Virus record (IMG/VR): IMGVR_UViG_3300045988_044858
Location: 1-36,557 of that record
Strand: one strand, 5' to 3'
DNA from: a virus
Length of the DNA: 36,557 bases
A program made the translations under genes and the position numbers. Under the pieces are notes generated by a model that saw nothing but the letters and a program-made list of their open reading frames with translations, ran no database searches and was not told the origin of the DNA. Below are positions 1 through 36,557 of this stretch, in pieces (positions within the stretch are counted from its first letter, which is position 1; each line of letters begins with the position of its first letter).

Positions 1-55
1 TAGACTGATGGTTCTTGAAAGAGGACAACTCGTCCAGTACTAACATGTCGTACGG
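1..55. repeat. 55-bp exact terminal direct repeat, copy 1 (identical to 36503-36557). Most likely a circular-assembly overlap.
   Basis: tagactgatggttcttgaaagaggacaactcgtccagtactaacatgtcgtacgg is present at both window ends. The SNF2 reading frame is continuous across the junction. Confidence 0.95.
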
Positions 56-421
56 TACCTTAGACCCGCCCCACATTTGCAGAAGCCAGACAAGGTTGTC
101 ACGGCTCACTGTGTAAACGTCCGCGTCTGCCCGTGCTGCGATCTCGCGTTGTTTGGCGGTGCCTTTTATCACTGACAAACGTAGATGCCGGATATGCGAC
201 CAGTTCTCAATCTCATCGCCCCAAGTCATTTCGGCGACGCGCTTTGGCGCTACTATCAGCACCTTAGTAACTTCGAACTCGTTTATAAGATCGGCGACGG
301 CCGTTAGCGTGCTCACCGTCTTTCCCAGTCCCATATCGAGAAACAGAGCCGCGTCCGGGTGTTCCTTAATATGCTCGACGGCGGTACGCTGATAGCCGTG
401 TAAATTACTCCTCTGTAACAT
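1..421 (-). CDS. SNF2-family helicase, N-terminal part. The gene wraps the circle and continues at 36502 down to 35550, about 457 aa in total.
   Basis: My own reverse-strand translation from the ATG at 421-419 reads MLQRSNLHGYQRTAVEHIKEHPDAALFLDMGLGKTVSTLTAVADLINEF...VPYDMLVLDELSSFKN. It contains Walker A GLGKT and motif II DELS. It is absent from the ORF track because it runs off the window edge. Confidence 0.88.
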   Translation of the reverse strand, partial: MLQRSNLHGYQRTAVEHIKEHPDAALFLDMGLGKTVSTLTAVADLINEFEVTKVLIVAPKRVAEMTWGDEIENWSHIRHLRLSVIKGTAKQREIAARADADVYTVSRDNLVWLLQMWGGSKVPYDMLVLDELSSFKNHQS

Positions 422-623
422 TGTTAGCCATTAATTTAAATATCACATTCTTCTCCTCATCCCCTACTACTGAAACACATTGAAATTCAGGGATATCAGC
501 CGCGGCGCACATCGGGGTGTTCATGTTCCAACCAACGGTATAAAATATGCAGCCTTCGCACGCTACGTTCTCGTCTACCTCCACCGCGGCGTATGTACGC
601 CCGTCTACTCTTATTGTTTTCAT
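405..623 (-). CDS. small 4-Cys protein (zinc-ribbon-like), paralogue of 34398-34601
   Basis: 72-aa ORF. Both copies share the pattern G-x-TY...C-x-GC-x-F...C...C...N-[VI]-IFK. It overlaps the SNF2 start by 17 nt. Confidence 0.65.
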   Translation of the reverse strand: MKTIRVDGRTYAAVEVDENVACEGCIFYTVGWNMNTPMCAAADIPEFQCVSVVGDEEKNVIFKLMANNVTEE

Positions 624-1099
624 AATCTTATAAATTTTCCTTTTAGTTCATTACATTCTAATATATTCGCGTCCTCTTCACCGTACGCGATTAATACGCT
701 ACCGCATCCGGGCGTCCCGGCTTCTGTACCGTCAGGCCTTAGAAACTTGATTCTACCTTTGAGGAACTTAACGGCGGTTGCCTTGTTGAACACTTCCGTG
801 TGAAATAGTTCCGTGTCGGTCCTTGAAAAGATTAGGGCCGTCCCCCGGTTGTGCTCTGCTATCCGGCGCATAAACTTATTTATCAGCGGTCGGGAATAAG
901 GTGGGTTAAGCCACACACGCCCCTCCCATTTTTGCGCTAGTCCGTCGTCGAATTCGTTATACATCACTTCGGCGGTTTTGAATAGCGGTACGCTCGGTGC
1001 GCACGGGTCTAAATCGAATTTGCCTAAACTGTCTATAATGAATTTTGGTGTGTACCACTCATCAGAGTATGAACTAGATTTTTTGAATCCCTCACTCAT
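620..1099 (-). CDS. phage Dam-type DNA N6-adenine methyltransferase
   Basis: 159 aa with DEWYTP near the N-terminus, FDLDPCA, the catalytic WLNPPYS (NPPY) motif and GRIKF. This arrangement is typical of the small phage N6A-methyltransferase family. Confidence 0.85.
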   Translation of the reverse strand: MSEGFKKSSSYSDEWYTPKFIIDSLGKFDLDPCAPSVPLFKTAEVMYNEFDDGLAQKWEGRVWLNPPYSRPLINKFMRRIAEHNRGTALIFSRTDTELFHTEVFNKATAVKFLKGRIKFLRPDGTEAGTPGCGSVLIAYGEEDANILECNELKGKFIRL

Positions 1100-1524
1100 A
1101 GCCCTAAATCCTTTTTATATAACATATCGTAAATATCATCCAGCGTGTACCGTTCCGGGAAACACCTAAGGACCTCGGCGATTACGTCCAGTATATCGGG
1201 GAACTTTGATTTTATACCCAGCAAGTCCTTCATGGCTTCCGCTCTGTTGGCGTTAAACACTTCCTCCTTGTAAACCTCGGCCACTGTGTCGGCCCCTTCG
1301 AATACCGCGCCCTCGCCTTTATGAAGTTCCCGGCGGCTGTACTCCCTTCTTAGTATTACGTCCGGTACTTCTGATATTAAATACTGTTGCAGGTTCTCGG
1401 GTAATTGCTTGATAGCGTCTCCGATCGCGTAGCCCTCGGCGGGCGTTCCGTTCGCCATCTTCGTAACCACATCACAGAATAGATTGACGCGGTCTACCTT
1501 TAGTTTTTTGTTGAAGTCTACCAT
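1096..1524 (-). CDS. hypothetical early protein
   Basis: 142-aa ORF that overlaps the neighbouring gene by 4 nt. No motif recognised. Confidence 0.65.
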   Translation of the reverse strand: MVDFNKKLKVDRVNLFCDVVTKMANGTPAEGYAIGDAIKQLPENLQQYLISEVPDVILRREYSRRELHKGEGAVFEGADTVAEVYKEEVFNANRAEAMKDLLGIKSKFPDILDVIAEVLRCFPERYTLDDIYDMLYKKDLGL

Positions 1525-1526
1525 AA

Positions 1527-1937
1527 TTAAATACCCCCCTTAATTAAAATAAGCTCGTCAATTCTAACCGTTACGGCTTTATATCCTAGTTCGTTCGTGT
1601 ACGAGAAATCTGTATTAGCCTTAACTTCTACTATTCCGTTAGGCCTGAACGCTAAAAACCAACACGTGTAAATCGCCCCGTCTTTCTGAAAAGCTAGCTC
1701 TCTATTGGGGAGAGTATCGATAAACGTTGATAAGTCTTTGGCTTCTTCGTATCGGCGTGCAAACAGTGTGGCTCGGTCTGTCATTGCAAGGTGGAAACCT
1801 TTGTTATACAGGTGCACACTAAATTGCTTTTCGCTCTCGAAACTCTTCGTTTCGTTTCCACACTTTGCTACAATCCTGCCATTTTGGGCTTTTGTTACTT
1901 TGAGTAATTGCCCGTTGTTGTTTCTATATACTTCCAT
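1527..1937 (-). CDS. hypothetical early protein
   Basis: 136-aa ORF, tightly packed. No motif recognised. Confidence 0.65.
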   Translation of the reverse strand: MEVYRNNNGQLLKVTKAQNGRIVAKCGNETKSFESEKQFSVHLYNKGFHLAMTDRATLFARRYEEAKDLSTFIDTLPNRELAFQKDGAIYTCWFLAFRPNGIVEVKANTDFSYTNELGYKAVTVRIDELILIKGGI

Positions 1938-1941
1938 GATC

Positions 1942-2379
1942 TTATTTGTTTAGGGATTTATTAATTGCTTCTGCCATCTTCTTAAGTTCTCCGCGTGATA
2001 TATTAACCGTGAACTGATTGCCCGGGCTGAATATCTGCCAGACGCCCGCCATTTTTGGGAAACGCGCGGTATGTCCCGCCGGGTTGTTTAGGTGTACTAT
2101 CTCATTGCTACTTGATGGTTTGTACTCGGCCAGACTTAAGAGCGTCTTAACCGCCGCGTCCGCGTCGCCTAGATCGATGTCCATCTCTAGAGAACTAGTC
2201 CCGGCCAGCTGTCCGGTGATCTGGTAGGTTACCGCGTCGCCCTTCGTTACCTCTACGATCTTACAGGTTCCCAGGCGGAAAGACTTAAGCGTCTTTAGGC
2301 TCCCGCTTGCGGTTGATACTTGCGCCATTGCGCTAACTGATAATAAAACTATTGCTAAAATACTTACTAACTTTTTCAT
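1942..2379 (-). CDS. secreted or periplasmic protein with a signal peptide
   Basis: I moved the start to the internal ATG at 2379. The N-terminus MKKLVSILAIVLLSVSAMAQ is a classical signal peptide (KK, hydrophobic core, AMA-Q site) with no lipobox Cys. The longer track ORF starting at 2499 overlaps another small gene. Confidence 0.65.
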   Translation of the reverse strand: MKKLVSILAIVLLSVSAMAQVSTASGSLKTLKSFRLGTCKIVEVTKGDAVTYQITGQLAGTSSLEMDIDLGDADAAVKTLLSLAEYKPSSSNEIVHLNNPAGHTARFPKMAGVWQIFSPGNQFTVNISRGELKKMAEAINKSLNK

Positions 2380-2399
2380 GATTCTAATTTTTAAATGGT

Positions 2400-2570
2400 T
2401 TATATAACTTTGTAATATCCTGTAACTTCTGATTTTCTGATCTTTTTCTCCCTTACCAGAGATAACATTGCTTCGAAAAATTCGTTTAGGTCCGTACAAC
2501 CTGTGTACTCTAATAATAGGTGAGCTTTAAATATCCCGGCGCTCATTGCTTCTAAAAGTTTCTCTTTCAT
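2400..2570 (-). CDS. hypothetical small protein (56 aa, below the track cutoff)
   Basis: My translation is MKEKLLEAMSAGIFKAHLLLEYTGCTDLNEFFEAMLSLVREKKIRKSEVTGYYKVI. Its ATG sits the same 16 nt after the repeated hairpin cassette as the ATG of 2612-2812. Confidence 0.45.
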   Translation of the reverse strand: MKEKLLEAMSAGIFKAHLLLEYTGCTDLNEFFEAMLSLVREKKIRKSEVTGYYKVI

Positions 2571-2614
2571 ATCTTTTGGGTGTTGTGGGCGGCGTTACCC
2601 GCCCGGGTTATTTA
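2566..2614 (-). repeat. 49-bp perfect repeat, copy 1: GC hairpin plus translation-start leader
   Basis: ttcatatcttttgggtgttgtgggcggcgttacccgcccgggttattta is identical to 2808-2856. It contains the hairpin GGGCGG-N6-CCGCCC at 2587-2604. Confidence 0.9.
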
Positions 2615-2812
2615 ATAAATTTTTCCTGTTGATCCGTAAACGCCTCCGTCGTACCATCTTGCTAACTTTCCGTAGTAACCGTACTTTCTGTAGTTAGCGG
2701 TATCGTCTTTAAATAGCTTCATGGCTTCGGCTTTATTACTTGCTTGATAACTTATTCCTGTACTGTTTCCGTTGCAGTCATATACTACGTAGGTGTTATT
2801 TTGCTTATTCAT
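2612..2812 (-). CDS. hypothetical small protein
   Basis: 66-aa ORF preceded by the 49-bp hairpin cassette. Confidence 0.6.
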   Translation of the reverse strand: MNKQNNTYVVYDCNGNSTGISYQASNKAEAMKLFKDDTANYRKYGYYGKLARWYDGGVYGSTGKIY

Positions 2813-2856
2813 ATCTTTTGGGTGTTGTGGGCGGCGTTACCCGCCCGGGTTATTTA
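2808..2856 (-). repeat. 49-bp perfect repeat, copy 2
   Basis: Identical to 2566-2614, offset by 242 bp. The hairpin is at 2829-2846. Confidence 0.9.
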
Positions 2857-2857
2857 T

Positions 2858-2998
2858 TTATTTATTTATCTCTGTTATCCATTGAATACCTAACCAATCG
2901 TTAAGGTCTAAACTCTTTTGCAATCTTGCATTTTCTTTTTTAATTTCGTTAGCCTCTTGTTCGGTTATCTCTTTTCCGTTTACATAATACTTTTTCAT
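2858..2998 (-). CDS. hypothetical small protein (46 aa)
   Basis: Start moved to MKKYYVNGKE. The upstream part of the track ORF is the promoter and leader sequence shared with 5118-5165. Confidence 0.5.
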   Translation of the reverse strand: MKKYYVNGKEITEQEANEIKKENARLQKSLDLNDWLGIQWITEINK

Positions 2999-3036
2999 AT
3001 CTTTAATTTTTAATTGGTTATTTCCTTTTGACACTT

Positions 3037-3067
3037 CAAAGATACGACAACTTTTCATACTGCCAAA
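3037..3067 (-). promoter_or_regulatory. Bacteroidota-type promoter: TTTG-N19-TATCTTTG
   Basis: The minus strand reads tatatTTTGgcagtatgaaaagttgtcgTATCTTTGaagtg, about 39 nt upstream of the ATG at 2998. It matches the -33 TTTG / -7 TAnnTTTG consensus. Confidence 0.7.
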
Positions 3068-3112
3068 ATATAGGGTAAACTCTTAACTTTGATTTGTATT
3101 AAACGCTCTTAG

Positions 3113-3421
3113 TTAACGCCCGTTAACATAAAAGTCTATTAATTCCTTCAAGTCGTTGTATTCTTCCGGGTTTGACACTACACGTACGTTGAAATCTAGT
3201 GCGGCGATCCGATCCAAAATAACGCGCTGTATCGGCCTGGGTTTGCATCCCGTAGACTTGAATTCAACAAAGATAACTGTCCCGCCCGGTAACAGGTACA
3301 TCCGATCCGGAAGCCCGTTAATAAATTGGGATAGCAGCTTAACTGCCATCCCTCCTTTACTCTCGACGTACTTGGACATAGTACGCTCGAATACCTTTTC
3401 GCTAGTTTCCGTTGCTCTCAT
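3113..3421 (-). CDS. VRR-NUC domain nuclease (PD-(D/E)xK fold)
   Basis: 102 aa with GLPDRMYLLPGGTVIFVEFKSTGCKPRPIQ, matching the VRR-NUC D...E-x-K...Q pattern. VRR-NUC typically accompanies SNF2, PolA and DUF2800 in phage replication modules. Confidence 0.75.
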   Translation of the reverse strand: MRATETSEKVFERTMSKYVESKGGMAVKLLSQFINGLPDRMYLLPGGTVIFVEFKSTGCKPRPIQRVILDRIAALDFNVRVVSNPEEYNDLKELIDFYVNGR

Positions 3422-3671
3422 CCGTTGGTACGTTAATATGGAGCGAAGCCCCGTTTGCCACTTTGCACGCCCTTCGTAGTGCTACATAATTCTTCCGGGC
3501 TGTGGTTGCTTCCGTCCATGTCAGCAGGGCGCACCCTTCTATATCACCCCATTGGTCGGCCTTCTTGTCATACGCTTGTAGCTTGTACAGCCCACAAAAA
3601 TACCCTACACTCTTATCCGGTGTGATCCGGGTTGCTCCATCACGAGACTTTAATTTTCTCTTGTTACTCAT
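3402..3671 (-). CDS. hypothetical early protein
   Basis: 89-aa ORF with overlapping junctions to both neighbours. Confidence 0.6.
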   Translation of the reverse strand: MSNKRKLKSRDGATRITPDKSVGYFCGLYKLQAYDKKADQWGDIEGCALLTWTEATTARKNYVALRRACKVANGASLHINVPTDESNGN

Positions 3672-4278
3672 TACTGTATTGTTTATTTTCTTTCCATTCT
3701 TTCTTTTGTCTTATTAGTTCTTCCAGGGCTGATTCATGGCTTACCGCTATGAACTCCGATATGTTACCCGCGTAAAACATACCTTTTTTCGGTCCGGAAA
3801 ATATGCGAACAATGCACTCGTGATTATATACACTAATATCCGTTACCATTCCTAGAGTTTCCCTTCCTTCGTGATTGAAGATAACGTAACAAAACTTATT
3901 AATCGGGTTGTCGATAGTGGCTAGTTCTTTCTTTAACAGGATCATCTCTCTCATCGTGGTACGGCATGTGAGAAAATCCCTTGTTCCGTAATCGCCGAAC
4001 ATTTGGCGCATAACGTGTTTGTAGTCCTCGTAATTGCCCCACTCTTCCGGGTGGAATGGGGAGTGCGCAAACACCACTACTATCTTTTCGTCTGCATACG
4101 TGTGAACTCTCCACTCGTTCGTATTCTGAACCATCCATTCGAAAATAACGTCCAGTTGGTTACGCGTGAGACGCAAACCGTCTTCCCCCAACACCAGCAA
4201 AATAAGGTTACGAGAAACTCTCCCTTCTCTTAAGTCCCGTGTAATTTTGGCCTTTAAGCCTTGTTCTTTACTTTCCAT
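3664..4278 (-). CDS. hypothetical early protein
   Basis: 204-aa ORF. No motif recognised. Confidence 0.7.
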   Translation of the reverse strand: MESKEQGLKAKITRDLREGRVSRNLILLVLGEDGLRLTRNQLDVIFEWMVQNTNEWRVHTYADEKIVVVFAHSPFHPEEWGNYEDYKHVMRQMFGDYGTRDFLTCRTTMREMILLKKELATIDNPINKFCYVIFNHEGRETLGMVTDISVYNHECIVRIFSGPKKGMFYAGNISEFIAVSHESALEELIRQKKEWKENKQYSNE

Positions 4279-4359
4279 ACTGTAAAATTTTATAAGTTTA
4301 ATTGGGTAATACGCGGCGATCGTGATAAGTACCGCCGCTAATATAATATATATATAAAA

Positions 4360-4551
4360 TCATTTCGTTACATAAGTTAGATTAACCCGCTTAACCGTAA
4401 ATCCCATTCGGGTCTGACACTCGGCGATATACCGCCGTTCCGCTTCTAGGTCTGTTACGACATACACACCTAAACTATCCTGGACTTCTGTGTAGTCTCT
4501 TACAATAGTTCCCACTGTGGTTACTATATTAGCTCTTAGTATCTGTATCAT
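4360..4551 (-). CDS. hypothetical small protein
   Basis: 63-aa ORF. Confidence 0.55.
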   Translation of the reverse strand: MIQILRANIVTTVGTIVRDYTEVQDSLGVYVVTDLEAERRYIAECQTRMGFTVKRVNLTYVTK

Positions 4552-4556
4552 ATTTT

Positions 4557-4643
4557 TTAAATGTTAGTTGTCGGCTCGCAGCACAACAAAATGAATAATA
4601 CAAATAGGATCGCCCAAAACGTGTAAACTACAAATTGTTTCAT
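4557..4643 (-). CDS. candidate 28-aa single-pass membrane peptide
   Basis: My translation is MKQFVVYTFWAILFVLFILLCCEPTTNI. It has a TAATG overlap with the upstream stop and fills the gap to the next ATG, leaving 5 nt. Confidence 0.35.
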   Translation of the reverse strand: MKQFVVYTFWAILFVLFILLCCEPTTNI

Positions 4644-4933
4644 TATTTAAAAATTTTAAAGGTTGATATTGCATGATTAATGTCTGATTCGCTAGCGCGC
4701 CACACGGTGTACATATCATCGGTGAAACGTGTGCCCGGATCTTTTGTAGCGCGTATTTTCTTAACTTCCTCAAGGGAGGAAAAGGTTTTCAGTGCCTTAA
4801 CTAGTTTCTGCATTTTCAGAGACCAGCTTTCGATCTGTTTCCTCGTAGGCTCTCCAAAAAATCCTTTCTTGTTCCAAAAGCGGCGGCGGGCTTTTAAATC
4901 CGCCTCGCTTAGTTCTCCCGTATTCTGTTTCAT
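4643..4933 (-). CDS. hypothetical early protein
   Basis: Start taken at MKQNTGELSE (ATG at 4933), just after the upstream stop at 4938. 96 aa. Confidence 0.6.
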   Translation of the reverse strand: MKQNTGELSEADLKARRRFWNKKGFFGEPTRKQIESWSLKMQKLVKALKTFSSLEEVKKIRATKDPGTRFTDDMYTVWRASESDINHAISTFKIFK

Positions 4934-4937
4934 GATC

Positions 4938-5114
4938 TTATATTTTATCATATTCAAAAAACTTCATCATCTTCTCCGCGCCTTTAAGGGTCTTATAGGT
5001 CTTACTGGTTGTTACCGTTACGGCTATGTATTCCGTTTTACCTCCGTACACGTTAATGATAATAGCGCCTGTATTTTCTTTGCTTCCTCTTTTTACGTAA
5101 TCTATAATTTCCAT
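4938..5114 (-). CDS. hypothetical small protein (58 aa)
   Basis: Start moved to MEIIDYVKRG. The upstream part of the track ORF is the conserved promoter leader. Confidence 0.5.
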   Translation of the reverse strand: MEIIDYVKRGSKENTGAIIINVYGGKTEYIAVTVTTSKTYKTLKGAEKMMKFFEYDKI

Positions 5115-5153
5115 AACTTCTAATTTTAATTGGTTTATTTCCTTTTGACATTT

Positions 5154-5184
5154 CAAAGATACGACTTAATTATGAACTACCAAA
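5154..5184 (-). promoter_or_regulatory. Bacteroidota-type promoter: TTTG-N19-TATCTTTG
   Basis: The minus strand reads agTTTTGgtagttcataattaagtcgTATCTTTGaaatg, upstream of the ATG at 5114. The leader is shared with the 3037 promoter. Confidence 0.7.
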
Positions 5185-5212
5185 ACTTCTCTCAAAAAAC
5201 TTTAGTATATTA

Positions 5213-5250
5213 ACAAAAATAAAGTCTCGCGTATCACTACGAAAGACTTT
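5213..5250 (-). terminator. candidate rho-independent terminator after the primase-helicase gene
   Basis: The minus strand reads AAAGTCTttcgtagtgatacgcgAGACTTTatttttg: a 7-bp stem, plus 2 further bp past a bulge, followed by a T-run. Confidence 0.45.
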
Positions 5251-5320
5251 TTAACTGAAAAACCACCCTAAAAGTATTAACCTTAAAAATTAGAAAAGAA
5301 AGTATTGTTTTAATTCGGTA

Positions 5321-7711
5321 TCACAAAGATAGTAATTTTTTGCTTTCCTCGCTACCTTTACGGATATAAACTACTTGTTGACCGTATAATTTCGTTCTTT
5401 TTAACTTTCCTTTAAACCAGCCCTTCATTTGCCGTATCGCTGTTGCCAGTTCTCGTCCTTTCGCGCTTGTATAATCTTCTTTCTTGCGCCCCATGGCATC
5501 TACCCAAAGCTCCATCAGGCAGAACGTGTTTTTTTGAACTGTCCCAACCTCTTCCAGCGATCCGGCCAGAAAGTCCGCGCGTTGTTGTTCGGTGCGCTCT
5601 TCATAGTCAGCCGGGAAAAGCCTATCTACGTAGTTTTCTATAATACCTACTAGCGGGCTTTCTTCTGTAAATTCTTCGCGCCCCTCGTTGGCGATCGCTT
5701 CGGCTTCGTCAGACAAAACAAGGCTTTCACCCAGCATGTACAGTTCCATTGCTTCCGCCCAAAGTTGGTCTACTATTTTTTCGAAAGACTTTTCAAAAAG
5801 TTTGTGTGTGTTCTTATTAGCGCATACCTCGATCGGGAAGAAACGGCGGTTTCCGGTTTTGTCCTTCAAAAACTCATCATCATTGGTTGACCCGAAAAAT
5901 ACACATTGTCGGCGGTGTGTCTTGACGCGTCTAGCGTACGCGCTACGATACGTATCTTCGCGTTTGCTTATGAAGTTCTTAGTAGCCTCCACGTCCGAAC
6001 GGCGAAGGGCTGACAACTCGGCTAGCTCCACGATCCAGGCGTGCTGTATCGCTTCGTACGCTTTTTGGCCGGACACGTCCGTTAATGAATCGTTGAACCA
6101 ACCTTTCGAAAGCGCCTGTATAAGCGTGGACTTTCCCGCGCCCTGTCCTGAATACATAACCAAAGCCGTATCAAACTTGCAGCCTGGCTCATAAACTCTA
6201 GTAACGGCTGCAACTAACATTTTACGGAGCGCCTCGGAAACGTATATGCTAGGCTCTGCGCCCATGTAGTCAACTAAGAAATTATCTATCCGTTTCACTC
6301 CGTCCCAGCGTTGTGCCTCTAGATACTTCTTGATAGGGTGGAAAGCGTTTTCGCTGCAAACCTTTTCCAGTGCATCGTTTAATTTGCTGTCATTATAAAT
6401 ACCGTGCAAAGCCTCTATACGTCCACGGATAATCGCTACTGCTGTGTCGTCCAACATATCACCTTTCTTTATGTCCTTCGAGAAGAACGGTGTCCGGGTG
6501 TACACGATCGTGTCTAGGAACAAGTCGTAAGCTAATAGATCATTTAATAGCGGATCACACTTAAAAGCGTTAACGAAGTTGCGAACGGTACACAATTTAT
6601 CACCTTTGCGATCCAAGTCCCAGACCAGTTCCTCGGCGGTCTGCGCGTCGCTCTTAACCTCGTCCGTGTATTCTTCGAAGTCGGCTAGGTCGTCATCAAG
6701 CGATACCATATCCTTAACACATTCTTTATCGGCGCAAATTAGCTTGTTCATCTCGCGGGTACTGTCTTCCTTACCCAGGTGCCCGAACTTGTGCACACGT
6801 ACCAAATCGTAGGCGTTATAGGCGTGTCCGTCTCCGATAGGGTCGGTTGAGTGGTGGGAAAAACAAAGCACGTCATCATACACTACCAGCCCGGCAGCGC
6901 CTGATCCAAGAACGTATGTATAACGGCCGTTTTCCGCTTCTGTGTAAACGTCTGAAAGGTACTTGTCTATTGCTGCCTGTATCGTGTACGAGCGGCAAAA
7001 CGCGCCTACCAAACCCTCCTTATCGCGGGGGTCTTTTGCCATCTCCTTACTAATAACGGCGCGGGTATCACGTTCTACTTCTGAATGGAATGCCCATTTG
7101 CGCACGTCGCGCCATTCTTCGCTGTCTCCGTAAAGGCCGATAAGATACTCGGCGCTGATCGGCTCGCCTTCGAACACTTCGAATAGTCCGGTTTGGTCTT
7201 TGGAAAGAGATTGCCAGTACATCATACGTTCCGGCTGAAAGGTTGTTTTATCGAATAAATCAATACCTAACAACTCGGCTACTTTACGCGCCGCGGCTTC
7301 GTACATTGTAACGTCTGTAACCTCTTCTTTGAACGGCATAATAAGACGGTAACGGCGCGATCCGGGGCGGTCTGATCTAGTAGTGTAGATGGCAGCGGCT
7401 ACGCCCGGAAAACGATCTGCAAAATCGAATGGGAATAAATCGTCGCCAAAGTCTACATCTAGCGTAATCATAGAGCGGGACATAACCGCTTTCTTAAGTC
7501 TCTGTGGGCCGGAGAGCTCGCCAGCCATGAATCCGCCTACATCCTTCAAAGACGATTTAGCGGGCTTGTCCAGCCTGTCGAACTCGCGTACCGTTTCGTT
7601 AGTGATAACGGGCGTTCCTAGTCTTTCCAAAAATGCTTCCCAAGTCATACGTACGGCCTTCCATTTCAGAGACGCCGAAGAACCTGCAAGCGATAAGGTG
7701 TATTTTTCCAT
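5321..7711 (-). CDS. bifunctional primase-polymerase / SF3 (VirE/D5-like) helicase
   Basis: 796 aa. The N-terminal half carries an AEP-like acidic motif (ITLDVDFGDD) and SHHSTDP. The C-terminal half carries Walker A SGQGAGKST and Walker B-like WIVELAEL. The gene sits immediately after the DNA polymerase gene. Confidence 0.8.
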   Translation of the reverse strand: MEKYTLSLAGSSASLKWKAVRMTWEAFLERLGTPVITNETVREFDRLDKPAKSSLKDVGGFMAGELSGPQRLKKAVMSRSMITLDVDFGDDLFPFDFADRFPGVAAAIYTTRSDRPGSRRYRLIMPFKEEVTDVTMYEAAARKVAELLGIDLFDKTTFQPERMMYWQSLSKDQTGLFEVFEGEPISAEYLIGLYGDSEEWRDVRKWAFHSEVERDTRAVISKEMAKDPRDKEGLVGAFCRSYTIQAAIDKYLSDVYTEAENGRYTYVLGSGAAGLVVYDDVLCFSHHSTDPIGDGHAYNAYDLVRVHKFGHLGKEDSTREMNKLICADKECVKDMVSLDDDLADFEEYTDEVKSDAQTAEELVWDLDRKGDKLCTVRNFVNAFKCDPLLNDLLAYDLFLDTIVYTRTPFFSKDIKKGDMLDDTAVAIIRGRIEALHGIYNDSKLNDALEKVCSENAFHPIKKYLEAQRWDGVKRIDNFLVDYMGAEPSIYVSEALRKMLVAAVTRVYEPGCKFDTALVMYSGQGAGKSTLIQALSKGWFNDSLTDVSGQKAYEAIQHAWIVELAELSALRRSDVEATKNFISKREDTYRSAYARRVKTHRRQCVFFGSTNDDEFLKDKTGNRRFFPIEVCANKNTHKLFEKSFEKIVDQLWAEAMELYMLGESLVLSDEAEAIANEGREEFTEESPLVGIIENYVDRLFPADYEERTEQQRADFLAGSLEEVGTVQKNTFCLMELWVDAMGRKKEDYTSAKGRELATAIRQMKGWFKGKLKRTKLYGQQVVYIRKGSEESKKLLSL

Positions 7712-7712
7712 G

Positions 7713-9713
7713 TTAATCTTTCTTATAATAATTACTAGTGAATCCTTCTGCCTTCAACGGAATACCGAAAGCGTCCGCCCATTTTGGTGTAACTGCCATC
7801 GCTTCGCAAATCTCTTTAAGCGATACAGTTGGCTCGCCAAAATCGTCCAGGGGTACCTCGTTTACTGTTTCGTCATGGATATGTCCCACAATTTTAACAG
7901 ACGGGTAACGTTTTACGATTTCTTGCATACCATATGCCAGAAGGTCGCGGCTGACTGCCTGCGTTATATTTTCGGTTAGCTTTCCGCCGTATGTGTCTAG
8001 ATCTGCCCATTTTCCGGTAAGGTCTTGACCCTTGTATGTTATAACCTCTCTGTCTCGTCCGTTCACGCTTTTTGTGGCGATCCGGCAAAACGGGTAAAAC
8101 AAACGACGGCCCGAAGGTAATAAAATTGCTAGAGAATTGTTTTCTGTAAACCATTGAAATGTACAAACGTGTACGCCGTACCGGATAACCTCTACGTCTT
8201 TCTTGTTACGAATACAGAGTTTAGCCCGGCTGTCCAGGGCTTCCCAAAAATCAACTATTCGTGGAGAAGCTGCGCGCCATTTCAATATAATATCCTTGTA
8301 TAACGCCGGGTCAATTGCCTTTTCATAGTCCATCGTAGACATAGCACCTACCCAACCACCGTAACCTAGAGCCAGCTCTGTTACTTTGCCCTGTTGGCGG
8401 TAATGAGTGCCTTTGCCGCATTGATCCTCGGGCAAACTAAATGTCATACTTGCAGACACTACATATATATCTTTCCCGTTGCGGAACGCTTCAATACGCC
8501 AATCTTCACGGCATAGGCACGCCAGTACACGGGCTTCGATGGCTGAATAGTCGGCGACATGGAATATAGTTCCCCTTGGAGCTACAAACGTTGTTCTGAT
8601 AAGCTGCGATAACGTGTCAGGTACATTTCCCCAGAACGTTTCGAAGTCTGCCAAACACATGTGCTTAACATTATCACGTGCGCCGTCCAGATCATGTATG
8701 TAGTTACGTGGTAGGTTCTGCATTTGGACTAGTCTACCCGCCCATCTGCCAGTACGCCCCGCGCCATAGAAACGGTACAAACCGTGTACACGTCCATCGA
8801 AGCACACGCAATTGCACATGGCTGTATATTTGGCGTTGCTAGTTTTGTTTATGATCTTCCGGGCGTTCAGTACCTCGTCTACCCGCTCGTTGTCGCACTC
8901 CTGCATAATATCCTCTATGTCCTCTTTGCGGAACGAATCAAAAGACTTTCCAGTATTGATTAGAACAAAGTCCTTTAATTGCATTGTAGACTTTAGAGAG
9001 GATATGCCGTACTTAGTTTTAATACGATTCTTAAGAGTTTCGCAAAATTCCTCGTTGAGGGCGTCCGCCCGTTCCGCTAGTTCCATATCCACGGCTATGC
9101 CGTTGTCGTTTATGTCCTGGTCCAGCCTGTACAGGTCTATTTCCGACTGTGGGAAATTGCAATAGTCTAGGCGCGTCAGTGCTTCACGTTCTGATAAGAC
9201 ATCATATCGTAGGTAGTCTATAAATTCCTCCCACTTTTCCGGATAATCTTTTGACAAGTTCCGGTACTCTTCCGGTTTCGCTCTAGTCGGTTTTTGCGGC
9301 TGACAGAAGAATTTTATAAGGGCTAGACCCGTGCCCTTTTTCCCTTCTTTCAAGTCCAGTGCTTTGGAAAGGTTTCCCAGGCTCTCCGGGAACCCAGCGT
9401 ATAATGCCATAGTTGCGGTACATAGGAAACGCTCCGCGGGAATGTCTACCTTATACGCCTTCAAACACAGGCGTTCAAACTGCGCGTTATGCGCCACGAT
9501 CGTATATTGGGGTGACGAGATGAGACGAGCGAAAGCGGCAAATTTTATGATCGATCCGGGCTGTGTCATATCTATAATATTTACGTCTCCGTCTTCGATC
9601 GCATAACCTATCAAAAGTATTTCAAAGTCGGGCGATTGCGTATATCTGTACGCGCCGCCTGCCTTAATGTCCTCGCTTGAATAAGTTTCAAAATCTATAT
9701 AAATTGGTTTCAT
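7713..9713 (-). CDS. family A DNA polymerase (Pol I-like, with 3'-5' exonuclease domain)
   Basis: 666 aa. The N-terminal exonuclease region starts IDFETYS and contains HNAQFE. The polymerase motifs are RQQGKVTELALGYGG (motif B) and VGHIHDE (motif C). Confidence 0.9.
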   Translation of the reverse strand: MKPIYIDFETYSSEDIKAGGAYRYTQSPDFEILLIGYAIEDGDVNIIDMTQPGSIIKFAAFARLISSPQYTIVAHNAQFERLCLKAYKVDIPAERFLCTATMALYAGFPESLGNLSKALDLKEGKKGTGLALIKFFCQPQKPTRAKPEEYRNLSKDYPEKWEEFIDYLRYDVLSEREALTRLDYCNFPQSEIDLYRLDQDINDNGIAVDMELAERADALNEEFCETLKNRIKTKYGISSLKSTMQLKDFVLINTGKSFDSFRKEDIEDIMQECDNERVDEVLNARKIINKTSNAKYTAMCNCVCFDGRVHGLYRFYGAGRTGRWAGRLVQMQNLPRNYIHDLDGARDNVKHMCLADFETFWGNVPDTLSQLIRTTFVAPRGTIFHVADYSAIEARVLACLCREDWRIEAFRNGKDIYVVSASMTFSLPEDQCGKGTHYRQQGKVTELALGYGGWVGAMSTMDYEKAIDPALYKDIILKWRAASPRIVDFWEALDSRAKLCIRNKKDVEVIRYGVHVCTFQWFTENNSLAILLPSGRRLFYPFCRIATKSVNGRDREVITYKGQDLTGKWADLDTYGGKLTENITQAVSRDLLAYGMQEIVKRYPSVKIVGHIHDETVNEVPLDDFGEPTVSLKEICEAMAVTPKWADAFGIPLKAEGFTSNYYKKD

Positions 9714-9737
9714 GTCTTTTTAGGGGTTTTTAAAGTT

Positions 9738-9769
9738 AAAGCCGTGCCGAGTAGAAGCGGCACGGCTTT
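9738..9769 (-). terminator. hairpin terminator or attenuator between the SSB-like and polymerase genes
   Basis: A perfect 12-bp stem, aaagccgtgccg / cggcacggcttt, with an 8-nt loop. A/T runs on both flanks would allow it to act in either direction. Confidence 0.55.
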
Positions 9770-9843
9770 TGAGAATCATTTTACACTTGTTTTAACGAGA
9801 TTGATTAATAATTAATTTAATTGTTTATACTTGAAATAATTGT

Positions 9844-10419
9844 TTAAAATGGAACGTTCATTCCGAATGGGTCGTCGTTTTCATCGCTTAAATCTTCGAA
9901 GTCGTTGACACTTGATCCGCCGTCCAGTCTATCGTCATCAGTTACTTTCTGAATTCCGTTTAATCCGGCTGTTATACCGCGGTTGTCGGCGCTCATGTTG
10001 TAACCGTAGATTGAGATGGAAGCTACTCCCCAAGAGCCGGAATACATATCCTCTTTCACTGTGATCGGGCGTTTACCTTTGTCGATTACGATCGGTTGCC
10101 CATGCTCCTCTTTGCGCTTCGCGGTAATGTAGTACATACCTTCAAACCCGGCTTGCCCTTCTTTTTCGGGGTCGTCACCATCCTTCAACGGGCTTTTGAA
10201 ATTGGCGGGTACTTGTCCCTTGAATTTAGGATCTTTTGCAAAATATTCCTGTGCTTCTGCCTTGACCGCGTCGTTAATTTGCTTAACTAGGGCGGTGTCT
10301 GTTTTGGGAATCAAAAGAACAACACTGTAATGAAAATCCCCTACTCCGTTGAATTGTTCTGCCTCGAAAACTCTTACATAAGAGAAACGTACGTTTTTTA
10401 AGATCAATTTTCTGCTCAT
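9844..10419 (-). CDS. DUF2815-family phage single-stranded DNA-binding-like protein
   Basis: 191 aa with VRFSYVRVFE, LIPKTD, SPLKDGDD, YSGSWG, NRGITAGLNGIQK and an acidic tail ending DDPF. This closely matches the DUF2815 pattern found next to DUF2800. Confidence 0.82.
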   Translation of the reverse strand: MSRKLILKNVRFSYVRVFEAEQFNGVGDFHYSVVLLIPKTDTALVKQINDAVKAEAQEYFAKDPKFKGQVPANFKSPLKDGDDPEKEGQAGFEGMYYITAKRKEEHGQPIVIDKGKRPITVKEDMYSGSWGVASISIYGYNMSADNRGITAGLNGIQKVTDDDRLDGGSSVNDFEDLSDENDDPFGMNVPF

Positions 10420-10459
10420 AATTTTTAAGATTTTAATTTGTTATTTTTCTAACACGGTT

Positions 10460-10489
10460 CAAAGATATTGCTTTATTTTAGACTTCAAA
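10460..10489 (-). promoter_or_regulatory. Bacteroidota-type promoter: TTTG-N18-TATCTTTG
   Basis: The minus strand reads acggTTTGaagtctaaaataaagcaaTATCTTTGaacc, upstream of the DUF2815 gene. Confidence 0.65.
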
Positions 10490-10525
10490 CCGTTTATACA
10501 TTCTTTAATTGTTTTTTAACTTCTG

Positions 10526-11689
10526 TTAGCCTTCGATGTCGAAGTCACAAAGCGGGTTATATTCCACACCCTTAGCACTTTCCGGTACTAGTTTAGGTGC
10601 GCCGGGCCGCGATTCGATCGCGTCTCCAAATCTTGCGCTAAATACCTTTTTGCCTACCAGCTTCTCGAGATCTCCGATACCTTTTAACTTGATGTTTAGT
10701 ACTTCGTCCTCCAGGAACTCGTTTAAGAGCGCTTGACGTATTTTCGCCTCGTCCTTGATAACTCGGCTCGACCGTCCGGCTACTAGCTTGTAGCCCTCCC
10801 ATTTATGCCCCTGTATCGCTCTATCGTAGACGTACTTATTTACTGATTCGATCCAGCTTTTGTAAGTGTCGATCTTACCAATAAGGTCTGTTACTTCCTC
10901 GTCAGACAATAACAGTGGTTCGGGCTTTTCGTCGAAGTCTGCAAGAATTGCGTCACGTTGCGCCCTGCATTGGGCTTTAACCGGACAGAATTGGCACCAA
11001 CTTCCAATAACCTGTTTCCCTTCGCCATGTATTGCCGCTTTTGCGGCCGGTTTCAGGACTTTCTCCGCCCAATCAAGTAACTCACCCTTTGACATCTCAA
11101 ACGTGTCGTAGTGGTCTAATCTGACTTGTGCGATTGTCATTCTAATATTGGTTATGTCCTTCGACGCTGCCGCCTTCAAAGCTCCCAGAGCATACAACAT
11201 CATTTGTTCGTTGTAATCGGCTGTTACCTTAACGCCTGCGCCGTACTTCAGATCTATAATGTGTATTGCCTTGTCAGATGATAGTGTTACGTCTACCGAT
11301 CCGAACGAATCAGGTGCATAATCGGTAACGTCTACTTTACGTTCTAGGAACATCTGGCACGCGCCATCCTGTTTTTGCATCTCGTAACCTTCACCGATAA
11401 CGTATTCGCAATAGTCGCGAATGTAATTCGCCATATCAATACTAAACAGCGGGTTTTTAAGATGTTCGTCTTTGATTGGCAGGGCTTCGTCTATGATAGG
11501 ATCATAAGCACCGTTCAGATACTGTGTCAAAGCATGTTCGGCTATTTCGTGGGCTAGTGTGCCCTCTTCGGCGTAAACGCTTGACTTGCCGCCTGCGGCT
11601 TCCGCTAGTAGCGCCGACGGAGTACAATGTATCCATCGTTTCGCGCTACTTGGCGATAAAATCGCGTGTTCTCTATCCGCGTGTCTCAT
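10526..11689 (-). CDS. DUF2800-family PD-(D/E)xK (Cas4-like) nuclease
   Basis: 387 aa with HAILSPSSAKRWIHCTPS at the N-terminus, EGTLAHE, DLKYG, and a C-terminal Cys cluster CQFCPVKAQC. Confidence 0.82.
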   Translation of the reverse strand: MRHADREHAILSPSSAKRWIHCTPSALLAEAAGGKSSVYAEEGTLAHEIAEHALTQYLNGAYDPIIDEALPIKDEHLKNPLFSIDMANYIRDYCEYVIGEGYEMQKQDGACQMFLERKVDVTDYAPDSFGSVDVTLSSDKAIHIIDLKYGAGVKVTADYNEQMMLYALGALKAAASKDITNIRMTIAQVRLDHYDTFEMSKGELLDWAEKVLKPAAKAAIHGEGKQVIGSWCQFCPVKAQCRAQRDAILADFDEKPEPLLLSDEEVTDLIGKIDTYKSWIESVNKYVYDRAIQGHKWEGYKLVAGRSSRVIKDEAKIRQALLNEFLEDEVLNIKLKGIGDLEKLVGKKVFSARFGDAIESRPGAPKLVPESAKGVEYNPLCDFDIEG

Positions 11690-12216
11690 TATAGACGGCT
11701 TGAAATGTATGCAACAAAATCGTTAAACATCTCCTCCTTCAAGGTTGGGAAACTGGACGCGCCTACGCTTCCAAAAGCTTCTTGTACAATCGGGCGTTTC
11801 TTTGCGTTTAGCGCTTTCATAGCCCATGATTTACAATCGTCGATAGTATAAGACGCTGCATCCGTTTTAGGCGCTTCTACCTTTACGGGTTCTTCTACCT
11901 TTACGGGTTCTTCTACCTTTACGGGTTCTTCTGCTGGTGCAGGCTCTTCTGCTGGTGCAGGCTCTTCGCTCGGTGCAGGCTTCGCGGCTCGTTTAGCACG
12001 GGTCTTGGCGCGCTCTGCTTCCATCAATAGCGGCAAGCAAACTTCTTCGTCCTTCGCCTTTGTTGCTTCTACAACCGCGTCCGCTAACTTGTCAAGATCG
12101 GTTTTACGTTCCGTTACTTCTGGTACGGCTTCTCCCGCCAGCTCGCGCAAATAGTTGGAAGTTGCTAACAATTCCTTCACACTCTCATTTCCGATTAATT
12201 CGATTACTACTTTCAT
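11689..12216 (-). CDS. hypothetical protein with a Pro/Glu-rich hexapeptide repeat linker
   Basis: 175-aa ORF. Its centre is SEEPAPAEEPAPAEEPVKVEEPVKVEEPVKVE, encoded by six 18-bp tandem units. Confidence 0.7.
   Translation of the reverse strand: MKVVIELIGNESVKELLATSNYLRELAGEAVPEVTERKTDLDKLADAVVEATKAKDEEVCLPLLMEAERAKTRAKRAAKPAPSEEPAPAEEPAPAEEPVKVEEPVKVEEPVKVEAPKTDAASYTIDDCKSWAMKALNAKKRPIVQEAFGSVGASSFPTLKEEMFNDFVAYISSRL
11875..11982 (-). repeat. six in-frame 18-bp tandem units inside a CDS
   Basis: Three copies of ttctacctttacgggttc (EEPVKV), then two copies of ttctgctggtgcaggctc (EEPAPA), then one degenerate unit. Confidence 0.9.
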
Positions 12217-12392
12217 TTTTTCTTAAAATTAAAAATTGTTTCTAATAATTCATTTTTGCTCACTCTGATCTTGCCCGTTCCATTTTCGTACCGGGTGAGC
12301 TTTCCGGCGTTAAGTTGGTAGCGTATGGCGTTTTCGGTGCACTCCGCTAACCGGGCGGCTTCTGCCACTGTGATAAGTTCTACTTTTTCCAT
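12213..12392 (-). CDS. excisionase/MerR-type helix-turn-helix DNA-binding protein (59 aa, below the track cutoff)
   Basis: My translation is MEKVELITVAEAARLAECTENAIRYQLNAGKLTRYENGTGKIRVSKNELLETIFNFKKK, which shows the HTH_17-like pattern. It has an ATGA overlap with the next gene. Confidence 0.6.
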   Translation of the reverse strand: MEKVELITVAEAARLAECTENAIRYQLNAGKLTRYENGTGKIRVSKNELLETIFNFKKK

Positions 12393-12709
12393 TTCATTTT
12401 CTCATTAAATTTAAAACTCAATTTGTCAGACGTTCGATAAGTTTGTACGTGATCGGAGTACGCGGCGCGCCGGGCCTGCTCGAAAATAGTTTCGTAACGT
12501 TTGGCGTGTGGAATTATAAAGCCCCGGATTTTATACTTAAACTTTTTTCCGGCCTCTTCTTCTCGTTGCAAATCATCGAACACCATTTTCGAGTTGCCCG
12601 GATAGCCATATAGCATTGTAGCCTCGCCTATCGTTTTGCACGCTGTAATCCTCTCCCGTATAATCTTGTAAAAGAACGCTTCTAATTTATAAATGTCTAT
12701 TGATGCCAT
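12380..12709 (-). CDS. hypothetical protein, first gene of the early unit
   Basis: 109-aa ORF directly downstream of promoter 12786-12815. Confidence 0.65.
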   Translation of the reverse strand: MASIDIYKLEAFFYKIIRERITACKTIGEATMLYGYPGNSKMVFDDLQREEEAGKKFKYKIRGFIIPHAKRYETIFEQARRAAYSDHVQTYRTSDKLSFKFNEKMKWKK

Positions 12710-12785
12710 ATCTAGTAATGTTTAAAACGATTCTCCGGTATCGGAATAGTTCAACAAATTTAGTTGGTTTCTCATTTCGACGTGA

Positions 12786-12815
12786 CAAAGGTAAGGCTTT
12801 GTTTTGAACTACAAA
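12786..12815 (-). promoter_or_regulatory. Bacteroidota-type promoter: TTTG-N18-TACCTTTG, heading the early unit
   Basis: The minus strand reads agTTTTGtagttcaaaacaaagcctTACCTTTGtcacg. A second possible -7 box, TAAATTTG, lies at 12755-12762. Confidence 0.6.
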
Positions 12816-12916
12816 ACTATTTCCCAAAAAACTTTAGTATTTTAACCCTGATTAACTGTTTTGAAGGTTTGATAACGGTGTAAATGATGAATAGCCCTTT
12901 TTAAGCGGATCTTTTA

Positions 12917-12951
12917 CACCTTAACTAATTGCGTATCAGTTAGTTAAGGTG
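12917..12951. other. perfect 12-bp inverted repeat with an 11-nt spacer, overlapping an iteron
   Basis: caccttaactaa-ttgcgtatcag-ttagttaaggtg. The left arm overlaps the ATCTTTTACAC site at 12909-12919. Confidence 0.8.
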
Positions 12952-13095
12952 GCGAAAACAGGGAAATGCATAAGATGTAAAGGTGTTTTCCATATAGTTT
13001 ATATTTAAATATTTCTATAAATTCATTCACATATTAATTCATATATTTACATATATTATAGATTATCTAATATTTATCTGTCAGCTCTATATAAC

Positions 13096-13198
13096 ATCTT
13101 TACATCTTTTACAAATGATATATATTATATGATAAAGTACTAGTTATTAGTGAGTTAAGTGTAAAAGATACAAATTTTAATCGTTTACATGCAAAAAC
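13096..13198. repeat. 103-bp dispersed repeat, copy R1
   Basis: It aligns with 32483-32584 at about 86 of 103 positions by eye. It includes identical blocks atctttacatcttttacaaat and gtgtaaaagatacaaattttaa with the same 56-bp iteron spacing. Confidence 0.85.
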
Positions 13199-13274
13199 GC
13201 CAACTCATTAAGAATCAGCGTTTTAAGTTTTCAAGTGTAAAAGATGGAAGGGCGTTTATGAAAGATGAAAGGCA

Positions 13275-13862
13275 TTATTTGCCGAATTCTGCCGAGAATT
13301 CTACGTGTATTTTAGATTTTGGGTTTTTATTCGATACGGTTATCGTTTGTTTCGGTTTTCCGATCCGGAAGAATAAAAAACGCTTTTGCTTGACTGATCC
13401 GATCACGTCGATCGTGTCGATACTGCTAGATTTTATAATCGTGGTGTCCGGTCGGGCTTCGACTTGTATATCATTCCACCCGTCGAAATAGTGCGCAAAT
13501 CGGTTTTCTTTGTCACCGTCCCGGTATTCCGTCTTAACCACGGTGTCCACCTTGGTAACTGTCTCGGCCCTTGTAGCGTTCTTAAGCTCTCTTATCTTTA
13601 TTCCCGCCTCGCGTACCTTATTATATAGATCGGCGTTATATAGTTCTAGCTCGTCCTTCTCTAGCTTTAACTGCCTGGCCTGTTCCGCATAATCGCCTGC
13701 CGTAGTCTTGAATGCTACGGCCTCAGTGTTAAGCGCGGTGAGGTTGTTTTCCTGCCGTTCTAGCTCTTTATGCTGCCTTTTTATAGTCTTATACGACGCG
13801 TACAATAAAATGGCTAGAAGGACCGCTAAACACACCAATATCTTATTTAATGTTATTTTCAT
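13275..13862 (-). CDS. membrane-anchored coiled-coil protein (spanin-like lysis accessory)
   Basis: 195 aa with an N-terminal TM anchor (ILVCLAVLLAILLYA) followed by a coiled coil. It has an ATGA overlap with the endolysin stop and is the last gene of the late unit. Confidence 0.5.
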   Translation of the reverse strand: MKITLNKILVCLAVLLAILLYASYKTIKRQHKELERQENNLTALNTEAVAFKTTAGDYAEQARQLKLEKDELELYNADLYNKVREAGIKIRELKNATRAETVTKVDTVVKTEYRDGDKENRFAHYFDGWNDIQVEARPDTTIIKSSSIDTIDVIGSVKQKRFLFFRIGKPKQTITVSNKNPKSKIHVEFSAEFGK

Positions 13863-14257
13863 AGGTGAAGTATTTGGCGTTTCACATTGTTCTTATCGTA
13901 TGAGATATGCACCCAGGTGAAACCCCTTTCGTCGATAAGCTGGCAATAGGGCAAATTGAGTTCCTGCGCCAGTTCAAAGAGTTTCTTATTTTCCGCTTTG
14001 CTTCCCGCTGTTATGTCCGCCGCTTGTCCCTTGACGTGCTGCGACGTTTTAGAGCCTTTTACCGCCGCGTTTAGGGCGGGTGATCTATATCCGCTATTAA
14101 CCCGGATCGGTTTGCCGTACGCGTCCCTAAGAGGGTCTAGAACGTTATCAACTAACAGCTTCAGATTCTCCGCTGCTTCCGGTGTCGGATCGTTGTTGAT
14201 CTTCTTCGCCTCCGCTGTCGTTGACGCGGTTAGCTCTTGGATTGTGAAGTTTCGCAT
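13859..14257 (-). CDS. endolysin, peptidase M15 (L-alanyl-D-glutamate / D-Ala-D-Ala peptidase type)
   Basis: 132 aa with SGYRSPALNAAVKGSKTSQHVKGQAADI and WVHISY, which give the H-x(6)-D ... H zinc-ligand pattern of the M15_3/M15_4 families. Confidence 0.82.
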   Translation of the reverse strand: MRNFTIQELTASTTAEAKKINNDPTPEAAENLKLLVDNVLDPLRDAYGKPIRVNSGYRSPALNAAVKGSKTSQHVKGQAADITAGSKAENKKLFELAQELNLPYCQLIDERGFTWVHISYDKNNVKRQILHL

Positions 14258-14675
14258 TTTTCAAGTTTTTTATAAAGTCCAAATATTTAGTATTAATCAG
14301 AATATCCAGTACCGCTACAAATTCATTATCCGGTTGGATTTTTTTAAAGTTACGGATAATATTCTTAGAATACACCAGCGCGAAAAGCGTTGTAAGTAAT
14401 CGTAATAAGTCCGTATAGTTCCCCTCCGGCTCTATAAGCCGTGCGCCTGCCGCCGTGAATAGAATCACGATCGCCGCGATAGCATACTCGAAAAAGGCAT
14501 GGAAAGCCTTTTTGTGGCTGTATTTTTCACCAGCCCTTAAACCTGCAATAAGTCCTACTATAAAATTCAGCATCCCGAACAACACGATCAAGATGAAGAA
14601 CGTCATCACATCATTAGTAACGGTTAGTAGGAAAGCTAGAGACGCGACGCGCGCCGTATCAAAAACTCCATCCAT
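14148..14675 (-). CDS. holin-like multi-pass membrane protein
   Basis: Three hydrophobic segments and a highly charged C-terminal tail, immediately upstream of the endolysin. I chose the start at MDGVFD because it gives a TAATG junction with the upstream gene. The 3' end overlaps the endolysin by 110 nt. Confidence 0.55.
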   Translation of the reverse strand: MDGVFDTARVASLAFLLTVTNDVMTFFILIVLFGMLNFIVGLIAGLRAGEKYSHKKAFHAFFEYAIAAIVILFTAAGARLIEPEGNYTDLLRLLTTLFALVYSKNIIRNFKKIQPDNEFVAVLDILINTKYLDFIKNLKNAKLHNPRANRVNDSGGEEDQQRSDTGSSGESEAVS

Positions 14676-15112
14676 TATTTTATTAAACATATCCGTGATT
14701 GTACCCTGTGTGAACATTCCTCTTCAATCAGTTTAGCGTCTTTAAACGCCTTGATTAACGGGACTATAAATAAATCAGCTTTCCCGCGTTCGGCTTCAAA
14801 CCGTCTCGCTTTGTTATCATCGGCTAGAACGTAGCTGCCTCCATAGTTTTGTATTTTTAGGCCGCTTGCCGTGCTCTGCTGCTCGCTTGTCTGCAAGTAG
14901 CGCGCAAAGGCATAGTAGCATAATACTTTATTAGCTCCTGTACACGCCGTGGTATCAACTAAGTACTCCGACGGTATCTCTTCATACGATCGTTTGAGCT
15001 GCGGCGACATGTCGAGCATATCGGCTTCATAAAAAGCCTTTTCAATGTCGCTATCCTTAACGTCCTTTGCGATCGTAAACAAATCTCGTAGTAATTGGAT
15101 CGGGTATGCCAT
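14675..15112 (-). CDS. hypothetical virion or morphogenesis protein
   Basis: 145-aa ORF directly after the putative portal gene. Confidence 0.6.
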   Translation of the reverse strand: MAYPIQLLRDLFTIAKDVKDSDIEKAFYEADMLDMSPQLKRSYEEIPSEYLVDTTACTGANKVLCYYAFARYLQTSEQQSTASGLKIQNYGGSYVLADDNKARRFEAERGKADLFIVPLIKAFKDAKLIEEECSHRVQSRICLIK

Positions 15113-15113
15113 A

Positions 15114-16262
15114 TTAATCTGTTATTACTTGGTCGGGCGCAATATCCGCGTCGCCTTCCAAATCGTTTTTAATTTTAGTTAGTTCCGGGTCTATGTCGAA
15201 TATATATGCCAGGTCGCGGGAAATCTTATCACGGACGCGCGACAAAGAGCGGCGGTAAACGCGCTGCATCTCCTTAACCACTTCGCCCGACGCATTCGAG
15301 AAGCTAATCAATGATGAATCAATAAGCGGGATCGGAATAGTGAAACAAGAAATAGCAATGTCTTTCCGCAACGGCTCGCAATATGATTTGTACAGGTCGG
15401 AATCGATAGGCGTACCGATTTGGTCCACACGGATAAACGGCTTCTCTGTAATACCTACATTCTCGTCTCGCACCGTAAGAACCGCGCCGGTCCCTTCTAC
15501 CCCCATCATTTCGGTAATAGCGTCCCGGAATTCGTTTTGCTCCTGATCGCTCTGGAACATCCCGTGCGAAACTACGCTACAGGCGTGGAAACCGCGCGCT
15601 AGAACGTTCTCAACATACAGGGCGTTCCCGTGTTCGGCTCCCATTTCCGGCTGTACTGCATGAAACGGGCTGATAGGATAGGGGCGACGGTTTGAGAAGT
15701 TAGCGTAATAGAGTTGCCCCGGATGGTTTTCAATACCTCCGTACTCTTCGCACTCCTTCCAAAAGTTTTTCGGGTTGAAGTTCGGATAAACCACGCCCGT
15801 TTTAACGTTCGTGTCCTTCAGCATCTCGCGTTCCCAGTTGTCGAATACGCGCCATTTCCGCACGATTGAATCGCGTTTGTAGTCCTCGTTAAGAACGGCA
15901 CGAACGTAGCCGAACGGCACAGGATAACAGTACAAAGGGCGACCATCGCCGCCGTATTGTACTATTAACGCGTAACCTCTATATCTCGGTATCTCGTCGG
16001 CTACGAACTCTAAAACGTCGTTCATGTCCTGCCCGTGCTCGTTGGTTCTCGCTGCAAAATCTTCGTTAACGAACCCTTCGCAAATAATGTTTTCTTTCGC
16101 CTTGTCACAACACGCCGTAGCGGTTTTGCTAGCGTCGATAAGATTTGCGATACGTTGCGGGTATAGATTATCTACATCGTAACTAACCACCCCTTCAGAA
16201 GTACGGGGCACTAAATTCAGTGCCCTACGTACTATTAACTCTATTTTCTTTGCTGCGATCAT
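15114..16262 (-). CDS. putative portal protein
   Basis: 382 aa. It is the only remaining large structural ORF without a fibre-like or coiled-coil character. The assignment is by elimination and general composition, not by a recognised motif. Confidence 0.4.
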   Translation of the reverse strand: MIAAKKIELIVRRALNLVPRTSEGVVSYDVDNLYPQRIANLIDASKTATACCDKAKENIICEGFVNEDFAARTNEHGQDMNDVLEFVADEIPRYRGYALIVQYGGDGRPLYCYPVPFGYVRAVLNEDYKRDSIVRKWRVFDNWEREMLKDTNVKTGVVYPNFNPKNFWKECEEYGGIENHPGQLYYANFSNRRPYPISPFHAVQPEMGAEHGNALYVENVLARGFHACSVVSHGMFQSDQEQNEFRDAITEMMGVEGTGAVLTVRDENVGITEKPFIRVDQIGTPIDSDLYKSYCEPLRKDIAISCFTIPIPLIDSSLISFSNASGEVVKEMQRVYRRSLSRVRDKISRDLAYIFDIDPELTKIKNDLEGDADIAPDQVITD

Positions 16263-16275
16263 TGATTTACCTTTT

Positions 16276-16294
16276 TATATATATATATATATAT
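16276..16294. repeat. (TA)9 dinucleotide microsatellite
   Basis: tatatatatatatatatat fills most of the 31-nt gap between the stop at 16294 and the ATG of the putative portal gene at 16262. Confidence 0.9.
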
Positions 16295-16788
16295 TATTCT
16301 TCGAACTCTTTCAGACCCTCGGCGGCTTCTGCTTCTGCTGCCTTTTTCGCTGCTCTAGTAGCCGCGGCTTTTTTAGCCGCTTCGCTACGTTTAGCCGCGG
16401 CGATCTCTTCCTCCGATAGTTCCGGCTCTTCTGCTGCCATTACTTGAACGGCTTCTGGCTCTTCCGCCGGGGCTTCCGGTTCTTCCGCCGGGGCTTCGGG
16501 CTCTGCTTGCAGGTCTATAAAATAGTCCTTGTAATTTTCATTTGCTTCCATGAACTCCACGGCCTTCTCGTCACTTGTGTTGAAAGCGCGGTACACTCTT
16601 CCATCTTCAATCGAGTTGATGAATAGTCCCGGCTTCATTACGTAGCGGGTGTGTACACCAGTTAAATAACGTTCTTCATACCAACGTTGTGCAAACAGGC
16701 GATCCGCGCCGCACGTAATATCCAATTTTAGATTAGTCATTGTTTGACACAATGAAACTATCTGTCCTATATCTGTAATTTTTTCCAT
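16294..16788 (-). CDS. hypothetical structural protein with an acidic PAEEPEA repeat and an Ala/Lys-rich tail
   Basis: 164-aa ORF. Its C-terminal half is EPEAPAEEPEAPAEEPEAV...AAKKAAATRAAKKAAEAEAAE. Confidence 0.65.
   Translation of the reverse strand: MEKITDIGQIVSLCQTMTNLKLDITCGADRLFAQRWYEERYLTGVHTRYVMKPGLFINSIEDGRVYRAFNTSDEKAVEFMEANENYKDYFIDLQAEPEAPAEEPEAPAEEPEAVQVMAAEEPELSEEEIAAAKRSEAAKKAAATRAAKKAAEAEAAEGLKEFEE
16450..16506 (-). repeat. in-frame 21-bp tandem repeat (about 2.7 units) inside a CDS
   Basis: The units are ggcttctggctcttccgccgg, ggcttccggttcttccgccgg and ggcttcgggctctgc. They encode PAEEPEA repeats. Confidence 0.85.
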
Positions 16789-16810
16789 CTTTTAAACTGT
16801 TTTTAATTTA

Positions 16811-17350
16811 CTAAACTTTCGGTATCTTCAGACCGTCGTACGCGGCCTTAGTTAACGTTAAGAGTTTATCACCCGTTGACGCTTCCGGTGTTTTAAGTGT
16901 TACCGTTGAAATACCGCCGGTACTTGAATCGGTTGCCATGTCCGAAGCTTCCAAGCCGCAAAATGCACCTGCTAAATAACAGTTACCTGATTTAGATTTC
17001 AGAGCCACCCTAAAATTACCTTTTAGAAGGCTCGTTAACGCCGAGCGATATGCGGTGCTATCCATAGAGGACATAACCTTAATAACGACGCTCTGATCTT
17101 CTGCCGCGGGTACTATATCGTTTGCTTTAATAGCTTCCTGGTACATTACGGAATTGTTAATAGAGTTGACTACGTACCCCTTTTTTCCGGTTAGCATCGT
17201 GATTGTCCCCGCCCCTCCGGTTTCCGATATGGTGGAGATGTCCGAAGAGTTTATAACAATTGCTTCATCTATTTCACCCGTTCCCCCTAGGTTTTCGATA
17301 TTTGCGCAATCATACGCTATATCCTGATCTAGTTTTTTTAAACATGCCAT
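16811..17350 (-). CDS. structural paralogue 3 of 3 (179 aa)
   Basis: Starts MACLKKL...YDC and shares TGGISTVTLKTPE with the two upstream paralogues. Confidence 0.75.
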   Translation of the reverse strand: MACLKKLDQDIAYDCANIENLGGTGEIDEAIVINSSDISTISETGGAGTITMLTGKKGYVVNSINNSVMYQEAIKANDIVPAAEDQSVVIKVMSSMDSTAYRSALTSLLKGNFRVALKSKSGNCYLAGAFCGLEASDMATDSSTGGISTVTLKTPEASTGDKLLTLTKAAYDGLKIPKV

Positions 17351-17363
17351 ATAATACCCTCCT

Positions 17364-17897
17364 TTATGATTCTGTTACGATCGCCGCGGCTCTCAATGTG
17401 TTATAACTAGCATCGGCAAAGCTTACACGCTTCTCGCCGATAACATTTTCTGATGTCGATAGCGTGATCGTGGTAAAACCGCCATTTGCGTTCAAGTCCT
17501 CCGAAATAGCGGTAGGGTTCAAACCATAGTTATACCCGTAAACGCGGGTTCTCCCGGATTTAGTCTTAACCAGTGCTAAAAATGTACCGTTTAAAATCTG
17601 ATTCACAATCAGAGTTCCGTTTGCGTTACCCTGATACAATGTGAACATAACCGCCTGCGTCAACGCTGTTGGCGCGTTATCGTTAGTCTTTATCTCTTCC
17701 GTAGCATTTACACCCTTCTTGTTACTCTCAACCAGCACGGCCTTAGCGCCAGCAGCTAACGTTATAATGGCAAGGCCATTCGCTACGCTCTTCGACGCAA
17801 TATCGGCAAAGTTGATAAGAAGCATCTCGGCTACGCCTGTTGCCCCTCCGTCGCAATCTACTAAGATCGCTTTAGTTAATTTATTTAAGCATCCCAT
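17364..17897 (-). CDS. structural paralogue 2 of 3 (177 aa)
   Basis: Starts MGCLNKL...VDC and shares GVAEMLLINF, QAVMFTLY and NGGFTTITLSTSE with paralogue 1. Confidence 0.75.
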   Translation of the reverse strand: MGCLNKLTKAILVDCDGGATGVAEMLLINFADIASKSVANGLAIITLAAGAKAVLVESNKKGVNATEEIKTNDNAPTALTQAVMFTLYQGNANGTLIVNQILNGTFLALVKTKSGRTRVYGYNYGLNPTAISEDLNANGGFTTITLSTSENVIGEKRVSFADASYNTLRAAAIVTES

Positions 17898-17900
17898 ATT

Positions 17901-18437
17901 TTAAGCTAGTTTTGCGGCTGTGATTGTCGTCCACGCTCCCGAAACGATTTGTATTCTATTTTCTCCTCTAGCATCGTCCGGCGTTTTAATCGTTATTGTA
18001 GTAAAACCGCCTGCTGCGCTAGAATCCATATCAGCTTGTGAAATTTCAAGCCCACATTTGTAACCCACCATAAGTGGAACCGCGTTTATATCGTTCAACT
18101 TGATAGCCGCCATGAAACGCCCGGATAACAAAGCCGACACAATTGCGTTAGTTTCAAAGCCATTTTTGTTATATATAGTGAACATAACGGACTGATCCAA
18201 ACCTGCCGAAACATCTGATAACTTCAGCGCCTCTGTAAACTTTGCGCCGTTCTTGTAACAATCTACCGGAACTGTTTTAGCCCCTGATTTTAGCGTTATC
18301 GCTGTTATAGAGTTGTTGTGATCAACGGTTGCGGCGGTTACGTCGTCAAAGTTAATCAGATACATTTCAGCGATACCTACGCTGCCGGCTTGGCAGTCGT
18401 AGGTAATTGCTTTATTTAATGTCTTTATACAAGCCAT
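17901..18437 (-). CDS. structural paralogue 1 of 3 (178 aa)
   Basis: Starts MACIKTL...YDC and contains GIAEMYLINF, QSVMFTIY and AGGFTTITIKTPD. It lies directly after the major capsid gene. Confidence 0.75.
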   Translation of the reverse strand: MACIKTLNKAITYDCQAGSVGIAEMYLINFDDVTAATVDHNNSITAITLKSGAKTVPVDCYKNGAKFTEALKLSDVSAGLDQSVMFTIYNKNGFETNAIVSALLSGRFMAAIKLNDINAVPLMVGYKCGLEISQADMDSSAAGGFTTITIKTPDDARGENRIQIVSGAWTTITAAKLA

Positions 18438-18456
18438 TTAAACTTTGTTTTAATTA

Positions 18457-19413
18457 TTAAACACCTGCTGCGGTGCACAATTTCAAGTATTCAGGAACTG
18501 CAAGCATAGCATCAGCCGCAAATACGGTTGTACTGTAATACTTACGGTCTTTAGCATCACGGATGAACGGATCAATAGTCAGACTTGCGTCTTCAAGTGC
18601 CAACTGAATGTTAGTTTTAGGAGAGAAAGCAATGAAAGACTGAACTGTCAAAGCGTCGCCCTTAGCACTGTTAGATACGTGTCTCAACTCGTTCACCTTG
18701 TAACCTTCGAAGTAGTACGCCGGTTTGCCATTCTCCATGTTAGCTTGTGCCAAATGGTTGTCTTTCGCCTCTACCAAGTCCTTGTAAGCGCGCATAATGT
18801 TGCTAGTTACATAAAATTCTGAATCATCCAATTGATCGGCGCGCTGATTGTCGATACACCATTTCAGACATTCCAAAACGTTAGCACCAGCTCCAGAAGG
18901 AACAAGGGCCTTAATAGATTCGGTTGATGCCTGCATCTGCTTGATGATACCGCCGTTTTTAAACACGGTGTATACACCCGCTGTATCAGCTGCTTTCAGA
19001 CCGTCCAACCATACGAGACGTAACATATCAGCTTCAAGAACTTTCAAAATTTCGTTCTGCATGAAAGCCGCCAACTGTGTTTGGTCGAAATCGGCTGAAA
19101 GGTGAACACCTTTTGCAACCATTTTGCCCCACAAGTCTTGCAGACAAACCACGATAGGCAACTCAATCTGTGTATGATCGTAGTACTTAACTTTATCGTT
19201 AAGAGAACTATACTTGTATTCGCTGTCGCAACCTGCGGAACGTCTTACCGCTTTGTCTGTTGCGGTGAAAGTCAAGATAGGTTTACCCTTTTCAATGCCC
19301 GCTAACACGGTTACACCGTTGGAAAGTTCGCCTTCCAAACCCAGTGTCAAAGAAATAACATCGGCTAGGCTGTCGATATTCAATTTGTTTAAATCGCTAA
19401 ATGCAAATGCCAT
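18457..19413 (-). CDS. putative major capsid protein
   Basis: 318-aa ORF directly downstream of the protease/scaffold gene. Its size and position are typical of an HK97-fold capsid protein. No motif was verified. Confidence 0.6.
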   Translation of the reverse strand: MAFAFSDLNKLNIDSLADVISLTLGLEGELSNGVTVLAGIEKGKPILTFTATDKAVRRSAGCDSEYKYSSLNDKVKYYDHTQIELPIVVCLQDLWGKMVAKGVHLSADFDQTQLAAFMQNEILKVLEADMLRLVWLDGLKAADTAGVYTVFKNGGIIKQMQASTESIKALVPSGAGANVLECLKWCIDNQRADQLDDSEFYVTSNIMRAYKDLVEAKDNHLAQANMENGKPAYYFEGYKVNELRHVSNSAKGDALTVQSFIAFSPKTNIQLALEDASLTIDPFIRDAKDRKYYSTTVFAADAMLAVPEYLKLCTAAGV

Positions 19414-19433
19414 AATTTTAATGTTTTAGTAGA

Positions 19434-20459
19434 TTAATATTTAAATTTTTTGCGCATTTCTGCTGCGGCCTTCTGAACCTCTTCACGGCTCAATTTTGTT
19501 CCGGTCTTAGTTTCGGTCTTCAGCTCTGTTTTAGCTGCTGCCGGTGCTCCGGTACGTTTGCTTAACTGCGTTTTGAGATCAGTTACGGTTTTCTTCAACT
19601 CGGTAACCTCTTTGCGGATCGCTGCAAGTTCTTCCGGGGTAGGGGTTTTCTTCTCTTCCTTGTCCTCGTCTTCCTTGTCCTCGTCTTCCGCGAATTCCTC
19701 TTGACCCTCTTCTTCGCGTTTAGCTTCGTCTTCCACTTCCTTAACGTTAGAAATCTTCCCGGCTACGACTGATATGATCATGTCCTCGCCTTCGCCAATA
19801 GAAATGTAATAATCGCCATCCTCTACGGGTTTGCCTTCGGCGTCCTGTACCTCGTCACCTAGAGCCGCCTGTTCGCCCTGCGCGATAATAACAAGCTCTT
19901 TGCCCTCTTTGGTTGTGACGGTTTCCCTAGCCAGCTTAGTTGATTTAACTAGCTCGGCTAATTTCGTCCAAAATTTACTCATTGATAATTTGTTTAAATT
20001 GTTATTAAATAAAGAACTAGTAGCCGCGGGAAGTCCCACCAAATCGGCACTAAATAACTCTTTTACTTCTGTTACGGTTGCGGTTTGCGCTTCTTCGTCC
20101 AGCTCTTTAACATCAGACTGATTAACCGATACGCCTAGTAGCTCCGGCTCTTTCTCGATCATAGCAACCATAAAATTATATTCGCTAGGATACGCGCTTT
20201 CTAAGGCTTCAGACATAACTAGATCAGCATAAACGGCGTTTTCGTCATGTGTGAAGTTGGCGAAATGCCCTATATACCCGTCCAGCAAGTCCGCGCCGTT
20301 ATGAGTGCGGCGTGCATGAATAGGCCGGGAATTACCTAAAGCCACTAGAGACGGGAAAGCACTAGCAGAGATGACTAATTTATAAGCCTTTCCCCCTTCT
20401 TCATAGTAGTTTGCGGTTTCCCCGGCTTCTATAATGCGTAACTTTTCAAATATTTTCAT
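19434..20459 (-). CDS. prohead protease (S78/HK97-like) fused to an acidic coiled-coil scaffold-like tail
   Basis: 341 aa. The N-terminal part has THNGADLLDGYIGHF and LLGVSVNQ, consistent with the His/Ser regions of S78 proteases. The C-terminal part is acidic (EDEDKEDEDKEE) and coiled-coil. Confidence 0.55.
   Translation of the reverse strand: MKIFEKLRIIEAGETANYYEEGGKAYKLVISASAFPSLVALGNSRPIHARRTHNGADLLDGYIGHFANFTHDENAVYADLVMSEALESAYPSEYNFMVAMIEKEPELLGVSVNQSDVKELDEEAQTATVTEVKELFSADLVGLPAATSSLFNNNLNKLSMSKFWTKLAELVKSTKLARETVTTKEGKELVIIAQGEQAALGDEVQDAEGKPVEDGDYYISIGEGEDMIISVVAGKISNVKEVEDEAKREEEGQEEFAEDEDKEDEDKEEKKTPTPEELAAIRKEVTELKKTVTDLKTQLSKRTGAPAAAKTELKTETKTGTKLSREEVQKAAAEMRKKFKY
19656..19685 (-). 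repeat. in-frame 15-bp tandem duplication inside a CDS
   Basis: Two copies of ttccttgtcctcgtc, encoding EDEDK twice in the scaffold-like tail. Confidence 0.85.
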
Positions 20460-20479
20460 ATATTACTGTATTATTGGTA

Positions 20480-20487
20480 CAAAGATA
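20480..20487 (-). promoter_or_regulatory. -7 box TATCTTTG upstream of the protease/scaffold and capsid genes
   Basis: Exact TATCTTTG 20 nt upstream of the ATG at 20459, in a 67-nt intergenic gap. The -33 element is only TTCG. Confidence 0.45.
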
Positions 20488-20526
20488 TAATATTTAACGG
20501 CACGAAGCCGCGGCTTTGCCTATGAT

Positions 20527-23040
20527 TTATAAGCTAGCCGCTACCTGTACCCTATTATATTGTTGTTGGCCCTCGTCTATGTCGGTAACTGCCACCTGTG
20601 GGGCGGGAACGCTAGCCACTGAATCGTACATAATTGCCGCTAATTTCCGCAAACTGTCGTTCGACAGGCTAAAATTACTAGGTAACTGCATGCTTGCGCC
20701 GCCGCCTACGTCGATTTTGCCACCGTTGGCGTACCGGTACACGCCAGACGAACCGAACGAACGCCCGCCATACTCCATGTTAAGGGCTGATAACGCGTTG
20801 ATCGCGCTGGATGCCTTACGATTGAGAATGTACACATTTTCCCCGCCCTCGGCTTCGAACTGTTGCCCGTTTGACCCGGTGAACGTCACGCCGCCCGCCG
20901 CATGGCTAGCTCCGTAAATCTGCCCGCCTTTCGCATATTTCTTAACGCTTGTGTTGATCTTAGTGTCTGGCTCTTTGGTCTTGTTAATGCTCATAACGTT
21001 TTTCATACCCGCCGCCACTACGATAGCTGCCTGCGCGATACCCCAGATACCGCCCTGCGCGATTGCTTTAGACGCGCCTAGATAAGTATTGATAAGCGCC
21101 TGCGCCGTGGCAAATGCTTTCCCCGCTGCGCTCTCTTCACCCAGTAAGCTAGAGAGCTGTCCGGCTGTACCCGCTGCCATCTCTAACTGCGCGTTATAGT
21201 ACTTCCTCTTTGTCTCGTCCTTCATGATCTCGTAACGTTCGACTATGGAGGCCGTCTCCGCGCCAATGGCTTCCGCGTTCGCGATCTCGGCAGCCTTTTG
21301 CGCGTCCAACCGCGCTAGCTGACTTTCCAAATCGTTGCCTAGTTTCATGTCAGCTAGCGCGCGGTCGTTCTCTAGGTTGAGCGCTTGACGGTCTCGCTCC
21401 TTCTGATCTTCTTCGTCCTTCCGGGCCTTGACCTCCGCGGCGTATTCCAGTTCGAGTTGGCGAACGTTGTTTATATACTCTTGTTCGCCTATAAGCCCCT
21501 GTGCGCGTCTGTACGTCTCTATTTCTATCTTCTTATCATTGACCGCTTGCAGTTCTTGCAACGACGCTTGAGCACCTTCAATTTCCCGCTGTGCAATATC
21601 TAGCTGCATTGCGGTAACTGCTTCTGAATATTTCTTAAGTTGCGCGTCCTGTGCTGCTTTGATAGCGTCCTGCGCCTTCTTGTGCGCTTCCGCCTCTCTT
21701 CTAGCCGCGTCTTCCGCCGCCTTCGCTGACCTCGCCGCCGCCGCTTGTGCCGCTTGTGCCTGCTTGTCCCTCTCTTGCTTTATGAAGCCGGACACCTGCC
21801 CCGCCATTTCTTTTTCCTGTGTAGCGTATTGGGCGCGTGCTGCTTCCAGCGCCGCAAGGGCTTCCTGTTCTTTCCGTGCATCCTCGTCGCTTGTATATCC
21901 TAGTTGGTTCTCGGCTTTGATCTGCTTGTATTTAGCTTCCAGTACCGACAGCTCCATATCACGGATAGCGTGCAGCTTTTCCCTAGCTTGTTCTAGCAAC
22001 TTAGTACGTTCCGCCGCTGATTTGTTTTGATCCGCTGCCAGCGTCTTAAGCTCTTCCATCTCGCGCCGCATCTGTGCCATCGGGACGAGTGCCGCCGTTT
22101 CAGCTTGGTAAATCTTCTGCGTTTGGGCTGCTAGCTTCGCGCCTTCCGCCGCTGCCCTCTTCGTCTCTTCACTGATAAGCCCCAGCTTATCCAATAGCCA
22201 TGTAACGCCTTTAGCAATGTTCTCAAGCACGAACGCCACGCCTTCAAACAATCCGGTTATCCAGTCCAGCAAACGCCCGAAAATCACTTTAAACGGAGCG
22301 AACGCCGCTTGCAGGCTAGTCGCTAACTCGCTGTTGCGTTTCATTAGCTTCTCGACAATGCCGATAAGAGTTAAGACGAGAGACACGACAAAAATAATAG
22401 GGTTCGCTTTTAATGCTGCGTTGAACGCCTGCACCCCGGCAATACCACTTTTCATTTGCCCTACTAGCGCGCCAGTGCCCCCGGTTAGCCCCTGTGTCTG
22501 TAATATACCGTCTTTAACGCTCTCGGCGTAATTACCGACATTACGGCGGTTGTCGCCTACCGACTTTTCCAGCTCCTTAAGCTTGTCCGATAACGCCTTG
22601 GTCTGCTCGGTCAGGTCCTGCCCCTCCTTGCTGGTAGTCCGTTGCGCCTCGCTCATCTTGTTTAGCTCCGTGGTGTTCTGCGCCAACTGTGCACGCAAAG
22701 CGTTAACGCTCGTAGCCTCATTGTCGAGAAGCGTTTTTGTAGACTTGATCTCGGCGTTATTCTGCCTGTTGGCTTCTGTGTTGTCCAGGATCGCCTTTTG
22801 CGTCTCAATAAGAGACTTATTCAGCTTCTTAACAGTCGCGTCGTACTTGTCTTGCTGTACAAGTCCGTCCGCGTAATTCTGATTTAACGCGTCTAGCTCC
22901 TTCTTTTCAGAAGCGTAGGCCGCTTGCAAATCCTTTTTAGTCTTTGCAAGGGCCATACTCTTAGCTATTAACGCGTCTAGCCCCTTCTCGGCTTCAGACG
23001 TGCCGAAATTAAGGTCTAATAGTGTTACTTGATCCGCCAT
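20527..23040 (-). CDS. tape-measure-like protein (alternatively an internal or ejection protein)
   Basis: 837 aa with very long coiled-coil stretches and hydrophobic segments (IIFVVSLVLTLIGIV and GIWGIAQAAIVVAAG). The C-terminus is Gly-rich. Confidence 0.6.
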   Translation of the reverse strand: MADQVTLLDLNFGTSEAEKGLDALIAKSMALAKTKKDLQAAYASEKKELDALNQNYADGLVQQDKYDATVKKLNKSLIETQKAILDNTEANRQNNAEIKSTKTLLDNEATSVNALRAQLAQNTTELNKMSEAQRTTSKEGQDLTEQTKALSDKLKELEKSVGDNRRNVGNYAESVKDGILQTQGLTGGTGALVGQMKSGIAGVQAFNAALKANPIIFVVSLVLTLIGIVEKLMKRNSELATSLQAAFAPFKVIFGRLLDWITGLFEGVAFVLENIAKGVTWLLDKLGLISEETKRAAAEGAKLAAQTQKIYQAETAALVPMAQMRREMEELKTLAADQNKSAAERTKLLEQAREKLHAIRDMELSVLEAKYKQIKAENQLGYTSDEDARKEQEALAALEAARAQYATQEKEMAGQVSGFIKQERDKQAQAAQAAAARSAKAAEDAARREAEAHKKAQDAIKAAQDAQLKKYSEAVTAMQLDIAQREIEGAQASLQELQAVNDKKIEIETYRRAQGLIGEQEYINNVRQLELEYAAEVKARKDEEDQKERDRQALNLENDRALADMKLGNDLESQLARLDAQKAAEIANAEAIGAETASIVERYEIMKDETKRKYYNAQLEMAAGTAGQLSSLLGEESAAGKAFATAQALINTYLGASKAIAQGGIWGIAQAAIVVAAGMKNVMSINKTKEPDTKINTSVKKYAKGGQIYGASHAAGGVTFTGSNGQQFEAEGGENVYILNRKASSAINALSALNMEYGGRSFGSSGVYRYANGGKIDVGGGASMQLPSNFSLSNDSLRKLAAIMYDSVASVPAPQVAVTDIDEGQQQYNRVQVAASL

Positions 23041-23046
23041 ATTAAT

Positions 23047-24801
23047 TTATTTTAAATCCATTTTGTACAAAGATAGCTTACAATTCCCGGTTGCTACGTC
23101 ATACTCGCCTAAAGATTTAATGTAGAAACAACTATTCAGCTGCGAAAAGTAGTAAGCATCCCCCAATCGTAGGTTTTCAACGTCTGCATACTCTAATTGC
23201 GCCTTTATTTTCACCTGTACTCTCGATTTAAACATCTTAAAATGTCGGTTTATATACGGGTAATAAATATCGTTCACAGGGATATACTGTTGATTGTGTC
23301 CCGTCTTGCTGAAAGCTGCCGTAATCCCTACTTTTGGAAACAGATACTTGCTGTACGGGAATTTAATAGCCGACTTATACGCCTCCTTAACCGGTGTTAC
23401 CGTTCCCGCACCGTTGGTGTAACTGAATTGCGTAGCGTCCAGGGTGCACACGTATTGGTCTGCGAACTCGTCCGGCACATCTACGGTTTCAACGCTACGT
23501 AATTTGTCGCTCCAATCGTGTATATGCGCCCATGCCGTCGATGTACCGTCCCGGAGATCGGCGTCTACTATCGGTTCTACACGTAACGTACCGTTGCGGT
23601 AAATTTTACGCCAGTGCCATGCCGTGCACATGTCATCCACTATGTTTTTTACGTTCGTGTACGGGAACCCTATCGGCACGTCGCCAACGGTCTTGACCGC
23701 AGGGCTTAAAGCGCTTTCCGGTTTGGCTTCCCCTTTGAATCGTATGCATTCACCTGGTGAGTACCCGTTAGGTATTTTGAAAAAGTCCGTCCGTGTCACA
23801 CCGTTTATTGTGGCAGATATTAATAAATGACTGTCGGCTTTAGGGAATAAATTCCCGCCCGCTGCCGAATCGAACTCCATAGAATAAACCCACACCCTTT
23901 CGGATATTTGTCCCTTGTAAACACCCGCGAAAAAATTAAAGCGTTCCCCCGAAGAGTTACCTACTAAATTTATATCCGGTTTTGTTGCGGGGATAGAATC
24001 CCCTGTGTATTCGAGCAAGAATGTGGCGAACCTTTCTTCTTGTGAAGGTTTTACCTTAAGGCCCGCCGGAAGCCCCCCGGACCGTGTGCCAAAATAGGAA
24101 GCATTCAGGTACATACTAGTATTGTCGAATACATATTGCGCCGCCCCCGGATACCTGTATCCGCCCCGCCCTTTAGTCGAGTTTCGGGGTATAAGGCTCG
24201 TAGAACCTGCCGCTACATCAGAGTCCCATGATAAAGCACCACGCGAACAAATCAGGTGCGCCTGTAATGAATCGTAATCTACGGGTCTAGTCCCGTCAGC
24301 ATAATACGGTTGAATGTTAGGGAAAGCGATTTGCGGGAAATTAAAATTTGTTCTCACAATTCGCGACAAATCCACTGCTGCCAAATACTGTGAGTTTTCG
24401 GTGTCCCGGACAGCGGCATGCGCATAGGGCGAAGAAATTTGTTTGCTCACGTCAGACCACTTGTCCGTACTCTCGATCAAGTTGACAGTGTACTCCGTTT
24501 CAGTCGCTGATACCTTCGCGTAGAACTGCGTAGGCTCGTCAGACACATAAGCGTAATACTTGAACGGGATAGACGCTGTCAGCACCTCGGCTACGTAATA
24601 CTCGCAGTTAAACAAGCCTTTGTTAAGCCCTATGAACGTCCGGTCATTGTTGGGCGTTCTAGGAACTTTTACCGTAGCACTAAACGCTACGCTATCCCCG
24701 GTCATAGTAACCGGGGAAATGTTGTTTAATGTGATCTTGACCGTTGCGTTATCTAAACCGTCTATATCGTTACCGTTAACTCTTAATGATACTATTTTCA
24801 T
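23047..24801 (-). CDS. tail or baseplate structural protein
   Basis: 584-aa ORF between the BACON-repeat protein and the tape-measure-like gene. No motif recognised. Confidence 0.6.
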   Translation of the reverse strand: MKIVSLRVNGNDIDGLDNATVKITLNNISPVTMTGDSVAFSATVKVPRTPNNDRTFIGLNKGLFNCEYYVAEVLTASIPFKYYAYVSDEPTQFYAKVSATETEYTVNLIESTDKWSDVSKQISSPYAHAAVRDTENSQYLAAVDLSRIVRTNFNFPQIAFPNIQPYYADGTRPVDYDSLQAHLICSRGALSWDSDVAAGSTSLIPRNSTKGRGGYRYPGAAQYVFDNTSMYLNASYFGTRSGGLPAGLKVKPSQEERFATFLLEYTGDSIPATKPDINLVGNSSGERFNFFAGVYKGQISERVWVYSMEFDSAAGGNLFPKADSHLLISATINGVTRTDFFKIPNGYSPGECIRFKGEAKPESALSPAVKTVGDVPIGFPYTNVKNIVDDMCTAWHWRKIYRNGTLRVEPIVDADLRDGTSTAWAHIHDWSDKLRSVETVDVPDEFADQYVCTLDATQFSYTNGAGTVTPVKEAYKSAIKFPYSKYLFPKVGITAAFSKTGHNQQYIPVNDIYYPYINRHFKMFKSRVQVKIKAQLEYADVENLRLGDAYYFSQLNSCFYIKSLGEYDVATGNCKLSLYKMDLK

Positions 24802-24803
24802 TC

Positions 24804-26669
24804 TTATCCCTCCTGTTCAATTAAACAAATTGCGATCTCATGCGTAGTTGTATTCTCAAGTCTCAACTGCCCGCTGCGTTTTGCTCCGGGATTCGCCGTA
24901 TCGTATTTAACAGCTATGGCAGTTTGTCCGGACCCTCCTGAGGTAGGCAAAATGGATACCCAGCTAGGCGCGCTACTCATAGTCCAGCCATTTTCAGACG
25001 TTGCCGCCGCGGGCACAATTTGGTTCCCCCCGGCTTTAGGGCCTGACACACGCAACGGTAATATTTTGATTGAAGTTGGCGCGCCTCCCTGATTAACCGT
25101 AACTGTTACAAACTCTCGCGCTATATGATCGTAAAACCTAATCGTCCCGGTTCTAGCGGACGCGCCTGCCGGTAGGTTATCCCCGATCGTTAACGTTACG
25201 GCGGTTGTTTCGCCCCAGCCCTCCGAAACTGATGGAGTTATCCACGGGTCATGCTCTGGCGCGGACCAGTTGCCGAATGGTGTAACGTTCACAGTTACCG
25301 GGTGTGTTAGATAGCCTACGTTAAACGTCGGTGTGTCTACTGTTATATTGCCCGTTGCGCCCGCCTGCCTGATTGGTATTGTGTAGGTAGTAGACCCCGC
25401 CAAACTCTTTAGGACTATGTTACCTGTTCTCGGTTCACCAGTGTTGGCAGCTACCGTGATAACCAAGGGCGTAGTTCCCGCGTTCCCTGTGGGACTATCC
25501 ACTGACATCCACGACGGTGTACTATTCACCTCCCATGCCGTATTACAGTATATGCTGTTAACCAGTCCTTCCGCATACGCCGCGCCGATAGTCCATGGTT
25601 TGAGCTGCGCGCTAAACGCGATCGACGGTGTATGCGGTTGATCCGGTGATAACGGGAACATGTAATTATCTTGTAGCTCGGTTGTTCTGAATCTTACCTG
25701 CTGTCTGTACGTCTTTGTACTGTTGGACCAGCGCGCCCCAGTGTCTCCTGAAACTTCTGCCCTAAAGTGTTTCGATTGGTATTGGTTTATACCCGGTATG
25801 TTCAAGTCAAACACAACATTAGACGATACTAGCAACTCTTGGTAGACGTTGTACCACTCTTCGCCGTACTCTAGGTTTATAGTGATCTCCGCTTGTTCTG
25901 TTACGCCTCCACGACCGCGGATAGGGGTGAACTTATTAGACCAAAAGTAATCCTTAAATGCAGCCCAAAACCATTGGCCATTCCGCATGTTCCATCTGGC
26001 GCGCAAAGCACATTGAAGCCCGGTATCGTAAACGGCATCGGACATTAGGCGGTCTTCATAGTTAATCACTTGATCCAGCCCGTTGCCCCAAACGTTCTTA
26101 ATAGTCAACTTCTTGATATATGTTATATCGATAGTGTCTCCCAGTACATAGGTGGCGGGGAATATAACATTACCGGGCGCACCCGACACGGGTTCAACCT
26201 CAAGGAAAAGCGCATCGGACGGGTGTATAACGTAGGGGAAGAATATGTCTAACGTCTGCCCCGGTATGCGCGGTTTTGGCGGTTGGGGAAGCGCGGCATC
26301 AACGCCTAACGTGTCCCAGTATGTGAGATCACAATGGAATACAGGAATAGTTATATAGTCGGTCGGGTCGGATACCCAGAACAATAACTCCCGTTGCATA
26401 AACCACGGTGTACCCTCCGACTTGTTACGGTCGGCGCGCCTAAGCAAAGGGGCGGCGAAGGATAGATCAACGTCCATCCCGTACTGCTGATATGGCAAAG
26501 TTACGGTTTTAACGGGTGATCCGTTGTTCCTCACAGTAATATTAACAGGCTCATTCGTGCCCGTTGTCACCTTCACCATTAGCGGGCGTGTAGCCCAAAC
26601 GGGTAACTGCCCGTCATAGGTTTGGCCGTCGGTTAGTGTTACATCTGCTATCGGTATATATATGTTCAT
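24804..26669 (-). CDS. tail protein with three C-terminal BACON-like repeats
   Basis: 621 aa. Residues from about 350 to 621 contain three repeats of about 85 aa with the pattern W...PSW[MV]S[VI]...G.G....[IV].V..N.G..R.G.I.[LF]......[IV].[IV].Q.G. Confidence 0.75.
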   Translation of the reverse strand: MNIYIPIADVTLTDGQTYDGQLPVWATRPLMVKVTTGTNEPVNITVRNNGSPVKTVTLPYQQYGMDVDLSFAAPLLRRADRNKSEGTPWFMQRELLFWVSDPTDYITIPVFHCDLTYWDTLGVDAALPQPPKPRIPGQTLDIFFPYVIHPSDALFLEVEPVSGAPGNVIFPATYVLGDTIDITYIKKLTIKNVWGNGLDQVINYEDRLMSDAVYDTGLQCALRARWNMRNGQWFWAAFKDYFWSNKFTPIRGRGGVTEQAEITINLEYGEEWYNVYQELLVSSNVVFDLNIPGINQYQSKHFRAEVSGDTGARWSNSTKTYRQQVRFRTTELQDNYMFPLSPDQPHTPSIAFSAQLKPWTIGAAYAEGLVNSIYCNTAWEVNSTPSWMSVDSPTGNAGTTPLVITVAANTGEPRTGNIVLKSLAGSTTYTIPIRQAGATGNITVDTPTFNVGYLTHPVTVNVTPFGNWSAPEHDPWITPSVSEGWGETTAVTLTIGDNLPAGASARTGTIRFYDHIAREFVTVTVNQGGAPTSIKILPLRVSGPKAGGNQIVPAAATSENGWTMSSAPSWVSILPTSGGSGQTAIAVKYDTANPGAKRSGQLRLENTTTHEIAICLIEQEG

Positions 26670-27115
26670 TATTTAATATTTAAAGTGTCAATAATAGCAT
26701 ATTTAATTATAGTTACTATCTCATTTTGTAACTTCAAGACCCTTGCAGGGTTGAGTACGTCCGATACTACGCCGCCGGGGTTGTGACTGTTCGGTACTTT
26801 GATCCCGAACTCTCCGATAGCTTTCGCGATCGGGTACGCGGCGGTTAGCGGTATGTTCGCGCCTTGCTTGTTCTTGTCCTCGATCCATTTACGTATGATC
26901 CACAACGGCGGGCGTTTACCCACAGCGCGTCCGCCTTCCATCGCACCCACATAGCGCGGTGCGGTTATTTGCGCACTGTTACGCCCTACAACCAACTTAA
27001 GCTCCTTGGCGAAGTTACCGGATGCCATCAGCCCTTTAGCCTTGTAAGACGCTTCTATGTCGTCCCGTAGCTTGGTTAGCAGCACCTCTATTTCCAACAT
27101 CGCGTTTCTTGCCAT
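26669..27115 (-). CDS. hypothetical virion protein (possibly gp10-like tail completion)
   Basis: 148-aa ORF with start/stop overlaps to both neighbours. The family guess is weak. Confidence 0.55.
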   Translation of the reverse strand: MARNAMLEIEVLLTKLRDDIEASYKAKGLMASGNFAKELKLVVGRNSAQITAPRYVGAMEGGRAVGKRPPLWIIRKWIEDKNKQGANIPLTAAYPIAKAIGEFGIKVPNSHNPGGVVSDVLNPARVLKLQNEIVTIIKYAIIDTLNIK

Positions 27116-27513
27116 TATTCAGATAGATTTAGTGTTATCTCCCAGCCTGATTTTGGACTGTCGTAAATGTTTTGGCGTTTAACCACTGCCGCCCCCTCGG
27201 ACTCATATAGGCAAACCGCCTTCTTTGCTATGTCGGTTATAACGGTGAACGTCCTATCCAGTACGTCGATCTCGGACGAGCTGTCGGTTTCGTAGTGCGA
27301 AGTGCCTAATACCTGTATAAGCACAGTGATCGAGAACGCCTCGGCGGCATAGTCGTTATAGTCCTGCCTTCCTCCGGGCACATCAACAAAGATAAAATCA
27401 CCCGTTATATCGTTTGCCAGTCGATTACGTGTGGCTTCATCTCCAAAGAATACGGGAAGCGCGTGTTGCGCCCCCCATGTTCCAACCTGATCTAGTATCC
27501 CTTTAAAGGTCAT
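27115..27513 (-). CDS. hypothetical virion protein
   Basis: 132-aa ORF, translationally coupled to its neighbours. Confidence 0.6.
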   Translation of the reverse strand: MTFKGILDQVGTWGAQHALPVFFGDEATRNRLANDITGDFIFVDVPGGRQDYNDYAAEAFSITVLIQVLGTSHYETDSSSEIDVLDRTFTVITDIAKKAVCLYESEGAAVVKRQNIYDSPKSGWEITLNLSE

Positions 27514-29515
27514 ATTTTGATTTTACATTATTATCGTATTCCGGCTCGTTTACGTCTGTAATGGTCCGTTTACCCGTCCATGTTCTTGTAGCGGTTTGGC
27601 CGTATGATCCGCAAAGAGTTACATCCCCGTATGCGGTTAATGTACCTGCGCTTACCTTAGCGTTGTCCTTCATTGTGAGTATCCCGCATACAATTACCGC
27701 ACCAGATATAACCGCGTTATCCTTCATAACTAGGTCACCCCCGGATAGCTCCGCGGCTGTAGGGGTAAACCTAGCATTGTCGGACAAGTGTATACACCCG
27801 TTCAAAGCAAAATCTCCCAGAACGGCGTACGCGTTACCGGTCATTTTCAAGTTTCTAATAACGCCTACCCCCGCGGTTTTTGTAAATGAAGCGTTATCAC
27901 TCATGAACGCTGAACCCTCTACTAGCAAACCGGATGCAACCGCCTTACCACCGAAGTAGCCCGAACCGATTACCGAGCAATTAGTCAATGTAGCGTTACC
28001 CTCTACGCGGATATTGCCCCTCATGTTAACCGCTGTAGCTCCAGTATTAACGATCTTACAACCGCTTACATCTTGCGTATCGTGCTTCTTAGTGCTACCA
28101 AACACGTTTGTACCTGCGATGTTGAACAAGCCGGACAAATACGCGTCCTTATAGATCGTAGTGTTGTACCCTGAATATGAAACAGGTATACCAAAAGATT
28201 TAATGCTTTCATATGACTCTACAAGACACCCCAAAATATTGTTACTCGTTCCTAGCCTGTACATACCTTCCACGTTTGAAGAGCACATATAAAAACCGCT
28301 CATAACTTTGTTTAAGTCGGTTTGTGCCTTGGCAAAGTCAATGTTAATATATGTGTTATTAATTCGCGGATCGTGCTGGAATCTACCGTTCGGGACGTTA
28401 CAACCTTGAAAGATGAAAGGCATGTTAGCCGCTTTGGCTGCCGCCTCTCCCGGAAAACTTGTGCCCGATACGGCGAAATTGTCGCAGTCGGCAGCCTGAA
28501 TAACTCCACGACTGTCAACTCCGGCACTCCCTGTAACACTCCCTGAAAATGTCAGGTTTTTAACGTTGCGGTATATGCCAATGATTACGGGTGCTAGTTC
28601 TACCGACGCGCTTATAATGGCACTAGTGTTTATAAATTCAGCCATTAAGGTGATGAGTCTGTCAGCTGTAGCATGCACCATCATAGATACCTTCGAGTTT
28701 TGTATAACACTGTCGGGGTACTTTGCGCCGGGTGTCATTGTATAAGTTCCCCCGGGTCGTAATGAAAGTGTCCCTGTGCTAATCGCCGGGTTGATCTCAA
28801 CACGTGAATCGATGATTGAAAGCTTAGTTTCGTAAGTGCCCTTAAACGTGATTTGTGCGGCCGTTGCGTCTGCCGGGACTATATCTGCCGCCGGATTCTT
28901 CATCAGCATCAACATGAAGTATTGCCCCGCCGGAACTGATAAGGTTACACCTGCCCCCGATGCTATTGTGCTTGTAAAGGTTATGCCTAACCCGTCACGA
29001 TCTAGAACAAAAGCTTGAACCGAGTACCCCGGTACAGATATTTTAATCGTTGTTGCCATGCCGCCCACAAAAATAGGTGCCTTTGATCGGACAACCCGAG
29101 TGCTCGGTGTTTTCCATGCCTCCCAGTTGACCCCCGCGGCATAATTTAAGCTGCCTTGTTCGAAGTCAGCCGCCCCTAGCACTACAGCGTCCTCTGCTGT
29201 CTGTCTCGATTCGAAACGTAGTTTGCTACCGACCACGACACTAGACCCCAGAATGTCTACGGCGGGCGTGCCCGCGGTGCTTAGTGCCGCTTCGCCTACG
29301 TCTACGATCGAATCCCCTCCGATGCGAGCACCGGGGAAACCAAAGTTGCCCCTAAACAGCCAGCAAGCGCCATCCTGCGATAATGTATTCTCGTCATACA
29401 CGATGCCGCCCACGTCGCCAATATTGACGTACCGGCCGCCTACCGCCCACGAACGAAGGGCGCGCACTCTCCTGTCGCTCCCTACTGTAATAATCTCATA
29501 CTTTTTTAAACCCAT
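27503..29515 (-). CDS. beta-solenoid fibre or tailspike-like protein
   Basis: 670 aa. The C-terminal region of about 170 aa shows repeats of about 19 residues, each starting [ML]-[KST]-[DG]-N-A (MSDNASF, MTGNAYA, LSDNARF, MKDNAVI, MKDNAKV). Confidence 0.65.
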   Translation of the reverse strand: MGLKKYEIITVGSDRRVRALRSWAVGGRYVNIGDVGGIVYDENTLSQDGACWLFRGNFGFPGARIGGDSIVDVGEAALSTAGTPAVDILGSSVVVGSKLRFESRQTAEDAVVLGAADFEQGSLNYAAGVNWEAWKTPSTRVVRSKAPIFVGGMATTIKISVPGYSVQAFVLDRDGLGITFTSTIASGAGVTLSVPAGQYFMLMLMKNPAADIVPADATAAQITFKGTYETKLSIIDSRVEINPAISTGTLSLRPGGTYTMTPGAKYPDSVIQNSKVSMMVHATADRLITLMAEFINTSAIISASVELAPVIIGIYRNVKNLTFSGSVTGSAGVDSRGVIQAADCDNFAVSGTSFPGEAAAKAANMPFIFQGCNVPNGRFQHDPRINNTYINIDFAKAQTDLNKVMSGFYMCSSNVEGMYRLGTSNNILGCLVESYESIKSFGIPVSYSGYNTTIYKDAYLSGLFNIAGTNVFGSTKKHDTQDVSGCKIVNTGATAVNMRGNIRVEGNATLTNCSVIGSGYFGGKAVASGLLVEGSAFMSDNASFTKTAGVGVIRNLKMTGNAYAVLGDFALNGCIHLSDNARFTPTAAELSGGDLVMKDNAVISGAVIVCGILTMKDNAKVSAGTLTAYGDVTLCGSYGQTATRTWTGKRTITDVNEPEYDNNVKSKYDL

Positions 29516-29519
29516 AACG

Positions 29520-30200
29520 TTATGATTTATAATGTTTCTTCATCTCTGCCTTTTGTTTCTCGTTCTCCTCGTGCCGCTTTGATAGTGCTAACATCGCGTC
29601 CAGATAGTTTATCCGCTTTGCCTCCTCGAACGAACAAGCGAATAACTCCGCCGTAGCCTGTACGAGCGTCAGCACGTTCTTCGCCTCCTTGATCGGATCG
29701 TCTTCCGGCGTGCTCCCCGCGTCGAAAGGGAACAACCGCTTCTCCAGTCCGTCCGCCGTCTCTATCTGCTCCTTGATGTACTTCGTCGCACAAAGCAAAT
29801 GGTAGACGTTATCCGGCGCATACTCGGCCGGCTTGTGCTCGATAGGCGTACACCACTTCGTTACCTTCTCCGTTGCCGTCTCGCTCCTTCTCGCCTCGAT
29901 AACCTGCCAAAGCGTTACGTCTTCAATACGGGGTATACGGTACACGAGCTTCCTGTCTTTTATAATAAAAGGGTCGGCCTTAGCGTACTCTGCCACCGCG
30001 TTTAATGTCGCTGCTTGGTCAGAAGTTAGGCCGCCCTTGTAATTCGGATGCAAGTTACAAATATATTCCAATTGTTTGCGGTTGTAATACCCACAAATTT
30101 TCCACCACAAGCGACGAAAAACGTTTTTAATCTTCCCCCGCCAGTTGGTTTGCTCTTGGAGTATCAGGTCTTCAACACCCATAAACTTTATTTTACTCAT
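29520..30200 (-). CDS. hypothetical protein
   Basis: The track ORF begins with a TTG at 30206. I prefer the ATG at 30200 (MSKIKFMGV), giving 226 aa. Confidence 0.6.
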   Translation of the reverse strand: MSKIKFMGVEDLILQEQTNWRGKIKNVFRRLWWKICGYYNRKQLEYICNLHPNYKGGLTSDQAATLNAVAEYAKADPFIIKDRKLVYRIPRIEDVTLWQVIEARRSETATEKVTKWCTPIEHKPAEYAPDNVYHLLCATKYIKEQIETADGLEKRLFPFDAGSTPEDDPIKEAKNVLTLVQATAELFACSFEEAKRINYLDAMLALSKRHEENEKQKAEMKKHYKS

Positions 30201-30351
30201 ATTCAATCAGTTCTAGTTCTTCGTAATAATACCACTCTTCAACGTTCGATCCGTCCCACTGTACGACCACGCCTAACACGTCGGTCTCTGTAACCGTCCC
30301 GGTGTTCCCGGCGTAATCGTATTTAATGTGTACCCGATCGTCTGTTCTCAT
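30193..30351 (-). CDS. candidate small protein (52 aa, below the track cutoff)
   Basis: My translation is MRTDDRVHIKYDYAGNTGTVTETDVLGVVVQWDGSNVEEWYYYEELELIEYE. It fills the gap between TerL and the next gene and overlaps that gene's ATG by 8 nt. Confidence 0.4.
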   Translation of the reverse strand: MRTDDRVHIKYDYAGNTGTVTETDVLGVVVQWDGSNVEEWYYYEELELIEYE

Positions 30352-30360
30352 GCTGCAAAT

Positions 30361-31533
30361 CTAATCATTATTTGCGTATCTCGGGCGGTATTTACGTATA
30401 AGATAATCAACGCCGTAGCGCACAGCGTCCAATGCATGGTTGTAAGCGTCTACCGGCTCGTTGGTGTACGTGTCGGTCAGGTTGTCCTTGACGTAGGTGT
30501 AATTGTCCGCCTCGTCCAGTACGTTAGTGCTCCGCTTCGTTACAAACAGGTTGAACTGCTTCACCTGTTGTATGCCCGCCCGGATAGATCCTTTTCCCTT
30601 GATGCAGGGGATCGTGTTACAGCCCAGGCCGCGCAATTCTATAATAGACTTCTGCTCCGCGTTGTCGCATACCGTAATGGTACGGTGCAGGCCTTCGTCC
30701 TTGAGACGCTCGGCGATCGTTCGGTTCAGCATCTTCGTCTCGTAGCATACTTCGTCTATGTACAGGTTCATGCCCCGCATGTAGATTTTGACGATAGCGG
30801 TCGGGTCGTTCTGGAAGCCAAAATCAAGCCCTGTAACGAACTTTACGTCCTCGCCCGTTAAATCCTCCGGCAAAGCGTCGATCGTCTCAATTTGGGGATA
30901 TACGAGGCCTTCCAGACCGCCAGTCAGTCCTTCACCGTAGACGCGCCACCAATTAGCATCCTTGGCGTTGCGCTCTATCGCTTCTACTTGCTGCTTGGAT
31001 AGATACGGGTTGTCCTTGTAGGTCGAGTGGATCGTTACGTACTTGTCGCCTGTGAAGTCCGTCTCGCCCCAGAAGCGCCGCACCGGGTTGAAGTCAATAA
31101 TAACCTTGATCGTGGTACGTACGTCCAGCTGTCGGAATATCTCGCGGGGCACGCGCTGCGCCTCGTTGATGAAAAGAATGTCCCGGGCCGGACCATGTAC
31201 CTTCGACGCGTTGTCACACCCGAAGAACTCGATGCACACGCCCGGCTTCACCGTGTAGATCAAGTCGGACTTGTTGAGGGCGTTGTCGTCCCACACCCCC
31301 TCATCTAACAGCATGTTCTGGAAGTCACGGAACATACCGCGCTTGACCGCCGGGAGCGTGTCGGTAACACAGGAGATCATCAGAGGCTCGGTGCTTTCGC
31401 TAGCGACCAGATAGAGGAGCTGTAACACACTCCACGTCTTGGATGAACGTGTACCACCCTTGCTTGCTATACCTCTTATATAGGGGTCGCAAAACGGTCC
31501 TATCATCTTGTTAAATACGTAGGTGCAATTCAT
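30361..31533 (-). CDS. terL: terminase large subunit (PBSX / Terminase_3 type)
   Basis: 390 aa with a Walker A-like KGGTRSSKT, Walker B DILFINEA, STYKDNPYL, and the nuclease motifs GLDFGFQNDPTA, CDNAEQKSI and NHALDAVRY. Confidence 0.9.
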   Translation of the reverse strand: MNCTYVFNKMIGPFCDPYIRGIASKGGTRSSKTWSVLQLLYLVASESTEPLMISCVTDTLPAVKRGMFRDFQNMLLDEGVWDDNALNKSDLIYTVKPGVCIEFFGCDNASKVHGPARDILFINEAQRVPREIFRQLDVRTTIKVIIDFNPVRRFWGETDFTGDKYVTIHSTYKDNPYLSKQQVEAIERNAKDANWWRVYGEGLTGGLEGLVYPQIETIDALPEDLTGEDVKFVTGLDFGFQNDPTAIVKIYMRGMNLYIDEVCYETKMLNRTIAERLKDEGLHRTITVCDNAEQKSIIELRGLGCNTIPCIKGKGSIRAGIQQVKQFNLFVTKRSTNVLDEADNYTYVKDNLTDTYTNEPVDAYNHALDAVRYGVDYLIRKYRPRYANND

Positions 31534-32222
31534 TACTTATCCTCCTCTTTATGATCCTTCTTGAAGTTCTTAATCGAGCTAACCTTTGCGCGCACTTTCG
31601 GATCGGTGACATTCACAGTCAAGCCGCCTTTGATGGCTTCGCCGTTGGACGTGTAGTCCATTTGCGTTTTAATGCCCCGTAGCGCACGAACGTAGTTGGC
31701 GTCGAACTGTCCCACCGTCGCGCCCTGATCGAGGTCCTGTGCGATGGCTTCGCGTATCCTGTCGATCACCGCTATGAAGTCCGCGCATATCGTCAGATCG
31801 AACTCCTTGAGGTTCTCGGCGTACGTGGAGCGTCTATTGCTTAAGTACACGGGATTCGCCCCTAGGAACATGCAGAACTCGCCTTCCGATTGAAGGTGCT
31901 TCTTTGGCACTTCATAGAGCGTTCCAGCCATGTTTCCGGACTTGACGGCCTCTTGTGTTATAACGGGCGTCGCTTCGCACCAAGCCGAGTAAATCGCGTA
32001 GGCCTCCCAAAGTTCTTGGGGTTCTTGCCAAATAGGCGTCATACCGTAATGCGCCGTAGCGACCTGGTAGCACTTGGTGTAGTTGAACGAATCCGCTAAA
32101 TAGCGGGTCGTCGCGTATGTGGGAGCTAATTGGAAGTGCGCGTAATCCGGCCTAACCTTCTCGGGCTTTGGCAGCTGTACCGCTTCCTTAGTTTCTATGA
32201 TTTCTTTCTTCTTTGTAGCCAT
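31533..32222 (-). CDS. terS: putative terminase small subunit
   Basis: 229-aa ORF with a start/stop overlap to terL. It is the first gene of the late unit. The assignment is positional. Confidence 0.5.
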   Translation of the reverse strand: MATKKKEIIETKEAVQLPKPEKVRPDYAHFQLAPTYATTRYLADSFNYTKCYQVATAHYGMTPIWQEPQELWEAYAIYSAWCEATPVITQEAVKSGNMAGTLYEVPKKHLQSEGEFCMFLGANPVYLSNRRSTYAENLKEFDLTICADFIAVIDRIREAIAQDLDQGATVGQFDANYVRALRGIKTQMDYTSNGEAIKGGLTVNVTDPKVRAKVSSIKNFKKDHKEEDK

Positions 32223-32244
32223 ATAATTTTTATTTACAACTCTA

Positions 32245-32252
32245 CAAAATTA
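32245..32252 (-). promoter_or_regulatory. -7 box TAATTTTG upstream of terS (candidate late promoter)
   Basis: The minus strand reads gagTAATTTTGtagagttgtaaataaaaattatATG. No well-spaced TTTG -33 element is present. Confidence 0.45.
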
Positions 32253-32295
32253 CTCTTTTTCCGCCCAAATCGCATCATTTACGCCTATCAAAACC

Positions 32296-32351
32296 ATCTT
32301 TTACACCTGAAACCCCGATGGATAGGGCGTTTCAGCCCGAGTGTAAAAGAT
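32296..32351. other. 56-bp composite palindrome: two inverted iterons enclosing a nested hairpin
   Basis: atcttttacac / gtgtaaaagat (11 bp) flank ctgaaac-c-ccc-gatggata-ggg-c-gtttcag. Confidence 0.8.
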
Positions 32352-32352
32352 G

Positions 32353-32360
32353 CAAAGATA
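32353..32360 (-). promoter_or_regulatory. -7 box TATCTTTG abutting an iteron and the 56-bp palindrome
   Basis: The minus strand reads ttTATCTTTGcATCTTTTACAC. A transcript starting here would begin inside the 32296-32351 palindrome. Confidence 0.35.
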
Positions 32361-32482
32361 AAAAGACGTTTTCCCTATTAGATATATTTTAAAAAAATAC
32401 CCCAAATTAATTATTTAAAATAACAATAGTATATTTATGTTAACTGTATTATTACTTTTTATAATGTACTCCACTAGTATCT

Positions 32483-32584
32483 ATCTTTACATCTTTTACA
32501 AATACACTATATTACAGTATAAAGTACTATAAATAAGCGATTTAGGTGTAAAAGATACAAATTTTAACCTTTTACATCAAAAAC
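32483..32584. repeat. 103-bp dispersed repeat, copy R2
   Basis: Same orientation as 13096-13198. It lies in the ORF-free region upstream of terS. Confidence 0.85.
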
Positions 32585-32783
32585 TTGAAAAGTACGTTCT
32601 ACGTCTTGTGGGGCTGGTCAGCTGTAAATGATGAAATGGCAATGTAAAAGACGTTTTGGCTACTTTTTTTGTCAAAAACAGGCTTTTTAGTTAAAATACC
32701 GTTAAAATCAAGTTTTCTCTATAAAAAGTTTTCTCTCACAAAGTTTTTGTAGAAGTGCGCCAAAAGCGTGTTAACGGTTTTAA

Positions 32784-32820
32784 CACAAAAAGGGGTTAAC
32801 ATTTTTATACATTAACCCCT
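32784..32820 (-). terminator. rho-independent terminator ending the early unit
   Basis: The minus strand reads AGGGGTTAAtgtataaaaatgTTAACCCCTTTTTTGTGTT: a 9-bp stem, a 12-nt loop and a U-run, 7 nt after the stop at 32827. A second 7-bp hairpin, gtgttaa/ttaacac, follows at 32768-32786. Confidence 0.75.
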
Positions 32821-32826
32821 CAATCC

Positions 32827-33366
32827 TTATATAACCAACCCGTATAAAACCTTCCAGTCGTCCAAAATTTCTTTACATTTCCATTTCTCTGCCCTTTCTA
32901 TGTTTTCCCATCTCAAAGTACGGTGGTTCAACTTGTCTAGTGTCCTGCTACCGTCACAGTACATATTTACCCGGTACAGCATTGAAACCTCTATGCCGTA
33001 TTTGTTCATCTCGGTGTCCTTGCTCGTGTAGATCGGTCTCTCTATGTCGTCATTCTCATACGGTCCTACGCGCTTCTTGTCCTTGTCACGGTATAGCATG
33101 TTCTCTACTGTCGGTATGCGCTCCGGGTCGGTCCGTGTGTTCCTGTCGTCCCGTACCTTACTAGCCGCGTACATTATGTCCCGGATAGCTTCGCAGAATA
33201 TCTCGGCATTTACGGCGTGAAACGGTTTGCCCTTCACCTTGGCGTACTTCACGCCGTTCGCTTCAAGCCAGTTGAATATGAAAAACGCGTGGATATTATA
33301 AACTCGTGCCATATCTTCGATAAGCAGCACTTTTCTCTGATTCTTCTTAATATATGGTGTCGGCAT
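32827..33366 (-). CDS. hypothetical protein with a possible N-terminal excisionase-type HTH
   Basis: 179 aa. VLLIEDMARVYNIHAFFIFNWLEANGVKYAKVKGK resembles an HTH_17 pattern. It is the last gene before the strong terminator. Confidence 0.6.
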   Translation of the reverse strand: MPTPYIKKNQRKVLLIEDMARVYNIHAFFIFNWLEANGVKYAKVKGKPFHAVNAEIFCEAIRDIMYAASKVRDDRNTRTDPERIPTVENMLYRDKDKKRVGPYENDDIERPIYTSKDTEMNKYGIEVSMLYRVNMYCDGSRTLDKLNHRTLRWENIERAEKWKCKEILDDWKVLYGLVI

Positions 33367-33367
33367 A

Positions 33368-33469
33368 CTATAAATTGTTTAAGATACATACTAAAATACA
33401 ACCAAGCGCGATCCCCGCCGCTATCGCCAGGACCATTTGCCCCAGCATTTTCATAAATTCCTTCATCAT
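33368..33469 (-). CDS. candidate 33-aa single-pass membrane peptide
   Basis: My translation is MMKEFMKMLGQMVLAIAAGIALGCILVCILNNL. It has an ATGA overlap with the upstream stop and ends 1 nt before the next ATG. Confidence 0.35.
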   Translation of the reverse strand: MMKEFMKMLGQMVLAIAAGIALGCILVCILNNL

Positions 33470-33753
33470 AGCTTCAATGCTTCTTTAAGTTCACCGATCA
33501 AACGCAACGCCTCAATTCTCGACAAGTCCACCCGGCGTTCCGGCTCGCTTTTCCTGTAAATCGTGATCGTCGTAATCTCTTTGGCCGTACGTGGTACACG
33601 CTCGGCGTAAACCTCCACTTTATCGGGCGCGATCTTTGTAATACGTTCGCACTGTGGTTTACCCTCTTTCCCTAGAGCCGTCTTGAAACGGCCCGTTGCT
33701 TTTTCCATCTCTTCAATCTGTCTCATCTCGAATAAGTAATTCATATTTTCCAT
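33466..33753 (-). CDS. hypothetical small protein
   Basis: 95-aa ORF. Confidence 0.6.
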   Translation of the reverse strand: MENMNYLFEMRQIEEMEKATGRFKTALGKEGKPQCERITKIAPDKVEVYAERVPRTAKEITTITIYRKSEPERRVDLSRIEALRLIGELKEALKL

Positions 33754-33759
33754 AACTGT

Positions 33760-33930
33760 TTAAATTAATAACATTCCTATAAAACATAACACAAGCACCA
33801 CCGCTCCAAGCGCCGTACACACCGAAGAGAAAAAATCTATTAGGCGCGACTTATCAAAAACTATCGCCGCCGCCATACCAATAAAACTTAATCCCATTAA
33901 CGCAAAAAGTGCTATTATTGCTTTTTCCAT
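33760..33930 (-). CDS. candidate 56-aa two-pass membrane protein (below the track cutoff)
   Basis: My translation is MEKAIIALFALMGLSFIGMAAAIVFDKSRLIDFFSSVCTALGAVVLVLCFIGMLLI. It fills an otherwise empty 180-nt gap. Confidence 0.45.
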   Translation of the reverse strand: MEKAIIALFALMGLSFIGMAAAIVFDKSRLIDFFSSVCTALGAVVLVLCFIGMLLI

Positions 33931-33933
33931 AAC

Positions 33934-34401
33934 TTAAAATATTAAACTAATTAAATACCCTATCACATAGTTCAAACCAACGGCCAACATAATTCCGTGC
34001 CCGATCGCCCCGCCAACCGCGGTTAGAAGGAAGTCCACAAAGTCAGCCTTCCCGCCGTACAAATGATCCTTCACTTCCATGCCCAGGCCCACGCCCGTAG
34101 TGAACGGAGCGCCACACACCGCACCGAGCGGGATCGCGAATAAGAAATGCTTCCAGCGGTTAGACGCTTTCCACCAATCGCATATCTTTTGATACCGCTT
34201 CCGGGGGATCTCCGCAAATAGCTTTTCCGGGAAAGGTGCGAACTGCCCACTACTGTCTGACATTAAAGCAAAATCGAAGTCCTCCAACGGTTCGTAAGAA
34301 TAATAATCATGTCCCTTAATTCTCTTAATTCCCAAATACCTGTAGCGTTTTCCATCGCTCAAAATCACTACGTCACCTTTTTTGTAATCTGCTGTTCTCA
34401 T
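33934..34401 (-). CDS. membrane protein with an N-terminal YK-x-GD module
   Basis: 155 aa. The N-terminus DYKKGDVVILSDGKRYRYLG is shared with 34598-34831. The C-terminal half is Gly-rich and hydrophobic. Confidence 0.65.
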   Translation of the reverse strand: MRTADYKKGDVVILSDGKRYRYLGIKRIKGHDYYSYEPLEDFDFALMSDSSGQFAPFPEKLFAEIPRKRYQKICDWWKASNRWKHFLFAIPLGAVCGAPFTTGVGLGMEVKDHLYGGKADFVDFLLTAVGGAIGHGIMLAVGLNYVIGYLISLIF

Positions 34402-34601
34402 ACCTTCTTAAATATTATGTTACTACTGTCTATTATATCTACACACACCCAGCCCCCAGGACATTCGCACGGCTCGCCGCGCTTGTTGAACGCGCACCCG
34501 GCGCATAGCCCGCCTTTCGCTTGTAACTCGGTCATGTATGTCACGCCTTCGTGCTCGGCCTTCTGCCCCGGCTCGAAGAATATAAGCTTCACTTTTCTCA
34601 T
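34398..34601 (-). CDS. small 4-Cys protein, paralogue of 405-623
   Basis: Start moved to MRKVKLIFF, giving an ATGA overlap with the upstream stop. Contains GVTY...CAGCAF...CEC...C...NIIFK. Confidence 0.6.
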   Translation of the reverse strand: MRKVKLIFFEPGQKAEHEGVTYMTELQAKGGLCAGCAFNKRGEPCECPGGWVCVDIIDSSNIIFKKV

Positions 34602-34831
34602 TTTACCAATTTTACGTTTACGTCCATTTTCCAAGCAAACGGAACCGCTCCTATATTATAACCACACTTCTCGCACGCTTCGTCTGTCAAGGTGCAGAAT
34701 ATCGATAACCTGTTCGGCAATACCGGATCATACACATAACTTCTTAGTTTCCGGTTCTTTCCGCGATACACGTATTGTACACCGTCTGCCAGTTCTACGG
34801 TATCACCCACTTTGTAACTTACTTTTTTCAT
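34598..34831 (-). CDS. hypothetical small protein with an N-terminal YK-x-GD module
   Basis: 77 aa. SYKVGDTVELADGVQYVYRG parallels the N-terminus of 33934-34401. Confidence 0.6.
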   Translation of the reverse strand: MKKVSYKVGDTVELADGVQYVYRGKNRKLRSYVYDPVLPNRLSIFCTLTDEACEKCGYNIGAVPFAWKMDVNVKLVK

Positions 34832-35553
34832 ACTCTTGATTTATGAATAAATAATTTCTCTACTGCCCTCTCGGCCCTACCAGGGCTTAGGGCCGATGGT
34901 ATTTCACGCCCCCACACGCAAACGAAGTCGTCCGGCGCGTTGTATTCAGAAACAAACACATCATGCCCCTCGGCCACTCTCCCTCTGCACCAAGCCCAGA
35001 AATTTTCGTGGTCTATCGAGTACTTGTATTTTGAGACACCCTCATACGGAGGGTCACAATATATAATGGAATTAGGGGGGATACTCATATCGTTATAACT
35101 TCGATTAGTAAATTGTACCCCGTCTAGTAGGGGAACTTGTGCTAATATGTTACGGATTGCTTCTCCTATACGATCTCTAACTCCGCCCGCCGCGTCCACG
35201 GCTGAATGACCCGCATACCCTCCGAAAAATGTGCCGTTAAAACCCGCCATAAAACCAACCCATCCGATATAGTGCATCGGGTACCCATCCGAATTTTGTT
35301 TATAACATGTCCGCACATCGTAGTAATGCTCCCTGTCTATGATCTTTGGCGGGTCCCACCCCCACGACAACGCCTCCCACATTGCAATTAAATATGGGTT
35401 GCCATCATTAGCTATTCTATTACCCGGTACTTTATCTATCATATTGCATCCGCCGCAAAATGGCTCTACATAATATTGACCATCTTTTCTACCTTCTAAT
35501 ATAATGGCCAAAATTTGTTTGGCTATCCGCCGCTTACTTCCCATGTATATCAT
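34828..35553 (-). CDS. D12-class DNA N6-adenine methyltransferase (Dam-like)
   Basis: 241 aa with YMGSKRR, EPFCGGCN (the AdoMet-binding FxGxG region) and the catalytic IIYCDPPYEG (DPPY) motif. ATGA overlap with the SNF2 stop. Confidence 0.85.
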   Translation of the reverse strand: MIYMGSKRRIAKQILAIILEGRKDGQYYVEPFCGGCNMIDKVPGNRIANDGNPYLIAMWEALSWGWDPPKIIDREHYYDVRTCYKQNSDGYPMHYIGWVGFMAGFNGTFFGGYAGHSAVDAAGGVRDRIGEAIRNILAQVPLLDGVQFTNRSYNDMSIPPNSIIYCDPPYEGVSKYKYSIDHENFWAWCRGRVAEGHDVFVSEYNAPDDFVCVWGREIPSALSPGRAERAVEKLFIHKSRV

Positions 35554-36557
35554 ATTCTATATTTTTTAATTAGTTCCTTAACCATATCCATCAAGCCGTT
35601 TTGCGTGTCCGCCTTTCCGCTTAGAGCCGCTATAACCCGCTCGTCAATTGTACCCCGCGTAATAATGTGATGGACAAACACGCTGTTCTTTTGTCCCTGT
35701 CTCCACAAGCGGGCGTTGAACTGCTGGTATAACTCCAGGCTCCAGGTAGTACCGTACCATATTATACGGTTGCCTCCCTTCTGCATGTTCAGACCGTGCC
35801 CCGCGCTTGCCGGGTGTGTCACTAGGACGGGTATCTTTCCTTCGTTCCACCTGCGTACGCTATCCACGCCTTCAAGGGCTTCCGCTCCGAAACTCTTCAG
35901 GGCTTCCAATATGCGCGCTTTCTCGTGTTGGAAGTTGTACGCCACCAGTACGGGCGACCCGTTCGCGGCCTCTACCATCTCTACTAACGTCTCTAGCTTC
36001 TCATCATGCACGGTATGTATGTTCCGGTCTGCGTCATAGATCGCACCGCCTGCGAACTGTAAGAGTTTGTTTGATAGGGCGGCGGCGCTTAACGCTGTGA
36101 TCTCTTCCTCCTGCATAAGTTGTAGCACTTGATCCTCTTCAAACTTGTCGTACTGCTTCTTCACCTTCGGCGATAACTCTACGTAGTTGTTGAGGTATGT
36201 AAGTTCCGGCATGTCCAGGAAGTCTAGCGCTTTCATCGAAAGGGTAATGTCGGCTATCTTTTCGCCTAATACCGCCTCGGTTGTTGCAAGCGGTTTGTAC
36301 TCGTAAACTATCCCGCCGTTCTGCGCTCCGGGTCTGAAATAGTTGGCCCGGTAATCGGTGATTGTCTTCCCCAGCCTTTGCCCGCCATCGACTAAATACA
36401 TTTGCGCCCACAGGTCTATTAGTCCGTTTGGCGCGGGCGTTCCCGTCAGACCCACCACCCGGCTAACGCTACGCCGGATAATCTTCGCCGCCTTGAAGCG
36501 TTTAGACTGATGGTTCTTGAAAGAGGACAACTCGTCCAGTACTAACATGTCGTACGG
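35550..36557 (-). CDS. SNF2-family helicase, C-terminal part (continues from 421-1 across the circle junction)
   Basis: Contains LVLDELSSFKN, GLTGTP, a helicase C-terminal domain (ILVTHPASAGHGLNMQ) and RLWRQGQ (motif VI). Confidence 0.9.
   Translation of the reverse strand, partial: PYDMLVLDELSSFKNHQSKRFKAAKIIRRSVSRVVGLTGTPAPNGLIDLWAQMYLVDGGQRLGKTITDYRANYFRPGAQNGGIVYEYKPLATTEAVLGEKIADITLSMKALDFLDMPELTYLNNYVELSPKVKKQYDKFEEDQVLQLMQEEEITALSAAALSNKLLQFAGGAIYDADRNIHTVHDEKLETLVEMVEAANGSPVLVAYNFQHEKARILEALKSFGAEALEGVDSVRRWNEGKIPVLVTHPASAGHGLNMQKGGNRIIWYGTTWSLELYQQFNARLWRQGQKNSVFVHHIITRGTIDERVIAALSGKADTQNGLMDMVKELIKKYRI
36503..36557. repeat. 55-bp exact terminal direct repeat, copy 2 (identical to 1-55)
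   Basis: Direct comparison of the last 55 nt with the first 55 nt shows no mismatches. Confidence 0.95.

Follow-up and report, generated by a model that had tools for sequence, protein, structure and literature searches.

Two AT-rich intergenic regions of a Bacteroides phage genome, hereafter R1 and R2, are likely two copies of one replication-origin module that is read by the C-terminal winged-helix tail of the phage's own primase-helicase, a reading to which we give a probability of about two in three. The window, i.e., the whole stretch of DNA analysed (36,557 nt), is a circular genome assembly of ~36.5 kb, as indicated by a 55-nt terminal direct repeat (D10). It shares ~92% identity with sewage isolates of phages of Bacteroides ovatus, B. 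caccae, B. koreensis and B. kribbi (OP1726xx, PQ5712xx), and a literature search found no papers on this Bacteroides phage family. The long ORFs are all on the minus strand, so GC skew was uninformative. R1 and R2 are both located directly upstream of long one-strand gene blocks. Downstream of R1 is the replication module, which encodes a DUF2800 exonuclease, a gp2.5-like SSB, a family A DNA polymerase and the 796-aa primase-helicase, and R2 begins with the intrinsic terminator of the preceding gene and ends at the small terminase (TerS) gene. The R1, R2 and primase-helicase loci were compared with those of ~35 IMG/VR relatives and 13 GenBank isolates; the relatives in this sample are mutually related and the majority came from one metagenome.

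Table 1 Features of the two proposed origin modules and of the genes and promoter discussed with them (window coordinates).
Feature	Position	Strand	Remarks
R1 origin module (proposed)	12879..13266	.	~10 iteron-like sites round AT-rich core; paralogue of R2; conserved in ~30 relatives
Site a'	13258..13266	+	ATGAAAGAT, 9-mer variant; core ATCTTT kept in relatives
Site a	13236..13245	+	TGTAAAAGAT; positions 3-4 variable among relatives
Site b	13180..13189	-	TGTAAACGAT; forms 30-bp palindrome together with site c
Site c	13160..13169	+	TGTAAAAGAT; variation independent of A/C flavour
Left-arm double site d+e	13096..13113	-	TGTAAAAGAT + TGTAAAGAT, one-base overlap
R1 AT-rich core, proposed DNA-unwinding element	12990..13095	.	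GC 0.17; nearly invariant in relatives
Right-arm double site	12967..12985	+	TGCATAAGAT + TGTAAAGGT; inverted partner of d+e
Hairpin	12917..12951	.	Perfect 12-bp stem, 11-nt loop
Site f	12909..12918	-	TGTAAAAGAT; position 12915 tracks flavour
Site g	12879..12888	+	TGTAAATGAT; position 12882 tracks flavour
Exact TGTAAAWGAY in R1	12879, 12909, 13104, 13160, 13236	+, -, -, +, +	Pattern search
R2 origin module (proposed)	32275..32652	.	~10 sites; paralogue of R1
R2 sites	32275-84, 32296-305, 32342-51, 32351-59, 32483-91	-, -, +, +, -	
R2 sites, rest	32491-500, 32547-56, 32567-76, 32623-32, 32643-52	-, +, -, +, +	
R2 AT-rich core	32375..32481	.	GC 0.18
Exact TGTAAAWGAY in R2	32296, 32342, 32491, 32547, 32623, 32643	-, +, -, +, +, +	Pattern search
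Early promoter, Bacteroidota type	12786..12815	-	TTTG-N18-TACCTTTG; downstream of site array; part of repeat family D1
Small HTH_17 protein gene	12213-12392		Weak HTH_17 match, below Pfam cut-off
Small terminase (TerS) gene	31533-32222		PHROG 606, GP3_package; R2 immediately upstream
Primase-helicase, 796 aa, proposed initiator	5321..7711	-	PHROG 256/9765; Pfam VapE-like domain
C-terminal winged-helix domain, residues 729-784 (modelled)	5360..5527	-	Wing loop 771-778; codon 778 at 5378-5380

An exhaustive search of both strands of the window for TGTAAAWGAY returned 11 exact matches against 0.30 expected, a count reached in 0 of 100 shuffles. All of them fall within R1 or R2, which bears out the claim of an earlier note on this DNA that the decamer is confined to these two regions, and the five exact copies listed there for R1 were all recovered. 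With one mismatch allowed, 16 matches were found (3.3 expected), including additional sites within the two regions at 13180 and 32567; the three copies outside (10231, 12667 and 16787) are at chance level. The nine-of-ten copy at 12667, which had been listed beside the R1 sites, does exist in the first gene but is probably not a site: it lies in coding sequence and half of the relatives have TATAAAAGAA there, so it is probably a coding coincidence. Once degenerate copies are included, there are ~10 sites per region. R1 was also correctly described as having no credible ORF, given that it holds only TTG/GTG ORFs of ≤46 aa and one ORF antisense to the upstream gene.

The two regions had been presented as separate ones; both are real, but they are two copies of one module and not independent of each other. 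They are collinear paralogues over ~400 bp, with sites at the same distances (56 and 76 bp) and 82% identity over a 101-nt block, and they are separated by 19.4 and 17.1 kb on the circle. R1 and R2 have the lowest GC of any part of the window (0.26 and 0.285, bulk ~0.46), and within them the AT-rich cores (105-121 bp) have only 17-18% GC. The R1 core, the nearly pure A/T block pointed out before, holds the least stable 100-bp duplex window of the genome (-98.0 kcal/mol), and the R2 core holds the second least stable (-101.5 kcal/mol); with a genome mean of -137.6 kcal/mol and a standard deviation of 9.5, both minima are ~4 standard deviations from the mean.

In both modules the core is bracketed by inverted double sites, in which TGTAAAAGAT overlaps TGTAAAGAT (inverted repeats I14 and I16). 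The R1 repeat (I14) is 21 nt long and 86% complementary, with its arms 105 nt apart, and the R2 double sites are at 32483-32500 and 32342-32359. An invertible segment between the double sites was considered and had no support, as the AT core has the same orientation in all ~30 relatives. Both modules also have a hairpin between the right-arm sites, though the two hairpin sequences are unrelated. The perfect 12-bp stem described for R1 is present as reported, of which only a core of 7-9 bp is retained by most relatives (the loop is flipped in L021). The loop is exactly inverted with the stems kept in two relatives, indicating that the arms have interacted in nature. Sites b and c were also considered as an RNA or single-stranded DNA hairpin, which was rejected because b and c show no compensatory change in BK735P1. 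Rfam had no match in the whole window at gathering thresholds and just two chance eukaryotic matches in R1 and R2 at E ≤ 1, and a non-coding RNA reading of the two regions was rejected on this basis.

Among the relatives, the variable columns of the modules are the sites themselves, while the AT core and most of the flanks are nearly invariant. The motif is conserved as a family, TGT[A/C]A[A/T]AGAT, and not as the one fixed decamer of the earlier note. Two flavours of sites were distinguished among ~45 relatives, the A-type having TGTAAAAGAT with TGTAAAGAT and the C-type having TGTCAAAGAT with TGGAAAGAT; 23 genomes were without any C-type site (A-type) and 13 had mostly C-type sites. Of the isolates that infect B. 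ovatus, BK735P3 is A-type and BK687P2 is C-type. Motif decay or defence escape had been considered for the variable sites, and was replaced by the two-flavour picture after many genomes had been tabulated. The flavour-defining positions in d+e are 13110 and 13102, and position 12882 in site g is C in 0 of 20 A-type genomes and in 11 of 11 C-type genomes. Site d is kept in 31 of 31 relatives. Sites a, b and c vary independently of the flavour, which in the case of site c hints at a role that is partly different.

The flavour of the double sites was compared between R1 and R2 of the same genome, which gave 12 A/A and 9 C/C genomes and 2 discordant ones (p = 1.2e-4). No association with flavour was found for the genes adjoining R1 and R2. 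The concerted change of about a dozen sites in regions 19 kb apart points to a trans-acting reader. More distant phages have related arrangements with other repeats. In a clade with a helicase just 67-69% identical, each genome has exactly two clusters of TGTAATAGAT, laid out in the same way; in a clade more distant still, the corresponding gap contains another repeat, CTGCACAG. An apparent loss of the motif in B. caccae isolates, seen with de novo k-mers, was rejected, as the search pattern was over-strict and the clade uses TGTAATAGAT.

The likely reader is the primase-helicase, whose Pfam VapE-like_dom score is 7.9e-78 and whose residues 386-711 match the Rep protein of SaPI1 (7PDS_A, E = 6.6e-74). 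Its N-terminal 384 aa had no match in Pfam, PDB or NCBIfam, and the sole match was to PHROG 9765 ('DNA primase'). The tail (residues 638-796) was modelled using AlphaFold (AF2) with a moderate mean pLDDT of 58, reaching 71-78 over residues 729-784, where the predicted topology is beta-alpha-alpha-alpha-beta-wing-beta. The modelled strands 765-770 and 779-784 enclose the wing loop, so residues 771 and 778 would be at the ends of the wing, and these are the two tail positions best associated with flavour. A Foldseek search with the tail model returned 7pds_F first (probability 1.00, E = 5.4e-3, 137 columns), and the remaining matches, with E above 0.2, were almost all winged-helix DNA-binding domains.

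To find proteins that vary with the sites, every column of 36 window proteins was screened against flavour (10,308 residue tests). Residue 778 of the primase-helicase was the best column with p = 6.7e-6, which is borderline after Bonferroni correction (~0.07), and the next best had 4.4e-4. Arg778 is found in 9 of 10 C-type genomes and in 1 of 20 A-type genomes, the residue being otherwise Ala, Gln or Val. The window protein has Gln at 778 and Lys at 771. Gaining Arg as the site gains a C:G pair would be chemically sensible. In a parallel screen of 6,663 variable nucleotide positions the top nine were site bases, and the best of the non-site positions was 5379, the second base of codon 778. The C-type genomes were also each paired with the nearest A-type genome over the 3' end of the helicase gene, and residue 778 was the only tail position that differed in every informative pair. 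Eight isolates outside the discovery set were then available for comparison, of which seven fit the pattern: Arg778 occurs with C-type sites in five and with mixed sites in one, and Ser or Ala occurs with A-type sites in two. In the clade with the 67-69% identical helicase the equivalent residue is Pro or Ala. Clear exceptions are 038600, where Arg occurs with A-type sites, and 035735, where Ala occurs with mixed sites; to these is added the mixed isolate BK687P1. Near-equal association was seen at nearby, partly silent positions in the primase-helicase (6269) and the polymerase (8316 and 8442), and therefore a linked haplotype island contributes part of the signal. No comparable signal was found for the HTH proteins encoded at 12213-12392 and 32827-33366, which the earlier note had put forward along with the primase-helicase as candidate binders, nor for the 109-aa protein or TerS; the best p-values for the 59-aa HTH, 109-aa and 179-aa proteins and TerS were 3e-3 or worse, as against 6.7e-6 for the helicase wing.

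The closest known parallel is in the staphylococcal pathogenicity islands (SaPI), whose Rep proteins are self-loading helicases that double as initiators and recognise short iterons via a C-terminal winged helix (PMC9371898). In a SaPI origin an AT-rich region divides the 6-12 iterons, at least two of which lie on each side, pointing in opposite directions; in SaPI5 the primase and Rep are fused (PriRep5), iteron specificity differs between related elements, and discrimination in vitro was called still unclear for this class of helicase (PMC9371898). The phage resembles this system in the homologous SF3 helicase core, the modelled C-terminal winged helix and a fused primase as in SaPI5, in having at least two oppositely oriented sites on each side of an AT-rich centre in both R1 and R2, and in a proposed site specificity that differs between related elements. 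It differs in the number and placement of the modules, as the SaPI origin is immediately downstream of rep, whereas the phage has two modules, 5 kb upstream and 9 kb downstream of the helicase gene. The sites are also longer (9-10 bp here, 5-6 bp in SaPI), and, where SaPI is a satellite in Firmicutes, the element here is a full tailed phage of Bacteroidota that encodes a family A polymerase of its own.

In the satellite phage P4, ori and crr are separate regions that share a short repeat, differ in structure and are both required, and the gp-alpha protein is 777 aa long. The phage described here likewise has an initiator-type repeat in two separated regions and a primase-helicase of similar size, but R1 and R2 are near-equal paralogues, unlike ori and crr. 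P4 gp-alpha and other D5-family SF3 primase-helicases bind origins via a C-terminal winged helix, and the primase of gp-alpha is of the DnaG type (PMC4889955), whereas for the N-terminal domain here Pfam, PDB and NCBIfam searches detected no relative. Self-loading SF3 helicases that carry an origin-binding domain are also known from papillomavirus (E1) and SV40 (large T antigen); they form a double hexamer at origins in which short head-to-head repeats adjoin AT-rich or easily melted DNA (PMC3401641). The SF3 helicase and the opposed short repeats beside AT-rich DNA are shared with the phage, but E1 and T antigen act in eukaryotic hosts, lack a fused primase and have their origin-binding domain at the N-terminus, with a different fold. 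In iteron plasmids (RepA, pi and RepE type) the initiator is no helicase and depends on DnaA, DnaB and DnaC of the host, and the AT-rich element typically has direct repeats of ~17-22 bp on only one of its sides; iteron/initiator specificity defines the compatibility groups of these plasmids. What the phage has in common with them is repeated sites beside an AT-rich element, here proposed to unwind. Overall, R1 and R2 are probably a duplicated iteron origin of the SF3 self-loading helicase type, a kind already known.

In the manner of SaPI Rep and P4 gp-alpha, the primase-helicase would bind sites of the TGT[A/C]A[A/T]AGAT family via its C-terminal winged helix and assemble at the double sites, on either side of the AT-rich core, in R1 and R2. 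Melting of the core would follow, after which the protein would load itself as replicative helicase and make primers for the family A polymerase of the phage. We infer binding by the primase-helicase, melting of the cores, initiation at R1 and R2 and the firing of both copies. Site c overlaps a -7-like box on the gene strand, TATCTTTT (13170-13163), which has a TTTG at 13196-13193 with a 21-nt spacer, and in both modules this promoter-like element is directed into the AT core. Transcription from it may, speculatively, help to open the origin.

The earlier note had held an origin and an operator array to be equally compatible with R1. The origin was supported and the equality was not, since the SaPI Rep-like layout, the Rep-homologous primase-helicase with its winged-helix tail and the covariation of sites and wing residue make the origin the better supported reading. 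As operators, the sites would be bound by a phage transcription regulator that coordinates the early (R1) and the packaging and structural (R2) operons, the AT block being promoter or UP-like DNA and the duplication serving co-regulation of the two units. The location of both regions upstream of the gene blocks is in line with this, as are the full Bacteroidota promoter in R1, the palindrome of sites b and c, which is typical of dimeric regulators, and the HTH_17 protein encoded nearby. We kept this reading because one site, c, overlaps the promoter-like element with its correctly spaced TTTG. Most of the R1 sites, however, are 90-480 bp upstream of the early promoter and, instead of covering it, form a symmetrical array round the meltable core; no CI/Cro-like repressor was found beside R1 or R2, unlike the situation at operator arrays of the lambda OL/OR type; and the HTH, 109-aa and 179-aa proteins and TerS have no column that tracks the flavour. 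Operators are thus an unlikely explanation of the arrays as a whole, and are possible mainly for sites b and c.

The decamer sites also resemble the Bacteroidota -7 box (TAnnTTTG), and could be variants of it that form clusters of host-polymerase promoters in both orientations, e.g., for short transcripts. Read on the opposite strand, a site is ATCTTT[T/G]ACA, and the C-type form preceded by T is a perfect TATCTTTG, the box of the phage's full promoters at 10467, 5161 and 3044, which is also found in R2 at 32360. Against this, full Bacteroidota-type promoters occur on the gene strand only, whereas the sites occur in both orientations, and a correctly spaced -33 TTTG is present at site c only. 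Moreover, A-type and C-type phages share host species and even strains (DA735, DA687), and a host sigma factor therefore cannot explain the concerted switch or the link to a phage protein. We consider promoter boxes very unlikely as the explanation. A sigma-70 promoter scan of R1 and R2 gave results at chance level, and the sigma-70 consensus is not relevant for a Bacteroidota host. Least probable of all is a role in packaging, with the small terminase binding the sites as pac or cosB-like recognition sequences: R2 is immediately upstream of the TerS gene, and in other phages repeated sites close to the small terminase gene are bound by its product (SPP1 pac, lambda cosB), but TerS showed no covariation with flavour (best p 3e-3), an equal second copy adjoins the replication genes 19 kb away, and neither the symmetry round a melting-prone core nor the link to the helicase tail is expected of a pac site.

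A further, tentative extension of the origin reading, which we hold to be more doubtful than the origin itself, is that the flavours are natural replicon specificity groups. The change of residue 778 from Ala, Gln or Val to Arg would retarget the initiator from TGTAAAAGAT to TGTCAAAGAT, and ~12 sites in the two origin copies would be converted in concert, possibly under selection against the use or titration of one phage's initiator by a co-infecting relative. In that case the duplicated origin, with its copies roughly opposite each other on the circle, one ahead of the early operon and one ahead of the late operon, would be a working design with two origins, as opposed to a remnant of duplication.

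To our knowledge, nearly all gut Bacteroides phages have yet to have their replication origins mapped. For this phage, the sequence yields predictions of the origin, of its likely initiator and of a candidate specificity residue. The interesting features of R1 and R2 are their two-copy layout and the covariation of iterons and wing in nature. The natural pairs of A-type and C-type phages offer a ready-made specificity-swap experiment for a self-loading SF3 helicase, and knowledge of the origins would be useful for Bacteroides shuttle vectors, for engineered phages and for the reading of coverage peaks in viromes.

The window carries an exact direct repeat of 55 nt at its two termini (1-55 = 36503-36557), which indicates a circularly closed assembly of ~36,502 bp. 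It is probable that the ORF at 35550-36548 runs on over the circular junction, and a helicase gene of 1,374 nt is annotated in relatives at its place. Many IMG/VR and GenBank entries of the phage family have a terminus close to what corresponds to window position ~11750, and tandem repeats of an 18-nt unit were found at 11856-11972, within a 175-aa gene (ORF 11689-12216). The shared contig ends look like an assembly break at these tandem repeats, not a physical end of the genome.

Repeats, hairpins and the terminator of the window, with their coordinates.
Feature	Position	Strand	Description
Repeat family, ~40-75 nt	3023-3097, 5140-5214, 10431-10467, 12772-12846	gene strand (minus)	bears full Bacteroidota promoters
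66-nt repeat pair	2559-2624, 2801-2866		89% identity; at small-gene junction
Hairpins	R1 12917-12951; R2 32306-32340		same relative place in both modules, sequences unrelated
Conserved 101-nt block	R1 13096-13196; R2 32483-32583		
R2-only repeat, GAGAGAAAACTT / TAGAGAAAACTT	32700-32750		upstream of R2 origin module
Intrinsic terminator	32790-32821	minus	13-pair stem, then T-run

The hairpins of R1 and R2, the paralogous iteron-bearing modules proposed as replication origins, vary among relatives. One related locus (L021, R1 hairpin) and another (L065, R2 hairpin) have the loop reverse-complemented with the stems unchanged; the short inverted repeats have thus stayed in place while the spacer that they enclose has flipped. 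Both modules retain the stretch around TAGTACTTTAT within the 101-nt block (the B. caccae phages have TTAGTACTAATG), and its conservation exceeds that of the iterons; a host-factor site and a transcript start region are both possibilities for it.

The terminator lies 6 nt past the 179-aa gene, and R2 thus opens where the transcription unit before it finishes. The R2-only repeat upstream of the origin module has a relative, TTTTGAGAGAAAAG, with six copies in the B. caccae phages (15126-15320 in locus L003) and none elsewhere in the genome. A regulator acting on the late operon is a candidate for binding these repeats. On the early side, the promoters in the ~40-75 nt repeat family have the form TTTG-N18-19-TATCTTTG / TACCTTTG, and the family looks like a promoter cassette reused ahead of several early gene blocks. 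Each 66-nt copy contains a GC-rich stem (GGGCGGCGTTACCCGCCC), and the pair may represent terminators or a duplicated gene boundary.

Site flavour, the A-type or C-type iteron sequence of a relative, was associated with window positions 6269, 8316, 8442 and 8475, which fall in the genes for the primase-helicase and the DNA polymerase, nearly as strongly as with codon 778, a wing residue of the primase-helicase. These positions are partly silent, and the genes adjoining R1 and R2 showed no association with flavour. They mark a linkage island in the replication module, made up of associated positions whose bounds are not those of R1 or R2.

In the distant ~33-kb clade (L038-L063), 12 of 24 loci have at least three copies of a palindromic sequence, CTGCACAG, distinct from the window's repeat, in the AT-rich gap that follows the DUF6549 homologue. 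This palindrome may be the equivalent site in that lineage.

Follow-up and report, generated by a model that had tools for sequence, protein, structure and literature searches.

The alpha protein of satellite phage P4 is a multifunctional primase/SF3 helicase whose C-terminal DNA-binding domain goes with recognition of the same short repeats in the ori and crr sites of P4. These sites lie ~4.5 kb apart and are unlike in architecture, crr being an enhancer and not a second origin. The Rep proteins of the S. aureus pathogenicity islands (SaPIs) bind 6–12 iterons placed around an AT-rich centre, in opposite orientation on each side (PMC9371898), and phage SPP1 carries two similar origins that share one binding protein (PMC6316719). 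For the Bacteroides siphoviruses treated here, no description of replication control was found in the literature searched.

The window, by which we mean the whole 36,557-nt IMG/VR stretch analysed, belongs to a gut Bacteroides phage and is a circular assembly of 36,502 bp in which positions 1–55 are the same as 36503–36557. More than 100 related genomes are found in GenBank and IMG/VR, siphoviruses of ~36–38 kb that belong to a large group of Bacteroides phages. We put at roughly 70% the probability that two non-coding regions of this genome, R1 and R2, are relocated and duplicated Rep-type origin modules, comparable to oriL and oriR of SPP1, and that both are read by the primase-helicase E7.

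Genome organization and transcription signals

All credible genes are located on the minus strand, as judged in part from the annotation of BKO1-1, and R1 and R2 are the only gaps longer than ~165 bp, in agreement with a sequence-only reading that had described one-strand genes and two sole long non-coding stretches. R1 (12710–13274, minus strand; non-coding, 565 bp) separates the last late/lysis gene from the first early gene, while R2 (32223–32826, minus strand; non-coding, 604 bp) separates the last early gene from terS. The late module extends from terS at 32222 to the M15 peptidase and DUF6549 genes, ending at 13275, and the early/replication module from 12709 through the circle junction to 32827; the earlier assignment of early and late genes was correct. 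The first early genes are E1 (109 aa) and E2 (59 aa, HTH_17) at 12213–12709 on the minus strand, a rival candidate for the reader of the repeats. The last is E29 (179 aa; 32827–33366, minus strand), which is hypervariable and has homologues only within the closest clade, at 63–96% identity. GenBank records leave both gaps unannotated or fill them with spurious small ORFs, an annotation corrected here.

The phage encodes neither an RNA polymerase nor a sigma factor. Its gene products include an exonuclease, a protein that anneals or binds ssDNA, and a VRR-NUC nuclease. An Rfam search of the window gave no match. GC and AT skew are monotonic without an origin signal, and GC skew is uninformative on origin position because all genes lie on one strand.

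Promoters were searched for with the pattern TTTG-N17-22-TAnnTTTG, which replaced a sigma-70 scan that is irrelevant to Bacteroides. A host-type promoter, TTTG-N18-TACCTTTG, is located at 12786–12815 (minus strand) ahead of the first early genes and outside the segment shared with R2, and internal early promoters of the same type are found at 10460–10489, 5154–5184 and 3037–3067, all on the minus strand. Because the early module thus has four full host-type promoters, the earlier description of two giant transcription units was oversimplified. Upstream of terS a candidate late promoter has a -7 box, TAATTTTG, at 32245–32252 (minus strand) without a properly spaced -33 TTTG. The early module is closed by an intrinsic terminator at 32790–32821 (minus strand; 13-bp stem and T run, dG -16.2), and a terminator-like hairpin following the late module (13194–13224, minus strand; dG -14.6, z -3.5) lies in R1 between the iterons labelled b and c.

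Paralogy and internal structure of R1 and R2

The cores of the two regions, 13096–13196 and 32483–32583, are in the same orientation and identical at 83 of 101 positions (~82%, ungapped), whereas 300 local shuffles averaged 50.8 matches (sd 1.8) and never exceeded 59. The 103-bp repeat of about 83% identity that had been seen by eye is therefore real, and alignment extends it to ~290 bp, from 12966–13253 in R1 and 32350–32640 in R2, with 69% identity including gaps (E 2e-32); we treat these segments as the two copies of an origin-like module. Iteron spacing within the cores is 56, 20 and 56 nt in both, which bears out the identical spacing previously claimed. Measured the two ways round the circle, the copies are separated by 19.4 kb and 17.1 kb, which places them nearly opposite one another, and as direct repeats they do bracket the 19.3-kb late module.

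Each region contains 10–11 copies of the iteron word ATCTTTTACA. All eight exact TGTAAAAGAT/ATCTTTTACA matches fall inside R1 or R2. With up to one mismatch there are 16 matches in the genome (3.3 expected), 13 of them in R1/R2 and a 14th located 34 nt outside R1, and iterons are absent from 5157–5320, directly downstream of the E7 gene. On the low-coordinate side of R1 (12879–12983) the iterons are at 12879–12888 (-), 12909–12918 (+) and 12967–12976 (-), with an additional 9-mer-like copy at ~12974–12983 (-). On the high-coordinate side (13096–13266) they are at 13096–13104 (+, a 9-mer), 13104–13113 (+), 13160–13169 (-), 13180–13189 (+), 13236–13245 (-) and 13257–13266 (-). The R2 iterons on the low-coordinate side (32274–32360) are at 32274–32283 (+, weak), 32296–32305 (+), 32342–32351 (-) and 32352–32360 (-, a 9-mer), and those on the high-coordinate side (32483–32652) at 32483–32491 (+, a 9-mer), 32491–32500 (+), 32547–32556 (-), 32567–32576 (+), 32623–32632 (-) and 32643–32652 (-).

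Inverted iteron arms (12967–12987/13093–13113 in R1 and 32342–32360/32482–32500 in R2) enclose AT-rich stretches, and the orientation map places at least two iterons on each side of each centre in opposite directions. The R1 centre, 12988–13095, is a candidate DNA unwinding element; it contains the least stable 100-bp duplex of the genome (12993–13092, GC 15%), and the R2 centre, 32361–32482, contains the second least stable (32376–32475, GC 16%). Both windows are ~4 sd from the genome mean stability. Across relatives the AT-rich spacer maintains its composition and not its sequence.

Conservation and parallel change of the iterons

Among relatives for which the sequence used covered R1 as well as R2, both module copies are present in 19/19 close relatives from GenBank and in 22/22 IMG/VR genomes, and they are also kept in two deeper clades. 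Each of the three clades has its own iteron word (ATCTTTnAC, ATCTRTKAC and ATCWATGCA), shared without exception by R1 and R2. In the closest clade the 13 orthologous copies carry either T or G at base 7 of the iteron, and the change runs in parallel in the two regions (G-fraction in R1 against R2: Spearman rho 0.97, p 9e-17, n=28). Lineage-specific iterons common to both regions, together with this parallel T-to-G switch, support the earlier suggestion that a single factor reads R1 and R2.

We scanned 6,522 variable sites in 53 genomes for association with iteron class, without correction for shared ancestry. The top site outside the iterons was 5379, in codon 778 of E7 (Arg versus Ala/Gln/Val/Ser; p 3.5e-9, n=53), the runner-up having p 3e-5. 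In 17 independent GenBank isolates Arg778 is found in 10/10 G-class and 0/7 T-class genomes. The neighbouring E7 polymorphisms D481E and MKGW/LGGW assort independently, which bears against shared ancestry as the source of the association. Both had been candidates themselves: site 6269 (D481E) was the first association match (p 8e-6) and failed in the GenBank isolates, where D and E occur in both classes, and MKGW/LGGW in the recognition helix of E7, associated by eye, has counter-examples such as 027647 and BK687P2. Covariation across the three deep clades does not discriminate between E7, E2 and E29, since every protein differs between the clades. E29 was also considered as an origin-binding protein and rejected, having neither a family match nor an association with iteron class.

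The primase-helicase E7

E7 (5321–7711, minus strand; 796 aa) is the proposed iteron reader and initiator. Residues 381–796 are an SF3 helicase that resembles SaPI Rep and ends in a winged helix, and the AF2 model of this part has a pLDDT of 91. A phmmer search against the PDB matched E7 with 7PDS (SaPI1 Rep1; E 6.6e-74), and Foldseek aligned the model to the same structure over 422–437 columns, the full length including the C-terminal domain (E 5.7e-36, TM 0.78–0.80, 34% identity). The N-terminal 380 aa are presumed to be the primase; they gave no primase signature in Pfam or PDB sequence searches, which counts against the model proposed here. In the modelled C-terminal domain (aa 708–796; 5324–5590, minus strand) a helix at 749–760 is followed by a wing hairpin, 765–773/777–784, and codon 778 (5378–5380) specifies the residue at the tip of this hairpin.

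Homologues of E7 with 36–40% identity have iterons, AT-rich DNA and inverted iterons 0–30 nt past the stop codon, a lineage-specific cluster that forms the single such origin. These distant homologues, with one iteron origin beside the helicase gene, lend support to the earlier idea that one region is a duplicated derivative of the other.

A model of twin origins

That R1 and R2 are twin origins read by E7 appears most likely because the wing residue and the iteron base change together at both sites. Each module would consist of 10–11 iterons, oppositely oriented on the two sides of an AT-rich unwinding element of 108–122 bp. The C-terminal winged-helix domain of E7 would read the iterons, and E7, as a homologue of the self-loading SaPI Rep, would then melt the AT-rich centre, where replication would start; binding and melting are predicted here from sequence and modelled structure. 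The ancestral layout was probably one origin directly after the helicase gene, replaced in the Bacteroides-phage clade by two copies in what would be the sole transcription-free gaps, each lying between the terminator that ends one module and the promoter that begins the following one. Both copies may fire, or one may be auxiliary by analogy, a fork barrier like oriR of SPP1 or an enhancer like crr of P4.

The sequence-only reading had offered an early/late switch or dual origins as roles for a shared factor. Dual origins are favoured, because the protein that tracks the iterons is a Rep-like primase-helicase; a switch finds no support in E1, E2 or E29. The model names a testable protein (E7), DNA word, residue (778) and base (iteron position 7). 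The natural specificity switch, in which Arg778 goes with G at position 7, offers a tool for studying how Rep-type self-loading helicases read their origins, and it could aid the construction of orthogonal replicons for Bacteroides. It also raises the question of why a phage keeps two nearly antipodal origins.

Alternative explanations

A role in transcription, alone or added to replication, is possible since the modules lie where the early and late promoters must be and the weak R2 iteron at 32274–32283 lies across the -33 position of the candidate late promoter; in R1 the iteron nearest the early promoter is ~60 nt upstream of the -33 box. In its pure form, the repeats would be operators of a phage transcription factor that turns the early promoter (12786–12815) off at R1 and the late promoter (-7 box 32245–32252) on at R2. 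The modules are upstream of both, the late promoter has no -33 element of its own, and an HTH_17 protein is among the products of the first early gene pair. However, the site-adjacent proteins E1, E2 and E29 are not associated with iteron class (minimum p 0.012), the only tracking residue being in the helicase, and the E2 stretch TENAIRYQL, which follows the first helix of its HTH and is assumed to contain the helix that reads the DNA, does not differ between two clades with different iterons. The shared segment leaves out the promoter-proximal DNA, and the other three early promoters are free of iterons. The iteron cluster of distant relatives is located behind the helicase gene and not at a module boundary. 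We therefore regard operators as an unlikely explanation.

We are similarly doubtful that the twin origins double as an early-to-late switch. On that account, accumulated E7 would load at R2 and melt the AT-rich centre ~110 bp upstream of the terS promoter, the melting or a passing fork would activate late transcription from a promoter without a -33 element, and E7 bound at R1 would shield the early promoter or lower its activity. If true, a phage without its own RNA polymerase or sigma factor would tie replication to its programme of gene expression through a single protein and a single repeat word.

It is very improbable that the repeats are mainly recombination substrates, boundaries for swapping or deleting the late module with no sequence-specific reader. 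The bracketing of that module is suited to such a role. So are the near-identical R1 and R2 copies in BC679P5, L111 and L130 (90–94% over 110–385 bp), which suggest gene conversion, and the slightly higher R1–R2 identity within a genome than across genomes (p 0.006–0.05). Identity-break profiles in 26–31 relatives, however, peak at R1 or R2 no more than in the rest of the early region, which is mosaic in general, so the module-exchange boundaries proposed earlier, and the coincidence of mosaic breakpoints with the repeat, found no support. In the closest clade R1s group with R1s (0.83) and R2s with R2s (0.89), against 0.78 across. Among neutral repeats one would not expect a drifting spacer sequence to go with preserved iteron words, spacing and AT-richness, nor the same base to change in parallel in a dozen scattered copies. 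A BLAST hint of R2-type cores at R1 in three genomes was dismissed after an alignment-based nearest-neighbour test found no cross-type neighbours; these genomes have only a raised own-pair identity of 0.87–0.89.

Packaging (pac, TerS-binding) or partition sites are very improbable: R2 is directly upstream of terS and pac sites typically contain repeated short words, as these regions do, but the same architecture recurs in R1, which follows the lysis genes at a distance of 19 kb from terS, the TerS protein is not associated with iteron class (minimum p 3e-3), and the architecture fits Rep-type origins. IMG/VR contigs repeatedly end ~4.3 and 8.9 kb upstream of E7; a reading of these ends as physical termini was rejected because they coincide with tandem repeats (11856–11972 and 16324–16436).

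Comparison with known systems

The closest likeness is to the SaPI Reps. E7 has the same combination of self-loading SF3 helicase and C-terminal winged helix, residues 381–796 superposing on Rep1 over its full length, and the 10–11 iterons per region are within the SaPI range of 6–12, with an AT-rich centre and at least two inverted iterons per side. Fusion of the primase and Rep genes in SaPI5 (PriRep5) makes the putative primase and Rep one polypeptide; E7 likewise has its 380-aa N-terminal extension, although this domain is without a detectable primase signature. SaPIs are satellites, whereas the present phage is virulent, a Bacteroides siphovirus that encodes a PolA. Two further differences count against twin Rep-type origins: SaPI iterons are 5–6 nt and those described here 9–10 bp, and SaPIs have one origin directly after rep, while here there are two away from the helicase gene, 5 kb upstream and 9 kb downstream of E7.

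SPP1 resembles this phage, on the model proposed, in having two origins, each with repeats and an AT-rich unwinding element, kilobases apart on a circular map, one of them in a long intergenic region with transcription signals on both sides, and in a genome transcribed almost wholly from one strand (PMC6316719). The initiators belong to unrelated families, since SPP1 uses gp38, the loader gp39 and the DnaB-type helicase gp40 and this phage has a single Rep-like SF3 protein as the candidate replicative helicase; no gp38-type binder, DnaB-type helicase or loader was found with Pfam/PHROGs (~15 of 29 early proteins, mostly function-unknown). While oriL is inside gene 38, both copies here are intergenic. 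Co-evolution of the kind seen between E7, R1 and R2 was not found described for SPP1 in the literature searched. One possibility, by analogy with what has been proposed for SPP1, is that the second copy serves as a programmed barrier to forks, setting off the change to concatemer synthesis, and the exonuclease, ssDNA protein and VRR-NUC nuclease of this phage could restart a fork stalled there.

The likeness to P4 would lie in an SF3 helicase with a putative primase part and a C-terminal DNA-binding domain, predicted to recognise the same short repeats in two separated regions.

Genome organization

The 36,557-base window is a circular assembly whose terminal 55 bases are identical at both ends, giving a phage genome of 36,502 bp. 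It is 87-89% identical to virulent siphoviruses of Bacteroides ovatus, koreensis and kribbi (e.g. BK745P3, BKO1-1). All credible genes lie on the minus strand, as comparison with an annotated relative also indicates, so transcription runs from high to low coordinates, and the only long non-coding stretches are R1 (12710-13274) and R2 (32223-32826). The late module begins with terS at 32222 and continues through terL, tail, capsid, portal and membrane protein genes to an M15 peptidase gene (13859-14257) and a DUF6549 protein gene that ends at 13275. The early module runs from 12709 across the assembly junction to 32827, and encodes an exonuclease, an ssDNA-binding protein, PolA, the 796-aa VapE-type protein E7 (5321-7711), a VRR-NUC nuclease, methyltransferases and a junction-spanning helicase.

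Two DNA methyltransferase genes are apparent, one of the D12-class N6-adenine type by Pfam (34828-35553) and a small one recognized only by an NPPY motif (620-1099); relatives differ in this content, carrying Dam, Dmt or none. The major capsid gene is followed by three tandem paralogues of 177-179 aa (16811-17350, 17364-17897 and 17901-18437; 32-39% identity), which the BKO1-1 annotation labels inconsistently, as head-tail adaptor or holin. The two copies of a 66-nt direct repeat (2559-2624 and 2801-2866; 89% identity), with the GC-rich hairpin GGGCGGCGTTACCCGCCC inside, each immediately precede the start of a small ORF (56 aa, 2400-2570; 66 aa, 2612-2812) and overlap the 3' end of the ORF upstream of it. 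Additionally, 18-bp tandem repeats are found within a 175-aa early gene (11856-11972) and a low-complexity repeat within a 164-aa late gene (16324-16436). In many IMG/VR contigs of the group, the ends fall at the equivalent sites. Their coincidence with the repeats points to an assembly artefact, and they were rejected as physical termini.

R1 and R2 carry paralogous iteron modules

Positions 13096-13196 and 32483-32583 align without gaps at 82% identity (83 matches of 101), against 50.8 ± 1.8 matches and a maximum of 59 in 300 shuffles preserving local composition. The repeat with identical internal iteron spacing proposed by the sequence-only reading is thus significant, and it is longer than the 103 bp claimed: gapped self-comparison widens the paralogy to 12966-13253 versus 32350-32640 (E 2e-32). 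The word ATCTTTTACA/TGTAAAAGAT has eight exact copies in the genome, every one in R1 or R2; when up to one mismatch is allowed there are 16 copies versus 3.3 expected, 13 of them in the two regions. Each region holds 10-11 iteron copies, alike in order and orientation and with identical core spacing. Both contain a 108-122 bp stretch of 15-16% GC flanked on each side by two oppositely oriented iterons, the inverted arms being located at 12967-87/13093-113 in R1 and 32342-60/32482-500 in R2. No other 100-bp duplex windows in the genome are less stable than these AT-rich stretches, which lie about 4 sd from the mean. The module centres (~13,040 and ~32,420) are 19.4 and 17.1 kb apart, nearly antipodal on the circle.

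Conservation among relatives

R1 and R2 both have matches in all 19 close GenBank relatives, and all 22 IMG/VR genomes for which both regions were fetched have 210-370 bp common to the two. Both gaps, again sharing a segment with each other, are also present in a B. caccae clade (PolA 73% identical) and a B. thetaiotaomicron clade (52-55%). The word itself is clade-specific, ATCTTTnAC in the window's clade, ATCTRTKAC in B. caccae phages and ATCWATGCA in B. thetaiotaomicron phages, and in every genome the R1 word equals the R2 word. The AT-rich centres have kept their composition but not their sequence. Within the window's clade similarity is 0.83 between R1 regions, 0.89 between R2 regions and 0.78 between the R1 and R2 of one genome, with only a small excess for own-genome partners, although the copies are 90-94% identical in some genomes of other clades. 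Because each region resembles its counterparts more than its partner, the duplication is old and mostly not homogenised; that one region duplicates the other had been among the readings first offered, and is supported.

In a more distant group with ~33-kb genomes (IMG/VR sequences L062-L085), the R1-equivalent position, ~60-330 nt after the DUF6549 homologue, holds a terminator and then inverted CTGCACAG/CTGTGCAG-type repeats on both sides of a short AT-rich stretch. The repeat word varies within this group, being TTACACAG in L066.

A parallel base switch tracks one residue of E7

Thirteen orthologous iteron copies split the window's clade into a T class (ATCTTT-T-AC), to which the window belongs with T at 13/13 copies, and a G class carrying ATCTTT-G-AC at most copies. 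No difference between the classes was found at the remaining nine iteron positions. The G-type fraction in R1 follows that in R2 (rho 0.97, p 9e-17, n=28), with 16 genomes lacking G in either region and 12 having it in both. That two otherwise separately evolving loci changed in parallel at a dozen scattered copies points to selection by one reader, in agreement with the earlier suggestion that a single factor serves both regions.

Every variable aligned site was tested against iteron class, with p values that ignore shared ancestry. Among 36 IMG/VR genomes the best non-iteron sites were in E7 and the adjoining PolA. In an independent set of 16 additional GenBank isolates (17 with BKO1-1), each represented by its E7-to-R2 stretch, arginine at E7 residue 778 was found in 10/10 G-class and 0/7 T-class isolates, and site 5379, the second base of codon 778, was the only non-iteron site perfectly associated. 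Across the 53 combined genomes and 6,522 sites this site gave p 3.5e-9 and the next non-iteron site 3e-5, again with ancestry ignored. Residue 778 assorts independently of nearby E7 polymorphisms. D481E, an earlier top association, was dropped for failing to replicate in the GenBank set.

A third E7 C-terminal type (Ser778, TSARGREMAAAM, codons 748-786) is found in BK687P4, BK687P5 and BK687P6 (L183, L175 and L176). It accompanies degenerate 3' halves of the R2 iterons (ACC ACA TAC CTC TAC CGC/TGC TAC) and may have a relaxed or different specificity.

E7 resembles a Rep initiator helicase

E7 contains a VapE-like domain (Pfam), and its closest solved structure by sequence is the SaPI1 Rep1-DNA complex 7PDS (E 6.6e-74). 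Residues 381-796, modelled with AlphaFold2 (38-sequence alignment, pLDDT 91), align structurally with 7PDS chains across 422-437 columns (E 5.7e-36, TM 0.78-0.80, 34% identity), a span that takes in the C-terminal domain. In the model this domain has helices and then a wing formed by a β-hairpin (765-773 and 777-784), with residue 778 at the wing tip. In SaPI Reps a self-loading helicase doubles as the initiator by virtue of a C-terminal winged helix, and the SaPI origin has 6-12 iterons just downstream of rep, with at least two in opposite directions on each side of an AT-rich centre (PMC9371898). R1 and R2 resemble this origin in iterons and AT-rich centre, yet differ in location and number, and no iterons were found after E7 in the window. 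IMG/VR contigs encoding E7 homologues of 36-40% identity have a lineage-specific word 5-9 times within 500 bp. This cluster begins 0-30 nt past the stop codon, except in one contig where it begins 18 nt before the matched stretch ends, and continues with an AT-rich stretch and inverted copies. The simplest history suggested by these comparisons would be relocation and duplication of the origin in an ancestor of the window's Bacteroides-phage group.

Transcription signals and alternative roles of the repeats

The shared segment is placed between one module's terminator and the next module's promoter. An intrinsic terminator with a 13-bp stem follows the last early gene (32821-32790, minus strand), and a terminator-like hairpin follows the last late gene (13224-13194). 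Four matches to the Bacteroides promoter pattern TTTG-N17-22-TAnnTTTG were found versus 1.0 expected, all of them minus-strand and within gaps of the early module (12786-12815, within R1; 10460-10489; 5154-5184; 3037-3067). The early module is therefore not a single unit driven from R1, and the two giant transcription units originally described are too simple a picture. Upstream of terS a -7 box (32245-32252, minus strand) is conserved in relatives, with no properly spaced -33 box found beside it. Paralogy between R1 and R2 does not reach their promoter-proximal parts.

The iterons could instead be operators of an early/late switch controlled by a neighbouring HTH protein. This is disfavoured: the early genes flanking the regions (E1 and the HTH_17 gene E2 beside R1, E29 beside R2) gave p no better than 0.012 against iteron class in the 36 IMG/VR genomes, the conserved E2 stretch TENAIRYQL is identical across clades with different iterons, and the other early promoters lack iterons. 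Of the shared factor first proposed, acting as early/late switch or serving dual origins, the single reader of both regions is supported and the early/late switch is not, since the residue tracking the class lies in E7. Also disfavoured is a purely recombinational role, against which both the pattern of constraint and the break-point profile of relatives count, the latter weighing equally against the module-exchange boundaries once suggested. A packaging role would leave R1 unexplained.

A second repeat family (AAAGTTTTYTCTC...) adjoins the -33 box of host-type early promoters (3023-3097, 5140-5214, 12772-12846). Two copies in opposite orientation also lie upstream of the putative origin module in R2 (~32705-32750), and B. 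caccae phage BC679P5 has five at the corresponding place (L002 36249-36363). This family may be a candidate site for the E2 protein. E1 (109 aa, 12380-12709) and E2 (59 aa, 12213-12392) overlap by 13 nt (~12380-12392) in the -1 frame, reading ...AAA TGG AAA AAG TAG; their equivalents form one 166-aa protein in B. thetaiotaomicron phage BT2, and either a split gene or programmed -1 frameshifting on GGAAAAAG could explain the overlap. E29 (32827-33366, 179 aa) is hypervariable, with 108 clusters at 90% identity spanning 63-96%, and has homologues in the closest clade only, where PolA is 91-96% identical. No family match was found for E29, which might be an arms-race (anti-defence) protein.

Proposed function and comparison with known systems

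The iteron-reading factor is most likely a replication initiator rather than a transcriptional switch, and the iteron-bound protein may also have a transcriptional role at adjoining promoters. E7 hexamers would assemble on the inverted iterons flanking the AT-rich centre, melt it and self-load, after which PolA and other early proteins would replicate the circle. Both modules may fire. Alternatively, E7 bound at one module may form a barrier where forks stall, leading to recombination-dependent concatemer synthesis, for which the exonuclease, ssDNA-binding/-annealing protein and VRR-NUC nuclease could serve as restart machinery. Phage SPP1 has two similarly organised origins, and gp38 at oriR has been proposed as a fork-stalling, concatemer-triggering barrier (PMC6316719). 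R1 and R2 most likely represent a Rep-type origin that has been duplicated and relocated, with a function comparable to that of oriL/oriR of SPP1 and ori/crr of P4.

Follow-up and report, generated by a model that had tools for sequence, protein, structure and literature searches.

The question raised by the gap upstream of terS in this phage genome is which protein reads its repeated decamers, and whether they serve packaging, transcription or replication. Judged by its sequence, the window, by which we mean the whole 36,557-nucleotide stretch of DNA analysed, represents almost the entire genome of a siphovirus of the Bacteroides ovatus type. The nearest relatives by megablast are siphoviruses of B. 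ovatus, B. koreensis and B. kribbi of ~36-37 kb (~88% identity, 80-91% query coverage), including BO1, BKO1-1 and the series BK735P, BK687P and BK745P, while phages of B. caccae, B. thetaiotaomicron and B. fragilis are remoter. Siphoviruses of ~36-38 kb (cluster alpha and relatives) are among the most often isolated phages of human gut Bacteroides.

The minus strand carries every gene of the window. In gene direction, with the order taken from annotated relatives, the late block runs through terS, terL, the structural genes and the lysis genes to a first gap, R1. This is followed by small early genes and then by the genes for an exonuclease, a DUF2815 protein, DNA polymerase A and a 796-aa primase-helicase; the early block closes with VRR-NUC, SNF2 helicase and methyltransferase genes, a terminator and the second gap, R2, after which terS is reached again. 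No large gaps occur in the window besides R1 (12710-13274) and R2 (32223-32826), which also have its highest AT content; each lies directly upstream of one of the two operons, and no other gap bears a promoter. GC skew is monotonic across the window because all genes are co-oriented on one strand, and it is thus uninformative on origins. An Rfam scan of the whole window brought no family to threshold.

A preliminary description had placed seven decamers of one family in R2 and had called the region a second iteron field of the R1 type. A motif scan finds all seven where they had been placed (Table 1), and the kinship of the fields is borne out by the motif excess and by shared site positions. 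TGTAAAAGA, the commonest non-simple 9-mer of the genome, occurs in exact form at 10 places in the 36.5-kb window; nine of them fall within the R1 and R2 gaps (3.2% of the window), and the tenth lies at 12667, 35 bp within the first gene after R1. When one mismatch is allowed there are 25 matches against 11.7 +/- 3.1 expected, a count reached in none of 100 shuffles.

Table 1. Window coordinates of the features of R2, of its counterpart R1 and of the primase-helicase gene.
Feature	Position	Strand	Remarks
Bacteroides-type -7 box of the terS (late) operon	32245-32252	-	TAATTTTG; outside the shared module
s0, promoter-proximal half-site	32273-32282	-	Inverted-repeat pair; conserved in an alignment of 45 relatives
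R2 composite hairpin/cruciform	32295-32352		Outer stem s1/s2, 12 bp; inner stem CTGAAAC..GTTTCAG
R2 decamer s1	32296-32305	-	ATCTTTTACA; iteron; left arm of composite hairpin
R2 decamer s2	32342-32351	+	TGTAAAAGAT
s2 + s2b tandem iteron pair	32342-32360	+	TGTAAAAGAT then GCAAAGATA; left flank of AT block
s2b, degenerate tandem partner	32352-32360	+	GCAAAGATA
R2 AT-rich block, candidate DNA-unwinding element	32361-32481		121 bp, 84% A+T
s3b + s3 tandem iteron pair	32482-32500	-	TATCTTTACATCTTTTACA; inverted relative to s2/s2b; right flank of AT block
s3b, degenerate tandem partner	32482-32491	-	
R2 decamer s3	32491-32500	-	
Conserved 46-bp spacer	32501-32546		..ATAAAGTACTATAAATAAGC..; common to R1 and R2
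s4 (+) / s5 (-) inverted iteron pair	32547-32576		20-21 bp apart around near-invariant A-tract ACAAATTTTAA
R2 decamer s4	32547-32556	+	
R2 decamer s5	32567-32576	-	One mismatch
s6 / s7 direct iterons	32623-32652	+	20 bp apart
R2 decamer s6	32623-32632	+	TGTAAATGAT; one mismatch
R2 decamer s7	32643-32652	+	TGTAAAAGAC
Intrinsic terminator closing the preceding gene block	32790-32821	-	
R1, sister module	12879-13266		Same site slots, offset -19,387 bp
R1 s1	12909-12918		
R1 hairpin	12917-12951		Sequence differs from R2 hairpin, position same
R1 AT block	12987-13094		
R1 s3b/s3	13096-13113		
R1 s4	13160-13169		
R1 s5	13180-13189		
R1 s6	13236-13245		
R1 s7	13257-13266		
796-aa primase-helicase, putative iteron-binding initiator	5321-7711	-	From family matches, fold model and covariation
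Predicted C-terminal winged-helix domain of the primase-helicase	5321-5548		~Residues 722-796
Residue 778 codon	5378-5380		Gln in this genome

The architecture that had been described for R2 also holds up. The 604-bp gap contains no ORF, and the terminator lies inside it at 32790-32821; the inverted site is fused to a hairpin that is real by single-strand DNA folding (-17.3 kcal/mol, z = -7.0); an AT-rich block lies between sites; an inverted pair follows, 55 bp apart from start to start (32492/32547); and the direct copies begin 20 bp apart at 32623 and 32643. Of all 100-bp windows of the genome, the one at 32376-32476 within the AT block ranks second for low stability (z = 3.79). The block is bracketed by tandem pairs that form an inverted repeat with 19-nt arms, 95% complementary and 121 nt apart, and in some relatives the left pair is a perfect tandem, TGTCAACGATGTCAACGAT. 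The half-site s0 reads GTAAATGATG in gene direction, and GGAAAGATG in most relatives. Two tandem copies of AAGTTTTCTCT(A/C) lie at 32710-32737, between the terminator and the module, a direct repeat that shows no enrichment in the window.

The parallel with R1, also proposed previously, proved stronger than had been claimed, as s1, s3, s4, s5 and s6 of the two regions coincide at one gapless offset of 19,387 bp. Sequence likeness is confined to a 105-bp core (13091-13195 versus 32478-32582; 78% against a background of 32%), while the hairpins and AT blocks are at background identity (~30%). The slots thus coincide where the sequences do not, indicating that geometry has been conserved in the absence of sequence conservation. 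The R1 hairpin folds at -11.9 kcal/mol (z = -3.8), and the R1 AT block holds the least stable 100-bp window of the genome (12993-13093, z = 4.15).

Invertons, promoter switches that flip between inverted repeats, are common in Bacteroides, and the 19-nt arms around 121 bp of AT-rich DNA could in principle flank such a switch. We rejected this reading, to which we assign next to no probability: the block has the same orientation in all 27 aligned copies, which come from different samples, the annotated genome of the close relative BO1 contains no recombinase gene, and the arms of the repeat are themselves iterons that covary with the helicase, as described below.

To follow the sites across relatives, more than 80 distinct copies of the module were gathered from GenBank relatives and IMG/VR contigs. 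The slots are fixed across these copies and it is the decamer that varies, appearing as TGTAAAAGAT, TGTAAACGAT, TGTCAACGAT, TGTCATAGAT or TGTCAAAGAT. The variants shift in step, both among the slots of a given module and between R1 and R2 of a given genome, and base 4 of the decamer (A or C) switches in concert at no fewer than six fixed slots in R1 and R2 alike. Concerted change at many fixed slots is what would be expected if the sites are read by a single co-evolving protein. In the more distant relatives BT03 and BF1-3 both gaps keep the succession of tandem pair, AT block and inverted tandem pair with a different repeat, GGATAGAT, and the C-terminal domain of their primase-helicase is divergent. 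BC679P1, likewise a distant relative, has sites of the TGTCATAGAT type and an Arg at the position equivalent to residue 778 of the primase-helicase.

Apart from the decamers, the copies in three relatives (L009, L018 and L020) differ from those of the window in that some R2 copies have a hairpin of the R1 type and the distribution of spacer variants over R1 and R2 is shuffled from genome to genome, which indicates recombination or gene conversion between the two regions. In the R1-equivalent gap of BT03 (~20990-21313), three tandem units of ~110 bp (..GTAGTTAAACGTTCGGCCCCACC.AAACCGGGTTGAGGAAATAACGGGGAAAAGTGAAAGGGATTCCCCACGGAAACA..) separate the iteron field from the first early gene; this unit is absent from the window.

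We therefore sought the protein that changes with the decamer. Genomes were classed by base 4 (A or C), and every variable residue of every window protein was tested against this class in tblastn-derived alignments, with 27 genomes as a discovery set, 16 GenBank isolates held out, and 47 genomes in total. In the discovery set, residue 778 of the primase-helicase, within the motif RTKLYG-X-QVVYIRK, ranked first among the well-populated columns. The held-out isolates followed the same rule in 16 of 16 cases: all 11 with Arg778 have at least three TGTC sites in R2, and the five without Arg (three Ala, two Ser) have none. With a threshold of at least two TGTC sites, 21 of the 47 genomes have both Arg and the sites and 24 have neither, against one with Arg only and one with the sites only (Fisher p = 3.7e-11); Arg778 and TGTC thus go together, as a statistical association, in 45 of 47 genomes, which are related to one another though mosaic, the exceptions being 038600 and 035735. 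Among 4,968 variable protein columns, column 778 (p = 1.5e-9) stands five orders of magnitude from the next best (4.4e-4).

Several observations argue that this association is not simple linkage. Both alleles of residue 778 occur on identical C-terminal backgrounds, and two of the three such pairs also differ in site class; the gene is 8-10 kb away from the sites; no gene specific to one site class was found; and no residue tracks site class in TerS, in the 59-aa HTH protein, in the 109-aa and 175-aa early proteins or in any other protein. It had been suggested earlier that the decamers bind a phage-encoded protein, and they do behave as such binding sites, since they co-evolve with a residue of one. 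The binders then proposed, TerS and the small HTH proteins, fare less well, as it is the primase-helicase, and none of their residues, that follows the site variants. The specificity for the iterons thus appears, from these alignments, to lie in the C-terminal domain of the initiator, and the pairing of an Arg in the predicted wing with C:G at base 4 would fit a direct or near-direct contact.

These data bear directly on the idea that the decamers are operators for a small phage transcription factor, for example the HTH_17 protein of 59 aa or the 109-aa protein whose gene comes just after R1, that represses or activates both operons. HTH-like genes do lie immediately downstream of R1, and s4 and s5 are arranged as a palindrome with an A/T-rich spacer at its centre. 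However, neither protein has residues that track the A and C classes, genomes of the two classes share 94-98% identity in the 59-aa protein, and the absence of a class-specific gene and the rank of the primase-helicase column point elsewhere; we consider such operators improbable.

Packaging was the other alternative raised in the preliminary description, in which R2 would be a pac- or cosB-like array of small-terminase sites where packaging starts. Its position directly upstream of terS is what such an array would have, the GenBank record of BKO1-1 starts within R2, and two metagenomic contigs end in the core beside adapter sequence. Against this, the same array with the same geometry is found in R1, 19 kb from terS, TerS does not covary with the sites, and the contig ends of ~40 assemblies are scattered or clustered elsewhere, in a repeat-bearing early gene, rather than concentrated in R2; breaks in assembly at the R1/R2 repeat could account for the ends in the core. 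In addition, the related phages of cluster alpha gave no defined termini with PhageTerm (10.1101/2020.03.04.977157). Because the array is duplicated far from terS, does not track TerS and does not collect contig ends, a packaging role is weak as an explanation and, in our judgement, very improbable. Known cosB and pac arrays resemble R2 in having repeated sites that adjoin terS, and differ from it in that the R2-type array is duplicated far from that gene and co-evolves with a replication initiator instead of TerS.

The record and contig ends just mentioned deserve a more exact account. Position 1 of the BKO1-1 record (PQ571266) corresponds to window ~32689/32690, 465 bp upstream of terS and off any gene boundary. 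The two IMG/VR contigs, L019 with an R1-type core (~13135) and L027 with an R2-type core (~32522), end within the conserved spacer between s3 and s4 and are joined directly to adapters, TruSeq before GATAAAGTACTAG and Nextera before GTACTATAAATAAGC; these ends may reflect either a break in assembly at the R1/R2 repeat or a true terminus or nick of the DNA in the core. Many other assemblies and GenBank records break in the 175-aa early gene (11689-12216; 21661-21755 in the BKO1-1 record), 250-400 nt upstream of the exonuclease gene. In relatives this gene contains short tandem repeats with the units CACCGATCG and AGCAGAAGC, which are probably the reason for these arbitrary start points.

What kind of protein is the primase-helicase? 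Its residues 464-682 match the VapE-like SF3 ATPase domain (Pfam PF05272, E 7.9e-78), the 460 aa at its N-terminus have matches in families of phage primases and helicase-primases, and its sole solved relative, PDB 7pds (E 6.6e-74, residues 386-711), is the Rep1 protein of a SaPI (Staphylococcus aureus pathogenicity island) in complex with DNA (PMC9371898). By sequence it is a clear homologue of the SaPI Rep initiator-helicases, which are SF3 self-loading helicases and act as initiators via a winged helix in the C-terminal domain (PMC9371898). An AlphaFold2 model of residues 722-796 (pLDDT 74) predicts a strand, three helices, a strand, a wing and a final strand, and places residue 778 as the last residue of the wing, just before that strand. 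The Foldseek matches of this 75-aa model are weak, with every E above 0.1, but nearly all of them are winged helices, the best TM-score being 0.59 to 7pds_F; a longer and poorer model of 159 aa has 7pds_F as its top match (E 5e-3). Both models rest on shallow alignments (9-11 sequences), since a homologue search with the C-terminal 159 aa gave 10 matches, most of them fragmentary. The predicted winged-helix fold is accordingly likely but not proven.

In SaPI origins 6-12 iterons surround an AT-rich centre, no fewer than two per side, and those on the two sides point in opposite directions (PMC9371898); both R2 and R1 likewise have two or more iterons on each side of an AT-rich centre, oppositely directed. 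Because neither TerS nor the HTH proteins covary with the sites, we read R2 as an origin-type site of the primase-helicase rather than a pac or cosB array. Specifically, we propose that R2 (32273-32652) is probably one of two iteron-type origin modules, the other being R1, with the primase-helicase as initiator.

The proposed mechanism would run as follows. The predicted C-terminal winged helix of this SaPI-Rep/PriRep-like SF3 self-loading primase-helicase would read the TGTAAAAGAT decamers, and the opposed tandem pairs would bring initiator assemblies to either side of the 121-bp AT block. The block would then open and let helicase rings load, and priming would fall to the primase domain of the same protein. 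Cooperative binding would come in addition from the outer sites s1, s4-s7 and s0, while the hairpin might be extruded or serve as a signal for priming. We infer physical binding, melting and origin firing, as well as firing from both copies, from sequence.

The closest known systems are the Rep/PriRep initiator-helicases of SaPIs with their iteron origins, for example PriRep5 and ori5 of SaPI5; PriRep5 is a fused primase-helicase of 790 aa with a C-terminal domain (676-790) required for origin binding (PMC9371898). The likeness extends to a homologous protein with a VapE-like SF3 ATPase, to the fusion itself and the order of its parts (796 aa in the phage), to a C-terminal winged-helix domain, predicted in the phage, and to two oppositely oriented iteron sets that flank an AT-rich centre. 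Both systems also have cognate pairs of initiator and iteron, which in the phage are seen as natural covariation. The differences are equally marked. The phage iterons are ~10 bp long, against 5-6 bp in SaPIs, and the host is a virulent Bacteroides siphovirus instead of a staphylococcal satellite. The SaPI origin is a single copy directly downstream of rep, whereas the phage has two full copies, each fused to the promoter region of an operon and each with extra outer sites and a conserved hairpin. No TGTAAAAGA site is found near the primase-helicase gene (5321), and the fields lie 8-10 kb from it, ~7.6 kb (R1) and ~9.7 kb (R2) from its 3' end.

Two other phages offer partial parallels. The alpha protein of phage P4 is a primase-helicase with a C-terminal origin-binding domain, and the same iterons occur in its ori and in crr, several kb apart. 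P4 thus resembles the present phage in that one primase-helicase is paired with the same iterons in two separate cis elements. It differs in that crr is a pair of direct repeats without an origin anatomy of its own, unlike R1 and R2, both of which have the full layout. The sequence search of solved structures with the 796-aa protein listed 7pds only, and no solved P4 alpha domain. In Bacillus phage SPP1, oriL and oriR are bound by G38P, and the likeness lies in two distant origin regions of one genome with the same initiator-binding repeats adjoining AT-rich DNA. The SPP1 initiator, however, acts as a replisome organiser, by which a distinct helicase loader and a distinct helicase are recruited, and is not an SF3 self-loading primase-helicase.

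The P4 precedent bears on the strongest competitor of the origin reading, in which the same protein binds R2 as a regulatory, crr-like field that controls the terS promoter or loops to R1, so that R2 does not fire and only R1, or neither, is the true start. The candidate -7 box (TAATTTTG/TATTTTTG) is invariant, as TA[AT]TTTTG, in 45 relatives. Bacteroides promoters have a -7 element TAnnTTTG and a -33 element TTTG, usually 19-21 nt apart, and the sole TTTG upstream of this box, ~13 nt away, is too close for a canonical -33; the box and its poor -33 had been noted before, and both stand. The iteron-like half-site s0 lies ~21-30 nt upstream of the box (about -35) and s1 at about -50 to -60. Moreover, the modules sit exactly upstream of the two operons, in the sole promoter-bearing gaps and 8-10 kb from the initiator gene, unlike in SaPIs, and P4 has a crr separate from its ori with the same iterons. 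On the other hand, the origin anatomy of R2 is complete, with inverted tandem pairs, the second least stable DNA of the genome, a hairpin and slots that match those of R1, and no feature marks it as the lesser copy. We therefore regard a purely regulatory R2 as unlikely, though less so than operators or packaging sites, and still prefer the origin reading, with which a further effect of initiator binding on the late terS promoter is possible. In that case the decamer-binding protein acting at the late promoter, as envisaged in the preliminary description, would be the initiator rather than a dedicated transcription factor.

Two further suggestions concern how the modules might work together. 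The initiator helicase might double as a temporal switch, whose accumulation, or else origin firing itself, would damp early-operon expression from R1 and permit that of the late operon from R2. We offer this only tentatively, as it seems a shade more doubtful still than a regulatory R2; if true, late transcription would be coupled to replication without a dedicated late activator. R1 and R2 are nearly opposite each other on the circular map (19.4 and 17.2 kb apart) and might pair by looping. As for other promoters in R2, a -7-like box between s4 and s5, TAAAATTTG, was rejected, as it takes a 9-nt form and lacks a -33 at a workable distance, and a sigma-70 promoter scan of R2 was uninformative (3 matches against 2.9 expected).

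An SF3 Rep initiator with an iteron origin is known; what would be new here is its occurrence in this host group, with iterons of 10 bp, with two complete copies that occupy both promoter gaps, remote from the initiator gene, and with a natural pairing of a residue with a base. A paper on related B. thetaiotaomicron isolates does not contain the word 'replication', and we found no description of an origin in it (10.1101/2020.03.04.977157). Our analysis places two candidate origins to within ~120 bp and names a putative initiator, and would extend the SaPI-Rep type of initiator and origin layout from staphylococcal satellites to virulent phages of Bacteroidota. The one-residue, one-base pair, Arg778 with TGTC versus Ala or Gln778 with TGTA, makes the system directly testable, and phage-dependent replicons and the engineering of these phages are possible uses.

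Two minor observations concern the margins of the modules. A 100-aa ORF at 13189-13491 (+), on the strand opposite to the genes, extends across the right edge of R1 into the 3' end of the DUF6549 gene; its counterpart in BC679P1 is annotated as a CDS (1057-1359 +), and the ORF is probably spurious. The R2 gap of BC679P1 contains GAGAGAAAA(C/G)TT ~6 times, the same motif as in the AAGTTTTCTCT repeat of the window, and its R1 gap contains one copy beside the -7-box-like TGTTTTGTAG; this motif may be the site of a second factor.
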